Below, piece after piece: positions 1 through 51,531 of a DNA stretch of 51,531 nt. The notes under the pieces are model-generated. The model had not been told where the DNA came from. It ran no database searches and saw only the letters and a program-made list of their open reading frames with translations. The position numbers were made by a program, and so were the translations under genes. How positions within the stretch are numbered: the first letter of the stretch is position 1; the number at the start of each line of letters is the position of its first letter. Origin of the DNA: Myxococcales bacterium (GTDB lineage: Bacteria > Myxococcota_A > Polyangia > Fen-1088). The stretch is taken from the NCBI GenBank assembly GCA_003158395.1, contig PMIX01000238.1:1-51531 (forward strand). Direction: 5' to 3'.

Positions 1-236
1 CTGCCACCGGTGCCAGTCGTGCCGGCCCCGCCGCCGCTGCCTGCTTTGGCGGTCGTTCCAGCCCCAGCGCTGCTGCCACCTGAGCCAGTCGTGCTGGCCC
101 CGCCGCTGCCGCCTGCTTTGGCAGTCGTTCCAGCTCCGCCACCACTGCCCCCGGTGCCGCCCGTGCTGGCGTTCTTGGCGCAGCCTATCGCGGTTGCGGA
201 AAGGCAAACCATGACCAACATGCCTAGTTTCTTCAT
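1..236 (-). CDS. Lipoprotein, N-terminal fragment; the gene runs off the left edge. Signal peptide plus Gly/Ser/Thr-rich linker.
   Basis: Not in the ORF track because there is no stop in the window. The reverse complement of 234-236 is ATG, preceded by AAGAAGGAGAGCAC (SD GGAG). Translation is MKKLGMLVMVCLSATAIGCAKNASTGGTGGSGGGAGTTAKAGGSGG..., with a lipobox (AIGC) followed by a low-complexity linker. The Pro-rich + strand ORF 10..522 is its antisense shadow. Confidence 0.55.
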   Translation of the reverse strand, partial: MKKLGMLVMVCLSATAIGCAKNASTGGTGGSGGGAGTTAKAGGSGGASTTGSGGSSAGAGTTAKAGSGGGAGTTGTGG

Positions 237-445
237 GTGCTCTCCTTCTTCAATGGAGCCCATTCGGGCCATCCATCCGGGGCGAAATTATGGTCGAATT
301 TTCCCGCTCGGCACTAATTCACGACAGCGCGCTGCGTTTTCCTCAGCCGCACCGGCGATCCTTGGATATGGCCGAGCAGATCCGACGGCACGAGACTCTC
401 TGCTTTCATTGCGCCATCACGGTCGCATCGACCCCATCGCTGTGC

Positions 446-1648
446 CTACATCCTGTAGTGCAAGAACCTCACACGCGGTGCGCCGGAGATCTCGTAGTAG
501 AACCCAAAATCGAAATCGATGAGGCCCGAGGCCTGTACCAACTGACGTGGGGGATTGGGAAATGGCTGAGCCTGCTTGAACGCCTCGGTGGCCGTGTCGT
601 CGAGAAAATCCACCCCGCAGGTCTGGGCCACCGAAACCTTGGCCAGGGATCCATCTGAGCGAAGTTGGATGTGGAGCTGCGTCAGACGGTCCTGCGCTCC
701 GTAGATGGCGCCCGTGGGGTCGCGGCGCCGGTATTCTTCGTCCGGCCTCCAATGGTTGCGTACCTGTTCTTTGACCCGGTTGAAGAAGGTCGCAAACTTC
801 CACCGCTTGGCATTGAGTGCCGTCTCTTCGCCCTCGTCGACGTCGCGCAGGTGGTCCTGGGTTCCGCTACCCACGGAGCGCGCGATTTCCTCTTCCGAGG
901 GAAGCAACGAAGCCAGACCCGGGCCGGGTGAGAGCAGAGGCCCGCCTTCGCGCGCCAGTGGCTCGATTCGACGTGGCCCACCGCCGCCGGGCGCAGCGAA
1001 CAGTCCCTCCGGATCCGAAGGTCCCGGGTACCGTTCGTCTGGCTCGCCAGGAGCCCTCTCGGGATCGCCCGGCGTCGACAAGGCACTCGGCCGCCTGTGC
1101 GCCGGTGTGCGCATGGCTAGGGCCCCCGCCGATCCTGGTGGCTTGGGCGAGCCCGCCTGTGGCTGTTCGGCCACCGCCGCCTGGTTGCGATCGCTGTCGC
1201 CGCGTGACCGCTGAAGTTCGTTGCGATCGAACTTGCCGTACTTGCGCGTTTCGTGCTCGACCGAGGAGTCGTATTCGGCGGCGAAGCGCGCGTTCTCGGG
1301 CCGTCTCTCTTCACGCGGCCGGGCCAGATCCACCACCTGCCCCGGGGCCTTGGTCGATTCCTCCTCCTTCTTCGCCTGCTCCTGTTTCGCCTTTTCCTCC
1401 AGGCGCTCCATGTCCGCGATAAGCTTCCTCGCCGTATCGTCGTCGACCGTGCTCACCGCGATGGGCTCGGCCGAGCCCTGGGCCGCGACCCGCTTCTGCG
1501 CCGCCACGATGTCGGCATCGCGCGGGGCCCAGATATGCAGCACGACCCCCGCGATCAGCAGGAGTTGCAGGTGGATGAGCACGGCCAATGCGGCCCATCG
1601 GCCGAGCGAGGAACCCTTCCGTCGCTGGGATGAATTGAAGGTGGCCAT
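446..1648 (-). CDS. TonB C-terminal domain protein (energy transducer TonB-like)
   Basis: 400-aa ORF with a single N-terminal TM helix (WAALAVLIHLQLLLIAGVVL) and a charged/Pro-rich spacer (EEKAKQEQAKKEEE, PG-rich runs). The C-terminal ~90 aa show a TonB_C-like pattern (GSLAKVSVAQTCGVDFLDDTATEAFKQAQPFPNPP). Confidence 0.7.
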   Translation of the reverse strand: MATFNSSQRRKGSSLGRWAALAVLIHLQLLLIAGVVLHIWAPRDADIVAAQKRVAAQGSAEPIAVSTVDDDTARKLIADMERLEEKAKQEQAKKEEESTKAPGQVVDLARPREERRPENARFAAEYDSSVEHETRKYGKFDRNELQRSRGDSDRNQAAVAEQPQAGSPKPPGSAGALAMRTPAHRRPSALSTPGDPERAPGEPDERYPGPSDPEGLFAAPGGGGPRRIEPLAREGGPLLSPGPGLASLLPSEEEIARSVGSGTQDHLRDVDEGEETALNAKRWKFATFFNRVKEQVRNHWRPDEEYRRRDPTGAIYGAQDRLTQLHIQLRSDGSLAKVSVAQTCGVDFLDDTATEAFKQAQPFPNPPRQLVQASGLIDFDFGFYYEISGAPRVRFLHYRM

Positions 1649-1686
1649 GGCGCCCGCCCTACACCCTTTAGTGTAGCTACTTTTTC

Positions 1687-3009
1687 TCAGGGTCCAACCG
1701 TCGACGCACCGCCGAGAACCACGGGATTCAGGAAAGGAATGCGCATCGACACCGATTGCCGGCGGCCGGTTGCAGGAAAAGGCGCAGCTCTGGTGACTGC
1801 GGCCAGGGCCTCGGCATCAAATTCCTCAAAGCCTGCGGATTTCAGCAGGTGAATCCGGTCTTCCAGGCGTCCATCCGGTCCAACCGTGAACGCGATGATG
1901 GTTTCCCCTTGTTCGAGCATGAGGGCCAACCTGCGCGGAAAATGCAGAGCGCGTGCGACGCGCCGTCGAATCTCGATTTCGTAGTGGACGCGCAGCTGTT
2001 CCGCGGCACTGCGCGAAGTCTCATCCCCGAAGGCCAGCGCATCATCGCCAGGCGGAGATGGCGCAACCCCGGTGGATACGCGATCAATGGCGCCTGGCTG
2101 CTCGCCCGGTCCTCGTCCTGCCGTGCCGTCGTGCGGGCCTGGCGCCGACGCGGCCGAAAGATCCATCAGACCAGGGTGCTTCTCGTCGGACGCGGCGCGC
2201 ACCCAGCGCGTGTCGCGCGCTAATCCGCGCTCAATCGTGTCGAAACTGCGCTCGCCGGCCTCGGCGTCAAGTGCACCCTCCCCGCGCGCGGGATCTCTGC
2301 CCGTCCTTCGATGCGGGGCTTGCACCGGATCACCGGCCGGCGCGCAGCCTTCGTCCTCGCCGTCCGTGAGCACCTCGACCGAGGACGCCTGTCTCTGGTC
2401 GGGAACGGCATGGTGTCTCGTGCGCGAGGAATCACCCATGCCAACCTCGTTCTCTCGACGCATCGCCTCGGGCGATGAAGCGACGCGGTCGGTCCGCTCT
2501 TGCTCGGGCCGATACCGGCTCGAACCATCGGTGAGACGCGCGTGCAGCGTGGAGGTGTCGCGCCGGAATGCGGGATCGCGCAGGCGTCCGGCGTTCTCGC
2601 CGCGATCTGGGGCAGAGGCCAGAATATCAGCCGCGATAGCGATTCGCGGCGCGAGGGACTTGCCCAACTCCTTGCCGCGGTCCACGGCAGCGTGGTCCTC
2701 GGTCGTCTGGGGCGCATCTTCTGCGGGGATGGCTGGGGAAACACCTGGCGCCAGCTCTACCCAGGTCCGGTCTTCAGGCGGAAGAAACCGACCAACGCTT
2801 GCCGCAGGTATGGGGATCGGGGACTCAGCTTTTGCAGGAAGCGCAGCGCTCCAACGGTGTACACCGACCAGCAGGCCAAGAAAGGCCGCATGCATGCCAC
2901 AGGAGACAGCGGTTGCCCGAAAGAAGGCGCCGTGGCGCTGAAGTCTCACGGCGCGCCGTCCACCCTGGATCCGCAGCACTTCATTCTCTAGAGTAGCACG
3001 TGCGCGCAA
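1687..3009 (-). CDS. TonB-family C-terminal domain protein (start uncertain)
   Basis: The C-terminus EIEIRRRVARALHFPRRLALMLEQGETIIAFTVGPDGRLEDRIHLLKSAGFEEFDAEALAAVTRAAPFP is TonB_C-like, and there is a TM segment MHAAFLGLLVGV. The maximal ORF overlaps the divergent ttcA start, so the real start is probably internal (GTG at 2949 or ATG at 2895). Confidence 0.6.
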   Translation of the reverse strand: MRARATLENEVLRIQGGRRAVRLQRHGAFFRATAVSCGMHAAFLGLLVGVHRWSAALPAKAESPIPIPAASVGRFLPPEDRTWVELAPGVSPAIPAEDAPQTTEDHAAVDRGKELGKSLAPRIAIAADILASAPDRGENAGRLRDPAFRRDTSTLHARLTDGSSRYRPEQERTDRVASSPEAMRRENEVGMGDSSRTRHHAVPDQRQASSVEVLTDGEDEGCAPAGDPVQAPHRRTGRDPARGEGALDAEAGERSFDTIERGLARDTRWVRAASDEKHPGLMDLSAASAPGPHDGTAGRGPGEQPGAIDRVSTGVAPSPPGDDALAFGDETSRSAAEQLRVHYEIEIRRRVARALHFPRRLALMLEQGETIIAFTVGPDGRLEDRIHLLKSAGFEEFDAEALAAVTRAAPFPATGRRQSVSMRIPFLNPVVLGGASTVGP

Positions 3010-3845
3010 TGAGCCGCCTCGTGCAACGTGTAAAGACTAGGCAACCTGCTAGCTGGGCGGCGCAGCTTGTCGAACGTGACCTTTTGCATGACGTGGGACG
3101 CGCCGTGGCGGACTTCGACCTCATCTCGGAGGGCGACCGGATCCTGGTTGCCGTTTCCGGCGGAAAAGACAGCTATTCTCTGCTCGCTCTGTTGGAAACG
3201 CTGCGCCGGCGGGCGCCCGTGCGCTTCGACCTTCTTGCCGTCCACCTCGACCAGGGCCAGCCGGGGCACGATCCCGCACCGCTTGCCGACTGGCTGCGTA
3301 CAAACGGCTTCGACCACCGCATTGTGCGTGAAGACACCTACTCAATCGTGGTCGACAAGGTCCCGGAAGGCCGCACCTACTGCTCAATGTGTGCGCGCCT
3401 GCGCCGCGGAATTCTCTACCGTCTGGCCAGCCAGTTTGAGTGCACAAAAATTGCGCTCGGCCATCACCGCGACGACGCTGTGGAGACGCTGCTGCTCAAC
3501 GTCTTCTTTGCGGGCAAGCTGGCCGCCATTCCTGCGCGCTTGGTCAGCGACGATGGCGCGTCCGTGGTGATTCGGCCGCTCATCTACTGCGCCGAAGAGA
3601 CCTTGACCCGCTTCGCCGAGAGCCGGCGCTTTCCCATCCTGCCCTGCAACCTGTGCGGCTCGCAGCCCGATGCCCAGCGCAAGCAGATGAAGGCCCTGCT
3701 GTCCCGACTGGAGTCGGAGCACCCCAATCTGCGCCAGACCATGCTGGCGGCGCTGGGCAATGTGAATCTGTCCCATCTGCTGGATCGCCAAGCAGGTAAG
3801 TTGATTCACGTCGGCTGCCGCCCGTCGCTGCGAACACGCAAATGA
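3000..3845 (+). CDS. ttcA: tRNA 2-thiocytidine(32) synthetase TtcA (PP-loop ATPase)
   Basis: PP-loop motif VAVSGGKDSYSLL. Cys pairs YCSMCARLRRG and PCNLCGSQ are typical of the TtcA family. Start is GTG 3000 or ATG 3009. Confidence 0.85.
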   Translation: MRAMSRLVQRVKTRQPASWAAQLVERDLLHDVGRAVADFDLISEGDRILVAVSGGKDSYSLLALLETLRRRAPVRFDLLAVHLDQGQPGHDPAPLADWLRTNGFDHRIVREDTYSIVVDKVPEGRTYCSMCARLRRGILYRLASQFECTKIALGHHRDDAVETLLLNVFFAGKLAAIPARLVSDDGASVVIRPLIYCAEETLTRFAESRRFPILPCNLCGSQPDAQRKQMKALLSRLESEHPNLRQTMLAALGNVNLSHLLDRQAGKLIHVGCRPSLRTRK

Positions 3846-4080
3846 GAGGGGAGGTCGGAGAGCCGAACCTGGTTGAGGCGACCGAAAGGGAGGCGGCCGA
3901 GAGAACTAAACTGATACATTTGAGATCAGCGTCCATCTACGCTTGGTTATGAAAGGTTTTCTTCGATCACAAGTCCACGCTGAAGGGGAGAAGAGCGCGC
4001 CATGAGTCTTTCCCGCTCCGGCGTCAGGATCCGCTATGATCTCAGCAGCCGTGTCACACACGCGAATGCAGGGATGGATC

Positions 4081-5280
4081 ATGAGAAGAAACTGGTCGAA
4101 GCTATGGCTGACTCTTTCACTCCTGCTCGCCACGGGATGCGGAGCACGGACGGCGCTAGATGTGGAGCCGGACCAATCGGCTAGCCCGGTCGGAGGTGGC
4201 GTCACTGCCCAGGGTGGCGGAGCAGGCGGCAGGACTGCAGGTTTCGGGGGCAGTCCTGGGGCAGGTGGGATGGGCGGTTTCACCTCCCGCGGAACGGGCG
4301 GGGCCATCGCATTCGGCGGGACCGTCCCCTTCGGCGGCACAGGCCGATTCGGCGGCTCGGGCGGCACCGCCTCTTTCGGCGGGACCGTGGTTGACGGCCG
4401 CGGTGGTGCTTCCACCTCCCGCGGCACAGGCGGAGCCGTCCCCTTCGGCGGCTCGATCGGCGGGACTGTCCCGTCTGGCGGCACCATAGTCGGCGGCCGC
4501 ACCGGCACGCCAGCGACCGGCGGGACCGTCCCCTTCGGCGGCTCGACCGGCGGGGCAACAACGGTCGGCGGCCGCGGCGGTACCGCTGGGTCGGGCGCCG
4601 TGGGTGGAACTGGGGCTGCGGGCAGCGGCGGGACGGGCGGGACCGCGTGTCAGGGGTTGGATCCCCTTCATGAAGAACTGATCGACGACATGAATGATGG
4701 TGATCGCTACATCCCCCAGGTCAACGGACGCGCCGGGGCCTGGAAAGACAGCGACGACGGCACTCCGGGCTCAACCATGTTCCCCAATCCAGCGGGACCG
4801 TTCACCATGACCGATACGGGCGATGCCTGTCGCAAGTACGCGGCCTACGTGTACGGTGGGCCATTTGTAGACACGGGCGCTACGTTTGGGTTCGGGATCG
4901 GCAGCCCGTACAATGCATCCGCGTACACAGGCATCAGTTTCTGGGCAAAGATTGACAGCGGCACATCGTTAGGAAGCTTGCGGGTCGCGTTCCCCGACAA
5001 GGACACACAGCCTGATGCGGGACTCTGCCAGGCGGGCGCCTCGGGTCCGACACAATGTTACGACCACTACGGCTATCGCGTCAGAAACCTCACCACCACG
5101 TGGACGAAGTACACCGTGCCTTTCAGTTCTCTCACTCAGGATGGATGGGGGCGCCTAGGAGCGGGCTTCGACCCGTCGACCCTCTACGAGGTGCAGTTCC
5201 AGATTCCGACAGACGCCACGTTCGGAATCTGGATCGACGACGTCGCATTCACGGGCTACTTCGGCCCAGCTTTCTTCTGA
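4081..5280 (+). CDS. Secreted lipoprotein: Gly-rich repeat linker plus C-terminal CBM11/CIA30-like beta-sandwich domain
   Basis: ATG 4081 (AGGGA 7 nt upstream) gives MRRNWSKLWLTLSLLLATGC, with a lipobox. About 150 aa of GGTVPFGG-type repeats follow. The C-terminal ~210 aa (ISFWAKIDSG...LRVAFPDKD...WTKYTVPFSSL...YEVQFQIP...FGIWIDDVAF) resemble carbohydrate-binding beta-sandwich modules. Confidence 0.65.
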   Translation: MRRNWSKLWLTLSLLLATGCGARTALDVEPDQSASPVGGGVTAQGGGAGGRTAGFGGSPGAGGMGGFTSRGTGGAIAFGGTVPFGGTGRFGGSGGTASFGGTVVDGRGGASTSRGTGGAVPFGGSIGGTVPSGGTIVGGRTGTPATGGTVPFGGSTGGATTVGGRGGTAGSGAVGGTGAAGSGGTGGTACQGLDPLHEELIDDMNDGDRYIPQVNGRAGAWKDSDDGTPGSTMFPNPAGPFTMTDTGDACRKYAAYVYGGPFVDTGATFGFGIGSPYNASAYTGISFWAKIDSGTSLGSLRVAFPDKDTQPDAGLCQAGASGPTQCYDHYGYRVRNLTTTWTKYTVPFSSLTQDGWGRLGAGFDPSTLYEVQFQIPTDATFGIWIDDVAFTGYFGPAFF

Positions 5281-5308
5281 CCTCCGCGTTCGGCGGTGGA
5301 CTGGCGAC

Positions 5309-7810
<2,502 letters not shown>

Positions 7811-7914
7811 GCGATCGCCACAGAAAACGGTCGCCGCAGGACGCTTGACAGGTCCCAGGGCGAAGACTAGTTTGGCGCCGCATTGACAACTGAATAGCGA
7901 CGCGGGCGCGGGGC

Positions 7915-8100
7915 CTCGACGGCCCCGCTGAAGAAGGGAAGCCGGTGCGCACTCAAGGGTGTTATCCCGGCGCGGTCCCGCCACTGTAAGTGGGAAGTCT
8001 TTTCCGATCACGGCCACTGGAGGACAACCTCTGGGAAGGCTGGAACAGGCGACGCGGCTCTGCCGCGAGACCCACGAGCCAGGAGACCTGCCCGAGTCAG
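7915..8100 (+). ncRNA. Cobalamin (B12) riboswitch
   Basis: Conserved core strings occur in the right order: AGGGAAGCCGGTG (7935-7947), CCCGCCACTGTAA (7977-7989), GCCACTGG (8013-8020), GGGAAGGC (8033-8040), and B12 box GAGCCAGGAGACCTGCCC (8076-8093). It lies directly upstream of a TonB-dependent receptor and a FecCD-type ABC importer. Boundaries are approximate. Confidence 0.8.
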
Positions 8101-8120
8101 CCACGATGCCTTCCCGAGGA

Positions 8121-8178
8121 GGAAGCGGGCGCCGAGATTGCAGCGACCGACCCCCGCTTCCGCCGACGGAACGGGGGT
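8121..8178 (+). promoter_or_regulatory. Putative riboswitch expression platform: two mutually exclusive helices, one covering the presumed RBS
   Basis: GGAAGCGGG (8121-8129) is the exact complement of CCCGCTTCC (8153-8161). ACCCCCG (8150-8156) is the exact complement of CGGGGGT (8172-8178). The latter lies 6 nt upstream of ATG 8184 and contains the only purine-rich RBS candidate. The two helices share nt 8153-8156. Confidence 0.35.
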
Positions 8179-8183
8179 TCTTC

Positions 8184-10274
8184 ATGTGGTCGAAAAGGGT
8201 GCTGGCCGGCGCGGAGATCGCCGATCGGACCCACAAGCACAGCTTTCGCTTTCCAGGCGCCGCGTTCGCGGCGGCGGTCCTGTGCATGGTGGAGGGCGCC
8301 GCGCAAGCAGCCGAACCAATCTACGAAACCGTGGTGGTGGCCGATGCCGAGCAGCGGGCGCGCCGGGAAGATGCGGCCTCGTCATCCGTAGTCACGGCCG
8401 CGCGCACCCCTCGCAGCGCGGAGGACCTACCCCAGCTTCTCTCCGAGTTTCCAGGCGTGTCGGTCACGCGCATGGGTGGGTTGGGCTCCATGGCCACGCT
8501 GTCGCTGCGCGGATCATCGGCCAACCAGGTCGAGGTGTACTTCGATGGTGTGCCGCTTTCAGCGGCCTCAGGCGGCGGCGTGGACATCGGACTCATTCCC
8601 GTGGTGGATCTCGAGTCGGTTGAGGTCTACCGAGGGATGAGCCCCATCGGGTTCGGCGCTTCAGCCATCGGCGGCATCGTGTCGCTGTCGAGCGCCGCAG
8701 CCACAGACTCCGGCGTGCGAGCCTACGCGGGCGGCGGCTCCTTTGACACTGGATTTGCGGGCGCGCAAGCGCGCTGGGCCGGCAAGAATCTGCGCGCGCT
8801 CGCCAGTGCAAACGGGCTCGGCTCAGTCGGCGACTTCAGCTATCGCAACGACAACGCCACGCCCTTCAACACCGGTGATGATTCTATCACTCGCCGCCAG
8901 AACAATGCCCTCCGGCAGATTGACGGTCTGGCCCATGTCGTCGGGCTGCTGCCTGGAAGTCGACAGATCTGGGGCACGGCCAGCTTTCTTCACCGCGATC
9001 AGGGCGTGCCAACTGCCGGCTCGGTGACCGCCAATGGGGCATCGCTTGGCACTGACCGGCTGCTCGCCACTGCGGCCTACGACTCGCACGAAGATCTCGG
9101 GCTGGGCAGTTCCCTGCGTGCCCAGCTCTACTCCGTTGCCATCTGGCAACGCCTCGACGATGCATACGGCGATTTGTCGGGTGGGGTACCCACCCAAACG
9201 CGTGATCTCTCCACCAGCTCGGGCGCCACACTCGCGGGATCGAAGCCTCTCGCCGGGTGGCTGAAGCTTTCCGCTGTTGTTACCGGCCGCTATGAACGCT
9301 TCGATCCTTCCAGCGCTCTGCCGGGCGCGGTTTCGATTCCACCTGGCTCGCGCGTCTTTGGTGCAGGTGGCGTGGAGACGCGCTTCGTGGCTCAAGCGCT
9401 GCGCCTGGCAGTGATACCGTCCGTGCGCTTGGAGCTAGCCAAGGACGAAATCACACGCCCGGAGCGCTATCGTCTGATGGGCACCGACGTCCAGCCCGCC
9501 ACCTATCGGCTGCCCAACGCGCGCCTGGCCTTTGTGCAGTGGGCGAGCGAGCACATCACCCTGCGCGCAAATCTCGGACGCTACGGCCGGTTGCCCTCGA
9601 TGATCGAGCGCTACGGCAATACTGGCCAGCTGCTGGGCAATCCCGACCTCGTGCCAGAAACCGGCACCAACGCGGACGTGGGCGCAAACTGGACCCGGGT
9701 GGGCGAGCGACTGCGGCTTCGCCTCGACGGCGCTTTGTTCGCCGCCTGGGCGCGCGACCTCATCACCTTCCGGCAGGTCGGGTCCTACATGCGGCCAGGC
9801 AACCTTGGTCGTGCGCGCATCCTGGGTGGGGAAACCTCGGTCACGATCGACTGGCGGCGCCGCTTCTGCTTCTTCGGACAAACCACCTTCACCGACGCAC
9901 GCGATGAGGAAGACGTCAGCGGAAGCACCGGCAAGCAGCTACCCAACCGGCCGCGCCTGCGCGCCTACGCGCGCCCCGAGCTGCGAGATCTCCCCTTGTC
10001 AGGGCGCTGGCGCTGGGGGCTATACGCCGACCTGGATGTGACCAGCGGCAACTACCTCGACTCGGCCAACCTGGTCGAGGTCAACCCGCGTGTGCTGTTC
10101 GGCGCGGGCGGCCAGATCAGCGAGCCCCACTGGGGGCTGCGCCTGGCCGCCAGCGCGTACAACTTGGCCAACACGCCTGTCGTCGACTTCACCGGCTATC
10201 CCCTGCCCGGCCGCTCTATCTTTCTCACCCTGCAATGGTCCAAGCCCGACCCAAACAAGGAGACCCTGGAATGA
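8184..10274 (+). CDS. TonB-dependent outer-membrane receptor (BtuB-like, by riboswitch context)
   Basis: ATG 8184 gives a signal peptide (FAAAVLCMVEGAAQA). Plug domain: LLSEFPGVSVTRMGGLGSMATLSLRGSSANQVEVYFDGVPL...VEVYRGMSPIGFGASAIGGIV. A long beta-barrel region follows. The track ORF start at 7959 would run through the riboswitch. Confidence 0.9.
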   Translation: MWSKRVLAGAEIADRTHKHSFRFPGAAFAAAVLCMVEGAAQAAEPIYETVVVADAEQRARREDAASSSVVTAARTPRSAEDLPQLLSEFPGVSVTRMGGLGSMATLSLRGSSANQVEVYFDGVPLSAASGGGVDIGLIPVVDLESVEVYRGMSPIGFGASAIGGIVSLSSAAATDSGVRAYAGGGSFDTGFAGAQARWAGKNLRALASANGLGSVGDFSYRNDNATPFNTGDDSITRRQNNALRQIDGLAHVVGLLPGSRQIWGTASFLHRDQGVPTAGSVTANGASLGTDRLLATAAYDSHEDLGLGSSLRAQLYSVAIWQRLDDAYGDLSGGVPTQTRDLSTSSGATLAGSKPLAGWLKLSAVVTGRYERFDPSSALPGAVSIPPGSRVFGAGGVETRFVAQALRLAVIPSVRLELAKDEITRPERYRLMGTDVQPATYRLPNARLAFVQWASEHITLRANLGRYGRLPSMIERYGNTGQLLGNPDLVPETGTNADVGANWTRVGERLRLRLDGALFAAWARDLITFRQVGSYMRPGNLGRARILGGETSVTIDWRRRFCFFGQTTFTDARDEEDVSGSTGKQLPNRPRLRAYARPELRDLPLSGRWRWGLYADLDVTSGNYLDSANLVEVNPRVLFGAGGQISEPHWGLRLAASAYNLANTPVVDFTGYPLPGRSIFLTLQWSKPDPNKETLE

Positions 10275-11518
10275 ACAACCGCCGGTTCGATCTTGCTTTC
10301 GCTCTCTTGCTGCCCGCGCTGTTCGGCTTGGCTTGCAGCAGCGCCAGCGTTGGCCCCGCGCCGGACGCTGCCGGCGCAGAGCCTGGCGGGCTGGCCGTCA
10401 TCCACAACAGCATTGACTTCACTTCGTCGCTGCTTTCGCTCGTCGATCCCGCGACGGCCACGCTGGTGCACGACAACTGCCTCAACTCGGGCAGCATGGC
10501 CCCGCAACTTTCACAAGCACTTTCCGGAGACGTCGTGTTGCCCAGCGCGCCTTTGCCCGGCCATCCACTGGTCCTTGTCGACCAGAAGAACAATGCTCTC
10601 GTGTGGGTGAATCCCGCCGACTGCACCGTGGTCCAGCAATTGAGCGTCAGCACGGGATTCGCCGCCAACCCGCACGACGTGGTGGCGATCGCACCTAACA
10701 AATTCTACGTCACTCGCTATTCGTCCAACCCCAACCCCACCGCTGACCCGTCGGATCTCGATGAAGGCGGTGACCTCTTGATCTTGGATCTCGATCTCGG
10801 CAAGGCCGTGGCCCGGATAGACCTTTCCCTCTACGCGACGGGTGGAGCCGGCACCAAGCCCAACCCCGACCGCGCCTGCGTTCTGGGAGGCAAGATCTAC
10901 GTCACGCTGAACAGCTTCAGCGCTGATCTGGTCAGCCAGGCCGGACCCGGCCGCGTGGTCGTCGTCGATCCAGTGACGGACAGGGTCAGCTCGTTCATCG
11001 ATTTGCCCGACTTCAAAGACTGCAGCGCCATCGTACCGGTGCCCGGGCGGGACGGCGCCCTGGCCGTGGCTTGCTGGGGATTCTTCGGTGATGGGGCCAA
11101 TCAGATCAACGGCTCGGGCGTGGCCCTGATCGACACATCGGTGTCCCCTGCCACCGTACAGCCCTTGATGGCCGCGGCGTTTGGCCGCCCGCTCTCATTC
11201 GCCGATCTCGCCGTGGTCAGCCCCACCCTCGCCTTTGCCGTCGTACCCGGCGATGTTTCGGGCTCGCCGCCTGATTCACTATGGCAGTTCGACTTCACCC
11301 GCGGCGTGCCGCAGAAAGTACTCGACGCCAGTAGTGCCTGGGTGCTGGGAGGTCTGGTCTTTGACCCGGCCACCCAACGGGTATTTCTGGGCGACGCCGA
11401 TCCGCAGTCGCCCAAGCTGCATGTATTTGATGTCAGTGTGTGGCCACCCACCGAGCTGGCCTCGCCGAAGAGCGATCCCGCCAAAGGCCTGTTGCCGCGC
11501 TATCTGGGACTGTATTGA
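10271..11518 (+). CDS. Lipoprotein of unknown function, probably beta-propeller-like, inside the B12-riboswitch operon
   Basis: ATG 10271 overlaps the receptor stop (ATGA). The signal MNNRRFDLAFALLLPALFGLAC carries a lipobox. Repetitive beta-strand-like segments (KFYVTRY, KIYVTLN, RVVVVDP, RVFLGDA, LHVFDV) suggest a propeller. No family was recognised with certainty. Confidence 0.6.
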   Translation: MNNRRFDLAFALLLPALFGLACSSASVGPAPDAAGAEPGGLAVIHNSIDFTSSLLSLVDPATATLVHDNCLNSGSMAPQLSQALSGDVVLPSAPLPGHPLVLVDQKNNALVWVNPADCTVVQQLSVSTGFAANPHDVVAIAPNKFYVTRYSSNPNPTADPSDLDEGGDLLILDLDLGKAVARIDLSLYATGGAGTKPNPDRACVLGGKIYVTLNSFSADLVSQAGPGRVVVVDPVTDRVSSFIDLPDFKDCSAIVPVPGRDGALAVACWGFFGDGANQINGSGVALIDTSVSPATVQPLMAAAFGRPLSFADLAVVSPTLAFAVVPGDVSGSPPDSLWQFDFTRGVPQKVLDASSAWVLGGLVFDPATQRVFLGDADPQSPKLHVFDVSVWPPTELASPKSDPAKGLLPRYLGLY

Positions 11519-11521
11519 TCC

Positions 11522-12508
11522 ATGAAGATTGCTCTCACATACCTGGTCCTGCTCGTAGTGCTTGTTGGCGCGGTGGCGCTGGCCTTGTTGGTCGGGCACG
11601 GCAGTTTGGCCGACCCGACCCTGCGTTCGACGCTGCTTGGACTGCGCGCCACGCGCGTGGGGGCAGCCTTGCTGGCGGGCGCAGCCCTGGCCACAGGCGG
11701 CGCCGTGGTGCAGGGCGTGTTTCGCGATCCACTGGTCAGCCCGTCCATTCTGGGCACGACAGCGGGCGCCAGCTTGGGCGGACAGTTGGCCATGTTGGCC
11801 TTGATTTCCCACACCCCCCTTTTCGGCCCGGCCCTCAGCGCCGAAATGGTATTGCCTCTCGGCTGTCTTCTAGGGGCGGGCCTCTCGCTTGTCATCGTGC
11901 TCGGCTTCTGTCGCGAGCGCACGGGCTCGCTGACTCTCATTCTCACTGGTTTCATCCTGTCCTCGCTCTTTCTCGCCTTGTCCAGCTTCATCACCAGCCT
12001 GGCGCAGGATTCCTGGGATATGAGCCGGGCTGTGGTGTCCTTCACCTTGGGCGGCGTGGGCGGCGTGAGCACGCGCCAACTCCTTGCGGCCCTGCCCTTC
12101 GTCGGCATCGGCATTGCCGCGTGCTGGCTGTGGAGCGACACCCTTGACCTGCTGCTTTCCGGCGAAGACGAGGCCAGCAGCCTGGGCGTCGAGGTGGGGC
12201 GCGCCCGGCGCTGGGCCGTGACCTGGGTGGCGGTGCTGGCCGCTGCCGCGATCGCGGTGGGCGGCAATGTAGGGTTCGTGGGTCTCATCGTTCCGCACAC
12301 CCTGCGACCCCTGGTGGGCGTACGCCACCGGCGCCTGATTCCGGCCTGTGCCCTTCTGGGCGGCGCGTTTCTCGTTGCCTGCGACATCATCGCGCGCGTC
12401 TTCCCCAGCCGCTCCGAGCTGCCCTTGGGCGTGATCACCGGCATCATCGGGGCGCCCGTGTTCCTGATCCTGCTGGCGCGGTCTCAACGCGAGGTGAGCC
12501 ATGGCTGA
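11522..12508 (+). CDS. FecCD-family ABC permease (BtuC/FepD-like)
   Basis: Polytopic membrane protein with the family signature GAALATGGAVVQGVFRDPLVSPSILGTTAGASLG. Starts 4 nt after the upstream stop. Confidence 0.9.
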   Translation: MKIALTYLVLLVVLVGAVALALLVGHGSLADPTLRSTLLGLRATRVGAALLAGAALATGGAVVQGVFRDPLVSPSILGTTAGASLGGQLAMLALISHTPLFGPALSAEMVLPLGCLLGAGLSLVIVLGFCRERTGSLTLILTGFILSSLFLALSSFITSLAQDSWDMSRAVVSFTLGGVGGVSTRQLLAALPFVGIGIAACWLWSDTLDLLLSGEDEASSLGVEVGRARRWAVTWVAVLAAAAIAVGGNVGFVGLIVPHTLRPLVGVRHRRLIPACALLGGAFLVACDIIARVFPSRSELPLGVITGIIGAPVFLILLARSQREVSHG

Positions 12509-13283
12509 TGGAACACTCATTGAGGCACAAGGGCTCACGGTTCGACGGAGAAGTCATGTGCTGCTCGACGAGATTTCCTTTTCCTTGGAGGCAAGACAGG
12601 TGGTGGCGCTGCTCGGGCCAAACGGCGCGGGCAAGAGCACGCTGCTCAAGACCCTGGCCGGCTTGCTGCCATTTTCAGGCGAGCTGCGGCTCGACGGGCG
12701 CGAGGCGTCCCGTCTTGACCGTGCAGAACGCGCGCGCCTTTTGGCCTATGTGCCCCAGCATTCGGCGCTGGACGCGGCGCTGCCGGCACGCGACGTGGTG
12801 GCGCACGGCCGCTTCGCCCACCGCGATGCCTGGGGCCGGCCTGGTCGAGGCGACGATGCAGCGATTGATCACGCGATGGAGCTGACCGACACACGCCGTC
12901 TGGCTGACCGATCCTTCTGTCGCCTGTCATACGGCGAGCGACGGCTAGTGCTGCTGGCGCGCGCCCTGGCCACGGAAGCACGCGTGCTGCTGCTGGATGA
13001 GCCCACGGCGGCGCTGGACGTGGCCCATGCGCTTGGCTTGCTACACCGGCTGCGCGACCTGGCCAGTCGCGGCTCTCTGGTCATCGTGGCGCTCCATCAA
13101 CTCAACGAAGCCGCTCAGACAAGCGATCGGGCGCTGCTGCTCGCAGGCGGCCAACTGGTAGCCGCCGGCTCTGCGGCGGAGGTCATCTCTGCTGAGCCCG
13201 TTCGCCGGGTCTACGGCGTCGAGATCGTGCCGGCGGCCCAGTTCGGCTATCGCCGGCCGGCCGAGAAAGCCACGGCGCCATGA
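12501..13283 (+). CDS. ABC transporter ATP-binding protein (BtuD/FepC-like)
   Basis: Walker A GPNGAGKSTLL, signature LSYGERRLV, Walker B LLLDEPTAALD. Overlaps the permease stop by 8 nt. Confidence 0.9.
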   Translation: MADGTLIEAQGLTVRRRSHVLLDEISFSLEARQVVALLGPNGAGKSTLLKTLAGLLPFSGELRLDGREASRLDRAERARLLAYVPQHSALDAALPARDVVAHGRFAHRDAWGRPGRGDDAAIDHAMELTDTRRLADRSFCRLSYGERRLVLLARALATEARVLLLDEPTAALDVAHALGLLHRLRDLASRGSLVIVALHQLNEAAQTSDRALLLAGGQLVAAGSAAEVISAEPVRRVYGVEIVPAAQFGYRRPAEKATAP

Positions 13284-14227
13284 TGCGCGCGACCCTGGCC
13301 AACTCCTGCGCCCTCGTGGCGGCCGTCGCACTGACCGTTCAACTTGGCCACGGCCACGGCTGGGCCCGCAACGGTGGTCCGTCTGCTTCGCGAGGCCGTT
13401 CTCCCGCGACAAGCAGCGCGAGCCTTGTCGATGCCACCGGTCATCCCTTGCCACCGCGACGCTACGCCCGCATCGTGTCCACCAACCTGGTCACCGATCG
13501 CCTGCTGCTCGAGCTCGCTGAGCCTGACCGCATCTTGGCGTTCAGTCGCGCCGCTGCCGAGCGCCCCCGGGACGGCTATCGCTATGCCGGCAAGCCCCTG
13601 GTCGACGGCTTTGGCCCGCTTGAGGCGCTCATTGCGTTGCGGCCGGACCTGGTGCTCACCAACAGTTTCGGCACGCCCGGGCGCGCGGCCAAGCTGCGTT
13701 CTGCCGGCATCGAGGTGTTTGACCTGGGCGAGTTGCGCGGTGTCAGCAGTCTTGTCAGCGCAGCCAAGACTCTGGCCGAACTCTTGGGGCAGGCCGAGCG
13801 CGGCCAGAACTTTGCGCGCGCCTTTTTGCAGCGGATGAACAACGTGGCGGGGGCGCTCGCGGGGCGCCTCCGCAAGACCGCCCTCTTTCTGTCAATCATC
13901 GGCAACCAGGTTCAAGGCGGCACCTCCGGCACGGCGTTGCACGACATCCTGACCGCAGGGGGCCTGATTGATGTCGCGGCCGCCAGCTACCGCGGCTGGC
14001 CGGCCTATTCAGCCGAGCAGCTATTGGCCCTGGCGCCCGACCTGATTGTGACCAAGCAGGGAATGTCCGCCGCTGTCTGTGCCTTTCCTGGCGCCGACCA
14101 TCTGCCCGCTTGCCACGAACCCGACCGAATTATCGAGCTTCCCGCCGAACTACTCGACGAGCCCGGTCCGGCCATGCTTGAAGCCGCCGAGGCCATTTTT
14201 CGGCGGGTCTATGGCGAACAACCGTAG
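13280..14227 (+). CDS. Periplasmic substrate-binding protein, class 8 (BtuF/FhuD-like)
   Basis: Signal peptide, then RIVSTNLVTDRLLLEL...ALRPDLVLTNSF...LAPDLIVT, typical of Peripla_BP_2 proteins. ATGA overlap with the ATPase gene. Confidence 0.8.
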   Translation: MMRATLANSCALVAAVALTVQLGHGHGWARNGGPSASRGRSPATSSASLVDATGHPLPPRRYARIVSTNLVTDRLLLELAEPDRILAFSRAAAERPRDGYRYAGKPLVDGFGPLEALIALRPDLVLTNSFGTPGRAAKLRSAGIEVFDLGELRGVSSLVSAAKTLAELLGQAERGQNFARAFLQRMNNVAGALAGRLRKTALFLSIIGNQVQGGTSGTALHDILTAGGLIDVAAASYRGWPAYSAEQLLALAPDLIVTKQGMSAAVCAFPGADHLPACHEPDRIIELPAELLDEPGPAMLEAAEAIFRRVYGEQP

Positions 14228-14228
14228 G

Positions 14229-16391
14229 TCAGTTTGCGCCGCGTTTCGATCCTGTTTGATGGGGGATTGTGTTCAGCCGGGCCGCGCGCGTTTCATTGAG
14301 GTACTTGCGCGCCGCCGGCAGATCGGGATCGTCGGCATGGGCCCGCTGCACGAACCTCTCGCACGCGACGGCAAAGCGCGGAACATACGTGTCGTCGACG
14401 CGAGAGAGAAATTGGTAGGCCATGCCGAGATCCTTCCAGACCGATGGACCTAGCTCGAACTTGCGCGTTCCCGGCCACGCGGCGATCCCAAGCTCTTCAT
14501 CGCCGCCGGCCTTGGCAATGACGTCCTCGAGAAGACGAAGCGCGGTCCGCGTCGCATCGGGAGCATCGCCGCGCTCGTGAGCGTATTGGAGCGCGAGGTG
14601 TGCGCGCCCGGCCTGAGTACCGATGACCCGCTGACCGAGGGCCCGTTCCCAAGACTCGTCCGGCGCGCGGAGAGCCGGCGCGACATCGTAGGTGCCGATC
14701 GCCTGGCGATCCCGTTCGGCCCACTCTTCGTAGGTTGGGAACTCGTTCGCCCGAACCAGGGAACAAACCAGGCCGTAGACGGCCAGCTTGTACCCCTCTT
14801 GCCAGCTTTGATCCCAATCGCCAGGATGACCGATGAGGATGAACGGCCGGTTGGGATTGCCGTCGAGCAGTTGCTTGAGGTTCCAGCCGTGTTTCCCGTG
14901 GGCACCTTCGGGCAAATACACATCGGAATGAAAACGCCGCTTACGTGCCGTGTACCAGGGCTTGACCAGGTAGTCGCTATCCAGGTGAATGACGTCGGGG
15001 CGAAGCTTCTCGACTTCGTGGAGGTAGAAGACAGAGCCCGTGACATCGTCCCCCATCGCGGTGATCACGATGGCGTTGGGTGGAAGCGACGCGAAGGCGG
15101 TCGTGATGAAATCTCGAAGGACGGTGTTGTTCCGTCCGCTTGCCTGTCCCGCATGAACCGCGACACCAGTCGCGAACACGGCCCCAACGCCTACCGGTAC
15201 CAGGCGCAGCCATGGACTGCGCGGATCCAGCTTTTGCACCAAAGCAGCGAGACCAAACCCGGAGGCAATCGCCAACACCAGATCGGACTCGATGCAGAAC
15301 CGGCCGAGGATGCCTAGTAAATGCGGCATCGATGTCGACAGGTTGGACAGAGTGCAGAAGGTCAGGCTGTAGAAGCAGAAAATGAAGAGAAGAACAGAGG
15401 CCGCCCTCCGGGTCTGGCGATTCTTCATGCCAAGATGCAAGCCCGTCAGGGCGAGAAGAGGACCAAACCAAAGCAGACGGGGAAATGCGCGACCCCACAT
15501 ATGCCAGAGCGTCGGCAAGAACGTGCCCTGCGCGATGAAGACTGCTTGCCCACCTGTCCGACCCATGCTGAAGGTTCCATAGTTGAGGCGCAGAATGTGG
15601 GCAACGAGGCCGGCGATGCTGGTTTCATCGCCCCACGATACGGCCGCCGCCGAAGCAGAGGCTGGCATGAGGTAGAGGTAGGGGACCAGGCCAAGCAGCC
15701 CGAAGGCGAGAGCCAAGGCCACACCTCTTGCAGCGAGGTGGCGCCGTGCAGTCCATAGCGAGCACAAGGCCAAGGGCGCTCCGACAAACACGAAAGTGTG
15801 GTGGTTGCACATGGCGAGCCCACTAGCGAAGAACAACGCAAACACGTCGCGGCGGGAAAGCGTTCGCTCGACACGGGACCAGAGGTGGAAGGCCAAGGCC
15901 ACGAACATGGCATTGAGGCCGAACACCTCCGCCCCCGTGGCGTGCGACCAAACCAGTGGGTTTGTGCCAAAGAGCGCCGCTGCCAGCAGCCCGGCCACAG
16001 CGTTGCGCGTCCACGACCAAACCACGGCGCACACCAGGCCGCCCGCCGCTGCCGTCGACACAGCGGAGAGCAGATTCACGCGCCAAGCGGGCGAGTGCCC
16101 GAGCGGGAGCGCGGCGAAGAATCGAGCCAAGAGCGCGAACAGCGGATAGCCCGACGGATGGGGAACGCCACCAGTGAGCGCCGCCGCCGTGAGTTCGCCG
16201 CTATCACCCCCTGCCACCGACGGATGGAGGGTCGCGATGTAGAGCGCCACCAGGAAGAGAAAGGCCAGGAACGGAGCGAGCCGAGCCCACGCAGTCGGCT
16301 CGTCCAAGGAAGCCGGGAGCAAGGGTTTGCTATTCACACTTCTGGCAGCGGCGCGCCTGCGTTCTCTCGGTGGAGAATTGCGTTTTCTCAT
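14229..16391 (-). CDS. DUF2723 (TMEM260-like, GT-C-type) polytopic membrane protein, putative glycosyltransferase
   Basis: The N-terminal signature [42 protein letters not shown] matches the DUF2723/TMEM260 motif. There are ~11 TM segments followed by a ~300-aa soluble C-terminal domain. Confidence 0.8.
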
Positions 16392-16517
16392 GGCCTAGTT
16401 TGCGGAGAAACCATGGTGGAGGCGATAGGCGACCATCATACCGCAGCCTCTCAGGCCGCAACCCCGTCGCACTTGGCCTGCGAATCTGACAGATTCACCC
16501 CCAAGCATAGCCATCTC

Positions 16518-18569
16518 ATGCCGACGCCCACTGACACAAACCCTCGGTCGCCTGCTTCCGCCCGGTGGCAGATTGTCTCGCCCAGCCAACTGCGCCCCAC
16601 CCTGTTCGTCCGGCGGAAATACTGGGCTCAGCGCTTCGGCGTGGCCCCGGTCCTGCCCCTGTCGCGTGCCGAGATGGGCCGGCTCGGCTGGGAATGTTGC
16701 GACGTGATCCTGGTGACCGGCGACGCCTACGTCGATCACCCGAGCTTCGGCGCGGCGTTGATCGGCCGCGTGCTGGAGGAACAGGGCTTCCGCGTGGGAA
16801 TCATCGCCCAACCCGACTGGCGTTCGGCAGGCGCGTTCGCATGCCTCGGCCGCCCTGCCCTCATGTTTGGCGTGACCGCCGGGGCCATGGACTCGATGGT
16901 GAACCTGTTCACCGCGGAGAAGCGTGTGCGCAGCGACGACGCGTATTCGCCCGGTGGGAAGTCTGGTCTACGGCCGGAGCGCGCTGTCACGGTCTACGCC
17001 CAACGCTGCCGGGAAGCCTTTCCCGACGTGCCCATTGTCATCGGCGGCATCGAGGCCAGTCTGCGCCGGGTCGCCCACTATGACTACTGGTCGGACAAAG
17101 TACGGCGATCCGTGCTCCTCGATTCCAAGGCTGACCTGCTCGTCTACGGCAACGGCGAGCGCCAGGTAGTCGAGATCGCCCACCGTCTCGCCGCAGGCGA
17201 GCCAGTCGCGGCGATCGCCGACGTACGTGGCACAGCGCTTGCGCTGTCAGCCAGGGCGCCAGGGCCCGACCGGGGGGTTGAGATCGACTGCACCACCATT
17301 GGCGCCAGGCGCGCAGCCAAGACCAGCGGCCAAGTTATCCGCTTGCCTAGCTTCGAAGCTGTGGCCGAAGATCCGGTTCTCTACGCCCACGCCTCACGCA
17401 TCATCCATCTCGAATCCAACCCAGGCAACGCGCGCGCCCTGGTGCAACGCCACGGCGCCCGCGATCTGTGGGTGAACCCTCCCGCTCTGCCGCTTGCCAC
17501 AGCAGAGTTGGACGCTATCTACGATCTGCCGTTTTCACGCCGACCCCACCCAAGCTACGCCAGGTCGCGCATTCCAGCGTACGAGATGATCAAGTGCTCG
17601 ATCGCGATCATGCGCGGATGCTTCGGCGGCTGCACCTTCTGCTCGCTCACCGAACACGAAGGTCGCATCATCCAGAGTCGTTCGCCCGAGTCGGTTTTGC
17701 GCGAAATTGCGTCGGTGCGCGAGAAAACGCCGGGGTTCACAGGCGTGATTTCCGACTTGGGTGGACCCACGGCCAACATGTATCGGCTGGCCTGCAAGAG
17801 CCCCTGGCTGGAGGCAGCGTGCCGGCGTCTCTCGTGCCTTCACCCAGGCATTTGTCCCAATCTCGACACCGACCACGGCCCACTCATTGACCTTTACCGC
17901 CGGGCGCGCCAGGCAGAGGGCGTGAAGAAGATCACCATCGGATCGGGCGTGCGCTACGACTTGGCACTGTCCTCGCCCGCCTACATCGAAGAACTGGTCA
18001 AACACCATGTGGGTGGCTACCTGAAGGTCGCGCCTGAGCACAGCGAGCCGGGCCCGCTGGCCAAAATGTGCAAGCCCGGCATCGCCGCGTTCGACGAGTT
18101 CCACGCGCTGTTTGAACGCTTCTCGCACCAGGCGGGCAAGGAGCAGTATCTCATTCCCTATTTCATTGCCGCGCACCCGGGCACCACCCTGCGGGACATG
18201 GTGGCGCTCGCGCTCTGGTGCAAACGCAACGGCTTTCGGCCTGACCAGGTGCAGGCCTTCTTGCCCACGCCCATGGCCACTGCCACGGCCATGTATCACA
18301 CCGGCAAGAACCCCTTGCGCCCCCTACGCCGGCGCCGTGGCGAAGAAGTCTGCGTGGCCCGCGGCGAGAAGGAGCGTCGGCTGCACAAGGCCTTTCTGCG
18401 CTACCACGATCCCGAAAACTGGCCACTGCTTCGCGCCGCCCTTCTCCATTTGGGCCGGCCAGACCTCATCGGCCACGGCCGAGACTGCCTGGTTCCACCT
18501 GAGCGCCATCAGGCCCGCGGGGTTCGTCCCGCCCCGGACAGGCCGCGAAGGATGCTCCGTCGGCACTGA
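16518..18569 (+). CDS. ygiQ: YgiQ-family radical SAM protein (UPF0313)
   Basis: The N-terminus [44 protein letters not shown] is near-identical in pattern to E. coli YgiQ. Radical-SAM cluster motif CFGGCTFC. The track ORF start 15798 is an antisense over-extension. ATG 16518 is favoured (alternative ATG 16413). Confidence 0.85.
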
Positions 18570-18852
18570 TCGCGCCTGTACTTGCTCGACCCGGCGACCG
18601 TGGGTCGCATTGTTTCTAGGCCATGGCACTGACAGCCACAGCCACCGCCAAGAAGCGCGAGGCGTTCTCCAGATACAGACTTCCCCTATCGCAGTGCGCG
18701 GGTCTCTTTCCAAATCCGTCGGAGATAGCTACTCTATTGGCATGCTTTTCACCCCGCCTACACGACCCTCCTCTCTTGAATGCGAGCTTCCTGTCGACAA
18801 GCAACCCCCGACGTGGTTGCCCGCATCAGGTCTGTTGGCGGACGGCCCAAAG

Positions 18853-20466
18853 ATGCTTTGTCAGCTCACAGTGGCAGCGGGCCTATGCGGGTTGATGCTG
18901 GTCACCGGGGCGTGTGCCAAGACGACCACGGGCGCGCCCACAACGGGCGGATCGACGGCAACCAAGCCGGCCGGAGGGAACACGAGCAGCGGAGGTTCCT
19001 CGGGAAACGGCGGCTCCACAGGCTCCACAAGCTCCTCGTCCGTCGCTGGGAACGACGGCTCAGCGACCAGCGGCGGTTCCACCGCCACGGCGGGATCGAC
19101 GGCAACCGGCGGGTCCACCTCTGCGGGCGGCTCTCCCAGCACCGGCGGCACGCAACCGGCGGGCGGCGCGGGTGCCAGCGGGGGAAACACCCGAACCGGC
19201 GGCACGACTGGCACCGGAGGCGGCAGCACGACACCCAGCGGGGGCAACACCGGAGCCGGCGGCACGACGGCCGGCGGAGGCAACGCTGGAGCTGGCGGCA
19301 CGGCTGGAATCGGTGGTGCCGTGGCGGGAGCGAGTGGCACTGCAGTAAGTTACAAACTTCCACCGCCCGACCGGTGCCACGATCAAGACTTTATCCCCTA
19401 CGACTACAACGCCAAGACGGGGTGTCTGGACGGGGATACGACCACCGACTGTGGCGGAAAATGCACGGTCGCCAACGCCTGCACGGACCCTCCCGCCAGC
19501 AAGCCTCACGCCGACTACACCTTCATGTGTCAACGGAACCAGTTGTTCAGCCCGGAGATGGAACAAGCCGCGGCCGACGACGGAAACACCGGTTTCCACT
19601 ACGCGGTTGTCGGACACGACGTAGGGGATCCAGGAGGGATCGACGGCAACGCTCAAAGTGCCTGCTGCCAATGCTACCAGCTGGTCTATGCCTATCCGAG
19701 CCCCAGCAACGACCGGCAGGTGCAGGTCAATCCAGACAATCCCAATCCTCCAGCCTCGGCGATCCCGGTTCCGCCTCCGCTCATCGCGCAGGCCTTCAAC
19801 ACGGGGGCCACACCGACGACTTTCGACGTGTACATGCCCGCCGGCGGGTTGGGGGCCAACAACGCCTGTGCCCAGGTCGCCGGAGCCAAGTCGCAGTCGG
19901 GTCTGTACATGTACACCAGCTACCCAGCCGATGGTCAGCCAAGCCAGGGTGGCGTGAAGCCTGCGAGCCTCTATCCGGAGTGCAAGACTGCCGTTAGTTG
20001 GGTTACCGAGGCGACCCTCACCTCTCCGGCCTGCGTGCAGAGAACCGCCAACGCCTGCGATCAGATCGCTTCGAATATCCCAGGCCTGACCCAGCAGTCT
20101 GAGAGTGGCTGCATCAAGGCGAACACCATCGATACCTTCTATCACCTTAACTGGTCAGTCTATGTGGCGAAGGTCGAGTGCCCCGAGAATCTCACCCGCG
20201 TAACTGGCTGCAAGCTGGCACCCCAGGGGTTGCCCGCCGTGAAGAAGGACGTGACGACCGCAGCGCAGGCAGCCAAGGATCCGGATTTTCGGTCCAAGAC
20301 CGGCAGCTCCAACAACATGTACGAAACCACCACCATGGAGGACTGCTGCCGTCCTTCCTGCTCGTCCATCACCTGGACCACCCAAAAGGGGCTCGTGACG
20401 GACCCCCAATACCGGGTTTTCTACCTCTGCAATGCCAATGGCGTGCCCTACACGCAGGCACAGTAG
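18853..20466 (+). CDS. Secreted lipoprotein with Gly/Ser/Thr linker and GH45-like (endoglucanase V / DPBB) domain
   Basis: Lipobox LMLVTGAC, then a ~140-aa G/S/T linker. The domain has GH45 hallmark strings: ACCQCYQLVY (cf. CCACYELTF), TFDVYMPAGGLGANNAC (cf. HFDLNIPGGGVGIFDGC), KVECPENLTRVTGC (cf. QVQCPAELVARTGC) and C-terminal EDCCRPSC...YLCNANG (cf. N-terminal YWDCCKPSC...FSCNANF). Start is ATG 18853 or ATG 18742. Confidence 0.65.
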   Translation: MLCQLTVAAGLCGLMLVTGACAKTTTGAPTTGGSTATKPAGGNTSSGGSSGNGGSTGSTSSSSVAGNDGSATSGGSTATAGSTATGGSTSAGGSPSTGGTQPAGGAGASGGNTRTGGTTGTGGGSTTPSGGNTGAGGTTAGGGNAGAGGTAGIGGAVAGASGTAVSYKLPPPDRCHDQDFIPYDYNAKTGCLDGDTTTDCGGKCTVANACTDPPASKPHADYTFMCQRNQLFSPEMEQAAADDGNTGFHYAVVGHDVGDPGGIDGNAQSACCQCYQLVYAYPSPSNDRQVQVNPDNPNPPASAIPVPPPLIAQAFNTGATPTTFDVYMPAGGLGANNACAQVAGAKSQSGLYMYTSYPADGQPSQGGVKPASLYPECKTAVSWVTEATLTSPACVQRTANACDQIASNIPGLTQQSESGCIKANTIDTFYHLNWSVYVAKVECPENLTRVTGCKLAPQGLPAVKKDVTTAAQAAKDPDFRSKTGSSNNMYETTTMEDCCRPSCSSITWTTQKGLVTDPQYRVFYLCNANGVPYTQAQ

Positions 20467-20712
20467 TTCGAGGGCCTGCAGCCTCGGCGCCGCGGGCGCC
20501 TGCGTGCACTTCACGCACGGGCGCGCAGGATCTGGGCGGCTGCTGCGGCATCGCCACCTGTTCCGCCGGTGAACGCAACTCCGGCCGTCGCGCAAAAGCG
20601 GTAGGTCGCCGCCCGGCATTCGTAATATAGATTGGGGGTGCGCGCTTGCCCGGCTTCTTTCTACCGCGGAGATTGCGATCTGGCATCCTGGTCTCGGGAG
20701 TGACTATCACCC

Positions 20713-23178
20713 ATGACCATCGAGAACCCCACGGCCGACAACGCGACATCCGCGGCGCCCCGCTTCCTTCCCCTGCTGCTCCTGCTGTTCTTCGGCAGCG
20801 GCTGTGCCGCGTTGATCTACGAGATTGTCTGGTTCCAGTTGCTGCAACTGGTAATCGGGTCAACCGCCGTCTCCCTGGGCGTGTTGCTGGGGACATTCAT
20901 GGGCGGGATGTGCCTAGGCAGCTTCGCCTTGCCCCGTGTCGTCTCGGCGCGGGAGCATCCCTTGCGTATCTACGCGTTGATGGAGCTGGCAATTGGGCTC
21001 ATCGCGATCTTGGTGTTGGTTGGCGTGCCAGCCATTGGAGGCCTCTACGCCGCCGGGGTCGGTTATGGACTTCCGGGGATTCTGCTGCGAGGCATCGTCT
21101 GCGCCCTGTGCCTGCTGCCACCGACCCTGCTGATGGGCGCTACCCTGCCCGCGGTTTCCCGGTGGATCGAGACCACACCGGAGGGAATCTCCTGGCTGGG
21201 CTTCTTCTACGGCGGGAACATAGCCGGCGCCGTGTTGGGGTCGTTGCTGACGGGGTTCTATCTGCTGCGCGTGCACGGTACAGCGACAGCGACCTTCGTG
21301 GCGGTGGCCATCAATGGAACGGTGGCAAGCATCGCCTTCACCCTGGCACGACGGACGCCCCATCACACAGCGGTTGTCACGCCGAACCCGCGTTCCGCGG
21401 CGTCCGAGGCCAGCACGCGCCTCGTCTACGTCACGATCGCGCTGTCGGGAATGAGCGCGCTGGGCGCTGAGGTCGTCTGGACGCGGCTGCTGTCTCTGAT
21501 GCTGGGCGCGACGGTCTACACCTTCTCCGTCATTCTGGCTGTGTTCCTCGTGGGCTTGGGCCTCGGCAGCAGTGCGGGTTCCTACCTGTCGCGCCGGACA
21601 GAATCGCCGCGGATCGCTCTGGCTTGGTCTCAGATGTTGTTGACCCTGGCCATCGCTTGGACCGCGTTCATGCTCACCCGATCCATCCCCTATTGGCCGA
21701 TTAACCCCTCGCTTTCCCAAAGTCCCGGCATCACCTTCCAAATCGATCTCGTGCGCTGCCTCTGGGCGATCCTGCCGGCCGCCTGTCTGTGGGGCGCCAG
21801 TTTCCCATTGGCGCTGGCCGCAGCAGTGTCACGTGGACAGGACCCCGGGCGCCTGGTGGGAGGAATCTATGCGGCCAATACCGTCGGAGCGATCGTGGGA
21901 GCGCTTGGCTTCAGCATGCTGGTCATCCCCGCCATGGGAACCCAGCAAGCCCAGCGGCTCCTCATTGCCCTGGCCGCGACCGCCGCGGTGTTGGCTCTCG
22001 CCTCGTCCTCCCAGCAACAGGATTCCATGCCGGGCAAATCCCTCCCTCGGGCCTCCAAGGACGCCGGCACGGCACCCGTCGCGATCTTCACCGCAATCGT
22101 TGCCCTCCTTATCTGGAGCGTGGCGCCGATTCCGCCCGGAACAGTGGGATATGGGCGATCCGTCCTGACCTACAACCCCTTGCCGAAGTTTCTCTATGTC
22201 GGCGAAGGCATGAATGCCTCGGTCGCAGTTTCAGAATGGCCGACCGGCGTGCGGACCTTCCACGTCAGCGGCAAGGTCGAGGCATCGACGGCTCCCATGG
22301 ACATGCGCTTGCAGGCCATGCTGGCACACATTCCGGCCTTGCTGCACCCGCAACCGCGTTCGGTTCTGATTGTCGGATTTGGCGCTGGCGTCACCGCCGG
22401 CTCTTTCCTGCCCTATCCCGACATCCGGAGAATCGTCATCTGCGAAATCGAACCCCTGATTCCCAGGGTCGTGTCCCGCTACTTTGGAACGCAGAATCGC
22501 CACGTGCTCGACGATTCGCGCACAGAAGTAGTCTATGACGATGCCCGCCACTACATTCTCACCACTCGCGAGAAATTCGACATCATCACCTCAGACCCGG
22601 TTCATCCCTGGGTCAAGGGAGCGGCGACCCTCTACACCAAGGAATACTTCGAGCAGGTCCGACGGCACTTGAATCCTGGCGGACTGGTCACCCAATGGGT
22701 GCCCCTGTACGAGAGCAATTCCGCCGTAGTCAAGAGCGAGATCGCAACCTTCTGGGATGTTTTCCCCTACACTTCGATTTGGGGGAACACCAACAGCGGC
22801 CAGGGCTATGACACCGTCTTGCTGGGCAAGGCTGATGCTCTGGAGATCGACCTGAACCAGATCCGAGATCGTGCCGAGCGCCCGGACTATTCTGATGTGT
22901 TACCGGCGCTGACTGGCGTGGGGTTCAAGCCGCCGATTGATCTGCTGGGAACCTTCGCCGGGCAAGCGTCCGATCTCAGGTCGTGGCTAAGGAATGCCGA
23001 GATCAACCGCGATCGGAACCTGCGGCTGCAGTATTTGGCCGGCCTCCAACTCAATCTCTATCAGGGCGAGCCCATCTATCGCGAGATCTTGAAGCAGCGC
23101 AAGTTTCCCGGGGACCTGTTCGTCGGCTCGGACGATCTGAAAGAGTTGGTCGCCAAGGCGATGAAGATATCGCGATAG
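20713..23178 (+). CDS. Fused polytopic membrane (MFS-like) / spermidine synthase-like protein
   Basis: About 12 TM segments at the N-terminus. The aminopropyltransferase/methyltransferase fold follows: VLIVGFGAGVTAGSFL...IVICEIEPLI...VVYDDARHYI...FDIITSDPVHPWVKGAATLYTKEYF...LNPGGLVTQW. Confidence 0.8.
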   Translation: MTIENPTADNATSAAPRFLPLLLLLFFGSGCAALIYEIVWFQLLQLVIGSTAVSLGVLLGTFMGGMCLGSFALPRVVSAREHPLRIYALMELAIGLIAILVLVGVPAIGGLYAAGVGYGLPGILLRGIVCALCLLPPTLLMGATLPAVSRWIETTPEGISWLGFFYGGNIAGAVLGSLLTGFYLLRVHGTATATFVAVAINGTVASIAFTLARRTPHHTAVVTPNPRSAASEASTRLVYVTIALSGMSALGAEVVWTRLLSLMLGATVYTFSVILAVFLVGLGLGSSAGSYLSRRTESPRIALAWSQMLLTLAIAWTAFMLTRSIPYWPINPSLSQSPGITFQIDLVRCLWAILPAACLWGASFPLALAAAVSRGQDPGRLVGGIYAANTVGAIVGALGFSMLVIPAMGTQQAQRLLIALAATAAVLALASSSQQQDSMPGKSLPRASKDAGTAPVAIFTAIVALLIWSVAPIPPGTVGYGRSVLTYNPLPKFLYVGEGMNASVAVSEWPTGVRTFHVSGKVEASTAPMDMRLQAMLAHIPALLHPQPRSVLIVGFGAGVTAGSFLPYPDIRRIVICEIEPLIPRVVSRYFGTQNRHVLDDSRTEVVYDDARHYILTTREKFDIITSDPVHPWVKGAATLYTKEYFEQVRRHLNPGGLVTQWVPLYESNSAVVKSEIATFWDVFPYTSIWGNTNSGQGYDTVLLGKADALEIDLNQIRDRAERPDYSDVLPALTGVGFKPPIDLLGTFAGQASDLRSWLRNAEINRDRNLRLQYLAGLQLNLYQGEPIYREILKQRKFPGDLFVGSDDLKELVAKAMKISR

Positions 23179-23339
23179 GGCCCTCACGCCCCGTCGCATC
23201 TTTCCAGCGCGGCTGGATGTCAAGTTTCAACCCCGGATGGAATCTGGGCCAAAGCCCCGTTGCAAGAAATCTCAGAAGTGGGAATTGAGGAGTCAATCTC
23301 CGAACGGTTGCGGCATGGCATCTCTTGGAGCCATACGAA

Positions 23340-23510
23340 GAAGAGGCCCGCCTTTCTCCGTGCGGCACGCGCGCCCCGTGTGGCCGAGAACGAAGGCTAG
23401 CGTTGCTGGGTGGGGGTTCCCTGGAAATGCTCCGCACCCTCATGGGGCACAGCTCGGTGACCACCACCGAGCGCTACAGCCACCTGCGGCCCGACCTGTT
23501 CGCGGAATCG
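23340..23510 (+). pseudogene. Tyrosine recombinase (phage-type integrase) C-terminal remnant, frameshifted
   Basis: The frame of ORF 23325 reads LLGGGSLEMLRTLMGHSSVTTTERYSHLRPDLF, the integrase box II with catalytic Tyr. A possible box-II upstream Arg-His (VRHARP) sits in a different frame at ~23360, and a third frame contains a stop. There is no N-terminal or core domain upstream. Confidence 0.5.
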
Positions 23511-23663
23511 GCCTTCGGCGCCATGAACGTGGATCTTTCCCGACCGGCCGGCGACGTGGTACCACTTCCGCCTGCCCCGGGAAAATCCGAGTCCAGAATA
23601 GCAACCACGCAGCAAGACATTACAGAAGGAAAACCAGCCCAAGTCACCGAAAACAAAACGTTT

Positions 23664-23740
<77 letters not shown>

Positions 23741-23851
23741 CCAGAATGATCGGCGAGCGCAGCGTGGCTTAGCCGCGCGGAGCGAGGGGGGCTCGGGGGC
23801 GTGCGAGCGAAGCGAGCCACACCCACGATACCACGCCCGGCGGTTTCCTGG

Positions 23852-23927
23852 TCGCGTGGGGAGCCCGCCGGCTCTGCCGGCGGCGGACCATCGCGGGAGG
23901 GTTTGGGAACCCTCTGAGGGTTCCCAT
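23852..23927 (+). repeat. Intergenic repeat element, copy A (76 nt, ends in a perfect 9-bp hairpin)
   Basis: TCGCGTGGGGAGCCCGCCGGCT...ACCATCGCGGGAGGGTTTGGGAACCCTctgAGGGTTCCCAT. About 90 percent identical to copy C. Confidence 0.85.
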
Positions 23928-23938
23928 ATCAAACTGCC

Positions 23939-23968
23939 GGTCGCCTGTTCGAATCAGGCCGGGGTCAC
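23939..23968 (+). repeat. Direct repeat copy 2: orphan duplicate of the tRNA-Arg 3' end (att-like scar)
   Basis: Identical 30-mer located 230 bp downstream of copy 1. It has no 5' tRNA half. Confidence 0.9.
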
Positions 23969-23975
23969 TGTCAGT

Positions 23976-25079
23976 TCAGGCTGCCCCTGCCAGACCGCGC
24001 TCCACGACGTACTCGGGCAACCGACCTTCCACGATCGCCCGGCGCGCGCCACGCACGAGCGCGAGGTAGTGGTGAAGGTTGTGCAAGGTCGCAAGCCGGT
24101 AGTAGAGGATCTCCTTGACGCGAAAGAGATGGGCCAGATAGGCGCGGCTGTAGCGCCGGCAAGTCTCACAGGGACAGCCCTCTTCGATGGGGAGGGCGGC
24201 GATGCAATGAACGGCATTCGCGATGTTGATGTGGCCCCCGCGTACGAAGAGACGGCCGTTCCGCGCAGCGCGCGTGGGCATCACACAATCGAACATGTCG
24301 ATTCCCGACGAGATGGCAACCAGAAGATCCGCAGGCGTTCCCACACCCATCAGATAGCGGGGCAACTCCGCCGGCATGCGTGGCGCGATCTCCCGCACTA
24401 CCGTGTGCATGGTCTCAGGTGGTTCCCCCACGCTGAGCCCGCCCAGTGCCACGCCATCGAAAGACAACCCCGCGATCTCGGCCAGGTGTTCCGCGCGCAG
24501 GCCGAGGTCCGCACCCCCTTGTACGATGCCGAAGCGCAGTTGCCCGGGCGCAGGCGTCGTGGCCACGCAGCGACGCGCCCAGCGTGTGGTGCGCTCCATC
24601 GCTCGGCACAGTACGTCGCGGGACGCGTCTGAGGGCGGGCACTCGTCGAAGGCCATCGCGATGTCGCTGCCCAGGTCAGCCTGGATGGCCATGGCCGACT
24701 CAGGCGTCAGGCGCTGCGGGCTGCCGTCGACATGTGAATGGAAGGTCACACCGTCGTCGTCGATCTTGCGGCGACCTTTCTGGCTGAACACCTGGTAGCC
24801 ACCCGAATCGGTGAGGATGGCGCGCGGCCAGGCCATGAAAGCGTGCAGCCCGCCTAGATCGCGCACCAGCCGAGCGCCCGGACGCATGGCCAGATGATAG
24901 GTGTTGGCCAAGACAATCCGCACCTCGAGCGCCTCTAGATCGCCGGAGGCCAGCGACTTTACGGTGGCCTGCGTACCCACCGGCATGAACACCGGTGTTT
25001 CGACTGGGCCGTGGTTGGTTTGCAGCAACCCGGCCCGCGCGTCGCCGCAGCGGGCTTGTACCACGAAGGGGACACTCAT
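23976..25079 (-). CDS. tgt: tRNA-guanine transglycosylase (queuine tRNA-ribosyltransferase)
   Basis: N-terminus ARAGLLQTNHGPVETPVFMPVGTQATVK, the DSGGYQ motif, and the Zn site CxCxxC...H (CPCETCRRYSRAYLAHL). Confidence 0.95.
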   Translation of the reverse strand: MSVPFVVQARCGDARAGLLQTNHGPVETPVFMPVGTQATVKSLASGDLEALEVRIVLANTYHLAMRPGARLVRDLGGLHAFMAWPRAILTDSGGYQVFSQKGRRKIDDDGVTFHSHVDGSPQRLTPESAMAIQADLGSDIAMAFDECPPSDASRDVLCRAMERTTRWARRCVATTPAPGQLRFGIVQGGADLGLRAEHLAEIAGLSFDGVALGGLSVGEPPETMHTVVREIAPRMPAELPRYLMGVGTPADLLVAISSGIDMFDCVMPTRAARNGRLFVRGGHINIANAVHCIAALPIEEGCPCETCRRYSRAYLAHLFRVKEILYYRLATLHNLHHYLALVRGARRAIVEGRLPEYVVERGLAGAA

Positions 25080-26158
25080 TGGGGCAGCTTCCCGGGACGG
25101 ATGAACATGGCGTCACCGTAACTATAGAACCGATACTCGCGTTCGATGGCCTCTCGGTACGCATCCAGCACCCGCTCGCGACCGGCAAAGGCAGCCACCA
25201 GCATGAGCAGCGACGAGCGGGGCAAGTGGAAGTTGGTCACCAGGTCGGTCACCACGCGAAACTCGGTCCCGGGCAGAAGCAAGAGGCGGGTCGCACCGCA
25301 GCCGGCAGCCAAGGGGCCCAGCCTGGCCAGGGTCTCCAAGGTGCGCACCACCGTCGTGCCCACGGCCACGATGGGCCGGCCTTGCGTCTGAGCTTGGCGC
25401 AGGCTCTCGGCGGCGGCCTCGGAGACCTGATAGCGTTCGGCATCGAGGTGATGTTGGGTGGGGTCCGAAGTGACGACCGGGCGAAAGGTGCCGGGGCCCA
25501 CGTGCAAGGTGATGCACGCGATCTCGTGGCCCGCAGCCTGCAGCTCGGTCAGAAGCTCTTTGGTGAAATGCAGGCCCGCCGTGGGAGCTGCAACGGCGCC
25601 TGGCTGGTGCGCGTAGACCGTCTGATAGCGAGCCTTGTCGTCGGGCGACCGGACCGCAGTCCCCCGTTCTCTTCGAGCTGCCTCGATGTAGGGGGGCAGC
25701 GGAACCGATCCGAACTCCTCGATATGCGCCAACAACCCCGCCTTGCCCTTCCCCGAGAAGCGAAGCTCGACCTCTCCCCGCGGCCCCCGCCGAAGGATTT
25801 CGGCCTGCAAATCGCCCGCGAAGCGCAAACGTGCGCGTGGGGGCTGCCGGCCCAGCCCGCGCGCCAATGCACGCCAGTCTTCGCACCAGCACCTATCGTC
25901 GCTGCTGTCATCAGAAGAGTCAGCCGACGCCCTCTCGACCAAAAGAACCTCAACCTGACCGCCGGTGGACTTGGTTCCTGACAGTCGCGCCGGAATGACG
26001 CGCGTGTCGTTCACCACCAGCAAGGAACGCGGGCGCAGAAAGCGAGCGATGCTTCCGAAAAGAGCGTGATTGCGCTCGCCCGTGTCTCGGCTAAGAATCA
26101 GTAGGCGCGACTCGTCCCGCCGTGGGGCTGGTTGCGTGGCGACCAATCGAGATGGCAA
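25076..26158 (-). CDS. queA: S-adenosylmethionine:tRNA ribosyltransferase-isomerase
   Basis: Motifs LLVVNDTRVIPARL, LPPYI, YQTVYA, GAVAAPTAGLHFT, VGTTVVRTLE and YRFYSYGDAM. ATGA overlap with tgt. Confidence 0.9.
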   Translation of the reverse strand: MPSRLVATQPAPRRDESRLLILSRDTGERNHALFGSIARFLRPRSLLVVNDTRVIPARLSGTKSTGGQVEVLLVERASADSSDDSSDDRCWCEDWRALARGLGRQPPRARLRFAGDLQAEILRRGPRGEVELRFSGKGKAGLLAHIEEFGSVPLPPYIEAARRERGTAVRSPDDKARYQTVYAHQPGAVAAPTAGLHFTKELLTELQAAGHEIACITLHVGPGTFRPVVTSDPTQHHLDAERYQVSEAAAESLRQAQTQGRPIVAVGTTVVRTLETLARLGPLAAGCGATRLLLLPGTEFRVVTDLVTNFHLPRSSLLMLVAAFAGRERVLDAYREAIEREYRFYSYGDAMFIRPGKLPQ

Positions 26159-26212
26159 CTGGTAGTTGAAATCCTCGGTTTGCAGGTAGTATCAACTCCT
26201 CAAAGGCGTAGC

Positions 26213-26932
26213 ATGCCCGTAGGCAGAACAAAGGCAATGTCTAGGGATCGTAAGGATGATACCTCGTCGGCTCCCTCGGGTGCCGCCCACTTCCCGGAGC
26301 TCATCGTCAAGAACACCCGGGAGTTTCTCGCCGGCTTCCAGCCTTCGGGCGGAAACGGAGGCGTCTTCTGTCCCACCCGTCGCAACATTCCCGTGGGCGA
26401 GATGGTGGCCGTAAGGGTCCGCCTCGGTCGCCGGCAGCCCCCCATGGTGGTGTATGGACGGGTCGCTTGGCGGCGGCCCGGACGACACATCCTCAAGATC
26501 CGCGCCGGCATCGGCGTCGAGTTCCTGGCCGACGAACGTGCCAAGTGGGAGTACCTACTCGATCTCGCCCGGGCCGGGACCAGCGCCCACAGCCGGCGGC
26601 GCCATGAGCGTATCCCCGTGGACCTGCCCATCTCCTGGCGACCCGTCGGCAGGCTGGAGGGGTTCTCCGGCCACCTGCACGACGTGGGGCGCGGCGGTGC
26701 CTTCGTACTGTCATCCGCCACCGTGGCCATCCAAGAGCGGGTGGTGCTGGAAATCGCGCCCCCTGGCGCTGAAGTGCCCATGGCCTTCATCGGTCGGGTG
26801 GCCTGGACGGGCAAATCCGGCAGTGAGAACGTGTTCGGCATCGAGTGGCGTGCGCGTGACGCCGGCGGCGGACGGCGCATCAAAGAGCTGGTTCGCAGGC
26901 TGACCGATCTGCAAACCCCTTTGCGGATTTAG
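26213..26932 (+). CDS. Tandem PilZ-domain protein (second domain with c-di-GMP-binding motifs)
   Basis: Second half has RRRHERIPV (RxxxR) and HDVGRGGAFV (DxSxxG-like). The first half has a PilZ-like beta-barrel pattern (VAVRVRL...YGRVAWRR...GIGVEF) without RxxxR. ATG 26213 is chosen over the track start. Confidence 0.7.
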   Translation: MPVGRTKAMSRDRKDDTSSAPSGAAHFPELIVKNTREFLAGFQPSGGNGGVFCPTRRNIPVGEMVAVRVRLGRRQPPMVVYGRVAWRRPGRHILKIRAGIGVEFLADERAKWEYLLDLARAGTSAHSRRRHERIPVDLPISWRPVGRLEGFSGHLHDVGRGGAFVLSSATVAIQERVVLEIAPPGAEVPMAFIGRVAWTGKSGSENVFGIEWRARDAGGGRRIKELVRRLTDLQTPLRI

Positions 26933-27120
26933 TCGCGTGGGGAGCCCGCCGGCTCCCCCTACGGGGGCTTCGGGACGGACAACCACCCTGCCCGCCCCGC
27001 GCGCTTCGCGCGCGCCCTCGTCGCCGGCGGCGCACCATCGCGCGAGGCCGAGCGAAGCGAGCGGGGTGGAGGTGGCGGGTGGGGGGCCGAAGGGTTTGGG
27101 AACCCTTTGAGGGTTCCCAT
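26933..27120 (+). repeat. Intergenic repeat element, copy B (188 nt, expanded version)
   Basis: It has the same termini as copies A and C (TCGCGTGGGGAGCCCGCCGGCT ... GGGTTTGGGAACCCTttgAGGGTTCCCAT) with two internal insertions. One contains GAGCGAAGCGAGC, which is also present just upstream of copy A (~23795). Confidence 0.85.
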
Positions 27121-27133
27121 GTCAATAAAATCC

Positions 27134-28294
27134 TCACCAAATCAGCGACAGCGCGTACAGGGTCCCGCTGTTCGCGAGTACATAGATCTCGCGGCGCTCG
27201 ACATCGACAAGAGGCGCCGCACACATTCCGCGGCCCGGGTCGAACATTTGCAGGAGCTGACCGTTCGATCGGTCCACCACGAACAACCCTGCCCGGGCAC
27301 CCGTGAAAACAAGATACGGGCCCACTTCCTGGGGAGGTGTCAAGTCGCCGGCCTGGGCCAGCCCTTGGCGCCATTCGATGCGTCCTTGCATCGTCACCGC
27401 GGCCAGGCCCTCCCGCGGGGACGCCACGTACAAGCGGCTCGCCCCCGCGCGGATCGCAACCGCGCCCTCCACCCCCATGCGCCAGACCAGGTCGCCGTCT
27501 TTGGCTCGCAACGCATACAGGCCCCCCGAGTAGGAAGCCGCGATTACCAGGTCATCGCGCAGGATGGGGGTTGAATCGACGTCCACAAATTGGTCAGAGG
27601 CGGCAGCCAGGGAGCGGGCCCAGCGCAGTTCACCGGTCTCGGCGCCCAGCGCCACTAGATACCCGTCGTCAAATCCTGTGTAGAGGAAATCACCACCCAG
27701 GCGTGGCCCAGCATGGCCGTGGATGCTGAATCCTTCGGGGGTTTCGCGATCGTACTGCCACCGGCGCTTGCCTGTTGTTGCTTCCAGCGCGACGACACGA
27801 TTCGCCGCGCTGGAAAAGTAGACCAAGGCCGGTCCCACCTCGGGCCGACGCTCGACCGAGCCCTTGCCCGCATACGACCAACGAATCTTCCCATCCTGCG
27901 GGTCGATCGCGTAGAAAACCCCGTCGTCGCTGCCCAAGTAGATCTGACCGCGCGCCTGATCAAAAAGCGCCTCACCGTCAACGCCCCCCGCAATCGGCAC
28001 GGACCAAATCAGGCGGCCGCTCGCCGTGTCCACCGCCGCCACATGGTCCGCGCGCGAGCCAAGAATGAGACGCGAGTCGACCAGGGCGCCGGTGGCACAT
28101 TCTTCGGGCTGTGTTTCGCTGGCGGAGTAGGGATGGATGACGACGCGCCAGCGCATCTGGACGACGCCGGCTGGATACTCGTGCCGCTCCTCGGTCGCGC
28201 GATGAAGGGCGCCGCTTCCGCAGCCGCACAACCAGAGCACGAGCAGGCTGACCGCACGGCCGGGGCCAGCCGCAAGTTGGCGCGGAAACGGCAT
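27134..28294 (-). CDS. bamB: Outer-membrane protein assembly factor BamB (PQQ-like beta-propeller lipoprotein)
   Basis: ATG 28294 gives MPFPRQLAAGPGRAVSLLVLWLCGC (lipobox). Repeated propeller blades follow (GRLIWS, GKIRWSY, GKRRWQY, GELRWA, GDLVWR, GRIEWRQ). The position after a yfgM-like gene matches the E. coli order. The track ORF to 28960 is an over-extension. Confidence 0.8.
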   Translation of the reverse strand: MPFPRQLAAGPGRAVSLLVLWLCGCGSGALHRATEERHEYPAGVVQMRWRVVIHPYSASETQPEECATGALVDSRLILGSRADHVAAVDTASGRLIWSVPIAGGVDGEALFDQARGQIYLGSDDGVFYAIDPQDGKIRWSYAGKGSVERRPEVGPALVYFSSAANRVVALEATTGKRRWQYDRETPEGFSIHGHAGPRLGGDFLYTGFDDGYLVALGAETGELRWARSLAAASDQFVDVDSTPILRDDLVIAASYSGGLYALRAKDGDLVWRMGVEGAVAIRAGASRLYVASPREGLAAVTMQGRIEWRQGLAQAGDLTPPQEVGPYLVFTGARAGLFVVDRSNGQLLQMFDPGRGMCAAPLVDVERREIYVLANSGTLYALSLIW

Positions 28295-28304
28295 CAACCG
28301 CTCG

Positions 28305-29051
28305 TTATTGGTCGCCCAGCGCGGCCAGGCGGTCATCGATTTCCCTGCGCAGTGATGTCTTGGGCATCTTGTCCAGAATCTCGCGCAGGATCTTCTCGGC
28401 GTCCTTGCCCTTGCCCTGCTTCTGCAGCAAGCGCGCCTTGGCAAAGAGGGCCCGGTCCGCATAGAAATTCCCGACCTGTTGCGCCTCGCGGGCCATGGTG
28501 TTGTACACGTCGATGGCCTTGTCGATCTGGCCCTGAGCCTCGAAGGCCAAGGCCAAACCGTCCTGTTCGACCAGGCGCATGTCCTTATCAGCTTCGCTTT
28601 GCGAGAGTTGCTGGAAAGCCGTGGCCGCATCCGCAGCCTTGCCCAGGCGGAGCAGCGAATTGGCCCTGATGAGTAGAACCCGCCGGGCAAGGTCCGAAGA
28701 ACCATGCGCAGCCACGAAGGCATCGGCCTCCGTGACGGTGGCCTGCAGGCGCTCCTGGTCGGTCTTGAAACGTGGACCCTCGTCGTCGTCCGACTTGGTT
28801 TCCTCGCCCTTCTCGGGCAGAAGCGGCGCAAGCGTCGTCTTCTCGATGCGCGAGAAAGCCTCGGTTTCCGTAATGACGAGGTGCTGCTTCCAGGCCATGC
28901 CACCCCAAGTGCCGCCACCCGCGACCACGACAAGCACGCCGGTCGCGATGACCTTGCCACGATGGGCCGAAATGCGAGAACCGAGTTGCGTCCAGAAGCT
29001 GACGAACTCGTCGGGTTTCTTCAACTCTTTGCGACTGATGGAGTGGGCCAC
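28305..29051 (-). CDS. YfgM-like membrane-anchored TPR protein
   Basis: Short cytoplasmic N-terminus, one TM (VIATGVLVVVAGGGTWGGMAW), then helical TPR-like repeats. Located immediately upstream of bamB. Confidence 0.6.
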   Translation of the reverse strand: MAHSISRKELKKPDEFVSFWTQLGSRISAHRGKVIATGVLVVVAGGGTWGGMAWKQHLVITETEAFSRIEKTTLAPLLPEKGEETKSDDDEGPRFKTDQERLQATVTEADAFVAAHGSSDLARRVLLIRANSLLRLGKAADAATAFQQLSQSEADKDMRLVEQDGLALAFEAQGQIDKAIDVYNTMAREAQQVGNFYADRALFAKARLLQKQGKGKDAEKILREILDKMPKTSLRREIDDRLAALGDQ

Positions 29052-29110
29052 AGGGTGAGGAGATAACAGAGGGATAGGGTCGGGTCAACTGACCTTGTAC
29101 ACTGCCGGGC

Positions 29111-29653
29111 ATGCTGGGCCGCCTATTCCACGGTCTGCTGGTCGCAGCCGCCGTCATCCTGGGCGCGGCACCCAGCCCCGCGCGCGCGACCGGCGCGGAC
29201 GAAAAGCAGATCTCTGCATCGCTCGGCTTCGTCCTGGCCGGCGGTGGCGACAGCGCGCGCCCTGGGATACAGGCCGGCGTCGAAGCAACGATGGGTCTTA
29301 CCGACACCTGGGCTGGCCGTGCGGCGCTGAGCAACTCCTGGCAGCCCGAGGCGCCGTCAGCCAGGCCGGGCCACGTGACGGCCGTGTCCTTGGGTGCAAC
29401 CTATTCGCTCGACGTGGTCCGCTGGGTGCCGTTTGTGGACCTGGGATTCAGCCTGGTCGACCTGCGCGGTGATGGCACAAGCTCGCAGCGCCTCGGGCCG
29501 CAGGTGGGCCTCGGCGTAGAGTATTTGCTCTCGCGGCGCTGGACCTTGGCAGCGCTGGCCCGCTTTGACACCTTCGCCCTGCGCCTCAGGGGGTCTGGCA
29601 GCCCGCATCCGTGGTTGGCCTGTGCTGCCCTTCGCATCGGCCGGGTCTTTTGA
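29111..29653 (+). CDS. Small outer-membrane beta-barrel protein (OmpA-beta/OmpW-like, ~8 strands)
   Basis: Signal peptide (LLVAAAVILGAAPSPARA). Alternating-hydrophobicity strands (VSLGATYSL, VGLGVEYLL, WTLAALARFDTFAL) and a C-terminal aromatic residue (...RIGRVF). Confidence 0.55.
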   Translation: MLGRLFHGLLVAAAVILGAAPSPARATGADEKQISASLGFVLAGGGDSARPGIQAGVEATMGLTDTWAGRAALSNSWQPEAPSARPGHVTAVSLGATYSLDVVRWVPFVDLGFSLVDLRGDGTSSQRLGPQVGLGVEYLLSRRWTLAALARFDTFALRLRGSGSPHPWLACAALRIGRVF

Positions 29654-29772
29654 GATCCGGGACCGGCAGCCGGAACCGGCTCCGGATCCGGCCGTCGGGA
29701 CCGGATCCGGCAACCGGCCCCGCCGCCGTCACACCGGCCGCTCAACCAGCTACGAACTTTCGAGAGGCGGTA

Positions 29773-31179
29773 CTAGCCTGCCTTTCGCAGAGGCTTCTTG
29801 CCTTGGTGGGCGCGCAGGACGAGCCGCAAGGGCGAGCCCTCGAACCCGTAGATGTCCCTCAGCCGGTTCGCGAGGTATCGGCGATAGGGGAGACCCACGG
29901 CCGCGGGGTAGTTGGCGCTGACGAAAAACGACGGCGGACGAGTCTGCGCCTGGGTGATGTAGTAGAGCCGAACGTAGCGTCCGCCCGGCCCAGCTGGTGG
30001 AGGACGGCGGGCCAAGATTTCTTCGAAGTTTTTGTTCAGCCCTGATGTCGGAACTCTGCGAGACCATTGCGCAAACACGTCCATCGTTATCTGCGGAATC
30101 TCGCCCACGCCGCGCCCGGTGACCGCAGAGGTCACCACCACGGGCGCCCACGCCATGAAGCCGATCACCTCGCGGACAACGTCCACTTTTCGGTCAATCT
30201 CGGCCCGGCGGATGAGGTCACCTTTGTTGACCACGATGAGCGCAGCCCGGCCCGACTCCTCGATGAAGTTGGCCAGCCTTGCATCCTCTGCCGTGGCCCC
30301 GTCCTGGGCGTCGATGACCAGGGCCACGACGTCTGCGCACGCCAATTGGTCGCGCGCCATCTTCGCGGATACGGCCTCGGTCAGGGTGTCGATAGCGCGG
30401 CGGCGTCGCAGGCCTGCTGTGTCCACGAGCACGAAATTCTGCCCCTGCCAGCTGAAGGGTGTGTCGATGGGGTCACGTGTGGTGCCTGGCTGGTCGTGTA
30501 CCAGCACCCTCTCCTCCCCCAGCAGACGATTGACCAGGGAGGACTTGCCGACGTTGGGCTTGCCAACAAAGGCCAGGCGGATGGGCGCGCTTCCGCCCTC
30601 CGCTTCCGCGGGGCTCTGGTCGCGTTCCTCAATGGGCCGCGCCGGCGAGGCCGCCCCACGTAGGGCGCCAACGGTGGCGTCAAGCAAGTCCCCCACGCCA
30701 CGTCCATGGGTGGCCGACACGGCGAATACCTGGCCAAACCCCAGGCGGAATACATCGCCCATGCTTGGCTCGCGTGTCGCCGAGTCCACCTTGTTGGCCG
30801 CGAGCAGGACCGGCTTGCCCGTACGCCGCAAGAGCTGAGCCACCTCTTCATCGACCGGCGTGATGCCTTCCTTCACGTCCAGCACGAGAACCAAGACTGC
30901 CGCCTCTTCCACGGCGCGCAGGGTCTGCGAGCGCATGGCGCCCAAGATCCCGCTGGCGCCAGGATCGAGCCCACCGGTGTCAGTCAGCCGAAACCGCACG
31001 CCGTCCCAGTCGCAGACACCATAGCGCCGATCGCGCGTCACGCCTGGCATGTCCTCGACCAACGCGGGCTGGCCGCCCACCAGGCGGTTGAACAGAGACG
31101 ACTTGCCTACGTTGGGCCGCCCCACCAAAGACACGACTGGCAAGGATGGGTCAGCTGGAGGCCGACCTCGTCTGGTCAC
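29773..31179 (-). CDS. der: Ribosome-associated GTPase Der (EngA), double GTPase domain
   Basis: Two G1 motifs (GRPNVGKSSLFNRL and GKPNVGKSSLVNRL), two DTGG/DTAG motifs, NKVD/NKGD, and a C-terminal KH-like domain. Confidence 0.95.
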   Translation of the reverse strand: MTRRGRPPADPSLPVVSLVGRPNVGKSSLFNRLVGGQPALVEDMPGVTRDRRYGVCDWDGVRFRLTDTGGLDPGASGILGAMRSQTLRAVEEAAVLVLVLDVKEGITPVDEEVAQLLRRTGKPVLLAANKVDSATREPSMGDVFRLGFGQVFAVSATHGRGVGDLLDATVGALRGAASPARPIEERDQSPAEAEGGSAPIRLAFVGKPNVGKSSLVNRLLGEERVLVHDQPGTTRDPIDTPFSWQGQNFVLVDTAGLRRRRAIDTLTEAVSAKMARDQLACADVVALVIDAQDGATAEDARLANFIEESGRAALIVVNKGDLIRRAEIDRKVDVVREVIGFMAWAPVVVTSAVTGRGVGEIPQITMDVFAQWSRRVPTSGLNKNFEEILARRPPPAGPGGRYVRLYYITQAQTRPPSFFVSANYPAAVGLPYRRYLANRLRDIYGFEGSPLRLVLRAHQGKKPLRKAG

Positions 31180-32252
31180 GAATCCCCCTCTTTGTAGCCC
31201 AGGCGCGCGAGGTCGCTGCGCGAGTTGGTCCAGTCTTCCTGGACGCGCACGTTCAGGCGTAGGTGGACAGCACGGCCCAGGAACTTCGCGATCTCCTGGC
31301 GCCCGGCAGTGCCCACGTCGCGAATCATGGAGCCATGCCTGCCCACCACGATGGCCTTCTGGCTTTCGCGCTCCACCACGACTGATGCCTCGATGACCGT
31401 GTCTCCGGTCGGGCGGTCGTTCCAGCTCTCGACCAGGACTGCCGTGGCGTACGGCAGTTCCTGTCGCAGACGCAGGAACAGCTGCTCCCGAATGAGCTCA
31501 CCCGCCAGGAATCTTTCTGTCCGGTCTGTGAGCACGTCGGGGCCATAGAGCGGCGGCCCCTCGGGCAGGAGGCCCAGCAACTCGCGCACGAGGCCTTCTA
31601 CGCCCTTGCCGCGGGTCGCGCATGTGGGCACCACCGCAGCACAGGCGGACACCTTGGTCCACCAGTCAAGAACCGGAAGCAACAAGGCCTTGTCTTTGAC
31701 CTTGTCGACCTTGTTGAGGGCCAGCACCGTGGGCCGTTTTGTCTCAGCTAGACGTTCAAGAATACGCCGTTCGCCCTCGGGCAAAGCCGCGGCAGACGGC
31801 GACAGCGCGCTGACGACCGGGTGCGCCTCCACCACCAGCAAGGCCGCATCCACTTGCTCGATGGTCGCCATCGCCTCGCGCACCATGAAACGGTTCAACT
31901 CCGAACGCGCCTCGTGCACGCCGGGAGTGTCCACAAATACGATCTGACCCTTGACCGGTCCCTGCCCTGTACGCGGATCCGTCGCCGGCAGTTCAGCCTC
32001 GCCGTTCCACACGCCCACGATACGCGTGCGCGTGGTCTGCGGCTTGGGCGTGACAATGGCCAGCTTCTCGCCGACGATTCGGTTGAGCAGCGTGGACTTG
32101 CCCACGTTGGGCCTGCCCAGGATGGCCACCGTCCCCGCCACCTTCAGGGCGGCTTTGCTTGTGAAAGACGGCGCGTTGGGGTCAGGGATGTCGGACACGG
32201 GGCCGTTGTATAGCACTGGCCTAGAGCATCTGTGGCTCGCACATTGCGCCAT
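31176..32252 (-). CDS. era: GTPase Era
   Basis: ILGRPNVGKSTLLNRIVGEKLAIVTPKPQTTR, DTPG, NKVD, and a C-terminal KH domain (SVVVERESQKAIVVGRHGSMIRDVG). ATGA-type overlap with der. The N-terminal ~40 aa are unusually long, so the start is uncertain. Confidence 0.9.
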   Translation of the reverse strand: MAQCASHRCSRPVLYNGPVSDIPDPNAPSFTSKAALKVAGTVAILGRPNVGKSTLLNRIVGEKLAIVTPKPQTTRTRIVGVWNGEAELPATDPRTGQGPVKGQIVFVDTPGVHEARSELNRFMVREAMATIEQVDAALLVVEAHPVVSALSPSAAALPEGERRILERLAETKRPTVLALNKVDKVKDKALLLPVLDWWTKVSACAAVVPTCATRGKGVEGLVRELLGLLPEGPPLYGPDVLTDRTERFLAGELIREQLFLRLRQELPYATAVLVESWNDRPTGDTVIEASVVVERESQKAIVVGRHGSMIRDVGTAGRQEIAKFLGRAVHLRLNVRVQEDWTNSRSDLARLGYKEGDS

Positions 32253-32304
32253 CGCGCTGGAAGCGCTGGGAAGGGAACCGACGCATTCTCAACGCACTAC
32301 CACC

Positions 32305-32333
32305 TTGACACCCCCCTCCCCAAGCACTATCAC
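32305..32333 (+). promoter_or_regulatory. Sigma-70-type promoter candidate for the Rrf2-metX-metW unit
   Basis: TTGACA (32305-32310), 17-nt spacer, TATCAC (32328-32333), about 45 nt upstream of the GTG start at 32379. Confidence 0.4.
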
Positions 32334-32378
32334 CCCGCTAGGATTGGCGCCCTTGGGGCTCCGAACAGGATCTAACCC

Positions 32379-32825
32379 GTGAACGTCAGCCAGAAAAGTC
32401 GGTATGCGCTAAAGGCCGTCCTCGAGCTCTCGTTTCGCTTCGGCCAGGGACCCATCTCCATCTCTCAGATCGCCAAAGCGCAGGCGATCCCGGCGCGCTT
32501 CCTCGAGGCCATCCTGGCCCAGCTCAAGCGCGGCGGCTTCGTAGCGTCACGCCGCGGGAACGAGGGCGGGTACATCCTTGCGCGGCCCCCGGCCGAGGTT
32601 TCGGTCGGCGATGTTCTGCGAGTCCTGCAAGGCCCGCCACTTTCTACGCTGTGCGCAAACCACCCGCAGGCTGAGTGCCCGCATGGTGGGGACTGCATCT
32701 TCGTCAAGTTGTGGGAGCGCGCTTGTGCGGCTGTGGAGGCCGTATACAACTCGACGAATTTCCAGGACATGACGGACCGCTATCGGGCCACCCTGCGCGC
32801 CAAGGCGCCCACGTATTCCATCTAG
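32379..32825 (+). CDS. Rrf2-family transcriptional regulator (three-Cys, probably Fe-S binding)
   Basis: N-terminal wHTH SRYALKAVLELSF...ISISQIAKAQAIPARFLEAILAQLKRGGFVASRRGNEGGYILARPP. Cys cluster CANHPQAECPHGGDC. GTG start. Confidence 0.85.
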   Translation: MNVSQKSRYALKAVLELSFRFGQGPISISQIAKAQAIPARFLEAILAQLKRGGFVASRRGNEGGYILARPPAEVSVGDVLRVLQGPPLSTLCANHPQAECPHGGDCIFVKLWERACAAVEAVYNSTNFQDMTDRYRATLRAKAPTYSI

Positions 32826-32873
32826 CCATCGAGGGCTCGCCCAGAAGCCGCTGTGACCTTGATACCGACACTC

Positions 32874-34070
32874 ATGGCTCCCGCAAAAAAGGATGAACCG
32901 CGTGCCACTCCGCCCGATGCCCCAGGCTCGGTCGGTTGGACTGAGGCGCAAACGATGTGCCTGGTGCCGGCGGACTCATCGCTGGTGCTTGAGCTGGGCG
33001 GCAGCATAGGCCCGGTCAACGTCGAATTTGAGACCTACGGCTCGCTCTCGCCCTGCAGGGACAATGCCGTCCTCATCGCCCATGCGCTGTCGGGCGACGC
33101 GCACGTTGCGGGCTGGGACCGCCATGCCGCCCAGACCGGCCGTACTTGGCGAGAAAGGAAGCCAGGCTGGTGGGATGCCATCGTGGGTCCGGGCAAGGCC
33201 ATCGACACCAACCGGCTGTTCGTCATCTGCCCCAATGTACTAGGCGGGTGCTCCGGAACCACAGGGCCGTCATCGACAGATCCCTTGACTGGAAGGCCTT
33301 ACGGCCTGCGCTTCCCCATGGTTACCGTGGGCGATTGGGTCAACTTGCACATGCGCCTCGTGGATGCGCTCGGCATCGAGCGCCTGCAAGCCGTGGTGGG
33401 CGGCTCGCTGGGCGGTCAGCAGGCGCTGGAGATGGCGCTCGCACACCCGGACCGGGTCGAACGCTCGGTCGTCCTGGCGGCCAGCGCGCGCCTGTCGGTG
33501 CAGGGTCTGGCCTTCAATGCCGTGGGCCGCTACTGCATCCTGCACGATCCCAGTTTCGCGAATGGTGACTACTACGACGACAAGGGGCCTGGGGCCGGTC
33601 TGGCAGCCGCGCGCATGCTGGCCCACATCACCTATCTTTCCGACGAGGGCATGCACGAAAAGTTCGGCAGGCGCCTGCAGGACGGCGCCAACGGCCGTCA
33701 GGCCGGCTTCGGGATCGAATTCGCTGTGGAGAGCTACCTTGACTATCAGGGTCGCGCCTTTGTCGAACGATTCGACGCCAACAGCTACCTCTACATCACG
33801 CGCGCCATGGACTATTACGACGCGGCAGCAGCGTGGGGCGGGGGCAGCCTGACTGAGGCCTGCCGCCGCATCTGCGCCAAGATGCTGGTCGTCTCGTTCG
33901 ACTCGGACTGGCTCTATCCCCCCGACGTTTGCAAAGAACTTGCCTTGGCTCTCACCCAGGCCAACCGGCCCGTCACCTACGCCAACGTTCCGTCGCACTA
34001 CGGCCACGATTCCTTCTTGGTCGAGACCGAGAAAGTCGGGCGCCTACTGCGCGGCTTTCTGGCTCGCTGA
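32874..34070 (+). CDS. metX: Homoserine O-acetyltransferase MetX
   Basis: Motifs NAVLIAHALSGDAHVAGW, nucleophile-elbow region VVGGSLGGQQALE, and the C-terminal HYGHDSFL catalytic His region. Alternative GTG start at 32853. Confidence 0.9.
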   Translation: MAPAKKDEPRATPPDAPGSVGWTEAQTMCLVPADSSLVLELGGSIGPVNVEFETYGSLSPCRDNAVLIAHALSGDAHVAGWDRHAAQTGRTWRERKPGWWDAIVGPGKAIDTNRLFVICPNVLGGCSGTTGPSSTDPLTGRPYGLRFPMVTVGDWVNLHMRLVDALGIERLQAVVGGSLGGQQALEMALAHPDRVERSVVLAASARLSVQGLAFNAVGRYCILHDPSFANGDYYDDKGPGAGLAAARMLAHITYLSDEGMHEKFGRRLQDGANGRQAGFGIEFAVESYLDYQGRAFVERFDANSYLYITRAMDYYDAAAAWGGGSLTEACRRICAKMLVVSFDSDWLYPPDVCKELALALTQANRPVTYANVPSHYGHDSFLVETEKVGRLLRGFLAR

Positions 34071-34082
34071 TTCGAGGGTCAC

Positions 34083-34820
34083 ATGACGCAACGGCCACCG
34101 CCCCGCATCGACCCGTACTTGGTCACCGACCGCAGCGTGGAGCGTCTGCCGCAGGGTCTTTTCGAACAAAGGGCAGGCGAGTTGTCCAAGCTGCTGGCCA
34201 CCCGCGCGCCGGCGCCCGATCGGCCCCCAAATTCGACCCGCTGGCAGGACGAGATCATCGCGCGTGAGATTCCCAAGGGCGCCAGGGTTCTAGACCTGGG
34301 CTGCGGCGACGGGGCTCTGCTCGAACGACTGATGCGCGATCTCGGCGTCCAAGCCCAAGGGCTGGAGATCGATCCCGAGGCCGTGTTTTCCTGCGTGGAA
34401 CGCGGTGTGCCGGTGATGCAGACCGATCTCGACGAGGGACTGCGGCGCTTCCCTGATCAGGCTTTTGATGTCGTGGTGCTGGAAGAGACGTTGCAGACCC
34501 TTGCCAACCCACGCGAGATGCTGGCCGAAATGTTGCGTGTGGGCCGGCGGGGCATAGTCTCGTTTCCCAACTTTGCCCACTGGCGCGTGCTGGTCGACCT
34601 GGTGGCGAGCGGACGCATGCCCGTCACGCAGTGGCTGCCGTACCAATGGTACGAGACGTCCAACATCCACCCCTTCACCTTGCAGGACTTGCTCGACTGG
34701 TCCCGCGACTCCGGCGTGCGGGTGGTCTCGGGCTATGCCTACGAAAACGGGGCCGTGCGCACCCTCAGCGCGGACGACAACTTGCACGCAGAGGAAGTCC
34801 TGATCGTCGTCGAGAAGTAA
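34083..34820 (+). CDS. metW: Methionine biosynthesis protein MetW
   Basis: SAM-MTase-like VLDLGCGDGALL, and C-terminal FPNFAHWRV...G.MPVT..LPYQWY.T.NIH, typical of MetW. Immediately follows metX. Confidence 0.85.
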   Translation: MTQRPPPRIDPYLVTDRSVERLPQGLFEQRAGELSKLLATRAPAPDRPPNSTRWQDEIIAREIPKGARVLDLGCGDGALLERLMRDLGVQAQGLEIDPEAVFSCVERGVPVMQTDLDEGLRRFPDQAFDVVVLEETLQTLANPREMLAEMLRVGRRGIVSFPNFAHWRVLVDLVASGRMPVTQWLPYQWYETSNIHPFTLQDLLDWSRDSGVRVVSGYAYENGAVRTLSADDNLHAEEVLIVVEK

Positions 34821-34896
34821 TCGCGTGGGGAGCCCGCCGGCTTCGACGGCGGCGTACCATCGCGGGAGGGTTTGGGAACCCTCCCAGGGTTCCCAT
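34821..34896 (+). repeat. Intergenic repeat element, copy C (76 nt)
   Basis: TCGCGTGGGGAGCCCGCCGGCT...ACCATCGCGGGAGGGTTTGGGAACCCTcccAGGGTTCCCAT. It starts 1 nt after the metW stop and ends 3 nt before the stop of the convergent cytochrome gene. Confidence 0.85.
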
Positions 34897-34898
34897 TA

Positions 34899-35957
34899 CT
34901 ATTGGTGGCAGTACCGGCACATCGCCGTACCGTACACCTCAGGCAGGCTGTGTTTTCGCAACCACTGGATCGGGTGTGGATTGCCGCCGATGCCACCCAC
35001 CCGGTGACACCCAACGCAGTTCGAATTCGCTCCCTGATCGTGGCACGAGGCACAGTTCACGATGTCGCGCCGGGCGGGCACTGCGTGCGACGTAGGGCCG
35101 GGGTAGGCCCAGCCAGGCGGGTGCGGGCTGCGCGGGTTGCTGCCCCCAGGCCCAACATTCTCCTGGCTGTGGCAAGCGGTGCAGAAGCCCGTGCCATGGC
35201 AGCGCTGGCACAAAACCGGGTCCGAGCGTGCCTCGATGCTATGGCGGGTCAGGTAGTCGCCGCGGTGGATGAAGTCGCTGGAAACATTCTCGCTGAACTT
35301 GAGTTCTATGCGCGTGGGTACGGTCCCGGCGTGGCAGTCGGCGCAGAAGTTCTGGTCGTGGCACTGCACGCACGCATCGGCGGTCGCGTGCGCGACGCTG
35401 CCGTGCTGCCGGACGAAGTCGCCAGCGTGTGAGAACTCGGCCACCGGTTTGAGCGGGAATCGTTTGAGATCGGTGTGGCACTTCACGCAGCGACCTTCGT
35501 CGAAGTCGACCCTATGCTCATGGCACTTGGTACAGGACTTCATGGTCGGCGGCGTCGCCCCGGGCTGGGAGTACTCCGAAAGCTTCACGTGGCAAGCCGC
35601 GCAGTCGTCGTTGACCAGCTTGAGGTGAACCTTGTGCGAGATGATGACGGTGTGGGGCTCCGGCGGATAGGTCCCCGGGTGGGCCGGATCAGTGTGGCAG
35701 TAGCCACACTCTTTCTGCTCTTTCTTGTCGGCGTGACACTCCAGGCACTTGGCCTCCGGCGGCCGCAAGCGATCCGTGACGGTCGCGGCCTCGGGCACTT
35801 CCTCGTGGCACATCAGACACGGCACGTCCTTCGTGTGAACCGCGTGCGATTGCCGGATCTCCTCGCCGGGCTGCTTGGCCCGCCTTGTCCCCAGCATGGT
35901 CGCGCAGGCGGCGATGCCCAGCGTTAGCACCGCAACCCATGCCCTGCGGCCGCTCAC
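34899..35957 (-). CDS. 13-heme c-type cytochrome lipoprotein (cytochrome c3/c7-like multidomain)
   Basis: GTG start with GTGA overlap to the upstream gene. Lipobox LTLGIAAC. There are 13 CXXCH motifs in 352 aa (CLMCH, CLECH, CGYCH, CAACH, CTKCH, CVKCH, CVQCH, CADCH, CQRCH, CTACH, CASCH, CVGCH, CRYCH). Confidence 0.85.
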   Translation of the reverse strand: MSGRRAWVAVLTLGIAACATMLGTRRAKQPGEEIRQSHAVHTKDVPCLMCHEEVPEAATVTDRLRPPEAKCLECHADKKEQKECGYCHTDPAHPGTYPPEPHTVIISHKVHLKLVNDDCAACHVKLSEYSQPGATPPTMKSCTKCHEHRVDFDEGRCVKCHTDLKRFPLKPVAEFSHAGDFVRQHGSVAHATADACVQCHDQNFCADCHAGTVPTRIELKFSENVSSDFIHRGDYLTRHSIEARSDPVLCQRCHGTGFCTACHSQENVGPGGSNPRSPHPPGWAYPGPTSHAVPARRDIVNCASCHDQGANSNCVGCHRVGGIGGNPHPIQWLRKHSLPEVYGTAMCRYCHQ

Positions 35958-37222
35958 GGCGTGACCTCTTTCACCACGCGGCCTCCTTCATAGACGATCT
36001 TGAGCAGGCCTTCGATCTGGTGTGTGGCATAGGGGGTCACATTGTCCATTCCGGTCAGTACCGCGCGCCAGGCCGGCGCCACGTCATACACCAGACTGCC
36101 CGATCCGAAGAAAGAACGATCCTGACCGTTCAGCCGCTGGTCCAGGTCGTACGCATCGAAATCGGCAACCACGCGAATTTTCGTCGTGATGGTTTGCCAG
36201 CCAAACACGCGGCCCATGAGATAGCCGCCGCCTGGGATCCTCAGCCGCCGGCTCTCCACGCCGAGTCGCGTTCGCCCGCCGCTGCCCAGATGCAGGGTGG
36301 CCTTTCCGCCCGTGTTCCAACCCCATCCACTGGCGTCGTGGACCTCGTGAAAATCGCCTTGCAGGTCCAACCTGCGCGGCCATGGCCGCAGAGCCAGAAA
36401 GCCGCCAAACTCGTCGCGCGTCTCCTGGGCGAAGACTGCGAAGATCGAATAGCGCGGCAAGAAGAGATCCGGGGCCGTGCGCCGGTAGTCCCCGGTCACG
36501 TCCACATAGCGACAAGGCCGCCAGTTGATTGCCCCATCAGCCTCGGCCAACCGCGCCTCGGGAAGGCTCCACCGTGCCAGCCCACTGAGCGCGAGCGAAT
36601 CCAGCAACCGGTAGCGGGCGTCGACCCCTGCATCCCGGCGGGACATATGTCGGCCCGCCCCGAGGATTTCCAAGATCGACACGCCCACCTCTGATTCGTA
36701 CGAACGACTCCAGAACGCTCTTGCCCCGGTCGTGAACTGGCCCCGGCTGTAGCCGAAGCGTGGGGTGACTGGAACGCCAACGAATCCTGACAAGCCGAAG
36801 CCCGCCCCCACACGCAACGTAGGGGCAAGGCCGTCGAACTGGACGTTGGCCGCGGTCCCCGGAAACACGAACTGGCGGCCCACGCGCAGGGTCGCTCGCC
36901 GGTGCCAGGTCGAGCCCTGCAAGTAGGCCACATCCACGTCGCCCAGCGCGCTCTTTCCGTCGCGCGGATCGCCTGCCACGACCTCACCCCAGCCCGAAAC
37001 CACGATCTGCGTGTCGTCGAACATTGGGTTCTTGATCTCCGAAGCGCGCAAGGAAACCAGCTCGAGGAAGGGCACCACGGTGCGGACGGTGCCGTCGCGC
37101 GGATCGCGCTGGCCCGAGATGATTGTGGTCGCGCTCGCCGTGACGGTCTCAGCCCGGGCCAATCCAGTCCCCGCCACCAGCGCGGCCAGACCAGCGAGAA
37201 GAGGCCGCCATCTAGTCGCCAT
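35954..37222 (-). CDS. Putative outer-membrane beta-barrel (porin-like) protein encoded between two multiheme cytochromes
   Basis: Sec signal MATRWRPLLAGLAALVAGTGLARA. There is no heme motif. Many short amphipathic strand-like segments rich in G/R/aromatics run throughout (LRVGRQFVF, GFGLSGFVGV, VGVSILEIL, VDARYRLL, GKATLHLG, IRVVADFDAY, GSGSLVYDV). The barrel assignment comes from pattern only. Confidence 0.6.
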   Translation of the reverse strand: MATRWRPLLAGLAALVAGTGLARAETVTASATTIISGQRDPRDGTVRTVVPFLELVSLRASEIKNPMFDDTQIVVSGWGEVVAGDPRDGKSALGDVDVAYLQGSTWHRRATLRVGRQFVFPGTAANVQFDGLAPTLRVGAGFGLSGFVGVPVTPRFGYSRGQFTTGARAFWSRSYESEVGVSILEILGAGRHMSRRDAGVDARYRLLDSLALSGLARWSLPEARLAEADGAINWRPCRYVDVTGDYRRTAPDLFLPRYSIFAVFAQETRDEFGGFLALRPWPRRLDLQGDFHEVHDASGWGWNTGGKATLHLGSGGRTRLGVESRRLRIPGGGYLMGRVFGWQTITTKIRVVADFDAYDLDQRLNGQDRSFFGSGSLVYDVAPAWRAVLTGMDNVTPYATHQIEGLLKIVYEGGRVVKEVTP

Positions 37223-38897
37223 CGAAGACTCCGTTCATGTGGGTCGTGGTCAGGACTCCCGACCCGCTGGAAAAGATGATGTTTCCGGCAGAGTCTATGG
37301 TGCTGCCGTGGCAGGCGACACACCCGGTTCGTGTTACCCCGGTCGGGTGTCCCGAAAACTGTGGTGGGATGCCGTGACAGGTGGCGCCGCACGCGCCGCT
37401 GTCGGGTGAGACCCAGTTGGGCGTCTGCTGGATGCCCGGGGTCCTGTCTGTGTTGAGCGGCTCACCGCCGCCGTGACAGTACGCGCCCGAGCAAGTCGCC
37501 CGACTGCGATCCCATACCGGCGCCGCGCTCTGGGCCCGCGCCAACGTCCCCGAGCCGGGTACGTTGGGGAAGACCGCGGCCGCCGCGACTGTGCCGGGCG
37601 CGTGACCTGGGCCGAAATGGCCGGGGCTAAGCACGTTGGCCGGAACCTGATGGCACTCCGAGCACTGGATCGGGCCACGAATGTCGAGCTGGGGCGTTAC
37701 CAAATGCCGCTGGTGCTGCCCCACCCCGATGGCCCCTGGATCGGAATTCCCTTGTAGATCGGGAGGGGGCGCCGGGGAGGCGGCTGAACCGTGGCAGGTG
37801 TTGCAGGGCGTGTTCGCGTCAGCAAAATCGACCGTGCCGTTGAGGTGCAGGTTCGCGCTGATCAGGTTGGTCTGCGCGTCGACAACGTTGCGATGGCAAC
37901 TCGAGCAGCGGGTCCCGCCTGCGCCGTTGGGCGGAAGGCCGTGGCAGAAGGTGCAGGTTTGGGTCGCGGGTCGAGGCGCGGCATTCCAGCTTGGGTTGTT
38001 AGTCACCGCCGCCGAGTCGGCGGTGGTGGCGCCATGGCAGTAAACGTTGCTGCACGTTTGCAGGTTCGCATCCCAGGCCGGCGGCCCCGCGCGCGTTCCA
38101 TCGGCGGGCGTGAGCGCGGCCAGTCCAGCCACCAGCGAGACTTGTGCAGGGCCGGTGCGCAGTGAGCCGTCGAGCGCAAGACCGTGATCCTGAGCGCTCT
38201 TGTGATCCGGATGGCAAGTCGAACAAGTGAACTGCTTGGCCAGCAGGCCACCGTCAACGTGGATCTTGTGCTTGCCCGAGGCTGGCGTGGAAGCGTGGCA
38301 GGCTGCACAGGCTGGCGTACCGTCGGGATTCATCACCATGGGCTGCATGCCGCCCGAGCCCTGGTGGCACGACAAGCAAGACACCCCTGTCGCCCCACCG
38401 GAAAAGTCCTGGCCATGGCACTTCTGACAAACGCCGAAATTGAAGTTGGACTCGAGCAGAATCGTGCCGTGGAAGTCGGGCTGCGCAGGATCCAGAACCC
38501 CGGCCGTGTGCACCGAGGTTGCCTCCTGCAGATAGGTGGCCCGGCAGGCGACCACCCATTTCGTTGCCTGTTCGTAGACATCGGGCATCCCCAAATGCGG
38601 GCCGGTTGCCGTCACTGGGTTCAGCACGGAAAGGAGCTTGGAACGACCATCGCCCGCGACCACATCTGGCGTCGTGCCCGCCCCCAGGGCGAGATTGTAG
38701 GTCGTCGTGTCGTAGCCACCCTGGGCCGGGCCCCCGTCTCCAGACGAGTGGCATTGGCTGCATCTCTCCTTGAAGAGTGGCCCGATGTTGTTCTCCCAAT
38801 CGGGGCAAGCGCGAGGGTCATTGACCAGTGGCCGCGCCTTCGCACATCCAAGGATTGAAACAGCCAGAGCGACTCCTGCGGCAAGACTGTGTTTCAT
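37212..38897 (-). CDS. Multiheme c-type cytochrome lipoprotein with CX4CH...CXXCH (Geobacter-type) repeat units
   Basis: ATG 38897 gives MKHSLAAGVALAVSILGC (lipobox). It has 10 CXXCH, 2 CX4CH (CSNVYCH, CSGAYCH) and 1 CX3CH (CGATCH). Its stop overlaps the start of the barrel gene by 11 nt. Confidence 0.85.
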   Translation of the reverse strand: MKHSLAAGVALAVSILGCAKARPLVNDPRACPDWENNIGPLFKERCSQCHSSGDGGPAQGGYDTTTYNLALGAGTTPDVVAGDGRSKLLSVLNPVTATGPHLGMPDVYEQATKWVVACRATYLQEATSVHTAGVLDPAQPDFHGTILLESNFNFGVCQKCHGQDFSGGATGVSCLSCHQGSGGMQPMVMNPDGTPACAACHASTPASGKHKIHVDGGLLAKQFTCSTCHPDHKSAQDHGLALDGSLRTGPAQVSLVAGLAALTPADGTRAGPPAWDANLQTCSNVYCHGATTADSAAVTNNPSWNAAPRPATQTCTFCHGLPPNGAGGTRCSSCHRNVVDAQTNLISANLHLNGTVDFADANTPCNTCHGSAASPAPPPDLQGNSDPGAIGVGQHQRHLVTPQLDIRGPIQCSECHQVPANVLSPGHFGPGHAPGTVAAAAVFPNVPGSGTLARAQSAAPVWDRSRATCSGAYCHGGGEPLNTDRTPGIQQTPNWVSPDSGACGATCHGIPPQFSGHPTGVTRTGCVACHGSTIDSAGNIIFSSGSGVLTTTHMNGVFDGD

Positions 38898-38979
38898 CAA
38901 ATGGCCCCACCAGAAATGCTGTTGCGTCGGCAACGGTGCGAATATCGCCATCCTGACCTTCTGGCGCATCTTTCGGCGT

Positions 38980-38985
38980 AGTATA
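38980..38985 (-). promoter_or_regulatory. Possible -10 box (TATACT) in the AT-richer divergent region upstream of the cytochrome operon
   Basis: The minus strand reads TTGCCT-15 nt-TATACT about 80 nt upstream of ATG 38897. The spacer is short. No GG-N10-GC sigma-54 motif was found here. Confidence 0.2.
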
Positions 38986-39027
38986 TGCAAGTTATCCGAT
39001 AGGCAAAAGTGACTAAATCAGTGTCGC

Positions 39028-39843
39028 GTGGTTCGGTGCCGCATCACATCGCAGCAACCGGACGTCTGGAGAGACTGTCAGCAAGAACACCACGATTGGA
39101 TTCACTCGGGCCGTTGTCTGCGCCAGTTTCTGTGGCTCGCGCGCTCGTGCTGTTCGGACTACCATCCTGACGCCGCCCGTCTAAACTTCCCACCCCCCAA
39201 CGGAGAGCGTCCCCTGAGATTCAAGCTGGTCATATTCGACTTCGACGGCACGCTGGCCGACAGTCTCGGCTGGTTTATCGGCATTTCCGATCGACTGGCT
39301 GACGAGTTCGGGTTCGACAGAATCGACAAGCAGCAAGTCGCCACCCTCAGGCGTCACGACGCTGCCACGCTGCTGAAACTACACCATGTGCCCCTTTGGA
39401 AGGTGCCCTTCATCGCGGCTCGCTTCCGGATGTTGATGGCCAAACAGATCCGGATGATCGCGCCCTTTCCTGGGGTGGCCGACGTGCTCGGCCAACTGGC
39501 GCAGGCGGGCGCGACGCTGGCCGTGGTGACGTCCAACTCCTGCGCCAATGTTCGTCGTGTCCTGGGAAGGAAAAGCGCGGGGCTCCTGGTGGCCTGCGAG
39601 GGGGGCGTGTCCATCTTTGGCAAGCGCTTGAAGCTGCGCAAGGTTTTGCGGCGCAGTGGAATCCACCCTGCCCAGGCCATCTTCATCGGCGACGAGATTC
39701 GCGACATCGAGGCCGCCCGCCACGCGGGCATCGCGAGCGGCGCGGTGGCCTGGGGTTTCACGGACCTGGATGCACTCAAGGCTCATTCGCCGGACATGCT
39801 CTTCGGGAGTGTAGGCGAGATGCTCTCGGTGCTGGTTGGGTAG
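39028..39843 (+). CDS. HAD-superfamily hydrolase (phosphoglycolate phosphatase-like, subfamily IA)
   Basis: Motif I VIFDFDGTLADS, motif II VVTSNS, motif III/IV K...FIGDEIRDIEAARHAG. The first ~60 aa of the track ORF look non-native. The real start may be near 39214 (GGAGA at 39202). Confidence 0.7.
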   Translation: MVRCRITSQQPDVWRDCQQEHHDWIHSGRCLRQFLWLARSCCSDYHPDAARLNFPPPNGERPLRFKLVIFDFDGTLADSLGWFIGISDRLADEFGFDRIDKQQVATLRRHDAATLLKLHHVPLWKVPFIAARFRMLMAKQIRMIAPFPGVADVLGQLAQAGATLAVVTSNSCANVRRVLGRKSAGLLVACEGGVSIFGKRLKLRKVLRRSGIHPAQAIFIGDEIRDIEAARHAGIASGAVAWGFTDLDALKAHSPDMLFGSVGEMLSVLVG

Positions 39844-39852
39844 ACCTGGGCG

Positions 39853-41247
39853 CTAGCCCTTCTTAAAGTCCTCTGAGCGAACACTGTAGCGCTTGAGCAG
39901 GCGATGGAGACTTTCGCGCTCGATGCCAGCCCGCTCGGCGGCGCGGGTCACGTTGCCGTCGAACTCGCGCATGAGCACGGCCAAATATTCCCGCGAGATG
40001 CGGTCCCGCGCGGTCTCCATGGCCTCGCGGTAGGGCATCCTGACCAGCACCTCGGCCGGAAGCGCGCCCACCTGGGCGCCCCGCAGCTCCGCCGGCAGAT
40101 CGCGGATGTCGATCTCCTTTCCGGCCGCGATAGCCACCGCGCGCTCGATGGCGTTCTCCAACTCGCGCACGTTGCCCGGCCAGTTGTAGGCCGTCAGCGC
40201 CCGCAGAGCCGCGTTGCCGATCCCCGTGACATCGCGCTTGCCGCTGCGCGTGTGTTTGGCGAGAAAGTGGGCCGCCAGCGCCGGGATGTCCTCGCGTCGC
40301 TCGCGCAAGGCGGGCATGCGGATGGGGAAAACGTGCAATCGGTAGTAGAGATCCTCACGGAACCGTCCTGCCTGTACCTCGGCCTTGAGGTCCCGGTGGG
40401 TGGCGGTGATGATCCGCACGTCGACCGGGAACGACTTGTTCTCGCCCACCCGACGGATCTCCCTGTCCTGCAGAACCCGATTCAGCTTCACCTGAACCGG
40501 CAAGGGCAGCTCCCCCACCTCGTCCAGGAACAGCGTGCCGTGGTTGGCTTCCTCAAACAGGCCCGGTTTGCTGGCAGCCGCGCCGGTGAAGGCACCCTTG
40601 GCGTGGCCAAAGAGTTCGCTCTCCACCAACTCGGCCGGCAGCGCGCCAGAGTTCACCGGAACGAAGCGATTGTGTTTGCGCCCACTGTGGTAGTGCACCG
40701 CACGCGCCGCCAGCTCCTTGCCCGTGCCGGTTTCCCCGGTGAGCAGCACCGTCATGTCAAGCCCCGCGGCCCGCTCCAGAAGACCGTACACCTCGCGCAT
40801 GGGCGGGCTCTTGCCGACCATGTTGTGGAACGAGTTCACACCCTCCAGCTCCTTGCGCAGGCTCACCGTCTGTGCGCGCAGGCGTCGGCGCTCCAGGGCG
40901 CGCGCCACCACCAGCGCCGCGGCGTCGGGATCAAAGGGCTTCTGGATGTAGTCGTACGCGCCCTGTTTCATGGCCTCGACCGCGTCGGGAACCGAGCCGT
41001 AGGCAGTCATCAAGACCACCTCGGTCTCGGGCCAGCGCGCTTTGACGGATTCCAACACCGTGAAGCCACTGGCACCCGGCATCTTGAGATCGGTCACCAC
41101 CACGTCGTACTCGTGCTCCGCGATCAGCGCCAAGGCCTTGGCGCCGTCGCTGGCGGTGCTGAGGTTGTGCTCGTCGCCCAGGATCTTGGCGAACAGCTTG
41201 AGCATGTTCTCCTTGTCGTCCACCACCAACACGGAAGGCTGGTTCAT
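39853..41247 (-). CDS. Sigma-54-dependent response regulator (NtrC family: REC-AAA+-Fis HTH)
   Basis: REC domain (VLVVDDKENM...VVVTDLKMPG), Walker A GETGTGKE, the GAFTGA motif (ESELFGHAKGAFTGA), VRELENAIERAV, and a C-terminal HTH (GNVTRAAERAGIERESLHRLLKRY). Confidence 0.9.
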   Translation of the reverse strand: MNQPSVLVVDDKENMLKLFAKILGDEHNLSTASDGAKALALIAEHEYDVVVTDLKMPGASGFTVLESVKARWPETEVVLMTAYGSVPDAVEAMKQGAYDYIQKPFDPDAAALVVARALERRRLRAQTVSLRKELEGVNSFHNMVGKSPPMREVYGLLERAAGLDMTVLLTGETGTGKELAARAVHYHSGRKHNRFVPVNSGALPAELVESELFGHAKGAFTGAAASKPGLFEEANHGTLFLDEVGELPLPVQVKLNRVLQDREIRRVGENKSFPVDVRIITATHRDLKAEVQAGRFREDLYYRLHVFPIRMPALRERREDIPALAAHFLAKHTRSGKRDVTGIGNAALRALTAYNWPGNVRELENAIERAVAIAAGKEIDIRDLPAELRGAQVGALPAEVLVRMPYREAMETARDRISREYLAVLMREFDGNVTRAAERAGIERESLHRLLKRYSVRSEDFKKG

Positions 41248-42713
41248 GTCGTGTCTCCTTTGGGGCGCGGCAAGCGTATGACGAAGCAGGTGCCGCCCGG
41301 TCCGGGCGGCTCGGCGACGATCTCGCCACCATGGGCGCGCGCGATAGCTTGCGAGACCGCCAGGCCCAGACCGGTTCCGCGCGGCTTGTTCGTGAAAAAA
41401 GGTTCGAACAGGCGCTCGCGCGCCTCCGCATCCAGGCCCGGACCTGAATCACGAACCGTCACCTGCGAACGCTCCCCGTTGTCTCCGACATGGATCTCGA
41501 CGCGTCCGGCGGGAGCAGCCGCCTCAACCGCGTTCTTGATGAGGTTGAACAGAACCTGGCGCAGCTTGGACGCCGTGCCCGTGACGCCACCCTGCCCCGT
41601 GACCGCCACAGTCACGCCCGGTGTCGGCGCCGCTTCCGCAAGCCGTGCCACCACGTCGTCGCATAGCGCGCGCAGGTCCACGCGCTGCGATCCGACCACG
41701 ACTGGCCGCGAAAAATCGAGGAGTCCCTCCACGATCTCCTGACAGCGCAGGACCTCTTCCTCCACGATCGCCAGATCGTCGCCCAGCGGCCCGACCGCCT
41801 TTTTGCGCAAAAGGCGCGTGTACCCCAGGATCACTCCCAACGGGTTGTTGATCTCGTGTGCCACGCCGGCGGCCAGGCGGCCCACGCCGGCTAGGCGCTC
41901 GCTCTGCAGGAGACGGTGCTGCTGTTCCTTGAGCGATGCGACCATGTTGTTGAACTGCCGGGCCAGGTCGCCGAATTCGTCGTTGCCGCCAACTGCGATG
42001 CTGGTATCCAGGTCGCCGGCTGCCAGCCGTTCTGCTCCGGCATGGAGAAGCGCAACCGGCCGCGCAACCTTGCGGCCAAGATAGACGGCCACTCCCCCGG
42101 CCAGAAGCGGCGCCAGCACCAGGAAGAACACGCTCCAGCCCAAGGTCCGATCGCGGGTTGCCTGGGCAAATGACTGCAGGTCCCCGATGGCGTCTTCGAA
42201 GCGCTTGGCCAAAAGATCGGTTCGTTGCTGAATGCGGCCTACCACGGCCAGGGCGCGCGCATGCTCGACATGGGCGTCCGCGGTCCGACCGGAGAGCACG
42301 GCCGGCACGATCTGCCGGCTGAAGATGCTGTCCAATTCGGCGGCACCGGCCTCGATGTCGTCGACCCAGGCGCTCTCGTCAGGCCTTTCCGCCCGCTCGC
42401 GCAAGTCATTGATCAGGGTGAGAACCCGTGCTTTGGCTTCGGAATAGAAGCCGAGATGGCTGTCGTTGCCGATGATAATGGTGTGGGCTTGGTGGGCGTA
42501 CTGGTCGCGCACGGCGCTGGCCAAATCCAAGGCCAAACGCATGCTGTCCATTCGCGCGCGCGTCCGGGCCAGACCGCGGTTGACCTGGGCGAAACCGAGC
42601 AGCGCGATCGACGTGGCGCCAGCGTAGAGCGCGATCAGTGCCGCAAACGCCAGCGCCAACCGCCGCGCGGTTCCGGAGCGGACGCCAATCATGCTGAAGA
42701 CCGACGGTGACAT
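41244..42713 (-). CDS. Sensor histidine kinase (helical periplasmic sensor, HAMP, HisKA, HATPase)
   Basis: Two TM segments, HAMP (AAGDLDTSIAVGGNDEFGDLARQFNNM), H-box GVAHEINNPLG, N-box LIKNAVEA, and G-boxes DSGPGL / GTGLGLAV. 4-nt overlap with the response-regulator gene. Confidence 0.85.
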   Translation of the reverse strand: MSPSVFSMIGVRSGTARRLALAFAALIALYAGATSIALLGFAQVNRGLARTRARMDSMRLALDLASAVRDQYAHQAHTIIIGNDSHLGFYSEAKARVLTLINDLRERAERPDESAWVDDIEAGAAELDSIFSRQIVPAVLSGRTADAHVEHARALAVVGRIQQRTDLLAKRFEDAIGDLQSFAQATRDRTLGWSVFFLVLAPLLAGGVAVYLGRKVARPVALLHAGAERLAAGDLDTSIAVGGNDEFGDLARQFNNMVASLKEQQHRLLQSERLAGVGRLAAGVAHEINNPLGVILGYTRLLRKKAVGPLGDDLAIVEEEVLRCQEIVEGLLDFSRPVVVGSQRVDLRALCDDVVARLAEAAPTPGVTVAVTGQGGVTGTASKLRQVLFNLIKNAVEAAAPAGRVEIHVGDNGERSQVTVRDSGPGLDAEARERLFEPFFTNKPRGTGLGLAVSQAIARAHGGEIVAEPPGPGGTCFVIRLPRPKGDTT

Positions 42714-42940
42714 TCGCGGTTACAGTGTAGCCGAAACGGTCAACGCCCGCCAAGGCGCGAGGACAAATTGTGCAAATATGATGGGCAGCGGGCCTGCCCG
42801 GCATGGCCCGCCATCATGTATGATCGCGCGATGGCCACCTCGTTCCTAAGCCTCATGGGAGCGCTGCGCTCCTCCCAACTGTACCCCCGGCGACCTTGCA
42901 CTTGAGAACCTTGCCCGCCCGACGACGGCTGCACGTTGCC

Positions 42941-44458
42941 ATGGCAGCTCTCGCGCGCCACGAAGCAGCCCTGCTGTTCGTTTGTGTAACGAGCGTCTAT
43001 CTTCTCACGCGGTACCCCGCTGTGGGGGGGAGATACCAGTGGGGCGACGCCGCCAAGTGGCAGTACCTCGGCTCCATTCTGGGTGTCTCTCACCCGCCTG
43101 GCAGTCCGCTTTATGTCCTGCTCACATTTCTTTGGTCGAAGCTGCCACTTGGTACGGGGCTGGGCGCGAAGATCATGGCCTTCTCCTCTGTCTGCGGCGG
43201 TGGCGCGGTGTCTTTGCTATACGCAAGCGCGCGGCGGCTGTCCTTTTCGCGGGCAGCGTCACTTCTTGCCGCAGGGGTGTTCGCGTTTTCTCTGCCCGTT
43301 TGGGTCTTCTCCACCGAGGCCGAGGTCTATTCGGCGTTTGCGTTGAGTATGGCTTTCGTCATTCACCGCGCGTTGCTGTGGAGGACAGGCCTACGCGACC
43401 GAGATCTCTGGGCGGCCTATTTCGTCTACGCGCTTTCGTTCTCGATCCACTACATGGCCATCACCTACTTCTTGCCGTTGGCCATGCTGTTGGTAGGAAC
43501 AAACTGGCGCGCGATTCTTCGCCCGACCAACGTGCTCATGGCGCTCGCAGCGATCATGGCGGGTTTGTTGCCGATGCTCTGGCTATGGTTTCGGATCCCC
43601 GGGGCAGACTACAACGAGTTTCCAGGGCCGAGAACTTGGCCGAAGTTCATCGATTTCCTCCTCGCACGCCAATACCGCAACACGATGTTTTCATTTACGT
43701 TGAAGCAGATGTGCTTCGACCGAATCGGTTGGGGCGTGTCAAGACTCGGTCGGTTCATGGGGTTCCCACTCCTGGCGGTCGTACCCATAGGCGTGCCGTG
43801 TCTTGCGCGGGTGGCCCGGCTCGTGGCCGCGTTTGCTGTGGTGGGGTTCCTCGCGCCTTTTCTGTTTTGGGTGGGCTACGCTCGGGGAGACGAGTTGGCG
43901 GGAGCCATCCCCGTCTTGATGATAGCGGGGATTCTTGTGGCGTCGGTTTTCGACTCCCTAGCTTCAACGGTCACGCCTCGTTGGGTGCGCATCAGCGTCT
44001 CCCTTGTCGCGATAGCATCCGCTGCAATCAGTCCCATCGCCACCGCTGCGGAATTTGCCCAGCATGATCCCGCGGTCCATTTCACCTATGCCGTCGACTC
44101 GATTCCGAAGTACCGCTGGGACGTCGCCTGCATAGTCCAGCAGGCTGAGCCGAATGCCACGATCGTGCCGCCGTACGGCGACTACGGTTCGAGACAGATC
44201 GTCTACTACCACCGCTATGCCGATCCCGTCGTGAAGGCAAAGCACCTCACGTTCAGATACTTCTTCGCAGCTCCCAGCGAATGGGCGTGGGCGCCTCCGT
44301 CGTGGACGCCTGATCCGTCAGAACCCGGTCCCATATATTTCTACTCCGGCAGCTACGTCGATCGGTTCCGTCGCTCCGGATTCCGCGTCGAAGAGACAAC
44401 CATGGGCGCCTGTGACGGCAAGGGAGGTACTTTGCCGTTCTATCGCGCGTCGCATTAA
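42941..44458 (+). CDS. DUF2723 (TMEM260-like) polytopic membrane protein, second and shorter paralog
   Basis: YLLTRYPAVGGRYQWGDAAKWQYLGSILGVSHPPGSPLYVLLTFLW parallels the N-terminal signature of the 14229-16391 paralog. It is multi-TM. ATG 42941 is favoured over the TTG at 42896. Confidence 0.75.
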   Translation: MAALARHEAALLFVCVTSVYLLTRYPAVGGRYQWGDAAKWQYLGSILGVSHPPGSPLYVLLTFLWSKLPLGTGLGAKIMAFSSVCGGGAVSLLYASARRLSFSRAASLLAAGVFAFSLPVWVFSTEAEVYSAFALSMAFVIHRALLWRTGLRDRDLWAAYFVYALSFSIHYMAITYFLPLAMLLVGTNWRAILRPTNVLMALAAIMAGLLPMLWLWFRIPGADYNEFPGPRTWPKFIDFLLARQYRNTMFSFTLKQMCFDRIGWGVSRLGRFMGFPLLAVVPIGVPCLARVARLVAAFAVVGFLAPFLFWVGYARGDELAGAIPVLMIAGILVASVFDSLASTVTPRWVRISVSLVAIASAAISPIATAAEFAQHDPAVHFTYAVDSIPKYRWDVACIVQQAEPNATIVPPYGDYGSRQIVYYHRYADPVVKAKHLTFRYFFAAPSEWAWAPPSWTPDPSEPGPIYFYSGSYVDRFRRSGFRVEETTMGACDGKGGTLPFYRASH

Positions 44459-44697
44459 CCGCGGCCTCTCGCTTGATGGTGAGACACGCCTCGCGCGCGC
44501 GGTCGACGCAGTGCTGTGGGGCTGATACGACGGCCAACCGTCGCGGAGTCGCTTCCTTCCCGAAAACGAGGGTGCTCATGGCTGGCTCCCTCCGAGCACC
44601 CGTCGTGTGGGCACTTCACCGGACACAAAACGCGGAGTCCCATCATCCAACAGCCGATCGCAGCAACCAGACAAATACCCTACGCCTACCGATTTAC

Positions 44698-44726
44698 TTG
44701 GATTTGCCCCTGCGAGATGCTAATCA
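44698..44726 (+). promoter_or_regulatory. Ambiguous promoter candidate upstream of the collagen-like cytochrome gene
   Basis: TTGGAT-17 nt-(TGc)TAATCA reads as a weak sigma-70 extended -10 promoter. The same stretch, TGGATTTGCCCCTGCG, also satisfies the minimal sigma-54 GG-N10-GC spacing (44700-44713). Neither match is strong. Confidence 0.2.
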
Positions 44727-44780
44727 ATTCGACATAGTTTGCGCGACCTTGGCAGCCGTCCTTCCGGAGGTAACAGGCCC

Positions 44781-47246
44781 ATGACAGGAAACCGTCTTTC
44801 TCGATTGGCAATCTGTCTTTCTGTTGGTTTCAGTTTGGCGGCATGTACGGGCGCTCGCGGCCCAACCGGGCCTGCGGGCGAAGCGGGTCCACCGGGACCT
44901 CCAGGCCCTCCAGGCGAAGCTGGTCCTCCCGGACCTCGAGGCCCCGGGATTGATGCCTCATCTGCCGGAGATGGGCCAATCGGCAAGCCTCCGACCGTGA
45001 CGATCGCTGGCTCCACGCAGACTGCTGGGTTTGGCGCACCGGTCACCCTAGTTGGCGCCGCAACCGACCCCGACTCGGACGTCAGCACGCTCACGTACAC
45101 GTGGGTCCAAACTGGTGGCCCCACGGCGACTTTGACCGGAGCCGGCAGCAAGACTCTGAGCTTCACCACACAAGCCCTGGCCGATGCAAAAACCCCTGTG
45201 ATGGCCCAGCTTCACTTCGGCGTGCTTCCCGTCAGCCCGGACGAAGCCGGAAATTACTCCTTTGAATTGGATGTCACTGATCCACAAGGCAACGTGGGCA
45301 AGGCCACGGCTACGGTCCGCTCGAACCCGCCCACCGCGGGACTACAGAATGTTCCCGTCGGCATCCGCCAGTTTCTGATGGGTGACGGTGGAACTCAGAC
45401 GACTTGGAACTGGAGTCTGGACGCAACGGGGGCGACTGGCTCAAATGCCACCCTGGCGAGCGCTACCACGCAGTTTCCCAGCTTCATCCCTGATGTCGTG
45501 GGCAGCTACACCCTGACCGAGGCGGTGTCAACCAAGACGCTCACCATCGTCGCGGGCAATTGGCGTGGCATGATGACCGACTACGCGACAAACTGCCAGA
45601 CCTGTCACAACGACACGATCGCTCCGGATGTGTTCACGCCGTGGTCCAAGACGGCTCACGGGATCGCCGTACAGCACAAGCTCGACGGGACCTACTCCGA
45701 TGGGGTGACGCCGCTGACCTACTTTCCGCGCTCCTGCATGGAATGCCACACCGTGGGCGACTCGCCGGCAGCGGTCAACAACGGCTTCGATGACGTCGAA
45801 AAGACCAGCGGCTGGACCATGCCCACCAAGCTGCAGCCAGGCAACTGGGAGAACCTGCTGACGAACTACCCCGATCTGGCCAAGTTGGCCGGCATCCAGT
45901 GCGAAAACTGCCACGGTCCGCAAGACGGCGCGATCGGGCACCTCTCGACCGCGCACACTACGTCCAGCCACACGACCCCCGACAAGTGGACGCGCGTGTC
46001 GTTCTCCGAGGGTGTTTGCGCCTCCTGCCACCAGGACGCAAGCCACCACTACAAGCCGAGCCAATGGGCGACGTCCGCCCACGCCCAGCGCGACCTCGTC
46101 TCCAACGCCACCTTTGAGTCCCGTGGGACCACGGCGGCCCACTGCGGCCGGTGCCATTCGGCCCAAGGCTTTGCTGCGTACTCAGCCCAGCTGGCTGCGG
46201 GAGACGCGGGCCTGCTGCACAAGCCCGATGGCAGCGCGGCCGACGAGGCCTATCTGCGCGGGCTAGGCCTGCAGTCTTCCACCGTCGAGGCGATCACCTG
46301 CGCGGCCTGCCACGATCCGCACGATGCCAAGAACCCCGGCCAGCTTCGTTTGGGCGGAGACCTCAAGGCGTTGCCCAACGGCCTAACCAACATCTCCGAC
46401 GCGGGCAAGGGTGCCACCTGCATGGCCTGTCACAATACCCGGAACGCTGAACACGATGACTTCGTCGCTGCGGCCACCGATTTCTCGGGCCCACACACGC
46501 CTTCGCAAACCGACCTGCTCTACGGGTTCAACGCGTACTTCATGCCGCGTCTCAATCCATCCCCCCACCTATCAGTGACCGATACCTGCGCGGGCTGTCA
46601 CGTGGCCGTACCCACTGCCACCGAGAAGGCCGCGGGACAAACCGACAACCACAACTTCGCCACCGACGACACCGTCTGCGCCTCTTGCCACTCGTCGTCG
46701 ACCAACGGAGAGGCTCTGCTGGCTGCCAACAACGCGCAACTTGGCGAACTGAGTGCCGCGATCGGAACAAAGGCCCTGGCCATCATCGATGCCCTGTACA
46801 CCGCCGGAAACACACTTTCTGTGCGGGCATACCGACAGCTGACCGATCAGTACAGCTCCGCGGCTGCCACCACAGCCAACGTTCTCTTGTCCACCGCACC
46901 CACCGCGGTCGTCCTCCGTTCCGCCATCCACGGGACGACTTCCTTCACCCTAACTCTGGCCGCGCCAGTGGACGTCACTTGGGTAGCGACAGCGTCCGCC
47001 CCCGCCAGTACCGAGACCTTGGCGCAGATCGACTGCCAGATCAGCGGCATCACCATCACAGGCCAGAGCGCGCCGCCTGTGCCGCCCGCCTTGACAGGCG
47101 CACCGGTGCCCGCCATCGCGACGAATTCGGTGGTGGCCAAGGCGAGCTGGAACCTGCAATTGCTCAGCAACGACGGCTCGAGAGGCTTGCACAATCCTGA
47201 CTTCTTCCAAGACGTGATTGTCAACACCCTGGAAGCCCTGCAATAG
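44781..47246 (+). CDS. Lipoprotein 9-heme c-type cytochrome with N-terminal collagen-like triple-helix repeat and PKD/Ig-like domains
   Basis: GGAGG lies 10 nt upstream of ATG 44781. Lipobox GFSLAAC, then (Gly-X-Y)11. PKD-like segments follow (VTLVGAATDPDSDVSTLTYTWVQTGGP; YSFELDVTDPQGNVGKATATV). Nine CXXCH motifs: CQTCH, CMECH, CENCH, CASCH, CGRCH, CAACH, CMACH, CAGCH, CASCH. Confidence 0.85.
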   Translation: MTGNRLSRLAICLSVGFSLAACTGARGPTGPAGEAGPPGPPGPPGEAGPPGPRGPGIDASSAGDGPIGKPPTVTIAGSTQTAGFGAPVTLVGAATDPDSDVSTLTYTWVQTGGPTATLTGAGSKTLSFTTQALADAKTPVMAQLHFGVLPVSPDEAGNYSFELDVTDPQGNVGKATATVRSNPPTAGLQNVPVGIRQFLMGDGGTQTTWNWSLDATGATGSNATLASATTQFPSFIPDVVGSYTLTEAVSTKTLTIVAGNWRGMMTDYATNCQTCHNDTIAPDVFTPWSKTAHGIAVQHKLDGTYSDGVTPLTYFPRSCMECHTVGDSPAAVNNGFDDVEKTSGWTMPTKLQPGNWENLLTNYPDLAKLAGIQCENCHGPQDGAIGHLSTAHTTSSHTTPDKWTRVSFSEGVCASCHQDASHHYKPSQWATSAHAQRDLVSNATFESRGTTAAHCGRCHSAQGFAAYSAQLAAGDAGLLHKPDGSAADEAYLRGLGLQSSTVEAITCAACHDPHDAKNPGQLRLGGDLKALPNGLTNISDAGKGATCMACHNTRNAEHDDFVAAATDFSGPHTPSQTDLLYGFNAYFMPRLNPSPHLSVTDTCAGCHVAVPTATEKAAGQTDNHNFATDDTVCASCHSSSTNGEALLAANNAQLGELSAAIGTKALAIIDALYTAGNTLSVRAYRQLTDQYSSAAATTANVLLSTAPTAVVLRSAIHGTTSFTLTLAAPVDVTWVATASAPASTETLAQIDCQISGITITGQSAPPVPPALTGAPVPAIATNSVVAKASWNLQLLSNDGSRGLHNPDFFQDVIVNTLEALQ
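44850..44948 (+). repeat. Collagen-like Gly-X-Y repeat, 11 uninterrupted triplets (coding)
   Basis: GAR GPT GPA GEA GPP GPP GPP GEA GPP GPR GPG, read directly from 44850-44948. It begins 2 residues after the lipobox Cys. Confidence 0.9.
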
Positions 47247-47381
47247 GTATTCGGGGCTCGTGTCGAAAACATAGGGCCACAAGTTCCTCAGCCTCCCCGG
47301 TCGCGGCAAGCTATGCTTGCAGGGACGGCCGGGGCCGCCAGAACCGCGAAGAACAGCCAATCTGGGACATTTGAAGAGGCC

Positions 47382-48887
47382 ATGCCGGTGCTGCCCAAGT
47401 CGCTTTCTCCCACCATCGCCAGACTGGCCAACTACGCGAGAAATCCGCTCACGGTCCTCGGCTTTGGACTGACGACGCTGTCAGGGCTCGCCTTGATCGT
47501 CTTCCTCGCGCTCGAGGTGGGGGGCCAGGTCGACAATCCGTACACCGGGGTGTTCGGCTCAGCCTTTCTGCCCTTGCTCTTCGTGGGCGGGCTGCTGCTC
47601 ATGCCAATCGGCATCCTTCGGCGACGCCAGGCGTTCATGAGCAGCGGTCAGTCACCCGACGCCATCACGACCTACCCGAAGCTGGATTTCAACGATCCGC
47701 ACCTGCGACGTGTGGCCCTGGTCATCGCCGCGCTCACCGTGATCAACGTCGTGGTACTCGCGACAAGCTCGGTCGTGGGGCTGAATTTCATGGACACACC
47801 GAAGTTCTGCGGAACCGTGTGCCACAGGGTCATGCGGCCGGAATACACGGCCTACCAGAATTCACCGCACGCGCGGGTCAAGTGCGTTCAATGCCACATC
47901 GGACCGGGCGCCTCCTGGGCGGTCCGTTCCAAGTTCGATGGCCTACGCCAGGTGTGGAAGGTGATGACCGGGACCTATGCCCACCCCATTCCCTCGCCCG
48001 TGCACACGCTCCGCCCGGCGCGCGACACCTGCGAAAGCTGCCACTGGCCAGCCAAGCACTACGGCGACAAGCTGCGCGTTGTTGGCCGCTTTGCCGAGGA
48101 CGACAAAAACAGCGCCAGCTTCACCGCGCTGTTGCTCAGGACTGGCGGCGGCGCCTTTGGGGCTGGCCAGCCTCACGGCGGGATCCACTGGTGGCACATC
48201 TACGCCGACAATCGCATCCGCTACTTGGCCACGGACCAACGCCGGCAAGAGATCGCCTGGGTCGAGCTGACCACTCCCGACGGAATGAAGACGGAGTTCA
48301 CGCGCGAGGGCGCGAACCTCCCGCCTCCGGACAGCATCCAAAGATCAGCGCGCGTGATGGACTGCATCGACTGCCACAATCGGCCGACTCACCTGTTTGA
48401 GACCCCGGCCAAGGCCGTTGACAGTGTCCTGCAGCGGCAGGCGGATCTGCGATCCCTGCCGTTCCTCAAGCGGGAGACGGTCAAGGCGGTCTCGGCGGTC
48501 TACCCCAGCCACGACGAGGGCATGGCCGCAGTCCGCCAGAGTGTGACCGCCTTCTACCGCAAATCCTATCCGGAGATCGCTGCACGCGACGGCAAGCTGG
48601 TTTCGCGGGCTGCGGACGAGGCAGCTGGGGTGTACGATCGTACGGTGTTCCCCGAGATGAACACCAATTCCAAGACCCACCCCAACAACATCGGACACGA
48701 CGACTCGCCGGGCTGCTTCCGCTGCCACGACGGCAGCATGAAAGCGTCCAAGGGCGACCAGGTCATTCCCAATGATTGCGACACCTGCCATGCCATTCTG
48801 GTCGACGGCAGCCCCAGCGAGCCTGACCTCAGCCAGCTCGTGCTGGCGCCGCCCGTGGTTCCTGCCCCCTCGGAGGCCAAGCCGTGA
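47382..48887 (+). CDS. Membrane-anchored multiheme cytochrome, NapC/NirT-like (candidate quinol dehydrogenase)
   Basis: GAAGAGG SD, ATG 47382. Three predicted TM helices (LTVLGFGLTTLSGLALIVFLAL; FLPLLFVGGLLLMPIGIL; VALVIAALTVINVVVLATSSVV). Then FCGTVCHRVMRPEYTAYQNSPHARVKCVQCH, a NapC/NirT-like pattern. Five CXXCH motifs plus one CX3CH. Confidence 0.8.
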   Translation: MPVLPKSLSPTIARLANYARNPLTVLGFGLTTLSGLALIVFLALEVGGQVDNPYTGVFGSAFLPLLFVGGLLLMPIGILRRRQAFMSSGQSPDAITTYPKLDFNDPHLRRVALVIAALTVINVVVLATSSVVGLNFMDTPKFCGTVCHRVMRPEYTAYQNSPHARVKCVQCHIGPGASWAVRSKFDGLRQVWKVMTGTYAHPIPSPVHTLRPARDTCESCHWPAKHYGDKLRVVGRFAEDDKNSASFTALLLRTGGGAFGAGQPHGGIHWWHIYADNRIRYLATDQRRQEIAWVELTTPDGMKTEFTREGANLPPPDSIQRSARVMDCIDCHNRPTHLFETPAKAVDSVLQRQADLRSLPFLKRETVKAVSAVYPSHDEGMAAVRQSVTAFYRKSYPEIAARDGKLVSRAADEAAGVYDRTVFPEMNTNSKTHPNNIGHDDSPGCFRCHDGSMKASKGDQVIPNDCDTCHAILVDGSPSEPDLSQLVLAPPVVPAPSEAKP

Positions 48888-50170
48888 GATATCTCGGCAT
48901 GGTCGGTCTGACCGTGCGCCGAGGACAGCAGGAAGGGCTGGCGAAATACACTTTCAGTCCGCAGGAGCGTGAGGTCCAGGCCAAGGCCCTTCACCAGGCC
49001 TGCGACTTCCTCGAAAGCGTGTACCTGGCCACCTGCAATCGGGTCGAGGTGATCTTCTTGTGCCGCCGGGGCACCCCAGTTTCCGAGTATCGCAGGCGCA
49101 TCCACGGGTTCTTCGCAGCGCGCAGCCAAGCCGGAACGGCCAAGGAGCCGACGGCGCGGATCGCAGCCCAGGGCCTGCACGCCTACGAGAAGGATGGCGC
49201 GGCCGAACACCTTTTCTGCGTGGCCGCGGGTCTCGACTCGCTCAACCCTGGCGATTCCCAGATTCTGGGCCAGGTCAAGGATGCGTTGCAGGTGGCGCAG
49301 CGGCTGGGGTTGGCCGGCCCGCACCTGCAGCTAGTCTTTGAAGAAGCCTTCCAGGCGGCCAAACGCGTGCGCAGCAAGACCAGCCTCGGGGCCAGGCCGG
49401 TATCCATGGTTTCGCTGGCCTTCAACCTCATCGACGCACGGACCAAGGGGCCCGCCACGGTGGCGCTCATCGGAGCGGGCGAGATGACACGCCAATGTGG
49501 CGAGCATTTGCGCGGCCGGGCCGAGTGCAACCTTCTCTTCGTCAACCGCACGGTGAGCAAGGTGGTCGAGCTCGCCGCCTCCTGTGGCGGCCGCGCCTTG
49601 GCCCTGGATGCTTTTCTGGCAGCGCCCGGGCATGTGGAGGTCATCGTGACCGCCACCTCGGCGCGCGAGCCTCTCCTCGGACGCGCGTTCTTTGCAGCCC
49701 TGCAGGGCTCGGCGCCGGTGGTGATTGATCTGGCCGTACCCCGCGACACCGACGTGCAGGCCGCCGCGGCCGCAGGAGTTCAGTTGTTCGACATCGACCA
49801 CCTGAAGGCCGAGGCTGAACACAACCGGCGGGCGCGCGAGGCCGAGATCGCCGAGGCTCGGATCATCATCGACGAAGCCCTCGAGGCGCTCCGCCGGCGG
49901 GTGTTCGAGCGCGACATCAGTCCCATTGTGCGCGACTTGCGCAGCCAGGGCCAGGCGGCGGCCGACGAGTTGCTCAAGCAGCTTTTCGACAACGGCCTTG
50001 CCAAGCTGGACGAGGTGCATCGCGACCACATCCGGCGTTTCGGCCAGCAGGTCGTCAATCGACTTCTGCACCTGCCGACCGTGGGGCTGAAGCGTCTGGC
50101 GCAGGACCACGGCATGGAAGCGGTAGAGGCTTTCTTGCAGGGCGTGCGTGACGACCACCACGGGCAGTAG
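48884..50170 (+). CDS. hemA: Glutamyl-tRNA reductase
   Basis: Active-site region VYLATCNRVEVIF, SLNPGDSQILGQVK, and NADPH site ALIGAGEMT. The GTG 48884 start overlaps the upstream stop (GTGA). Alternative ATG at 48899. Confidence 0.9.
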   Translation: MRYLGMVGLTVRRGQQEGLAKYTFSPQEREVQAKALHQACDFLESVYLATCNRVEVIFLCRRGTPVSEYRRRIHGFFAARSQAGTAKEPTARIAAQGLHAYEKDGAAEHLFCVAAGLDSLNPGDSQILGQVKDALQVAQRLGLAGPHLQLVFEEAFQAAKRVRSKTSLGARPVSMVSLAFNLIDARTKGPATVALIGAGEMTRQCGEHLRGRAECNLLFVNRTVSKVVELAASCGGRALALDAFLAAPGHVEVIVTATSAREPLLGRAFFAALQGSAPVVIDLAVPRDTDVQAAAAAGVQLFDIDHLKAEAEHNRRAREAEIAEARIIIDEALEALRRRVFERDISPIVRDLRSQGQAAADELLKQLFDNGLAKLDEVHRDHIRRFGQQVVNRLLHLPTVGLKRLAQDHGMEAVEAFLQGVRDDHHGQ

Positions 50171-50183
50171 TATTCCGCCCAAC

Positions 50184-51374
50184 ATGAAACTGCCTTCTCT
50201 CTGGCGTGCGCCAGCCGGGTCCGTGCGGTCCCGCTCCCGGCTGCTTGTCATTGGCGTTCTGGCCATCGTCGCATTCACCGTCGCGCTGCTCGGGTGGTGG
50301 GTTCTCTTCCACCTCCGCTATTCGGCCCAGGAGATTCACGCCACCGCCCAGCACCTGCACGCCGATCGCCAGTCCGCAGAACAGGCGCTCCTCGCCCTTT
50401 CGCATCGACAGGCTCTGGGGCCCGGTGGCCCAGCCGAGTTTCTCCGGCTTGCCTATCCCCAGCTCGATTGGCAGCCCGGCGTGCGTCCTGGGCAGGAGCT
50501 GGTGCCCGGCTTCCCTGGCTACGGGGTCACCATTCGACCGGGTCGAGTCGAGCATCTCCAGGCTCAGCGACGGGCCAGCATCCGTATGTTCGCGGCCGAG
50601 GGCACGACCTTCCTTTGTATTCTGGTCGCGGGAACCGCGCTCATCCTGCGCTCCGTACGGCGTGAGATGGAACTCATGCGCCAGCAAGCCAACTTCCTCT
50701 CAGCGGTCACCCACGAACTGAAATCCCCCCTCGCCTCCATTCGGCTCTTCATAGAAACCTTAGAACTGCGGGATCCGCCGCCCGAAAAGCGCGTGCGTTT
50801 TCTCGCCAACATGCGCGCCGACGTCGATCGCCTGGAGGGCCTGGTCAACAACATCCTCGCGGTAGCCCGGCTCGACAGTGGCCACTTCGTGGTGCATGTG
50901 GACCGGGGCGATCTGGGCCGTGACGTCGCGCAGGTGGTCGCAGCCCTTGGCAAAGACCCGTCGCAACGTCCCCTGACCGTCGAGCTCGCTTTGCCGGACG
51001 AGCCCCTGCACGCGCGCTATGACATGGGCGTGCTCAAGACCGTGCTGCGCAATCTCCTGGACAACGCCGCGAAGTACGGCGGCGCTGACAAGCCGGTACG
51101 CGTGGCCGTCTCGCGGCAGGGGTTGTGGGCCGCCGTCGAAGTCCGTGACCAGGGCATCGGCCTGGCCGCGGAGGAGTACGAGAAGATCTTCCAGAAATTC
51201 TATCGCGTAGGTGAAGAAATGGTGCGCCAGACAGAAGGCAGTGGCCTTGGCCTCTACCTGGCGCGCGAACTAGTACGCCAGGTGGGCGGCACCCTCACGG
51301 CCGAAAGCCCGGGCTTGGGGAGAGGCACCACCTTCCGGGTTACCCTGCCCCTCGACCGCGAGCAATCGGCATGA
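50184..51374 (+). CDS. Sensor histidine kinase (two TM, HisKA, HATPase)
   Basis: H-box SAVTHELKSPLASI, N-box LLDNAAKYG, G-boxes DQGIGL / GSGLGLYL. ATG 50184 lies 14 nt after the hemA stop. Confidence 0.85.
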   Translation: MKLPSLWRAPAGSVRSRSRLLVIGVLAIVAFTVALLGWWVLFHLRYSAQEIHATAQHLHADRQSAEQALLALSHRQALGPGGPAEFLRLAYPQLDWQPGVRPGQELVPGFPGYGVTIRPGRVEHLQAQRRASIRMFAAEGTTFLCILVAGTALILRSVRREMELMRQQANFLSAVTHELKSPLASIRLFIETLELRDPPPEKRVRFLANMRADVDRLEGLVNNILAVARLDSGHFVVHVDRGDLGRDVAQVVAALGKDPSQRPLTVELALPDEPLHARYDMGVLKTVLRNLLDNAAKYGGADKPVRVAVSRQGLWAAVEVRDQGIGLAAEEYEKIFQKFYRVGEEMVRQTEGSGLGLYLARELVRQVGGTLTAESPGLGRGTTFRVTLPLDREQSA

Positions 51375-51531
51375 GCGTGCGCATCCTGGTGGTCGAGGAC
51401 GAGCAGCACCTGGCCGAAGGCATCAGCGAAAACCTGCAGCAGGAAGGCTACGCCGTGGAAACCGTGGGTGACGGTGAAAGCGCTCTCCTGCGCTGGCGGT
51501 CGGGTGGCATCGACCTCATGGTCCTCGATGT
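51371..51531 (+). CDS. Response regulator receiver domain (partial, runs off the right edge)
   Basis: ATGA overlap with the kinase stop. MSVRILVVEDEQHLAEGISENLQQEGYAVETVGDGESALL...IDLMVLD is a typical REC N-terminus. Confidence 0.8.
   Translation, partial: MSVRILVVEDEQHLAEGISENLQQEGYAVETVGDGESALLRWRSGGIDLMVLD

What the first reader, a model, noticed from the sequence alone, without database searches (positions are those of the whole stretch)
19348..20466. GH45-like domain that appears circularly permuted relative to fungal endoglucanase V
Compared with my recollection of Humicola insolens EGV, the strings line up in order for most of the domain. YNAKTGC matches FDAKSGC, ACCQCYQLVY matches CCACYELTF, TFDVYMPAGGLGANNAC matches HFDLNIPGGGVGIFDGC, FYHLNW matches YWRFDW, and KVECPENLTRVTGC matches QVQCPAELVARTGC. 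The segment that opens EGV (YWDCCKPSCGW...FSCNANF, carrying the catalytic-base Asp) is found here at the extreme C-terminus (MEDCCRPSCSS...YLCNANG, ~20330-20450). The N-terminus of this domain starts where EGV residue ~35 would be. Both putative catalytic Asp residues (EDCC and FDV) are retained. Bacterial GH45s are uncommon, and a permuted one would be notable.
Basis: partly seen in the sequence, partly recalled or inferred. Interest (0 to 1): 0.6.

Follow-up and report, generated by a model that had tools for sequence, protein, structure and literature searches.

The report
Circularly permuted GH45 cellulase lipoprotein
This gene of an uncultured peat-soil myxobacterium encodes a lipid-anchored relative of fungal family-45 cellulases in which the first segment, carrying one of the two catalytic aspartates, has moved to the end of the domain; hundreds of unannotated proteins share this rearrangement, and I found no paper describing it.

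Summary

**The gene.** Window 18853-20466 (+) encodes a 537-aa protein. It has a lipoprotein signal, a 143-aa Gly/Thr/Ser/Ala linker and a 373-aa Cys-rich domain.

**Homology to GH45.**
- The domain itself has no Pfam, NCBIfam or PDB sequence hit.
- A profile of its family matches only GH45 structures (E 3e-16).
- Foldseek on a confident AlphaFold model (pLDDT 91.7) also finds only GH45.

**Evidence for permutation.**
- Matched stretches are in permuted order. The GH45 N-terminal segment (DCCxPSC...C) is at the C-terminus.
- Moving the tail back to the front in silico makes the profile align end to end with canonical bacterial GH45. The hhalign score rises from 92 to 137 and E falls to 4e-20.
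- Tail cysteines are lost only together with their predicted partners in the body.

**Conservation.** Both catalytic aspartates are nearly invariant (D333 in 218/218, D161 in 209/212). The conserved Tyr8 is an invariant Met.

**Distribution.** There are at least 542 proteins and 209 genome loci, in Myxococcota and Fibrobacterota. Divergent members lie on a giant-virus contig. Some members carry CBM2 or CBM3.

**Status.** Activity is inferred, not shown. The scan has already noted this permuted family on other DNA.

The parts
18853..20466 (+). Whole gene: 537-aa lipoprotein with a permuted GH45 domain. The start at ATG 18853 is my choice; a database copy starts at Met15 (18895).
   Evidence: ORF list; start candidates; translation. 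N-termini of homologues show standard lipoprotein signals.
18853..18915 (+). Signal peptide ending in a lipobox-like LVTGAC. The putative lipidated residue is Cys21 (18913-18915).
   Evidence: Read directly from the sequence. Homologues have ...FSFAC/AG and ...FPLAC/AG type signals. Cleavage and lipidation are inferred.
18916..19344 (+). Low-complexity linker of 143 aa (G 49, T 30, S 23, A 22).
   Evidence: Composition count. The same design occurs in the canonical GH45 and in the two paralogues of the same genome.
19345..19458 (+). N-terminal Cys-rich extension of the domain (residues 1-38; C11, C27, C36, C40). It is not part of the GH45 core.
   Evidence: Absent from the short divergent members that still keep C46, C62 and all tail Cys. 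It has no counterpart in the de-permuted alignment.
19459..20220 (+). GH45 body (residues 39-292). It corresponds to canonical GH45 positions about 42-220 and includes CCQCY (107-111), FDVYMPAGGLGANNAC (160-175) and VECPENLTRVTGC (277-289).
   Evidence: hhalign 107-289 against canonical 81-220: probability 97.8, E 1e-12. Full collinear alignment after de-permutation. HMMER against PDB GH45.
19825..19827 (+). Asp161, equivalent to the GH45 catalytic acid (EGV Asp121).
   Evidence: Aligned. D in 209 of 212 family rows. Role of Asp121 from PMC5829257 and PMC6509783.
20221..20316 (+). Ordered connector (residues 293-324) joining the old C-terminus to the old N-terminus.
   Evidence: Conserved positions Q294, G295, V303 and F315. 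pLDDT 91-97 with a short helix at 306-311. No counterpart in canonical GH45.
20317..20463 (+). Relocated GH45 N-terminal segment (residues 325-373): YETTTMEDCCRPSC...FYLCNANG.
   Evidence: hhalign of the tail alone against canonical 13-39: probability 95.5, E 1.4e-8. HMMER stretch against GH45 9-34. BLASTP 329-339 against 14-24 of the same genome's canonical GH45. Strands 326-331 and 352-357 in the model.
20341..20343 (+). Asp333, equivalent to the GH45 subfamily-A catalytic base (EGV Asp10).
   Evidence: Aligned. D in 218 of 218 family rows. Role of Asp10 from PMC5829257 and PMC6509783.

Best explanation
The gene encodes a lipid-anchored protein held away from the membrane on a long flexible Gly/Thr/Ser/Ala tether. 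Its globular domain is a natural circular permutant of a GH45 subfamily-A-type endoglucanase.

**What moved.** The first roughly 40 residues of a canonical GH45 now follow the rest of the domain, joined to it by an ordered connector of about 32 residues. Those residues comprise the first strand with the catalytic-base Asp in the DCCxPSC motif and the next strand with its Cys. The new N-terminus lies in the loop just before the 'SxC' cysteine.

**Shown here.**
- Homology to GH45.
- The permuted order.
- Near-invariance of both catalytic Asp.
- Cysteine pairs that tie the tail to the body.
- A confident single-domain model.

**Inferred.**
- The tail strand re-enters the barrel in the position of the canonical first strand. 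The Asp161 (acid) / Asp333 (base) pair is therefore rebuilt.
- The protein cleaves beta-1,4-glucans such as cellulose by the inverting GH45 mechanism.
- It is lipidated and displayed outside the cytoplasm.
- It arose by tandem duplication of a bacterial GH45 followed by loss of both outer ends.
For: **Homology to GH45**
- Family profile A2 against PDB: 10 hits, all GH45, E 2.7e-16 to 6e-14.
- Foldseek on the AF2 model (pLDDT 91.7, pTM 0.91) gives only two significant PDB hits, both GH45 (5gly E 7.5e-5, 1l8f E 5.8e-4).
- Divergent family members pass the Pfam PF02015 cut-off.

**Permuted order**
- HMMER stretches: profile 408-441 to GH45 9-34, 198-264 to 78-137, and 353-379 to 178-204.
- BLASTP against the canonical GH45 of the same genome gives the same order.
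- hhalign in native order: body E 1e-12, plus a separate tail hit.
- The de-permuted profile gives one alignment, 1-300 to 6-220 of 220, probability 99.3, E 3.6e-20, score 137 against 92.
- All 163 relatives with both motifs have DCC after FD.

**Tail bound to body**
- Cysteine pairs are lost strictly together: 107-339 in 2 sequences, 175-334 in 2, 62-362 in 1 and 108-289 in 11.
- All 3 sequences lacking C335 also lack C46.

**Catalysis plausible**
- D333 in 218/218 rows and D161 in 209/212.
- Their roles in GH45 come from PMC5829257 and PMC6509783.

**Cellulose as target**
- P0140 carries two CBM3 stretches plus fn3 ahead of the domain.
- P0129 carries CBM2 plus three Big_7 domains.
- The family occurs in Fibrobacterota as well as Polyangia.
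Against: - The single sequence has no Pfam, NCBIfam or PDB sequence hit, even at E 10.
- Foldseek TM-scores are modest (0.46-0.51 on the target) because of the permutation and about 160 extra residues.
- I had no model coordinates. The position of the tail strand, the Asp-Asp distance and the disulfides were not measured, and no permutation-aware structural alignment was run.
- The conserved active-site Tyr8 of GH45 is an invariant Met here (218/220).
- The stabilising Asp114 has no counterpart.
- The HFD motif reads TFD. Substrate or mechanism may therefore differ.
- The neighbouring genes are housekeeping genes, not a polysaccharide-utilisation cluster.
- No activity data exist.
Confidence: 0.8

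Rival explanations
1. It is a permuted GH45-fold glycanase, but its substrate is not cellulose. Candidates are xyloglucan, glucomannan, mixed-linkage glucan, chitin or a microbial or protist cell-wall glycan. The altered -1 subsite would account for the different specificity.
For: - Tyr8 is an invariant Met, Asp114 is absent and HFD reads TFD.
- In beetle GH45s, changes at such positions go with a shift to xyloglucan or with loss of activity (PMC6509783).
- Divergent members lie on a giant-virus contig, where host-wall attack is plausible.
- There is no cellulolytic gene cluster around the gene.
Against: - Two independent fusions to crystalline-cellulose binding modules, CBM3 and CBM2.
- The family is found in cellulolytic lineages.
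- The same genome also keeps a canonical GH45 with the same tether design. That fits a cellulase set, but equally fits division of labour between the two.
Confidence: 0.2
2. It is a non-hydrolytic, expansin- or loosenin-like wall-loosening protein that keeps the GH45/DPBB fold.
For: - Expansins and loosenins share the fold and the HFD-type Asp (PMC5829257).
- Tyr8 is missing.
Against: - Expansins and GH45 subfamily C lack the Asp10 base.
- Here the base Asp is invariant in 218/218 rows, and the whole DCCxPSC motif is kept.
- The top matches are subfamily-A enzymes, not expansins.
Confidence: 0.08
3. The topology is normal. The C-terminal segment is the start of a truncated second GH45 copy, an assembly artefact or a frameshift product.
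For: A tandem duplicate is the expected evolutionary intermediate. The window comes from a fragmented MAG of 461 contigs.
Against: - The body lacks any N-terminal DCC strand of its own.
- The tail is present at 99-100% coverage in hundreds of independent assemblies and in three paralogues of this genome.
- No relative has the motif at both ends.
- Tail cysteines co-vary with body cysteines.
- AF2 gives one compact domain with tail pLDDT about 90.
Confidence: 0.02

Closest known systems
GH45 subfamily A endoglucanases: Humicola insolens EGV/Cel45A (PDB 2ENG, 3ENG, 4ENG, 1HD5), Melanocarpus albomyces Cel45A/20K (1OA7, 1L8F), Thielavia terrestris GH45 (5GLX, 5GLY)
   Same: - They are the only PDB proteins matched by sequence profile and by fold.
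- Shared motifs: DCCxPSC with the base Asp, CCxCY, FD...GGG.G...C with the acid Asp, and CPxxL...TGC.
- Cysteine positions correspond to six of the disulfides I recall for EGV. That recollection was not checked here.
   Different: - The order of segments is permuted: the N-terminal roughly 40 residues lie at the C-terminus behind a 32-residue connector.
- The domain is 373 aa rather than about 210. It has an extra N-terminal Cys-rich extension and longer loops and helical inserts.
- Tyr8 is Met, there is no Asp114, and HFD reads TFD.
- It is a lipoprotein on a Gly/Thr/Ser/Ala tether instead of carrying a CBM1.
Canonical bacterial GH45 of the same genome (G000 contig C145:978-1622; Pfam PF02015 positions 1-212, 112 bits) and of related Polyangia genomes
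   Same: - Same lipoprotein signal and Gly/Ser/Thr tether.
- 34% identity over the CxxC-to-GGxGANNAC core.
- A shared long loop of the type 'P.S.AI....(M/L)I.Q', which is shorter in the fungal enzymes.
- This is the likely kind of ancestor.
   Different: Normal segment order, about 215 aa, Tyr-Trp before the base Asp, and no C108-C289 pair.
Other natural circular permutants among glycoside hydrolases and CBMs: Fibrobacter succinogenes GH16 1,3-1,4-beta-glucanase and GH70 glucansucrases relative to GH13 (both from general knowledge), and the CBM families linked by permutation (Montanier et al. 2010, cited in PMC7410926)
   Same: The same evolutionary mechanism, in which fold and active site are kept while the chain termini move.
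   Different: Different folds and families. In the held library I found no paper describing permutation in GH45 or its double-psi beta-barrel relatives.

Membership tests
GH45 (Pfam PF02015, CAZy family 45) | Significant match of the protein itself to the curated family profile | tested here: not met
   P0001 and P0002 have no Pfam family at E <= 10. NCBIfam gives none and phmmer against PDB gives none.
GH45 (Pfam PF02015, CAZy family 45) | Homology to GH45 shown at family (profile) level | tested here: met
   - A2 profile against PDB: only GH45, E 2.7e-16.
- hhalign against canonical bacterial GH45: E 1e-12 in native order and 3.6e-20 when de-permuted.
- Divergent members P0228, P0236, P0227 and P0173 exceed the Pfam cut-off.
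GH45 (Pfam PF02015, CAZy family 45) | GH45-type six-stranded double-psi beta-barrel fold | tested here: met
   The AF2 model (pLDDT 91.7, pTM 0.91) has only two significant Foldseek PDB hits, GH45 5gly and 1l8f. Probability is 1.00 and TM on the target 0.51 and 0.46. No coordinates were available for a permutation-aware superposition.
GH45 subfamily A | Catalytic acid Asp (EGV Asp121) in the xFD motif | tested here: met
   D161 aligned. D in 209/212 rows.
GH45 subfamily A | Catalytic base Asp (EGV Asp10) in the DCCxPSC motif | tested here: met
   D333 aligned. D in 218/218 rows. It lies at the C-terminus rather than the N-terminus.
GH45 subfamily A | Conserved active-site Tyr8 and stabilising Asp114 | tested here: not met
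   The Tyr8 position is Met331 (218/220 rows). The 'dl' insertion carrying Asp114 is absent (alignment).
GH45 subfamily A | Canonical N-to-C order of segments | tested here: not met
   Permuted order in every comparison.
GH45 (enzyme activity) | Inverting endo-beta-1,4-glucanase activity | not testable with these tools
   There is only indirect support: conserved Asp pair and CBM2/CBM3 fusions.
Expansin / loosenin (DPBB domain 1) | HFD-type Asp present but no Asp10-type base; top similarity to expansins or GH45 subfamily C | tested here: not met
   The base Asp is invariant. No expansin or subfamily-C structure appears among the PDB hits.

The most novel reading that the evidence does not exclude
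The permuted proteins form a distinct, ancient GH45 subfamily that the curated profiles tested here (Pfam, NCBIfam) do not detect in its main Myxococcota/Fibrobacterota branch. It spans bacteria (Myxococcota, Fibrobacterota), giant viruses and probably eukaryote-like genomes. Its re-wired -1 subsite (Tyr8 to Met, no Asp114) would give it a substrate range or mechanism different from that of classical GH45 cellulases.
Probability: 0.35. Interest if true: 0.65.

Novelty: new variant of a known kind. Interest (0 to 1): 0.55.

Why it matters
GH45 enzymes are small, disulfide-rich cellulases. They are used industrially and studied as the enzymatic cousins of expansins.

- **A natural test of the fold.** A natural permutant shows that the barrel and its Asp-Asp machinery tolerate moving the strand that carries the catalytic base.
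- **An unnamed family gets a name.** The result explains at least 542 'hypothetical' proteins that Pfam and NCBIfam leave unnamed. Surveys based on such profiles are therefore likely to undercount GH45-type enzymes in soil and peat Myxococcota and Fibrobacterota.
- **New material for engineering.** The new chain termini and the altered -1 subsite could be used for enzyme engineering and for tracing the evolution of GH45.

Tried and rejected
- **Single-sequence searches.** Pfam, NCBIfam and phmmer against PDB found nothing for the window protein.
- **Shallow profile.** A profile of 39 close homologues gave only marginal GH45 hits (E 0.03). A more diverse alignment was needed.
- **De-permuted single sequences against Pfam.** Artificially de-permuted or wrongly cut sequences did not change HMMER scores. 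HMMER adds up stretches in any order, so this test cannot discriminate. I replaced it with hhalign on de-permuted profiles.
- **N-terminal 112 residues alone.** hhalign of this piece against canonical GH45 gave nothing. That region aligns only within the full de-permuted profile.
- **BFVD viral fold library.** No match.
- **Naming distant members.** The cluster look-up returned no informative names.
- **Genomic context.** The neighbours are a radical SAM YgiQ-type protein, a spermidine-synthase-like membrane protein, tgt, queA and an iron/B12 ABC system. There is no CAZyme cluster.
Rejected in favour of C46.
- **Literature.** Searches for a described permuted GH45 or DPBB glycanase found none.

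Full report
**The gene**

The long ORF 18112..20466 (+) most plausibly starts at ATG 18853. That gives a 537-aa protein made of three parts:
- a signal peptide ending in LVTGAC, with Cys21 as the likely lipidated residue;
- a 143-aa linker composed almost entirely of G, T, S and A;
- a 373-aa Cys-rich domain encoded by 19345-20463.

Close homologues start with textbook lipoprotein signals such as ...FSFAC/AG. A database copy of this protein is called from Met15, so the exact start is uncertain. A terminator-like hairpin at 18587-18608 follows the upstream radical-SAM gene. The neighbours are housekeeping genes. The gene therefore stands alone.

**Checking the observation**

On its own the sequence finds nothing in Pfam or NCBIfam, even at E 10, and nothing in PDB.

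At family level the picture reverses.
- The domain has at least 542 relatives covering 99-100% of its length. They are all unnamed or 'hypothetical' and have no precomputed Pfam domain.
- It has 141 representative clusters at 50% identity.
- A profile of 33 diverse members hits ten distinct PDB sequences. All are GH45 (1OA7, 1L8F, 1HD5, 2ENG/3ENG/4ENG, 5GLX/5GLY, 6MVI, 5H4U), with E from 2.7e-16 to 6e-14.
- Divergent members (P0228, P0236, P0227, P0173) exceed Pfam's GH45 gathering score. For P0228 the match covers profile positions 40-213, which means the first roughly 40 profile positions are missing from its front.
- An AlphaFold2 model built on 39 homologues is confident: pLDDT 91.7, pTM 0.91 and no disordered stretch.
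- Its only significant Foldseek hits in the PDB are GH45 enzymes: 5GLY at E 7.5e-5 and 1L8F at E 5.8e-4, with TM on the target 0.51 and 0.46.

**Is it really permuted?** Five independent lines say yes.

1. *Order of matched stretches.* HMMER matches family profile 408-441 to GH45 residues 9-34, profile 198-264 to residues 78-137, and profile 353-379 to residues 178-204.
2. *Comparison within the same genome.* The window's own genome holds one canonical GH45 (contig C145, Pfam positions 1-212, 112 bits). BLASTP of the window domain against it gives 107-181 to 86-155 (E 2e-7) and 329-339 to 14-24.
3. *Profile-profile comparison.* I compared the family with seven canonical bacterial GH45s taken from related genomes.
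   - In native order, residues 107-289 align to canonical 81-220 (probability 97.8, E 1e-12, score 92).
   - Separately, the tail 333-370 aligns to canonical 13-41. The tail alone gives probability 95.5 and E 1.4e-8.
   - I then moved the tail (325-373) in front of residues 39-292 in silico. The result was a single collinear alignment covering canonical 6-220 of 220, with probability 99.3, E 3.6e-20 and score 137.
   - The same manipulation on single sequences against Pfam was uninformative, because HMMER sums stretches in any order.
4. *Consistency across relatives.* All 163 relatives that carry both motifs have DCC after FD. None has the motif at both ends.
5. *Cysteine co-variation.* Among 154 full-length rows, cysteines are lost strictly in pairs.
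   - 108 with 289 in 11 sequences, 107 with 339 in 2, 175 with 334 in 2, and 62 with 362 in 1.
   - All three sequences lacking C335 also lack C46.
   - Four of these five pairs join the tail to the body.
   - They are the pairs expected if the tail takes the place of the canonical first segment. From memory, and not verified here, the EGV disulfides are 11-135, 16-86, 31-56, 12-47, 87-199 and 89-189.

The alternative of a truncated second domain does not fit lines 4 and 5, nor the single-domain model.

**Anatomy** (domain numbering, residue 1 = 19345)
- Residues 1-38 are an extra Cys-rich extension. It is absent from the short divergent members.
- Residues 39-292 are the GH45 body.
- Residues 293-324 are a conserved, confidently modelled connector.
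- Residues 325-373 are the relocated first segment.
- The breakpoint lies in the loop between canonical positions about 41 and 42.

The equivalent of the GH45 'SGC' cysteine is C46 rather than C27.

**Function**

In GH45 subfamily A, Asp121 is the proton donor and Asp10 the base of an inverting mechanism (PMC5829257 and PMC6509783). Their counterparts here are D161 (209 of 212 rows) and D333 (218 of 218 rows). Expansins and subfamily C lack the base, so a purely non-catalytic role is unlikely.

Two relatives carry cellulose-binding modules in front of the domain:
- P0140 has two CBM3 stretches plus fn3;
- P0129 has CBM2 plus three Big_7 domains.

Against a simple 'cellulase' label, Tyr8 is an invariant Met, Asp114 has no counterpart and HFD reads TFD. 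In beetle GH45s, changes at such sites accompany shifts of substrate or loss of activity. I therefore rate homology plus permutation as very likely. I rate beta-1,4-glucanase activity as likely but unproven.

**Distribution and origin**
- A scan of one genome per species found 209 loci. The 80 listed are MAGs of Myxococcota (Polyangia/Polyangiaceae from fens, soils and anoxic springs) and Fibrobacterota (Chitinispirillaceae, Fibrobacter), plus some with less precise labels. The nearest is a fen Myxococcales MAG at 92% identity.
- In an even sample of the phylum, 4 of 401 genomes have the permuted form and 6 of 401 a canonical GH45. Three genomes have both.
- The window's genome has three permuted paralogues, which fall in three different clades.
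- In a quick tree the Fibrobacterota sequences form one clade nested among Myxococcota sequences. This suggests a single transfer, with moderate support.
- The canonical bacterial GH45s share with the permuted family a long loop of the type 'P.S.AI....(M/L)I.Q' that is shorter in the fungal enzymes. A bacterial GH45 is the likely ancestor. The usual route would be tandem duplication followed by trimming, which is inferred. No intermediate was found.

**Novelty**

Full-text searches found no description of a permuted GH45 or of a permuted double-psi-barrel glycanase. Natural permutation is known in other glycoside hydrolases, so this is a new variant of a known kind.

This scan has already noted the same permuted family on other DNA. 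Those notes agree with my result. I did not use them as evidence.

Noticed in passing
L100 6001-6996 (ENA ERZ3460575 NODE_2820, 33.7 kb, 22% GC): A divergent permuted GH45 (P0263/P0227, 331 aa) passes the Pfam GH45 cut-off. It sits on a giant-virus contig beside an NCLDV major capsid protein, TBP, a glycosyltransferase and an intein-bearing ribonucleotide reductase.
   Followed up: partly
L098 and L099 (ENA ERZ28496113 ctg23272, 588 kb, 46% GC): Another short permuted member (P0228, 318 aa) occurs twice, 200 kb apart, inside an 8.3-kb segmental duplication of 98.8% identity. The contig has sparse, short gene calls and no other Pfam hits. It may be eukaryotic or a very large virus.
   Followed up: partly
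G000 contig C145:978-1622 (L004 972-2240, minus strand): The same genome encodes a canonical, non-permuted GH45 built the same way: lipoprotein signal, long Gly/Ser/Thr tether, catalytic domain.
   Followed up: yes
G000 contigs C160:16155-17198 (L002) and C326:11019-12074 (L003): There are two further permuted paralogues in the same genome, at 50% and 48% identity. Both are lipoproteins with tethers, and they fall in different clades of the family tree.
   Followed up: yes
L045-L060 (Fibrobacterota MAG loci): The Fibrobacterota copies (53-56% identical to the window's) form one clade nested among Myxococcota sequences in a quick tree. This suggests one inter-phylum transfer.
   Followed up: partly
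G114 contig C59:14231-16472 (L008/L009): A genome of another family in the phylum has two divergently oriented permuted copies side by side. One of them lies in a 1064-aa open frame.
   Followed up: no
window 18853-18895: The start codon is uncertain. The database copy of this protein (P0003, 523 aa) is called from Met15, which would remove most of the signal peptide. TTG codons at 18817 and 18835 are also in frame.
   Followed up: partly
window 18587-18608: A terminator-like hairpin followed by a T-run lies just after the YgiQ-type radical-SAM gene. This sets the cellulase gene apart as its own transcription unit.
   Followed up: no

Follow-up and report, generated by a model that had tools for sequence, protein, structure and literature searches.

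In Shewanella MtrCAB (PDB 6R2Q), the 26-strand MtrB sheathes the decaheme cytochrome MtrA. In Anaeromyxobacter, which belongs to the same phylum as the organism studied here, the Pcc 'group IV' combines a porin-like protein with a 12-heme c-type cytochrome such as Adeh_3392, encoded in two-gene clusters whose cytochromes have 338-344 aa (Shi, Fredrickson & Zachara 2014, PMC4245776); as far as a citing paper relates the work of Nissen 2012, Adeh_3392 of Anaeromyxobacter dehalogenans is up under Mn(IV)-reducing conditions. In Geobacter sulfurreducens, ExtABCD (GSU2645-2642) joins a barrel that lacks hemes and has 18 predicted strands to a dodecaheme inner partner and, on the outer side, a lipoprotein with 12 hemes (PMC6148476). 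The porins of Pcc systems are predicted to have 18-22 strands, and atypical heme motifs are found only in their outer-membrane cytochromes (PMC4245776). The porin is known to co-evolve with the inner cytochrome, the outer one being variable (PMC6148476, PMC4245776), and MtrA, OmaB and ExtA are all predicted to be soluble, with no precedent there for a lipid anchor on a barrel-threaded cytochrome (PMC6148476).

Here we analyse a locus of an uncultured peat-soil myxobacterium of the class Polyangia (Myxococcota), where three tightly coupled genes are arranged on the minus strand in the order cytA-barrel-cytC (34899-38897, from an ORF and motif check; Table 1) within a window of 51,531 nucleotides, that is, the whole stretch of DNA analysed. 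We judge, with a probability of about 0.72, that their products form a porin-cytochrome conduit carrying electrons outward across the outer membrane with cytC threaded through the barrel; the porin-cytochrome reading is well supported, and its function is what the sequences and structural models suggest. The preliminary description had reported the three genes, their overlaps and the heme counts of both cytochromes, and all of these are reproduced: cytA and the barrel gene overlap by 11 nt (ATGGCGACTAG), the barrel gene and cytC by GTGA, and Shine-Dalgarno-like GGAG and AGAGG, read by eye, lie 6-7 nt 5' of the two internal starts. The translational coupling of the three genes is confirmed in the window. 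The ATG start of cytA yields a canonical lipoprotein signal (MKHSLAAGVALAVSILG/C), and its ORF is extendable to a TTG at 38990. Downstream, the hairpin is likely the operon end, being a consensus-type match only, of a kind not commoner in the region than in shuffles. On the whole, four cytochrome genes are present in the 51.5-kb window, cytA, cytC and two at 44.7-48.9 kb, and apart from the ORFs of these four, no stop-to-stop ORF of at least 60 aa across the window has more than one heme motif, showing that the heme-motif density of cytA and cytC is far beyond chance.

Table 1. Features of the conduit locus and its surroundings (positions in the window)
Feature	Position	Strand	Basis and remarks
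Perfect 10-bp palindromic hairpin	34873..34895	.	4 nt past cytC stop, between convergent cytC and metW
cytC, 352-aa lipoprotein, 13 CXXCH	34899..35957	-	ORF and motif counts; GTG start; lipobox LGIAA/C
barrel, 422-aa secreted heme-free protein	35954..37222	-	ORF calls, AlphaFold2, Foldseek
Most conserved barrel-family motif, residues 247-271, RRTAPDLFLPR.SIF.VF.QETRDE	36410..36484	-	Invariant and near-invariant alignment columns
cytA, 561-aa lipoprotein multiheme cytochrome	37212..38897	-	13 sites: 10 CXXCH, 2 CX4CH, 1 CX3CH
Sigma-54-dependent response regulator	39853-41247	-	Pfam domains; immediately upstream
HAMP histidine kinase	41244-42713	-	Pfam domains; region 39853..42713
835-aa lipoprotein: collagen-like stalk, PKD domain, MtrC/MtrF-type multiheme region, 9 motifs	44739..47246	+	Domain and motif search
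524-aa membrane-anchored NapC/NirT/NrfH-type 6-heme cytochrome	47313..48887	+	Domain and motif search
hemA	from 48884		Follows 524-aa cytochrome gene

The 422-aa protein had been described as having strand-like segments, and its AlphaFold2 model (pLDDT 85.4, pTM 0.72) bears this out with 23 DSSP strand elements, all beta, the helix being confined to the signal peptide (...GLARA/ETV); the protein has a single Cys and zero heme motifs. It is thus confidently modelled as a predicted outer-membrane beta-barrel of about 22 strands, as large as the preliminary reading requires and within the published range for Pcc porins, which supports the conduit reading. All its loops are very short, leaving the model an open sleeve. 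Foldseek ranks large barrels of the outer membrane highest (the usher pores PapC/FimD, MOMP and Occ porins), all of them generic matches with TM <=0.54. No sequence match of the barrel is found in Pfam, NCBIfam or PDB, MtrB included, while three members of its family weakly match LptD (E 0.011). By sequence the barrel represents a family of its own with no curated model, which counts 970 representative clusters and is seen, among species-representative genomes, only in Myxococcota-type MAGs. The motif at residues 247-271 sits in the longest of the loops between strands, that from E240-249 to E269-278, is the sole barrel segment with pLDDT <50, and is kept in Anaeromyxobacter barrels that have no cytA; we propose that it may act as a contact or constriction element.

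The downstream cytochrome cytC has one CXXCH per 27 residues (about one per 26 once the signal peptide is removed) and matches Pfam Cytochrome_C7 at 5.5e-17 as well as the nanowire_3heme model. Its best PDB match is 3OV0 (E 1.5e-16, four aligned stretches), deposited as 'cytochrome c family protein', which we take to be GSU1996, the elongated dodecaheme 'nanowire' cytochrome of G. sulfurreducens made of c7-type triheme domains. This similarity supports a chain of c7-type triheme units in cytC, with the hemes in an elongated bis-His array. Beyond the CXXCH motifs, 13 extra His are invariant or near-invariant among the homologs, suggesting bis-His ligation of the hemes, and a motif search of the protein finds no CXXCK. 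With its 13 CXXCH and 13 conserved distal His, the missing CXXCK and the four-stretch similarity to 3OV0, cytC would be a wire and not an enzyme. Its AlphaFold model is moderate (pLDDT 72) and gives no structural match. The upstream cytochrome cytA matches c3/c7 domains and GSu_C4xC__C2xCH in Pfam searches, and carries the TIGR01904 CxxxxCH/CxxCH domain (E 1e-20). Since such CX4CH/CX3CH sites have been seen in Pcc systems only in outer-membrane cytochromes, cytA resembles these, and we propose it as the outer-face cytochrome of the conduit. In related loci, full-length 13-heme homologs of cytA keep its lipobox and the order X2x5-X4-X2x4-X4-X3/X2-X2 of its motifs, and the shorter versions with 12 and 8 hemes retain the corresponding part of the pattern; the lipobox Cys of cytC is found in 116 of 120 homologs. 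The lipoprotein nature of both cytochromes, as predicted from their sequences, is therefore conserved across the family. A +2 Lys, the inner-membrane retention mark of M. xanthus lipoproteins, is absent from both signals.

Taken together, the mechanism we propose would run as follows. The 422-aa protein would form an outer-membrane barrel of about 22 strands, and cytC, in which c7-type triheme units would follow one another in an elongated chain and every heme would have bis-His ligation, would be tethered to the outer membrane by its N-terminal lipid and thread the barrel as an insulated membrane-spanning heme wire, in the role of MtrA, OmaB and ExtA. On the outer face, cytA would accept the electrons that cytC delivers, a part played elsewhere by OmcB, ExtC/D and MtrC. 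As MtrA, OmaB and ExtA, all predicted to be soluble, give no precedent for such a lipid anchor, the real topology could differ from this model.

The flanking genes offer candidates for both ends of the pathway and for its control. The two cytochromes outside the operon, of the NapC/NirT type and with the MtrC/MtrF domain, are located 6-10 kb from it. Members of the NapC/NirT/NrfH family act as quinol dehydrogenases, and homologs are directly upstream of cytA in L008, L009, L010 and L012 and near it in L046; the 524-aa protein is thus a candidate inner-membrane quinol dehydrogenase feeding the conduit. Likewise, a protein with the same architecture as the 835-aa stalked lipoprotein adjoins the cytA homolog in L051, and the lipoprotein is a candidate for the extracellular terminal reductase at the end of this pathway. 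Electrons would then probably come from menaquinol via the 6-heme membrane cytochrome at 47.3 kb, probably exit via cytA together with the MtrC-like stalked lipoprotein (44.7 kb), and probably end on insoluble acceptors such as minerals of Fe(III)/Mn(IV) or the humic matter of peat. The kinase and response regulator are candidate regulators of the operon from synteny, the order HK-RR-HAD-cytA-barrel-cytC being shared by the close-clade loci with sufficient upstream sequence (L001, L002, L005, L006 and L007; L003 and L004 end too early), and no match to a -24/-12 (sigma-54) promoter is found upstream of cytA.

The same hardware might work inward, taking up electrons outside the cell, from Fe(II), reduced humics or a partner cell, and delivering them to the periplasm as in MtoAB and PioAB. 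Sequence gives no direction, a Rieske protein and two monoheme c cytochromes of the cbb3 type stand ahead of the barrel in L051/L019, a context that is commoner in oxidative chains, and published porin-cytochrome conduits run both ways, inward in Rhodopseudomonas (PMC6148476). However, we consider inward flow unlikely, as the linked inner-membrane partner (in the window and L008-L012) is of the quinol-dehydrogenase type, an MtrC/MtrF-domain surface cytochrome is nearby in the window, and the cultured Anaeromyxobacter relatives are metal reducers whose Pcc cytochrome, as far as the citing paper tells, responds to Mn(IV) reduction.

The assignment of cytC to the barrel rests on the distribution of the family. 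The proposal that homologs regularly have cytochrome neighbours is borne out in all 44 related loci with enough downstream flanking DNA, where a cytC homolog (a 12-13-heme lipoprotein) lies immediately 3' of the barrel, separated by 0-6 nt or overlapping where start codons were inspected. In contrast, cytA is present in most Polyangia, and elsewhere its position shifts or it is absent, being relocated in Archangium-type clusters and missing from those of Anaeromyxobacteraceae. The latter, cultured A. diazotrophicus included, have only the barrel (34-38% identical to that of the window; the barrels of L033 and A. diazotrophicus share 67% identity) and, directly 3' of it, a 12-heme lipoprotein of 344-381 aa, with no third cytochrome, so that membrane crossing must fall to the partner of the barrel. 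The strict barrel-cytC linkage with a variable cytA matches the published co-evolution of porin and inner cytochrome, and we propose cytC as the barrel-threaded cytochrome and obligate partner of the barrel. It is improbable that the roles are swapped, with cytA threading the barrel from the periplasm and cytC exposed on the surface: both are lipoproteins, so that localisation signals do not discriminate, and cytA comes first in the operon and overlaps the barrel gene, but only cytC invariably adjoins the barrel and has the slender c7-polymer build, and the atypical heme motifs of cytA speak against a periplasmic place. Finally, that there is no wire at all, the barrel being an ordinary porin for diffusion or a pore that exports or assembles surface lipoproteins and the cytochromes unthreaded periplasmic or surface reductases, is highly improbable, since the top structural matches to secretion pores and substrate porins are generic, and the weak LptD similarity and the need of both lipoproteins for a route to the surface are set against a 44/44 adjacency with coupling to one cytochrome family that points to a stoichiometric complex, the open sleeve, and cytochromes that have no catalytic-type site and whose hemes are all of the bis-His electron-transfer kind.

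The preliminary description had further taken the locus for a distinct conduit type, which is only partly supported. The cytochrome-barrel-cytochrome order is already that of Geobacter extABCD (PMC6148476), and mixed CX4CH/CXXCH sites form a known Geobacter domain, TIGR01904 (GSu_C4xC__C2xCH), atypical motifs being typical of Pcc outer-membrane cytochromes (PMC4245776); the claim is also weakened by the two-gene architecture that the Anaeromyxobacter relatives share with group IV. What stands as real differences is the barrel family without curated model and the conserved lipid anchor on its obligate cytochrome partner; of the differences named in the preliminary description, the lipoprotein nature of both cytochromes is the one that holds.

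Compared with group IV, to whose A. dehalogenans members the Anaeromyxobacteraceae relatives of the barrel are matched by architecture and sizes, the window has a 13-heme partner and the extra upstream 13-heme lipoprotein cytA; and whereas the group IV partner is called 'periplasmic' (PMC4245776), the homologs in the Anaeromyxobacteraceae loci here all have lipoboxes. ExtABCD likewise has the order of cytochrome, barrel and lipoprotein cytochrome(s) (PMC6148476), a likeness drawn from gene order and composition, but its barrel has 18 predicted strands against about 22, and ExtA, the product of the first gene, is a predicted soluble periplasmic protein, while cytC, the likely inner partner, is a lipoprotein encoded last. 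OmaB-OmbB-OmcB, the Pcc prototype in Geobacter, also joins a barrel without hemes to a multiheme cytochrome on the inner side and a lipoprotein cytochrome of about 12 hemes in the outer membrane; compared by architecture, it differs in the order ombB-omaB-omcB and in an inner cytochrome of 8 hemes instead of 13. GSU1996 (3OV0) is to our knowledge soluble and periplasmic and not encoded next to a barrel, whereas cytC is a lipid-anchored 13-heme protein. The porin-MHC clusters of peat Acidobacteriota/Verrucomicrobiota (bioRxiv 10.64898/2026.05.27.727921) share the peat habitat and are lineage-specific and sequence-divergent with 8-13-heme cytochromes, but belong to other phyla, Myxococcota/Polyangia being unmentioned in that paper. 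Searches with the MtrB_PioB Pfam model and PDB profiles relate the barrel to no MtrB, and the DmsE/MtrA decaheme model scores 15-27 bits at a cutoff of 192; the barrel is smaller than that of MtrCAB, and there are 13 hemes per cytochrome instead of 10. The principle, a barrel-insulated cytochrome wire with a lipoprotein cytochrome outside, is nevertheless the same, and the locus represents a known design in a form particular to its lineage rather than a new principle.

On the whole, the three minus-strand genes cytA, barrel and cytC, which encode in this order a lipoprotein cytochrome, a heme-free protein and a second lipoprotein cytochrome, are well supported as a lineage-specific porin-cytochrome conduit (Pcc), whose function we infer from anatomy, conservation and analogy. 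The preliminary description gave the coordinates and sizes of all three ORFs correctly, and both of its gene overlaps, one of 11 nt (ATGGCGACTAG) and one of GTGA, are confirmed. A Shine-Dalgarno-like GGAG or AGAGG is read by eye 6-7 nt 5' of each internal start, and the barrel and cytC genes are translationally coupled. The heme motifs amount to 10 CXXCH, 2 CX4CH and 1 CX3CH in cytA and to 13 CXXCH in cytC; of all remaining genes in the 51.5-kb window, just two, both for cytochromes, exceed one motif, so that the multiheme ORFs are not due to chance. Four nucleotides past the cytC stop lies a perfect 10-bp hairpin, facing the convergent metW.

Table. Coordinates of the operon, its most conserved barrel motif and selected neighbouring genes
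Feature	Position	Strand	Description
cytC	34899-35957	minus	352 aa from GTG; lipobox …GIAA|C
barrel	35954-37222	minus	422 aa; cleavable signal peptide …LARA|E; one cysteine; 0 heme motifs
most conserved barrel-family motif	36410-36484	minus	RRTAPDLFLPR.SIF.VF.QETRDE; residues 247-271, longest loop
cytA	37212-38897	minus	561 aa from ATG; standard lipoprotein signal …SILG|C
sigma-54-dependent response regulator and HAMP histidine kinase	39853-42713	minus	upstream of cytA, with a HAD hydrolase between
protein O-mannosyltransferase homologs (two), TMEM260-like/PMT_2-type	42896-44458; 14229-16391	plus; minus	
835-aa lipoprotein	44739-47246	plus	LAAC|T; collagen-like stretch, PKD domain, MtrC/MtrF domain II/IV multiheme region; 9 motifs
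NapC/NirT/NrfH-type 6-heme cytochrome	47313-48887	plus	524 aa, membrane-anchored; followed by hemA
hemA (glutamyl-tRNA reductase)	48884-50170	plus	start overlaps the stop of the 524-aa gene

The AlphaFold2 model of the barrel protein, built on 62 homologs, is confident, with a pLDDT of 85.4 and a pTM of 0.72, and it is all beta except for the signal peptide. DSSP assigns 23 strand elements, which we read as 22 strands because the elements 24-35 and 38-42 jointly pair with the 19-residue strand 45-63. In this model the loops are short on both faces except at residues 152-162 and 250-268; the latter is the sole low-confidence segment, yet it lies inside the most conserved motif of the family. 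This motif is kept in family members without cytA and may be a cytochrome-contact or constriction element. A Foldseek search of the model against PDB returns solely large outer-membrane barrels (E down to 4e-8, TM at most 0.54), including 24-strand usher pores, MOMP and 18-strand Occ porins, with MtrB absent from the top 50 matches; the search thus supports a large outer-membrane barrel but no finer assignment. In TonB-dependent receptors, barrels of similar size are filled by a plug domain of some 150 residues, and by analogy a slender heme wire could therefore fit into a 22-strand barrel. The suggestion that the 422-aa protein forms a large barrel, of at least 16 strands, is therefore upheld by the model with its about 22 strands, which for this heme-free outer-membrane protein is the top of the 18-22 strands predicted for Pcc porins (PMC4245776).

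By sequence, neither the single protein, nor its profile, nor any of the 62 family members can be assigned to a family in Pfam, NCBIfam or PDB searches, and three weak LptD matches are the only hits of these searches. All 160 word-indexed homologs are labelled hypothetical, those with names being from Polyangia. An exhaustive profile search among 1.84 billion representatives gives 970 matches at E ≤1e-3 and 276 at E ≤1e-30. The barrel family is one without a curated model, and many Myxococcota of peat and soil have it.

We then present the genomic linkage of the family in relatives. With one genome scanned for each GTDB species, 49 barrel loci are found, an undercount of the family since the scan motifs miss the Anaeromyxobacter branch. 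Among them, 45 are labelled as Myxococcota-type MAGs (Polyangia, Myxococcales, Archangium, Anaeromyxobacteraceae or the older 'delta proteobacterium' label), three are labelled just Proteobacteria or Pseudomonadota, and the last, a 255-bp fragment, is from an unidentified bacterium. By tblastn of the window proteins, wherever enough DNA follows the barrel, in 44 of 44 loci, a cytC homolog comes immediately after it; the five further loci are cut by contig ends, and where starts were inspected the two genes are separated by 0-6 nt or overlap. This is in accordance with the expectation that homologs of the barrel have neighbouring cytochromes. The conserved core is barrel plus cytC, and the multiheme cytochrome always found beside the barrel is a feature of the Pcc class, from which the predicted lipoprotein nature of this partner, in place of a soluble one, is a departure. 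The position of cytA is more variable: it is directly upstream of the barrel in about 29 loci, mostly of Polyangia-type MAGs, after cytC in three Archangium-type loci (L031, L032, L035), on the other strand in L019, about 5 kb downstream of cytC in L030, and absent from eight Anaeromyxobacteraceae-type loci. Some MAGs have two paralogous cytA-barrel-cytC clusters, namely PNAM01 (L015 and L020) and JAJXSP01 (L017 and L026).

For the two cytochromes, cytC matches Pfam Cytochrome_C7 at 5.5e-17, and among solved structures it is closest to PDB 3OV0 (E 1.5e-16, in four aligned stretches), which is GSU1996, the elongated dodecaheme cytochrome of Geobacter sulfurreducens. Among 65 homologs, the 13 CXXCH and another 13 histidines are fully or almost fully conserved, which implies at the sequence level that all 13 hemes are bis-His-ligated and transfer electrons, and that a catalytic site is lacking; a reading as catalytic reductase is rejected, there being no CXXCK and a conserved distal His for every heme. 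The AlphaFold2 model of cytC is moderate (pLDDT 72) and Foldseek finds nothing for it; heme-free models of multiheme cytochromes are uninformative for this protein. cytA contains the Geobacter CxxxxCH/CxxCH domain (TIGR01904, 1e-20; Pfam PF09698) together with c3/c7-type segments, and its motifs are ordered as five CXXCH, CX4CH, four CXXCH, CX4CH, CX3CH or CXXCH, and CXXCH. This order and the lipobox are kept in full-length homologs, while shorter 12-heme and 8-heme versions retain the matching part. With its lipobox, 13 sites and atypical motifs, cytA has the features of the outer-membrane lipoprotein multiheme cytochrome of the Pcc class, a component which is optional in some Pcc clusters.

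We further infer that cytC would lie inside the barrel and cytA on its outer face, because barrel and cytC are an invariant pair, cytA is replaceable and cytA has the atypical motifs. In fact, barrel-cytC is the sole unit in Anaeromyxobacteraceae, so cytC must be capable of crossing the membrane together with the barrel. In published Pcc (PMC4245776) and Ext (PMC6148476) systems the barrel and the inner cytochrome co-evolve and the outer lipoprotein cytochrome is freely replaced, and by this analogy cytA behaves as the replaceable outer part; moreover, atypical heme motifs have been reported solely in outer-membrane Pcc cytochromes and never in inner ones (PMC4245776). The swapped arrangement, with cytA in the barrel and cytC outside, is unlikely.

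With cytC taken as the threaded cytochrome, its lipid anchor deserves attention. A cysteine closes the signal h-region in 116 of 120 cytC homologs, and in these 116, of the Polyangia-type with 13 hemes, the +2 residue after it is Ala in 80 and Lys in none. Among the eight Anaeromyxobacteraceae 12-heme partners, +2 Lys is found in five (L033, L034, L037, L040, L050). Lys at +2 is an inner-membrane retention signal of M. xanthus lipoproteins (PMC3222651), and the two branches may therefore sort the partner cytochrome differently. In Polyangia the anchor, with +2 Ala and never Lys, would fix the 13-heme wire at the outer membrane. The +2 Lys form might instead be a wire of about 10 nm tethered to the inner membrane and plugging into the outer-membrane barrel, which would bridge the entire periplasm with no need for soluble carriers. 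That threaded cytochromes with lipid anchors constitute an assembly mode different from Mtr, Oma and Ext, with such an inner-membrane-tethered form in Anaeromyxobacteraceae, is a tentative proposal to which we give a rather low probability.

The surroundings of the operon offer candidates for the rest of an electron-transfer pathway. The two-component regulator block upstream of cytA is syntenic in those close relatives whose contigs reach far enough upstream (L001, L002, L005-L007), down to 53% barrel identity in L007. Because of the adjacent sigma-54 activator we looked for a sigma-54 promoter; upstream of cytA no -24/-12 element matches within 2 mismatches, window-wide counts equal chance, and a sigma-70-like promoter is not found there either. 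Six to ten kb from the operon are the genes of the 835-aa lipoprotein and of the NapC/NirT/NrfH-type cytochrome. The former has 11 Gly-X-Y triplets right behind its lipid anchor and then the PKD domain, which suggests a surface cytochrome on a stalk; a collagen-like stalk, if so, would imply a trimer. In the literature searched, no paper was found that combines 'collagen-like' with 'multiheme cytochrome'. An 838-aa protein of matching collagen/MtrC-like architecture adjoins a cytA homolog in L051, a locus of a Polyangia-type MAG, and in L008, L009, L010 and L012 the position directly upstream of cytA is taken by homologs of the NapC-type protein. Based on these window genes and the placement of their homologs in L008-L012 and L051, the 524-aa cytochrome is a plausible candidate quinol dehydrogenase and the 835-aa lipoprotein a plausible candidate terminal surface reductase. 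Many loci also have adjoining small ORFs with 4-5 hemes, and one or two extra multiheme ORFs of about 800-1300 aa (stop-to-stop, mostly with 10 motifs). For the 10-heme ORFs of about 900-1000 aa, tblastn similarity to the 835-aa protein is confined to close relatives, and therefore we do not claim homology but just a similar architecture, in L051. In L051, the barrel comes after two monoheme cbb3-type c cytochromes and a Rieske protein (9048-9991, 7710-8216), a hint that part of the family is linked to an oxidative (electron-uptake) chain. One of the two O-mannosyltransferase homologs has the two-component system on one side and the surface cytochrome gene on the other, so envelope proteins may be glycosylated. 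What remains of the window is housekeeping, with Lon, Tgt, QueA and a BamB-like protein, as well as Der, Era and MetX/MetW as read from translations alone; the operon is therefore in the chromosomal core and not in an island.

Fens, bogs and wet soils commonly harbour Polyangia and related Myxococcota, and the closest relatives of the window are MAGs with isolate names starting with 'fen_' or 'MFD'. If the conduit works, these bacteria could respire minerals or humic matter, and this, if true, would bear on carbon turnover and the CO2:CH4 balance of peat, the same question being now posed for other peat phyla. Since the barrel is annotated as hypothetical and has no curated model, marker-gene screens using such models likely miss it, and a profile from our alignment of the barrel family (A1) would make such conduits countable in metagenomes. 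Cultured Anaeromyxobacter species are a possible experimental system, and the lipid anchor conserved on the partner cytochrome departs from the Mtr, Pcc and Ext paradigms in a way that can be tested.

Compared with known systems, the operon appears by analogy to share the design logic of Mtr, Pcc and Ext. Against MtrCAB, MtoAB and PioAB, the window barrel has no match to the Pfam family MtrB_PioB, as is the case for all 62 family members, and its profile finds nothing in PDB at E up to 10, MtrB included, which is presumably present there. With the MtrA/DmsE decaheme model TIGR03508, cytC scores 15.4 bits and cytA 26.8 bits against a cutoff of 192.2, and each has 13 heme sites compared with 10 in the MtrA-type; judged by sequence, the operon thus falls outside the Mtr family on both features tested. 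The 422-aa protein, which Pfam and NCBIfam give no match, may resemble the Geobacter barrels OmbB, ExtB, ExtE and ExtI through either homology or convergence. Among described systems, the nearest relatives are two-gene Pcc clusters of Anaeromyxobacter (Shi et al. 2014, group IV), each with a porin-like protein and a 12-heme cytochrome of 338-344 aa (PMC4245776). One such cytochrome, Adeh_3392, is reported to increase in abundance under Mn(IV) reduction. Barrel homologs with this two-gene, 12-heme architecture are found in the cultured A. diazotrophicus (AMYX_06140, GEJ55873.1, with the UniRef name 'Alginate export domain-containing protein') and in Anaeromyxobacteraceae MAGs. A. dehalogenans is not recovered among the 150 profile matches listed, where divergent ones are nameless, nor in two cluster look-ups; with its pair compared by published description, our family is probably identical with group IV. 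Overall, the design is a familiar one with relatives catalogued in 2014, and its own traits are the barrel family without a curated model and the lipid anchor of the cytochrome proposed to thread the barrel. Among the three features proposed in the preliminary description to set the locus apart, the gene order does not distinguish it, since extABCD has likewise cytochrome, barrel and cytochromes (PMC6148476), and the mixed CX4CH/CXXCH sites belong to the known Geobacter domain TIGR01904. The lipobox difference, however, is real and conserved: the partner cytochrome of the barrel is a lipoprotein here, whereas MtrA, OmaB and ExtA are predicted to be soluble.

Follow-up and report, generated by a model that had tools for sequence, protein, structure and literature searches.

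Do the four multiheme cytochromes, the barrel protein and the regulators encoded side by side in the DNA of an uncultured fen myxobacterium form one extracellular electron-transfer system, and which regulator serves it? The window, i.e., the whole stretch of 51,531 nucleotides analyzed, was originally predicted to hold a 15-kb island (34899-50170) covering every compartment of quinol-to-extracellular electron flow, with a dedicated sigma-54 two-component system between its two cytochrome units. The reading preferred here, with a probability of roughly 60 %, is that of two operons, both belonging to a single extracellular electron-transfer system of the Myxococcota type, with unrelated genes, including the HK/RR54 pair, lying between them. 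The features are listed in Table 1. Loci in other genomes are numbered from L001.

Table 1 Features of the locus, with positions in the window
Feature	Position	Strand	Description
cyt13A	34899..35957	-	352 aa lipoprotein, 13 CXXCH; proposed heme wire threading the barrel
barrel	35954..37222	-	422 aa, predicted outer-membrane beta-barrel with signal peptide and 22 strands; Myxococcota-specific family
cyt13B	37212..38897	-	surface lipoprotein cytochrome; 10 CXXCH, 1 CX3CH, 2 CX4CH (=13)
element copy A	38980..39003	-	CCTATCGGATAACTTGCATATACT, ~85 nt ahead of cyt13B start codon
HAD-family phosphatase	39028..39843	+	HAD_2, E 4e-27; intervening, outside conduit
RR54	39853..41247	-	REC, sigma-54 AAA+ (GAFTGA present), HTH_8; NtrC-type activator
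HK	41244..42713	-	histidine kinase; HAMP, HisKA, HATPase; partner of RR54
palindrome GGTTACAGTGTAGCC	42718..42732		beside HK start; candidate RR54 binding site or HK-RR promoter
TMEM260-like/DUF2723 membrane protein	42896..44458	+	Pfam match; lineage-specific, variable slot
element copy B	44685..44703	+	CCTACCGATTTACTTGGAT, 78 nt ahead of colcyt9 ATG
colcyt9	44781..47246	+	lipoprotein, 9 CXXCH, PKD, MtrC/MtrF II-IV domain; ORF listed from 44739
imcH	47313..48887	+	ImcH-type inner-membrane multiheme quinol oxidase; likely start Met24 at 47382
hemA	48884..50170	+	glutamyl-tRNA reductase; TIGR01035 244.9 bits vs cut-off 209.55
HK2	50148..51374	+	second histidine kinase, same operon; HisKA, HATPase_c, two TM helices
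RR2 N-terminus	51371..51531	+	receiver domain cut by window end; MSVRILVVEDE...

Gene content of the two cytochrome operons

The predicted gene inventory proved accurate. The four multiheme cytochromes carry 13, 13 (10 plus three atypical), 9 and 6 (5 plus one) heme motifs, and the 41 motifs counted agree with the "about 40" heme sites predicted. Since no other reading frame of the 51.5-kb window holds two or more CXXCH motifs, this clustering is not due to chance. The barrel protein, the quinol-dehydrogenase-like cytochrome, hemA, the DUF2723 gene and the HK/NtrC-type pair, whose domains were confirmed, are also present as listed. The electron-transfer reading of the cytochrome and barrel genes is well supported, as they resemble an envelope-spanning conduit in their synteny, but the coverage of "every compartment" was overstated, because the window encodes no periplasmic shuttle cytochrome. 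Furthermore, the 15 kb are not inherited as a single block, given that L001 lacks colcyt9.

In operon 1, the end of cyt13B overlaps the barrel start by 11 nt, and the barrel stop overlaps the cyt13A start by 4 nt. Lipoboxes, overlooked in the original prediction, are found on all three outer cytochromes; those of cyt13A (LGIAAC) and cyt13B are kept across the respective families. cyt13A has a Pfam match to Cytochrome_C7 and matches the dodecaheme GSU1996 (PDB 3ov0) in four stretches (E 1.5e-16). cyt13B contains a GSu_C4xC__C2xCH domain (TIGR01904 CxxxxCH/CxxCH, 72.5 bits); its reading frame extends to 38990, and translation probably begins at position 38897, with an ATG (MKHSLAAG...ILGC). The AlphaFold model of the barrel (pLDDT 83.5) has a signal helix and a beta-barrel of 22 strands, and its best Foldseek matches are PapC/FimD usher pores and OprD/Occ porins. 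No match was found in Pfam or NCBIfam, and none of the more than 160 homologues carries a name. Nearly all of the 44 genome loci with the barrel are labelled as Myxococcota (Myxococcales, Polyangia, Anaeromyxobacteraceae, Archangium) or as unclassified Delta-/Proteobacteria or Pseudomonadota, the single exception being one 255-nt fragment with an unrelated label.

The order cyt13B-barrel-cyt13A recurs across Myxococcota. Indeed, the barrel is directly followed by a cyt13A homologue in all 36 distant Myxococcota loci with sufficient room, and it is preceded by a cyt13B homologue in 21 of 33 distant loci. In 23 distant loci, moreover, the trio has collagen-stalked 10-heme lipoproteins as neighbors.

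Operon 2 starts with colcyt9, whose ATG is preceded by GGAGG at 8 nt. Directly after its lipobox Cys stand 11 G-X-Y triplets, and at least six such triplets occur beside the lipobox in 54 of 100 full-length members of the family defined by the colcyt9 body, which comprises 2,697 representative clusters (E<=1e-3). The MtrC/MtrF domain II/IV signature is PF22113 (49.8 bits). The role proposed for colcyt9 is that of a terminal reductase at the cell surface, borne on a collagen-like stalk.

The next gene encodes a protein with the published layout of the ImcH family (PMC6295460). As in ImcH (GSU3259), three N-terminal TM helices are followed by a CX3CH motif just past TM3 (at residue 166) and five CXXCH, the N-terminal region is NapC/NirT-like (NrfH 2j7a match at E 5.5e-6), and the length is about 500 aa, also in the homologues. 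Unlike ImcH, it has six heme motifs instead of seven, its gene stands in one operon with hemA and the gene of a surface cytochrome, and in some Myxococcota the gene abuts the porin-cytochrome trio, directly upstream (L012, L013, L014, L016). A 2018 survey reported no such ImcH link for mtrAB or mtoAB (PMC6295460).

The imcH stop and hemA overlap by 4 nt, and hemA is therefore co-transcribed. The hemA linkage is shallow and confined to the closest relatives: the 70-75 % orthologues lack it, but L064 and L065 share it. In both loci, the gene order is imcH-hemA-HK2-RR2-hemN, and the full RR2 gene encodes Response_reg and Trans_reg_C (OmpR/PhoB-type). The second kinase and the start of the OmpR-type regulator after hemA had gone unremarked in the original prediction. 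It is believable that the source genome holds a gene set by which respiratory electrons leave the inner membrane and reach the cell surface.

Regulation of the locus

That the HK/NtrC pair is the island's dedicated regulator, activating the flanking cytochrome operons from sigma-54 promoters, is very improbable. The pair is located between the two cytochrome units, the GAFTGA motif and the receiver Asp of RR54 are intact, and HK-RR54-HAD adjoin the trio in all near relatives and in L011 (barrel 53 % identical), which could mean co-option rather than drift. However, a scan with a matrix approximating the published sigma-54 consensus found no promoter above 8 bits in any intergenic region of the island, and none ahead of any cytochrome operon; 10-16-bit sites were found in control loci with the same matrix. 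This agrees with the earlier inspection by eye, which had found no convincing promoter and had pointed to a weak GG-N10-GC match at 44700-44713. The match exists, but at chance level: the window holds 1,086 GG-N10-GC sites in all, this one reaches 5.9 of 21 bits with the approximate matrix (rank 112 of 103,028 positions), and it is not conserved, its -12 GC being lost in L004 and L005.

The orthologues of the pair also argue against such a role, as they regulate cus-type operons. Orthologous pairs (RR 69-76 %, HK 59-64 % identity) are oriented divergently from cupredoxin-OEP-CusB-CusA operons, in which a sigma-54 site of 10-13 bits precedes the cupredoxin gene. RR54 shares 73-76 % identity with the L058-L060 regulators and 69 % with its Anaeromyxobacter diazotrophicus counterpart. 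The close relative L001 retains pseudogene remnants of the cupredoxin-CusCBA operon and a 16.2-bit sigma-54 site. Every orthologous locus, L057, L058 and L060 among them, keeps the palindrome GGTTACAGTGTAGCC upstream of HK; it is the sole copy in the window at up to two mismatches and is absent from the cytochrome promoters. Among 39 distant porin-cytochrome loci, one has the orthologous regulator, and the other four nearby sigma-54 activators are unrelated (44-47 % identical). Judging from regulator orthology, the HK/RR54 pair, orthologous to a metal-responsive regulator, belongs ancestrally to a metal-efflux pump (cupredoxin-CusCBA) whose operon was lost at this position, and nothing indicates that it controls the cytochromes.

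HK has two TM helices (21-39 and 195-213), and its sensor motif ASAVRDQYAHxAHTIIIGxxSH (His74, His77, His86) and His151 are invariant in 12 orthologues. A kinase with a His-rich periplasmic sensor is also found in ZraSR, a metal-responsive sigma-54 two-component system. The orthologous loci are ZraSR-like in that the pair is divergent to cupredoxin-OEP-CusB(HMBD)-CusA with a sigma-54 promoter; the window differs from them, the efflux operon being gone. The scores are far under the cut-offs for ZraR (371 vs 760) and ZraS (147 vs 479), so that HK/RR54 form a separate orthologous group.

The HAD gene stands beside HK/RR54 only in the near clade and L011. The DUF2723 gene is absent from every relative and unique to the source genome; the slot holds a T/G/A-repeat Cys-rich protein or cus remnants in relatives. 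Its GC3 of 0.72 is the lowest of the region, and a paralogue lies at 14232-16394 in the window. HK/RR54, HAD and DUF2723 are not part of the electron-transfer system.

What is new here is a conserved 19-nt element, together with HK2/RR2. With 0-1 mismatch, the element occurs only at the promoters of the two cytochrome operons, in gene orientation, at 78-88 nt from the start codon. Copy A is kept in L001-5, L009 and L010, while its flanks diverge, and is degenerate in L011. Copy B is kept in relatives and lies directly upstream of imcH in L001, which has no colcyt9. A matrix trained on copy-A sites alone ranks copy B 2nd of 103,028 window positions, and high in relatives too. Since both carry the element, the cyt13B and colcyt9 operons are probably co-regulated. 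As only one clade shares the element, phylogenetic inertia accounts for part of its conservation.

The operon-encoded RR2 is the best candidate for the factor binding the element, because the 19 nt hold a direct repeat with 10-bp phasing, albeit with a weak half-site pattern. HK2 and RR2, which lie inside operon 2, are a better candidate for the local regulator than the HK/RR54 pair. Alternatively, the element could be merely a housekeeping-sigma core promoter (spacer and -10) with no specific regulator, the operons being constitutive or controlled elsewhere. Copy A does end in TATACT, a -10-like hexamer (TAnnnT), L011 retains TATAGT, and sequence alone assigns no factor to the element. Nevertheless, this explanation is rather unlikely. 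Where copy A has TATACT, copy B reads TTTGCC, and the part common to both copies is therefore not the -10 hexamer; a consensus sigma-70 scan of the region found nothing; and the shared block, CCTAYCG-N4-ACTTGGAT, is kept while adjacent bases diverge.

Proposed electron flow and alternative explanations

From gene content, protein architectures and synteny, we infer the following topology, direction of flow and acceptor. Operon 1 would form a porin-cytochrome conduit, in which cyt13A, with its c7-type, GSU1996-like domains, would sit inside the 22-strand barrel and hand electrons to the surface lipoprotein cyt13B. Which cytochrome occupies the barrel is uncertain, because OmaB and MtrA are soluble whereas cyt13A is predicted to be a lipoprotein. 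Operon 2 (colcyt9-imcH-hemA-HK2-RR2-hemN) would supply the inner-membrane quinol oxidase, the 9-heme surface lipoprotein, which the short collagen-like stalk would keep off the membrane, and heme-synthesis genes with their own OmpR-type two-component system. Electrons would pass from menaquinol to ImcH, via periplasmic carriers that the window does not encode to cyt13A, and then through cyt13B and colcyt9 to an insoluble or humic acceptor.

The same hardware could run inward, as in MtoAB and PioAB: electrons taken up at the surface, or gained there by oxidizing reduced humics or Fe(II), would be passed to a bc complex or the quinone pool. In L006 and L008, genes for Rieske and cytochrome b proteins and for monoheme c cytochromes stand immediately upstream of barrel-cyt13A, and in 15 distant loci monoheme c genes occur with the trio. 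Two-gene porin-cytochrome units without an outer cytochrome are typical of oxidizers (PMC4245776). The window, however, has two large surface cytochromes, no Rieske, cytochrome b or monoheme c genes, and an ImcH, known only from Fe(III) reducers in the 2018 survey (PMC6295460); inward flow is thus decidedly unlikely here. An explanation without transfer across the outer membrane, in which the cytochromes would be common periplasmic carriers or respiratory enzymes and neighbors by accident, is extremely doubtful. None of the proteins reaches the cut-off of a Pcc or Mtr family model, which would fit such a reading. However, the barrel gene lies between the genes of two lipoprotein multiheme cytochromes, to which it is translationally coupled, and this order is conserved over dozens of genomes; the cytochromes lack CXXCK-type catalytic motifs, and colcyt9 has an MtrC-type domain.

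Comparison with known systems

The conduit is a new member of the porin-cytochrome systems. It shares with Shewanella MtrCAB a heme wire in a barrel and a surface lipoprotein cytochrome, and the MtrC/MtrF signature is found in colcyt9. In contrast to MtrCAB, the barrel has 22 strands rather than 26, with no MtrB_PioB match and with MtrB missing from the 50 best structural matches; for the DmsE/MtrA family, whose cut-off is 192 bits, cyt13A reaches 15, and the heme counts are 13, 13 and 9 instead of 10 and 10.

Porin-multiheme clusters named EET1-4 were described in peat Acidobacteriota and Verrucomicrobiota (bioRxiv 10.64898/2026.05.27.727921). Like the present locus, they stem from peat or fen metagenomes and are syntenic porin-plus-multiheme modules divergent in sequence from Mtr and Omc, but the phylum differs; Myxococcota, ImcH and collagen-like segments have 0 occurrences each in that paper.

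The layout is also that of Geobacter Pcc (OmaB-OmbB-OmcB, Ext clusters) and, above all, of the two-gene "Group IV" Pcc of Anaeromyxobacter (Shi et al. 2014, PMC4245776), with a porin-like barrel gene flanked by multiheme cytochrome genes. The partner cytochrome has about 340-350 aa and 12-14 hemes in these systems too, and an outer lipoprotein cytochrome with atypical CX3-4CH motifs is shared with Pcc (PMC4245776). This likeness is one of layout and heme counts. Anaeromyxobacteraceae MAGs (L037, L040-43) carry barrel homologues whose partner has 12 hemes; one scan returned no cultured Anaeromyxobacter. Unlike Pcc, the barrel family has no annotation and is apparently limited to Myxococcota, the cytochrome coupled to the barrel is a lipoprotein too, and collagen-stalked cytochromes add a third tier.

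Gene content of the region

All genes listed in the original prediction proved real in their coordinates and domains. They are compiled below with the second kinase (HK2) and the beginning of its response regulator (RR2), both of which it had lacked. The genes of the minus-strand trio (cyt13B, barrel and cyt13A) overlap by 4 nt (cyt13A/barrel) and 11 nt (barrel/cyt13B).

Genes of the cytochrome region and a regulator gene of its left flank
Feature	Position	Strand	Description
Rrf2 regulator	32379-32825		
cyt13A	34899-35957	-	352 aa, 13 CXXCH
barrel gene	35954-37222	-	422 aa, without family match
cyt13B	37212-38990	-	10 CXXCH, 1 CX3CH, 2 CX4CH; Geobacter CxxxxCH/CxxCH domain
HAD phosphatase gene	after trio	+	
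RR54	39853-41247		NtrC-type response regulator
HK	41244-42713		kinase of RR54
DUF2723	42896-44458		TMEM260-like/DUF2723 protein
colcyt9	44739-47246	+	9 CXXCH
imcH	47313-48887	+	NapC/NirT-like membrane cytochrome, 5 CXXCH, CX3CH
hemA	48884-50170	+	
HK2	50148-51374	+	second kinase
RR2 (start)	to 51531	+	response regulator, first 53 codons

No other frame of the 51.5-kb window holds two or more CXXCH motifs, so the 41 heme motifs are truly concentrated in the region, as the predicted count of about 40 had suggested. The nearest loci stem from MAGs of fens and Danish soil that carry the labels Myxococcales, Polyangia or delta proteobacterium, with protein identities of 75-93 %. A 10-bp GC-rich hairpin at 34873-34895, where metW and cyt13A converge, probably acts as a terminator in both directions and marks the left end of the cytochrome operon. 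The remainder of the window consists of housekeeping genes and what looks like a riboswitch-controlled B12 uptake locus. There, a cobalamin riboswitch (Rfam, 100 bits; 7887-8109, plus strand) lies ahead of a TonB-dependent receptor gene, which is followed by genes for a FecCD permease, an ABC ATPase and a periplasmic binding protein (7959-14227). In the Rfam scan of the window, only this riboswitch and one tRNA were found, both outside the cytochrome region.

The porin-cytochrome trio

The predicted role in extracellular electron transfer is credible in view of the conduit-like trio, the layout of the imcH product and a putatively stalked surface cytochrome. On sequence grounds, the region can be read as a Myxococcota porin-cytochrome and ImcH electron-transfer system, in which both complex formation and electron transfer are predicted. 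In published porin-cytochrome conduits (Pcc), the outer cytochrome is a lipoprotein, often with atypical CX3-15CH motifs, and the gene of the periplasmic cytochrome always stands beside the barrel gene (Shi et al. 2014, PMC4245776). The region likewise encodes a porin-like outer-membrane barrel, a multiheme c-type cytochrome adjoining it on the periplasmic side (cyt13A) and an outer-membrane lipoprotein multiheme cytochrome (cyt13B, with the lipobox ILGC, one CX3CH and two CX4CH motifs). The lipobox cysteine is kept in both cytochrome families, so cyt13A would be anchored rather than soluble, which qualifies its assignment as the periplasmic partner. Shi et al. 2014 took BLAST similarity to OmbB/OmaB or to the Anaeromyxobacter Group IV proteins as their criterion. 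By description, the gene order, the partner of about 340 aa with 12-14 hemes and the atypical heme motifs of the outer cytochrome all match the Pcc, and the two-gene Anaeromyxobacter 'Group IV' conduit is an especially close fit (Shi et al. 2014). Among the sampled loci, Anaeromyxobacteraceae MAGs carry the barrel with a 12-heme partner; the genome scan with the Anaeromyxobacteraceae barrel profile recovered genes from MAGs only and none from cultured Anaeromyxobacter.

The proteins were also compared with those of MtrCAB. The AlphaFold model of the barrel (36 homologues, pLDDT 83.5) has a signal peptide and 22 strands, in contrast to the 26 strands of the MtrB/PioB family. Foldseek matched it to outer-membrane barrels at E values of 1e-9 to 1e-6, the top neighbours being large-lumen PapC/FimD usher pores and OprD-type porins; an MtrB-like fold was rejected, as MtrB was outside the top 50 structural matches. 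Against the DmsE/MtrA family TIGR03508, with a cut-off of 192.2 bits, cyt13A, cyt13B and colcyt9 scored 15.4, 26.3 and 42.9 bits. The score of cyt13B against TIGR01904 was 72.5 bits, and cyt13A aligned in four stretches with the dodecaheme 'nanowire' cytochrome GSU1996 (3ov0; E 1.5e-16).

The barrel has no Pfam match of any kind, and more than 160 proteins of the collection belong to its family, every one of them unnamed. Its profile, run against 185,579 species genomes, retrieved 44 loci, almost all labelled Myxococcota or unclassified Delta-/Proteobacteria. At the distant loci, where the barrel is 34-56 % identical, a cyt13A homologue directly follows the barrel in all 36 with room for it, and in 21 of 33 the gene ahead of the barrel encodes a cyt13B homologue. 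Two distant relatives (L006 7710-11281; L008 7705-11263) place barrel and cyt13A directly downstream of genes for a Rieske protein, a cytochrome b and monoheme cytochromes c, which may point to a connection with a bc-type complex or to inward electron flow. The barrel family is most strongly conserved at RRTAPDLFLPRYSIFAVFAQETRDE (residues 247-271; window 36410-36484). This stretch lies between strands 13 and 14 and forms the model's only long low-confidence loop; it may be a cytochrome contact. The 5' leader of cyt13B contains a conserved block beginning with ATG, ATGCGCCAnAAGGTCAGGAyGGCGAT (38898-38975, minus strand). This block is kept in all near relatives, its frame into the gene is not conserved, and an upstream ORF or an RNA element could account for it.

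The ImcH-type cytochrome

Members of the ImcH family have three transmembrane helices, a CX3CH motif beside the membrane domain, five to nine CXXCH motifs and, in Geobacter, a length of 495-519 aa (PMC6295460). The imcH product has the same layout: three N-terminal helices (hydropathy peaks at 48-66, 84-102 and 134-152), CGTVCH at residue 166, 14 residues past the third helix, five CXXCH motifs and an NrfH-like segment. Since its homologues are about 500 aa long, Met24 (47382) is the likely start, giving 501 aa; the assignment to ImcH was made by layout. The family is further defined by an identity of at least about 31 % to GSU3259 and by a role in high-potential respiration. The family comprises more than 7,600 matches, including Acidobacteria at 54-55 % identity. 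In four distant loci (L012, L013, L014 and L016), the gene directly ahead of the trio has this ImcH-type layout, which provides independent evidence of cooperation between ImcH and the trio. Orthologues with 70-75 % identity stand alone beside adk, and the linkage of imcH and trio is therefore modular rather than fixed. The same orthologues occur without hemA, for which reason hemA was rejected as a conserved part of the system.

A putatively stalked surface cytochrome

The start codon of the multiheme cytochrome colcyt9 is the ATG at 44781, preceded by GGAGG at a distance of 8 nt. Its lipobox (LAAC) is directly followed by 11 G-X-Y triplets (within 44781-44950); next come a PKD domain and a body with 9 hemes and an MtrC/MtrF II-IV domain. 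Compared with MtrC-type surface decaheme lipoproteins, colcyt9 has PF22113 (49.8 bits against a cut-off of 30) and a lipobox, yet also 9 hemes, the PKD domain and the collagen-like segment. With the body alone as the query, a HMMER search returned 2,697 representative clusters. When 100 full-length members of at least 8 hemes were examined, 54 contained at least six G-X-Y triplets in the first 150 residues. The median is 11 triplets and the maximum 31, and the repeat usually starts no more than two residues from the lipid-anchor cysteine. In 23 distant loci (among L012-L044), the trio is flanked by 10-heme lipoproteins of 850-1050 aa with the same N-terminal design. Judged by its recurrence in these sequences, a collagen-like stalk after the lipobox cysteine appears to be a widespread, family-wide trait of these surface cytochromes; no published description of such a stalk was found in the literature searched. 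A simple orthology of colcyt9 with the distant 10-heme 'C3' neighbours was rejected, as BLAST gave 28-29 % identity over 100-200 aa. Taken with the common collagen segment, this weak similarity led us to treat them as one architecture of uncertain orthology.

The HK/RR54 pair and the sigma-54 question

In the original prediction, the kinase and NtrC-type regulator located between the cytochrome operons (HK/RR54) were considered a dedicated sigma-54 system, a claim for which no support was obtained. RR54 does combine a REC domain, a sigma-54 AAA+ domain (GAFTGA) and an HTH domain and has a cognate kinase. The cytochrome operons themselves provided no sign of sigma-54 promoters. Near-consensus matches in the window (IUPAC, at most 3 mismatches) numbered 241 against 236 expected, and a matrix approximating the consensus TGGCAC-N5-TTGCW (maximum 21 bits) gave nothing above 8 bits between the genes of the island. 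In the correct orientation, the highest scores were 2.2 bits for cyt13B, 6.4 for colcyt9 and 1.2 for imcH. The GG-N10-GC match reported at 44700-44713 is present but weak (5.9 bits, rank 112), and its -12 GC is lost in two near relatives (L004, L005). Given the lack of enrichment, of matrix sites and of conservation at 44700-44713, sigma-54 promoters were rejected for the cytochrome operons. The matrix works in this lineage: it assigns 16.2 bits to TCGGCACGGCAGTTGCT in the close relative L001 and 10-13 bits to sites in L058-L060, in every case shortly before a cupredoxin gene. A consensus sigma-70 scan yielded no matches in 34.7-51.5 kb and is uninformative.

The simplest reading is that HK/RR54 is a metal-responsive regulator of an efflux operon lost here. 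Full-length HK orthologues with 55-67 % identity are common in Myxococcota. In three of the four contexts examined (L058-L060), the HK/RR54 orthologues are divergent from cupredoxin-OEP-CusB(HMBD)-CusA metal-efflux genes, and the fourth context, that of Anaeromyxobacter diazotrophicus, has a CusF-like gene after them. The RR54 orthologues of these contexts are 69-76 % identical; unrelated sigma-54 activators near other Pcc loci reach 44-47 %. L001 retains a decayed cus operon (3058-4322) divergent from HK-RR54, with a truncated cupredoxin gene, half an OEP gene (52 %), the CusA C-terminus (89 %) and an intact-looking sigma-54 promoter (4152-4168). A palindrome, GGCTACACTGTAACC, which is a candidate binding site of the regulator, is kept beside the HK gene in all these orthologous loci. 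It occurs exactly once in the window, adjoining HK at 42718-42732, and none was found near the cytochrome promoters. Because HK/RR54 is kept beside the trio as far as L011, a more distant relative with a 53 % identical barrel, co-option for the cytochromes retains a small chance. Most likely, deleting RR54 to probe electron transfer would instead perturb a circuit for metal stress; experiments have better handles in the shared 19-nt element and in HK2/RR2, both described below.

The periplasmic sensor of HK carries the motif ASAVRDQYAHxAHTIIIGxxSH (residues 65-90), which, with its three histidines and His151, is invariant in 12 orthologues. This His-rich motif is a candidate metal-binding site.

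A shared promoter element and the HK2/RR2 pair

Alignment of the upstream regions of relatives revealed one conserved block before cyt13B and another before colcyt9, with the common part CCTAYCG-N4-ACTTGGAT. At no more than one mismatch, this pattern occurs in the window only at 38985-39003 (minus strand) and 44685-44703 (plus strand), in gene orientation and 88 and 78 nt from the start codons of cyt13B and colcyt9. A matrix built from the cyt13B sites alone ranked the colcyt9 site second of 103,028 window positions, and the second copy likewise ranked second in L001, L005 and L009. In L001, which is without colcyt9, the second copy lies ahead of imcH, and the element thus goes with the operon rather than with a single gene. 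L011 has a weakly recognisable form of it, and the distant loci have none.

Each copy of the element holds a 10-bp-phased direct repeat, GATTTAC-TTG-GATTTGC in one and GGAAAAC-TTG-GATATAC in the other. Repeats of this kind are characteristic of OmpR/PhoB-type regulators. The second operon of near relatives has the order colcyt9-imcH-hemA-HK2-RR2(OmpR type)-hemN, its genes overlapping by 4 nt. The OmpR-like repeat and the OmpR-type regulator encoded within the operon led us to propose HK2/RR2 as the local regulator, which may act through the shared element. The Rrf2 regulator of the left flank was considered as another candidate for the factor. The HK2 kinase and OmpR-type regulator sit between hemA and hemN in the operon of imcH (window 50148-51531; L064 10848-14088); the pair lies beyond the coordinates of the original prediction and extends past the window end.

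Taken jointly, these features allow a tentative reading, to which we assign a probability of roughly one in five: collagen-stalked, trimeric cytochromes would be fed by a Myxococcota-specific 22-strand Pcc and switched by an OmpR-type system via the shared element. Lipid-anchored cytochromes with 9-10 hemes would stand on triple-helical stalks, with 11 triplets in this window and as many as 31 in other members, which would make them trimeric and hold them roughly 10-25 nm off the membrane. The regulator encoded in the operon would switch the whole set through the direct-repeat element, and the stalked cytochromes would represent an undescribed design for the outermost electron-transfer step in this Myxococcota lineage. 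Two features merit further work: the collagen-like stalks, and the shared promoter element together with the OmpR-type system encoded in the operon. Myxococcota of fens and peat (Polyangia) are abundant yet uncultured, and respiration of iron minerals and humics in peat is thought to compete with methanogenesis. A phylum-specific, conserved Pcc module tied to ImcH would add these Myxococcota to the organisms respiring iron minerals or humics. As the barrel family is without annotation, current marker-based surveys probably miss it.

Inheritance of the region

The region was not inherited as one block, as had been considered. The trio is an old module, which ImcH and the stalked cytochromes often accompany as movable partners. 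HK-RR54-HAD adjoin it in one clade only, DUF2723 occurs in this genome alone, and the linkage of hemA is shallow; colcyt9 is missing in L001. Acquisition as a horizontally transferred island was also considered and rejected. The region edges showed no integrase or IS element, no tRNA and no long flanking repeats, the GC content matches the flanks save for a dip over DUF2723, and the left flank (der-era-rrf2-metX-metW) is syntenic in relatives.

The slot vacated by the cus genes is variable, with DUF2723 in the window only and a Cys-rich protein with T/G/A repeats in other relatives. GC3 is lower in the DUF2723 gene than anywhere else in the region. A longer TMEM260-like/DUF2723 paralogue of 721 aa is also encoded, at 14232-16394 (minus strand), and the island copy may be a recent duplicate or insertion. 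In L004 (2785-4233) and L001 (1577-3085), the slot is filled by a secreted protein with long Thr/Gly/Ala repeats (TGG-TTAA units) and a Cys-rich C-terminal part.

Follow-up and report, generated by a model that had tools for sequence, protein, structure and literature searches.

How cells put haem outside the outer membrane and past the LPS and EPS is a central question of extracellular electron transfer, and the known solutions are cytochrome polymers (OmcS, OmcE and OmcZ), surface decahaem cytochromes and soluble shuttles. In MtrC and OmcA the tether is short and flexible and is not a collagen tract, and PgcA of Geobacter sulfurreducens, a monomeric lipoprotein trihaem extracellular cytochrome, carries (PT)n linkers between its haem domains. 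The collagen-like Scl and BclA proteins have a C-terminal LPXTG or exosporium anchor and a trimerising globular domain that adjoins the helix, with roughly 50-80 triplets in Scl and 20-80 in BclA. OcwA has been proposed as a terminal reductase at the cell surface; its signal peptide is cleaved to leave the N-terminus EKPAD, a lipoprotein is not mentioned, and the protein in solution is a mixture of monomer and dimer (PMC6703420).

We analysed a gene in the window, i.e. the whole 51,531-nucleotide stretch of DNA from a soil myxobacterium (Polyangia), whose product joins a collagen-like repeat to a multihaem cytochrome. No link between collagen repeats and multihaem cytochromes was found in the searchable literature, which agrees, within the limits of that collection, with the claim of an earlier sequence-only reading that no c-type cytochrome fused to a collagen repeat is known. 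The gene and its parts are as follows.

44781-47246, plus strand: gene of the putative collagen-stalked nonahaem lipoprotein cytochrome (open reading frame and translation; 821 aa plus stop)
44781-44846, plus strand: signal peptide and lipobox L-A-A-C (read from the sequence; same layout in 76 homologues)
44850-44948, plus strand: collagen-like tract (Gly-X-Y)11, aa 24-56 (sequence, family conservation and residue statistics)
44949-44993, plus strand: linker IDASSAGDGPIGKPP, from the stalk to Ig-like domain 1 (pLDDT <50 to aa 64; Pfam-negative)
44994-45317, plus strand: Ig-like domain 1, K319L-like PKD, aa 72-179 (Pfam PF22352, E 5e-9; AF2 beta-sandwich)
45348-45560, plus strand: Ig-like domain 2, aa 190-260 (AF2 strands, pLDDT above 90)
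45573-47243, plus strand: nonahaem domain with a C-terminal long helix, beta-domain and two helices (motifs, Foldseek and Pfam)

The reading frame runs from the ATG at 44781 to the stop at 47244-47246, and a GGAGG that is kept in relatives lies 9 nt 5' of the ATG. The N-terminus combines a positively charged n-region (MTGNRLSR), a hydrophobic h-region (LAICLSVGFS) and a lipobox (LAAC) of the form [LVI][ASTVI][GAS]C, as expected of a lipoprotein, and Cys22 (44844-44846) is the predicted lipidated residue 1 of the mature protein. The 15-aa linker is followed by the PKD domain; the Pfam K319L-like PKD match spans aa 76-179, and Foldseek matches of this domain include Ig and PKD domains, among them the AAVR PKD domain. 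The layout that had been read from the letters (lipobox Cys, (Gly-X-Y)11 at 44850-44948, two Ig/PKD segments and a nine-CXXCH domain) was thus correct to the base, and the haem domain comprises ~555 aa.

Directly after Thr23, one residue past Cys22, the protein carries 11 unbroken triplets (GAR GPT GPA GEA GPP GPP GPP GEA GPP GPR GPG), which span 33 residues with 36% Pro. The probability that Gly falls in perfect phase over this tract by chance is ~6e-8 given its composition, and the tract is the sole Pro-containing run of at least five GXY triplets in the six frames of the window. The Pfam Collagen model (PF01391) scored the window protein at 21.7 bits against a cut-off of 27.2, i.e. below the gathering score, and precomputed PF01391 matches are present in many homologues with longer tracts. 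The NCBIfam SclB match of the window protein reached 16 bits against a cut-off of 325, and the tract weakly matched collagen peptides in the PDB. Pfam and NCBIfam searches recognised no trimerisation or nucleation domain (V-domain, C1q or coiled coil) flanking the tract, and aa 1-64 had a pLDDT <50 in the AF2 monomer model. At the textbook collagen rise of 0.286 nm per residue, the tract is predicted to form a triple-helical stalk of ~9.4 nm.

We then turned to the family, which comprises 282 homologues at E<=1e-5 and, by phmmer, 447 clusters (50% identity) at E<=1e-30. Among 120 listed homologues and the window protein, 75 of the 76 N-termini with a lipobox carried an in-register tract of at least four adjacent GXY triplets (range 4-31), and the register was kept in proteins down to ~36% identity. 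This bears out the expectation that orthologues retain the GXY tract, always in register, and vary its triplet number in frame. Close homologues that seemingly lack the tract are explained by start-codon miscalls, since the upstream in-frame DNA encodes the signal peptide, the lipobox and 10-13 triplets. The top 150 included 129 haem-domain representatives, ~60 of which had a lipobox with at least four triplets. The neighbouring OmcB-like lipoprotein cytochrome served as a control: none of its 103 homologues with a lipobox had such a tract. This control family comes largely from Polyangia/Myxococcota metagenome bins, i.e. from the same kind of organisms. No tract was found in haem-domain relatives without a lipobox.

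The residues within the tracts were also non-random. A single interruption occurred in 89 family tracts with 1110 triplets. In these triplets (counts that are non-independent, as the sequences are related), Arg was found 0 times at X and 32 times at Y, and the X/Y counts were 25/91 for Gln, 91/37 for Glu and 31/5 for Leu; overall, Y was favoured by Gln, Thr, Asn and Lys, and X by Glu, Leu and Pro. The pair K(Y)-G-D/E(X) was observed 88 times against 19.9 expected, a 4.4-fold enrichment. According to host-guest work of Ramshaw and Brodsky, the avoidance of Arg at X and the K-G-D/E pairs reportedly arise from interchain contacts of the triple helix. These collagen-specific X/Y preferences and the KGD/KGE enrichment favour a real triple helix over a generic Gly/Pro linker. 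Moreover, Gly and Pro codons are mixed, which rules out a simple repeat at the DNA level, and the 10 Gly codons shared by the window and locus L083, from a close relative, showed 4 synonymous and 0 non-synonymous differences, indicating purifying selection on the Gly codons. Judged from sequence comparison, the tract is a genuine, family-wide collagen-type repeat.

Tract lengths across the family range from ~12 to 93 residues, corresponding to predicted stalks of ~3 to 27 nm. The tracts at L008 and L030 are near-identical in sequence. In seven verified pairs of paralogues from the same locus, the median difference in stalk length was 2 residues (permutation p ~0.004). As calculated from the tracts, stalk length is thus widely spread between genomes and matched between paralogues of one locus, and gene conversion may lie behind the matched lengths. 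The earlier idea of a fixed distance from the membrane accordingly holds within a genome, where same-locus paralogues are matched, but not across the family.

The nine CXXCH motifs of the head lie at aa 272-637, with no further Cys pairs in the 821-aa protein. In an alignment of 97 sequences, eight haem motifs were fully invariant, and at least 90% of the sequences kept the CXXCH at aa 319-323 as well as Cys633, which belongs to the ninth motif. Seven non-motif His are conserved for the nine haems (H293, H434, H514, H572, H596, H624 and H804). The AF2 model (pLDDT 87.7, pTM 0.85) contained two beta-sandwiches, one at aa 72-179 and one at aa 190-260, followed by a haem domain that is helical (aa ~265-821). 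When this model was compared by fold, without haems, its top PDB match in Foldseek was OcwA (6i5b_A: E 8.5e-6, probability 1.00, target-normalised TM 0.48, 14% identity). The family profile matched NrfA (7e-5) and OcwA (8e-5) as well as ONR and c554. Pfam matches in the head were to c554 (aa 272-328), c7, paired-CXXCH and MtrC/MtrF II-IV; the last of these (PF22113, 50 bits) covers only a pentahaem-like stretch, and MtrC, MtrF and OmcA structures were absent from the top 50 Foldseek matches. These results show that the head belongs to the OcwA/NrfA/c554 superfamily, in which it is remotely related. In most of this superfamily three C-terminal helices form the oligomer interfaces, and nitrite or NO reductase activity in vitro is common to all its members (PMC9250108). 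The AF2 model of our head also has the three C-terminal helices, and oligomerisation through them is possible.

Several neighbouring genes point to electron transfer.

47313-48887, plus strand: NapC/NirT/NrfH-type membrane cytochrome, 524 aa (Pfam Cytochrom_NNT, E 4e-10; NCBIfam NrfH, E 6e-14)
48884-50170, plus strand: hemA, glutamyl-tRNA reductase (NCBIfam TIGR01035, E 1e-72)
41244-42713, minus strand: HAMP histidine kinase (Pfam)
39853-41247, minus strand: sigma-54-dependent response regulator (Pfam)
37212-38990, minus strand: OmcB-like lipoprotein cytochrome of the conduit (Pfam/NCBIfam GSu_C4xC__C2xCH, E 2e-20)
35954-37222, minus strand: outer-membrane beta-barrel of ~22 strands, 422 aa, conduit porin (AF2 pLDDT 85)
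34899-35957, minus strand: 13-CXXCH cytochrome, 352 aa (Pfam Cytochrome_C7; NCBIfam nanowire_3heme)

The NapC/NirT-type protein has three TM-like segments, one CX3CH and five CXXCH motifs, and is probably the quinol dehydrogenase partner of the stalked cytochrome; a homologue lies beside the nonahaem gene in several phyla (11 of 80 loci), non-lipoprotein forms included. The downstream hemA is translationally coupled and is adjacent in close relatives; from its annotation, it may serve haem supply here. The regulator pair at 39853-42713 is a candidate for regulation of the island, and homologous pairs adjoin the nonahaem gene in ~17 of 80 loci. On the minus strand at 34899-38990, ~6 kb from the stalked cytochrome gene, three adjacent genes make up a porin-cytochrome conduit. 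Its OmcB-like cytochrome has a lipobox (ILGC), 10 CXXCH and 3 CX4-5CH motifs. The barrel protein, to which no Pfam family was assigned, has a signal peptide and an all-beta fold with short turns, and its Foldseek matches are ushers and porins (E to 1e-7). The 13-CXXCH cytochrome is presumed to be the periplasmic member. At L002, L004 and L011, which come from distant relatives, the conduit triad lies directly 3' of the nonahaem gene on the same strand. In L090 it adjoins the nonahaem gene divergently, and the OmcB-like cytochrome there itself has a lipobox followed by 7 triplets. The electron-transfer role suggested by the sequence-only reading fits the OcwA-like head, the adjacent NapC/NirT-type gene and the linked conduit.

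Based on the above results, we tentatively favour, at a little short of even confidence, an outer-membrane lipoprotein whose collagen-stalked, trimeric nine-haem head acts as a distal module at the cell surface. The protein would be exported by Sec, lipidated at Cys22 and loaded with haem at its nine CXXCH motifs. Its 33-residue tract would most likely join the corresponding segments of two further chains in a collagen triple helix, a presumably rigid rod of ~9-10 nm. Three lipidated cysteines would hold this rod in the membrane, and each of its chains would contribute two Ig-like domains and a single haem head. Electrons would pass from menaquinol to the NapC/NirT-type cytochrome encoded next door, then to periplasmic cytochromes, and would cross the outer membrane through the conduit encoded 6 kb away. 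The stalked heads could then reach past the LPS/EPS layer to acceptors, for example humics or Fe(III) minerals, and a lipid-anchored rod that tilts and diffuses might let the head touch conduit and acceptor by turns. A bolder version is rather unlikely: pivoting trimeric rods, homo- or heterotrimers of tandem paralogues with a genome-specific length, would place 27 haems outside the outer membrane as a tethered shuttle or canopy that bridges LPS/EPS between the conduit and insoluble acceptors.

However, several points weigh against the surface trimer. The Pfam Collagen score lies under its cut-off and no flanking trimerisation domain was recognised; a free triple helix of 11 non-hydroxylated triplets would be close to the shortest that is stable, and some distant relatives have other spacers. 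The rod has no cofactors, and a head 15-20 nm from the conduit would face an electron-transfer gap unless the rod tilts. Moreover, OcwA is not a trimer (PMC6703420), linkage to NapC/NirT is commonly seen for periplasmic reductases too, NrfA-NrfH being an example, and gene conversion could account for the matched paralogue stalks.

Part of this evidence also suits a collagen-stalked trimer that faces the periplasm, from the inner leaflet of the outer membrane or from the inner membrane, with its head held at a set periplasmic depth; we consider this arrangement unlikely, if by no means negligible. The head would then receive electrons from the NapC/NirT-type dehydrogenase and pass them to the periplasmic cytochrome of the conduit, or to a soluble substrate at open-coordination haems as in NrfA, ONR, MccA and OcwA. 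The directly downstream NapC/NirT-type gene, also adjoining in 11 of 80 loci, recalls the classical NrfH-NrfA pairing. Default Lol sorting, which leaves lipoproteins on the periplasmic face, would put the protein there, and stalk lengths matched per genome suit a periplasmic ruler, by analogy with Lpp. The superfamily members that are nitrite/NO reductases in vitro (PMC9250108) and the seven conserved His for nine haems, which would allow two of the haems to be open or Met-ligated like those of OcwA (PMC6703420), are in line with this arrangement. However, a spread of ~3 to 27 nm between genomes is unexpected for periplasmic width, and the nearest solved fold is that of a cell-surface reductase. 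Additional CarboxypepD_reg/PKD domains are present in some homologues and absent from others, and PKD, CarboxypepD_reg and collagen-like modules, being typical of extracellular proteins, point outwards. Several relatives have the nonahaem gene in one operon with a complete outer-membrane conduit, and in L090 the tract is also borne by an OmcB-type cytochrome, a type that is surface-exposed in Geobacter.

The tract could also be an extended monomeric Pro/Gly-rich tether that gives the head reach without trimerisation, like the Pro-Thr repeats of PgcA, which we regard as improbable. Poly-Thr, poly-Pro, poly-Gly or poly-Ser spacers take the place of the tract in some distant lipoprotein relatives, indicating that a trimer is not essential to the family, and some members carry just 3-5 triplets, which could not form a triple helix unaided. 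The function common to the family may therefore be that of a spacer, with trimerisation as an extra. The negative search for a flanking trimerisation domain, the sub-threshold Collagen score and the state of OcwA in solution (PMC6703420) fit such a tether as well. However, a monomeric tether has no need for Gly at each third residue, yet the family tracts are interrupted only once; the exclusion of Arg from X and the K-G-D/E enrichment are both explained by interchain contacts, and the Gly codons are under purifying selection. Finally, that the tract is functionless, either a mis-annotated frame or a low-complexity product of GC-rich DNA, has practically no probability left: the window is 65% G+C, and on the opposite strand the frames across the tract are likewise open and rich in Gly and Pro, but this reading is refuted by the comparative data, i.e. 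a register kept to ~36% identity with varied codons and synonymous changes, none of 103 control proteins with a tract, no second run of this kind in the six frames of the 51.5-kb window, and a frame fixed by the upstream signal peptide and the nine downstream CXXCH motifs.

Given a family-wide collagen-type repeat on a lipid-anchored nine-haem cytochrome, these Polyangia probably carry an electron-transfer protein on a stalk of the collagen type. If true, this cytochrome, which is probably trimeric, would represent a distinct design, and not a rare one: a third route, besides cytochrome filaments and diffusible shuttles, by which electrons are moved tens of nm from the cell. The collagen triple helix would become a structural element of the respiratory chain in Polyangia and allied bacteria, the first to start at a lipid anchor and the first joined to a redox enzyme, and it would offer a short natural scaffold to display trimeric cargo on membranes. 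The best-sampled close relatives are fen and soil Polyangia, which have barely been studied as electroactive. Since the cultured species Minicystis rosea carries a homologue (P0052), the stalked cytochrome is directly testable.

Among known systems, OcwA of Thermincola potens (PDB 6I5B) is the best PDB fold match and likewise has nine CXXCH haems; both proteins combine a c554-like N-terminal module with an NrfA-like C-terminal module that bears C-terminal helices. However, its host is Gram-positive, it lacks the collagen tract and the Ig-like domains, and the resemblance is remote. With Streptococcus Scl1/Scl2 and Bacillus BclA, the stalked cytochrome shares uninterrupted non-hydroxylated Gly-X-Y with Pro at X, charged or polar Y and KGD/KGE pairs, a stalk with a globular head, and a triplet number that varies between strains and species. 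It differs in that the helix begins at an N-terminal lipid anchor, no known trimerisation domain was found, the tract is much shorter (11 triplets), and a redox protein takes the place of an adhesin as the head. PgcA similarly uses Pro-rich repeats as extended spacers in a lipoprotein cytochrome, but the repeat of the stalked cytochrome is Gly-X-Y with a triple-helix signature, and it is confined to the stretch from the anchor to the first domain. Braun's lipoprotein (Lpp) is alike in concept, with three N-terminally lipidated chains in a rigid rod whose length matters; however, it is an alpha-helical coiled coil, cargo-free and peptidoglycan-linked, with no sequence or fold relation to the stalked cytochrome. 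The triad in the window resembles the Geobacter conduits (OmaB-OmbB-OmcB and ExtABCD) in joining a periplasmic multihaem cytochrome, a barrel and a CX4CH-containing lipoprotein cytochrome, whereas the stalked nonahaem protein is a fourth component without a described counterpart there. Compared with MtrC, OmcA and MtrF, the stalked cytochrome has nine haems, not ten, and lacks the split-barrel domains I and III. Like Shewanella MtrC and OmcA, it is a lipobox-anchored multihaem cytochrome tied to a porin-cytochrome conduit, and we propose for it the role that OmcA plays beside MtrCAB, that of an accessory surface reductase.

The stalked nonahaem cytochrome gene lies on the forward strand at 44781-47246 (ATG at 44781, with GGAGG 9 nt 5′ of it; stop codon at 47244-47246) and encodes a protein of 821 aa. 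Its N-terminus, MTGNRLSRLAICLSVGFSLAAC, has the lipobox LAAC behind a positively charged n-region and a hydrophobic core, and Cys22 would be the lipidated residue. After Thr23 follow 11 uninterrupted Gly-X-Y (GXY) triplets, GAR GPT GPA GEA GPP GPP GPP GEA GPP GPR GPG (aa 24-56, nt 44850-44948), exactly the tract described by the sequence-only reading. A motif scan of the translation placed nine CXXCH motifs within aa 272-637, and Pfam reported a K319L-like PKD domain at aa 76-179 together with several multihaem models. The AF2 model, which was built on 97 homologues (pLDDT 87.7, pTM 0.85), showed two beta-sandwich domains (aa 72-179 and 190-260) followed by a helical haem domain (aa ~265-821), with aa 1-64 unstructured in this monomer model. 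The proposed order of two PKD/Ig-like segments and a nine-CXXCH domain was thus confirmed. Another forward-strand reading frame, 20713-23178, also encodes 821 aa; with its spermidine-synthase-like domain it is unrelated to the cytochrome, and the two lengths agree by chance.

The Pfam Collagen model scored the protein at 21.7 bits, below its cut-off of 27.2. Given the composition of the tract, the chance of Gly in perfect phase across it is ~6e-8, and no other Pro-containing run of at least five triplets occurs in the six frames of the window. A homologue search returned 282 proteins with E<=1e-5, and N-termini were judged for 120 listed homologues plus the window protein. A hydrophobic N-terminus ending in Cys was present in 76 of these sequences, 75 of which carried at least four triplets beside that Cys. 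The orthologue check proposed earlier therefore found the tract kept in register with a variable number of triplets (4-31, median 11.5, among the listed homologues). Two close homologues that seemingly lacked an N-terminus, P0008 and P0016, proved to be start-codon miscalls, as a signal peptide, a lipobox and a run of triplets (13 or 10) are encoded in frame 5′ of the annotated starts. In 34 of 86 sequences the lipobox is already part of the register (G-C-x-G...), so that the tract would start there at the lipidated residue.

The tract draws on the full set of four codons for both Gly and Pro, and comparison with the related locus L083 over ten shared Gly codons identified four synonymous changes and no replacements. 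Among 1110 family triplets, which come from related sequences and are not independent counts, Arg occurred 32 times at Y and never at X; Gln, Thr, Asn and Lys preferred Y, and Glu, Leu and Pro preferred X. The pair K(Y)-G-D/E(X) was observed 88 times against 19.9 expected. Such X/Y preferences and the stabilising K-G-D/E pair are known from the collagen host-guest literature, and, as judged from sequence, the residue statistics of the family tracts are those of real triple helices. The OmcB-like lipoprotein cytochrome encoded nearby served as a control: of its homologues with a lipobox, most of them from metagenome bins of Polyangia/Myxococcota, 0 of 103 had the tract, which rejects the idea that every lipoprotein cytochrome in these organisms has a tract. 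The repeat is under selection: in-register conservation, synonymous Gly codons, the residue statistics and the 0/103 control refute an accident of GC-rich DNA.

The family has many members and occurs in a wide range of environments. Searching 1.84 billion cluster representatives with phmmer yielded 447 with E<=1e-30, and the nine-haem domain is present in Myxococcota, Chloroflexota, Planctomycetota, Acidobacteriota, Verrucomicrobiota, Ignavibacteria (including Stygiobacter electus), Calditrichota, Geobacter and Anaeromyxobacter; a member (protein P0052) is also present in Minicystis rosea, which has been cultured. The N-termini were classed as follows.

N-termini of 129 haem-domain representatives within the best 150 of 447, classed by regular expression
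Lipobox and at least four triplets: 58/129 (a few more escaped the regular expression)
Lipobox and three triplets: 6/129
Other low-complexity spacer (poly-Thr, poly-Pro, poly-Gly or poly-Ser): 4/129
Lipobox, no obvious spacer: 14/129
Signal peptide without lipobox by regular expression: 20/129
N-terminus missing or unclear: 27/129

At least four of the 20 proteins in the fifth class (P0062, P0104, P0413 and P0467) were missed by the expression and have a lipobox and a tract. No tract was found in nine-haem forms having a plain type-I signal peptide, which together with the census indicates that the tract is coupled to the lipid anchor. By this census the tract is the dominant, not the sole, solution for the segment between the anchor and the first domain. 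In P0034 and P0035 (aa ~33-180), three ~25-residue Cys-containing repeats (C.V.A...G...I.C.DG..V.V) interrupt the tract; a similar unit comes after short tracts in P0118 and P0444, and a distinct Cys-rich motif, W-D-L-x-x-[DN]-G-x-C-D, occurs in P0363, P0373, P0376 and P0432.

The tract also appears sporadically on other lipoprotein cytochromes, which have 5-10 CXXCH motifs and start with a lipobox and 7-22 triplets, and on one lipoprotein without haem.

Other tract-bearing lipoproteins, by relative locus
L090, 5559-7751, reverse strand: cytochrome of 730 aa with 10 haems, an OmcB-like member of a conduit cluster
L019, 14135-16366 and 3813-5297: cytochromes of 744 aa and 495 aa
L030, 9304-12780: cytochrome of 1159 aa
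L014, 12432-13037, forward strand: non-haem lipoprotein of ~200 aa with a lipobox, at least six triplets and a CarboxypepD_reg-like body

The L014 gene lies directly 3′ of a NapC-like gene, and its product shows that the lipobox-collagen module can join non-cytochrome cargo.

A single-sequence PDB search with the window protein retrieved collagen peptides only and missed the haem domain, so a profile or fold search was needed. The top Foldseek match was OcwA of Thermincola potens (6i5b), a cell-surface reductase with nine haems (E 8.5e-6, target-normalised TM 0.48, 14% identity), and the remaining matches all fell on the Ig-like domains of the protein. The family profile matched NrfA (7e-5), OcwA (8e-5), ONR, ACIII subunit A and c554 in the PDB. 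OcwA consists of a c554-like and an NrfA-like module, has two penta-coordinated haems and forms a mixture of monomers and dimers (PMC6703420); in most members of the OcwA/NrfA/c554 superfamily the oligomer interface is made of three C-terminal helices (PMC9250108). At the C-terminus of the AF2 model, a beta-domain is inserted between a long helix (aa 643-674) and two further helices (784-797 and 806-820). For its nine haems, the family alignment has no more than seven conserved non-motif His, which would leave room for open or Met-ligated haems in the head. Pfam reported an MtrC II/IV match, but the number of haems and the fold led to rejection of MtrC/OmcA membership.

The window also holds the following genes.

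Other features in the window
47313-48887, forward strand: NapC/NirT/NrfH-type cytochrome, 524 aa, three TM-like segments, one CX3CH and five CXXCH
34899-38990, reverse strand: complete porin-cytochrome-conduit-like triad, ~6 kb upstream of the stalked cytochrome on the opposite strand
Triad lipoprotein cytochrome: 592 aa, 10 CXXCH and three CX4-5CH, with the Geobacter GSu_C4xC__C2xCH signature
Triad barrel protein: 422 aa, no Pfam family, an outer-membrane barrel of ~22 strands by AF2 (pLDDT 85), Foldseek matches being ushers and porins
Triad cytochrome: 352 aa, 13 CXXCH
42896-44458, forward strand: TMEM260-like/PMT_2 GT-C glycosyltransferase, protein O-mannosyltransferase-like, upstream of the cytochrome
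14229-16391, reverse strand: second TMEM260-like/PMT_2 GT-C glycosyltransferase

The NapC/NirT-type gene is directly 3′ of the stalked cytochrome gene and is followed by hemA and a histidine kinase, to which relatives add a response regulator and a HemN-like radical-SAM gene. Its product is unusually long, with three N-terminal TM-like segments in place of one, and CX3CH (CGTVCH) is the first of its haem motifs; this long form adjoins the nonahaem gene in several phyla. Of 80 genome loci, 11 from different phyla have a NapC-like gene beside the nonahaem gene, ~17 have a sigma-54 regulator/kinase pair there and ~10 have hemA. The closest locus, L001 (Myxococcales MAG, isolate fen_1158), is 85% identical and syntenic, and source names of homologues pointed to Polyangia. 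The barrel has at least 145 homologues (E<=1e-5), the few with a source name being Polyangia. Among more distant relatives, the triad follows the stalked cytochrome gene directly and is co-directional with it in L002, L004 and L011, and the two are adjacent but divergent in L090. Byssovorax-like bins place two tandem stalked paralogues beside NapC-like, cytochrome b, Rieske/cytochrome b and more multihaem genes. The upstream glycosyltransferase was rejected as a dedicated glycosylase of the stalk or Ig domains, since it is beside the gene in no relative examined, which makes the adjacency look incidental, and the window holds a second copy.

The ~110 nt 5′ of the cytochrome ATG (44660-44780, forward strand) are strongly conserved in alignment with L001, L081 and L083, loci of relatives that are ~85% identical, for example in the stretches CTACCGATTTACTTGGATTTGCC ... 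AATGCTA ... CCTGGCAGTCGTCCCTCCGGAGGT. No convincing or conserved sigma-54 -24/-12 element (GG-N10-GC) was seen by eye in this alignment of the leader, nor did the leader show a sigma-70-like promoter or an Rfam match. A sigma-54 activator and kinase are encoded nearby (39853-42713), with the glycosyltransferase gene between them and the leader.

With a triple-helix rise of 0.286 nm per residue, 11 triplets would give a stalk of ~9.4 nm, and the family would span roughly 3-27 nm. Such a range leaves the fixed distance from the membrane proposed earlier unsupported across the family; what stands is a match of stalks between same-locus paralogues. Many genomes carry two tandem stalked paralogues with nearly equal triplet numbers (L086 7191-12682, L087 6909-12682, L088 514-6615, L089 8001-14439, L008 and L004). 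In seven verified same-locus pairs, the residues after Cys numbered 42/43, 42/40, 37/39, 34/33, 60/57 and 36/30, with L030 (44/68) included as the exception; the median difference was 2 residues (permutation p ~0.004), and the paralogues are 40-60% identical overall. Matched stalks are consistent with a length set by the needs of each genome, or with paralogues that assemble together in one helix, and such tandem pairs might form collagen heterotrimers. Alternatively, gene conversion may account for the match, given that the sequences of some paired tracts are almost identical.

In the best-supported reading, the protein is a nonahaem cytochrome with a lipid anchor, and the first 33 residues of its mature form would assemble with two further chains into a collagen triple helix. 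The three-chain, presumably rigid rod of ~9-10 nm would carry the Ig-like spacers and the OcwA-like head. A NapC-type quinol dehydrogenase and the porin-cytochrome conduit would be its partners, and the stalked protein would be the distal electron-transfer module, most likely on the cell surface. The data establish the architecture, selection on the repeat, the fold class of the head and the gene linkage, and lipidation, trimer formation, rigidity, topology and the direction of electron flow are inferred. Since a collagen rod has no cofactors, the head would have to tilt or diffuse to exchange electrons. A main weakness of the trimer is that the predicted helix is short, non-hydroxylated and without a recognisable nucleation domain. 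These points keep two alternatives live. The same collagen-stalked trimer may face the periplasm, as linkage to a NapC-type gene would be no less expected of a periplasmic enzyme. The tract may also be a non-trimeric spacer, and some relatives do have monomeric spacers at the same position.

Collagen repeats linked to multihaem cytochromes were not found in the text available from the literature searched, including a survey of the Desulfuromonadia cytochromome, nor was a fusion whose helix begins at the lipid anchor described there; this agrees with the initial remark that no c-type cytochrome fused to such a repeat was known. Both modules are already known separately, the one from bacterial collagen-like stalks and the other from outer-membrane lipoprotein multihaem cytochromes.
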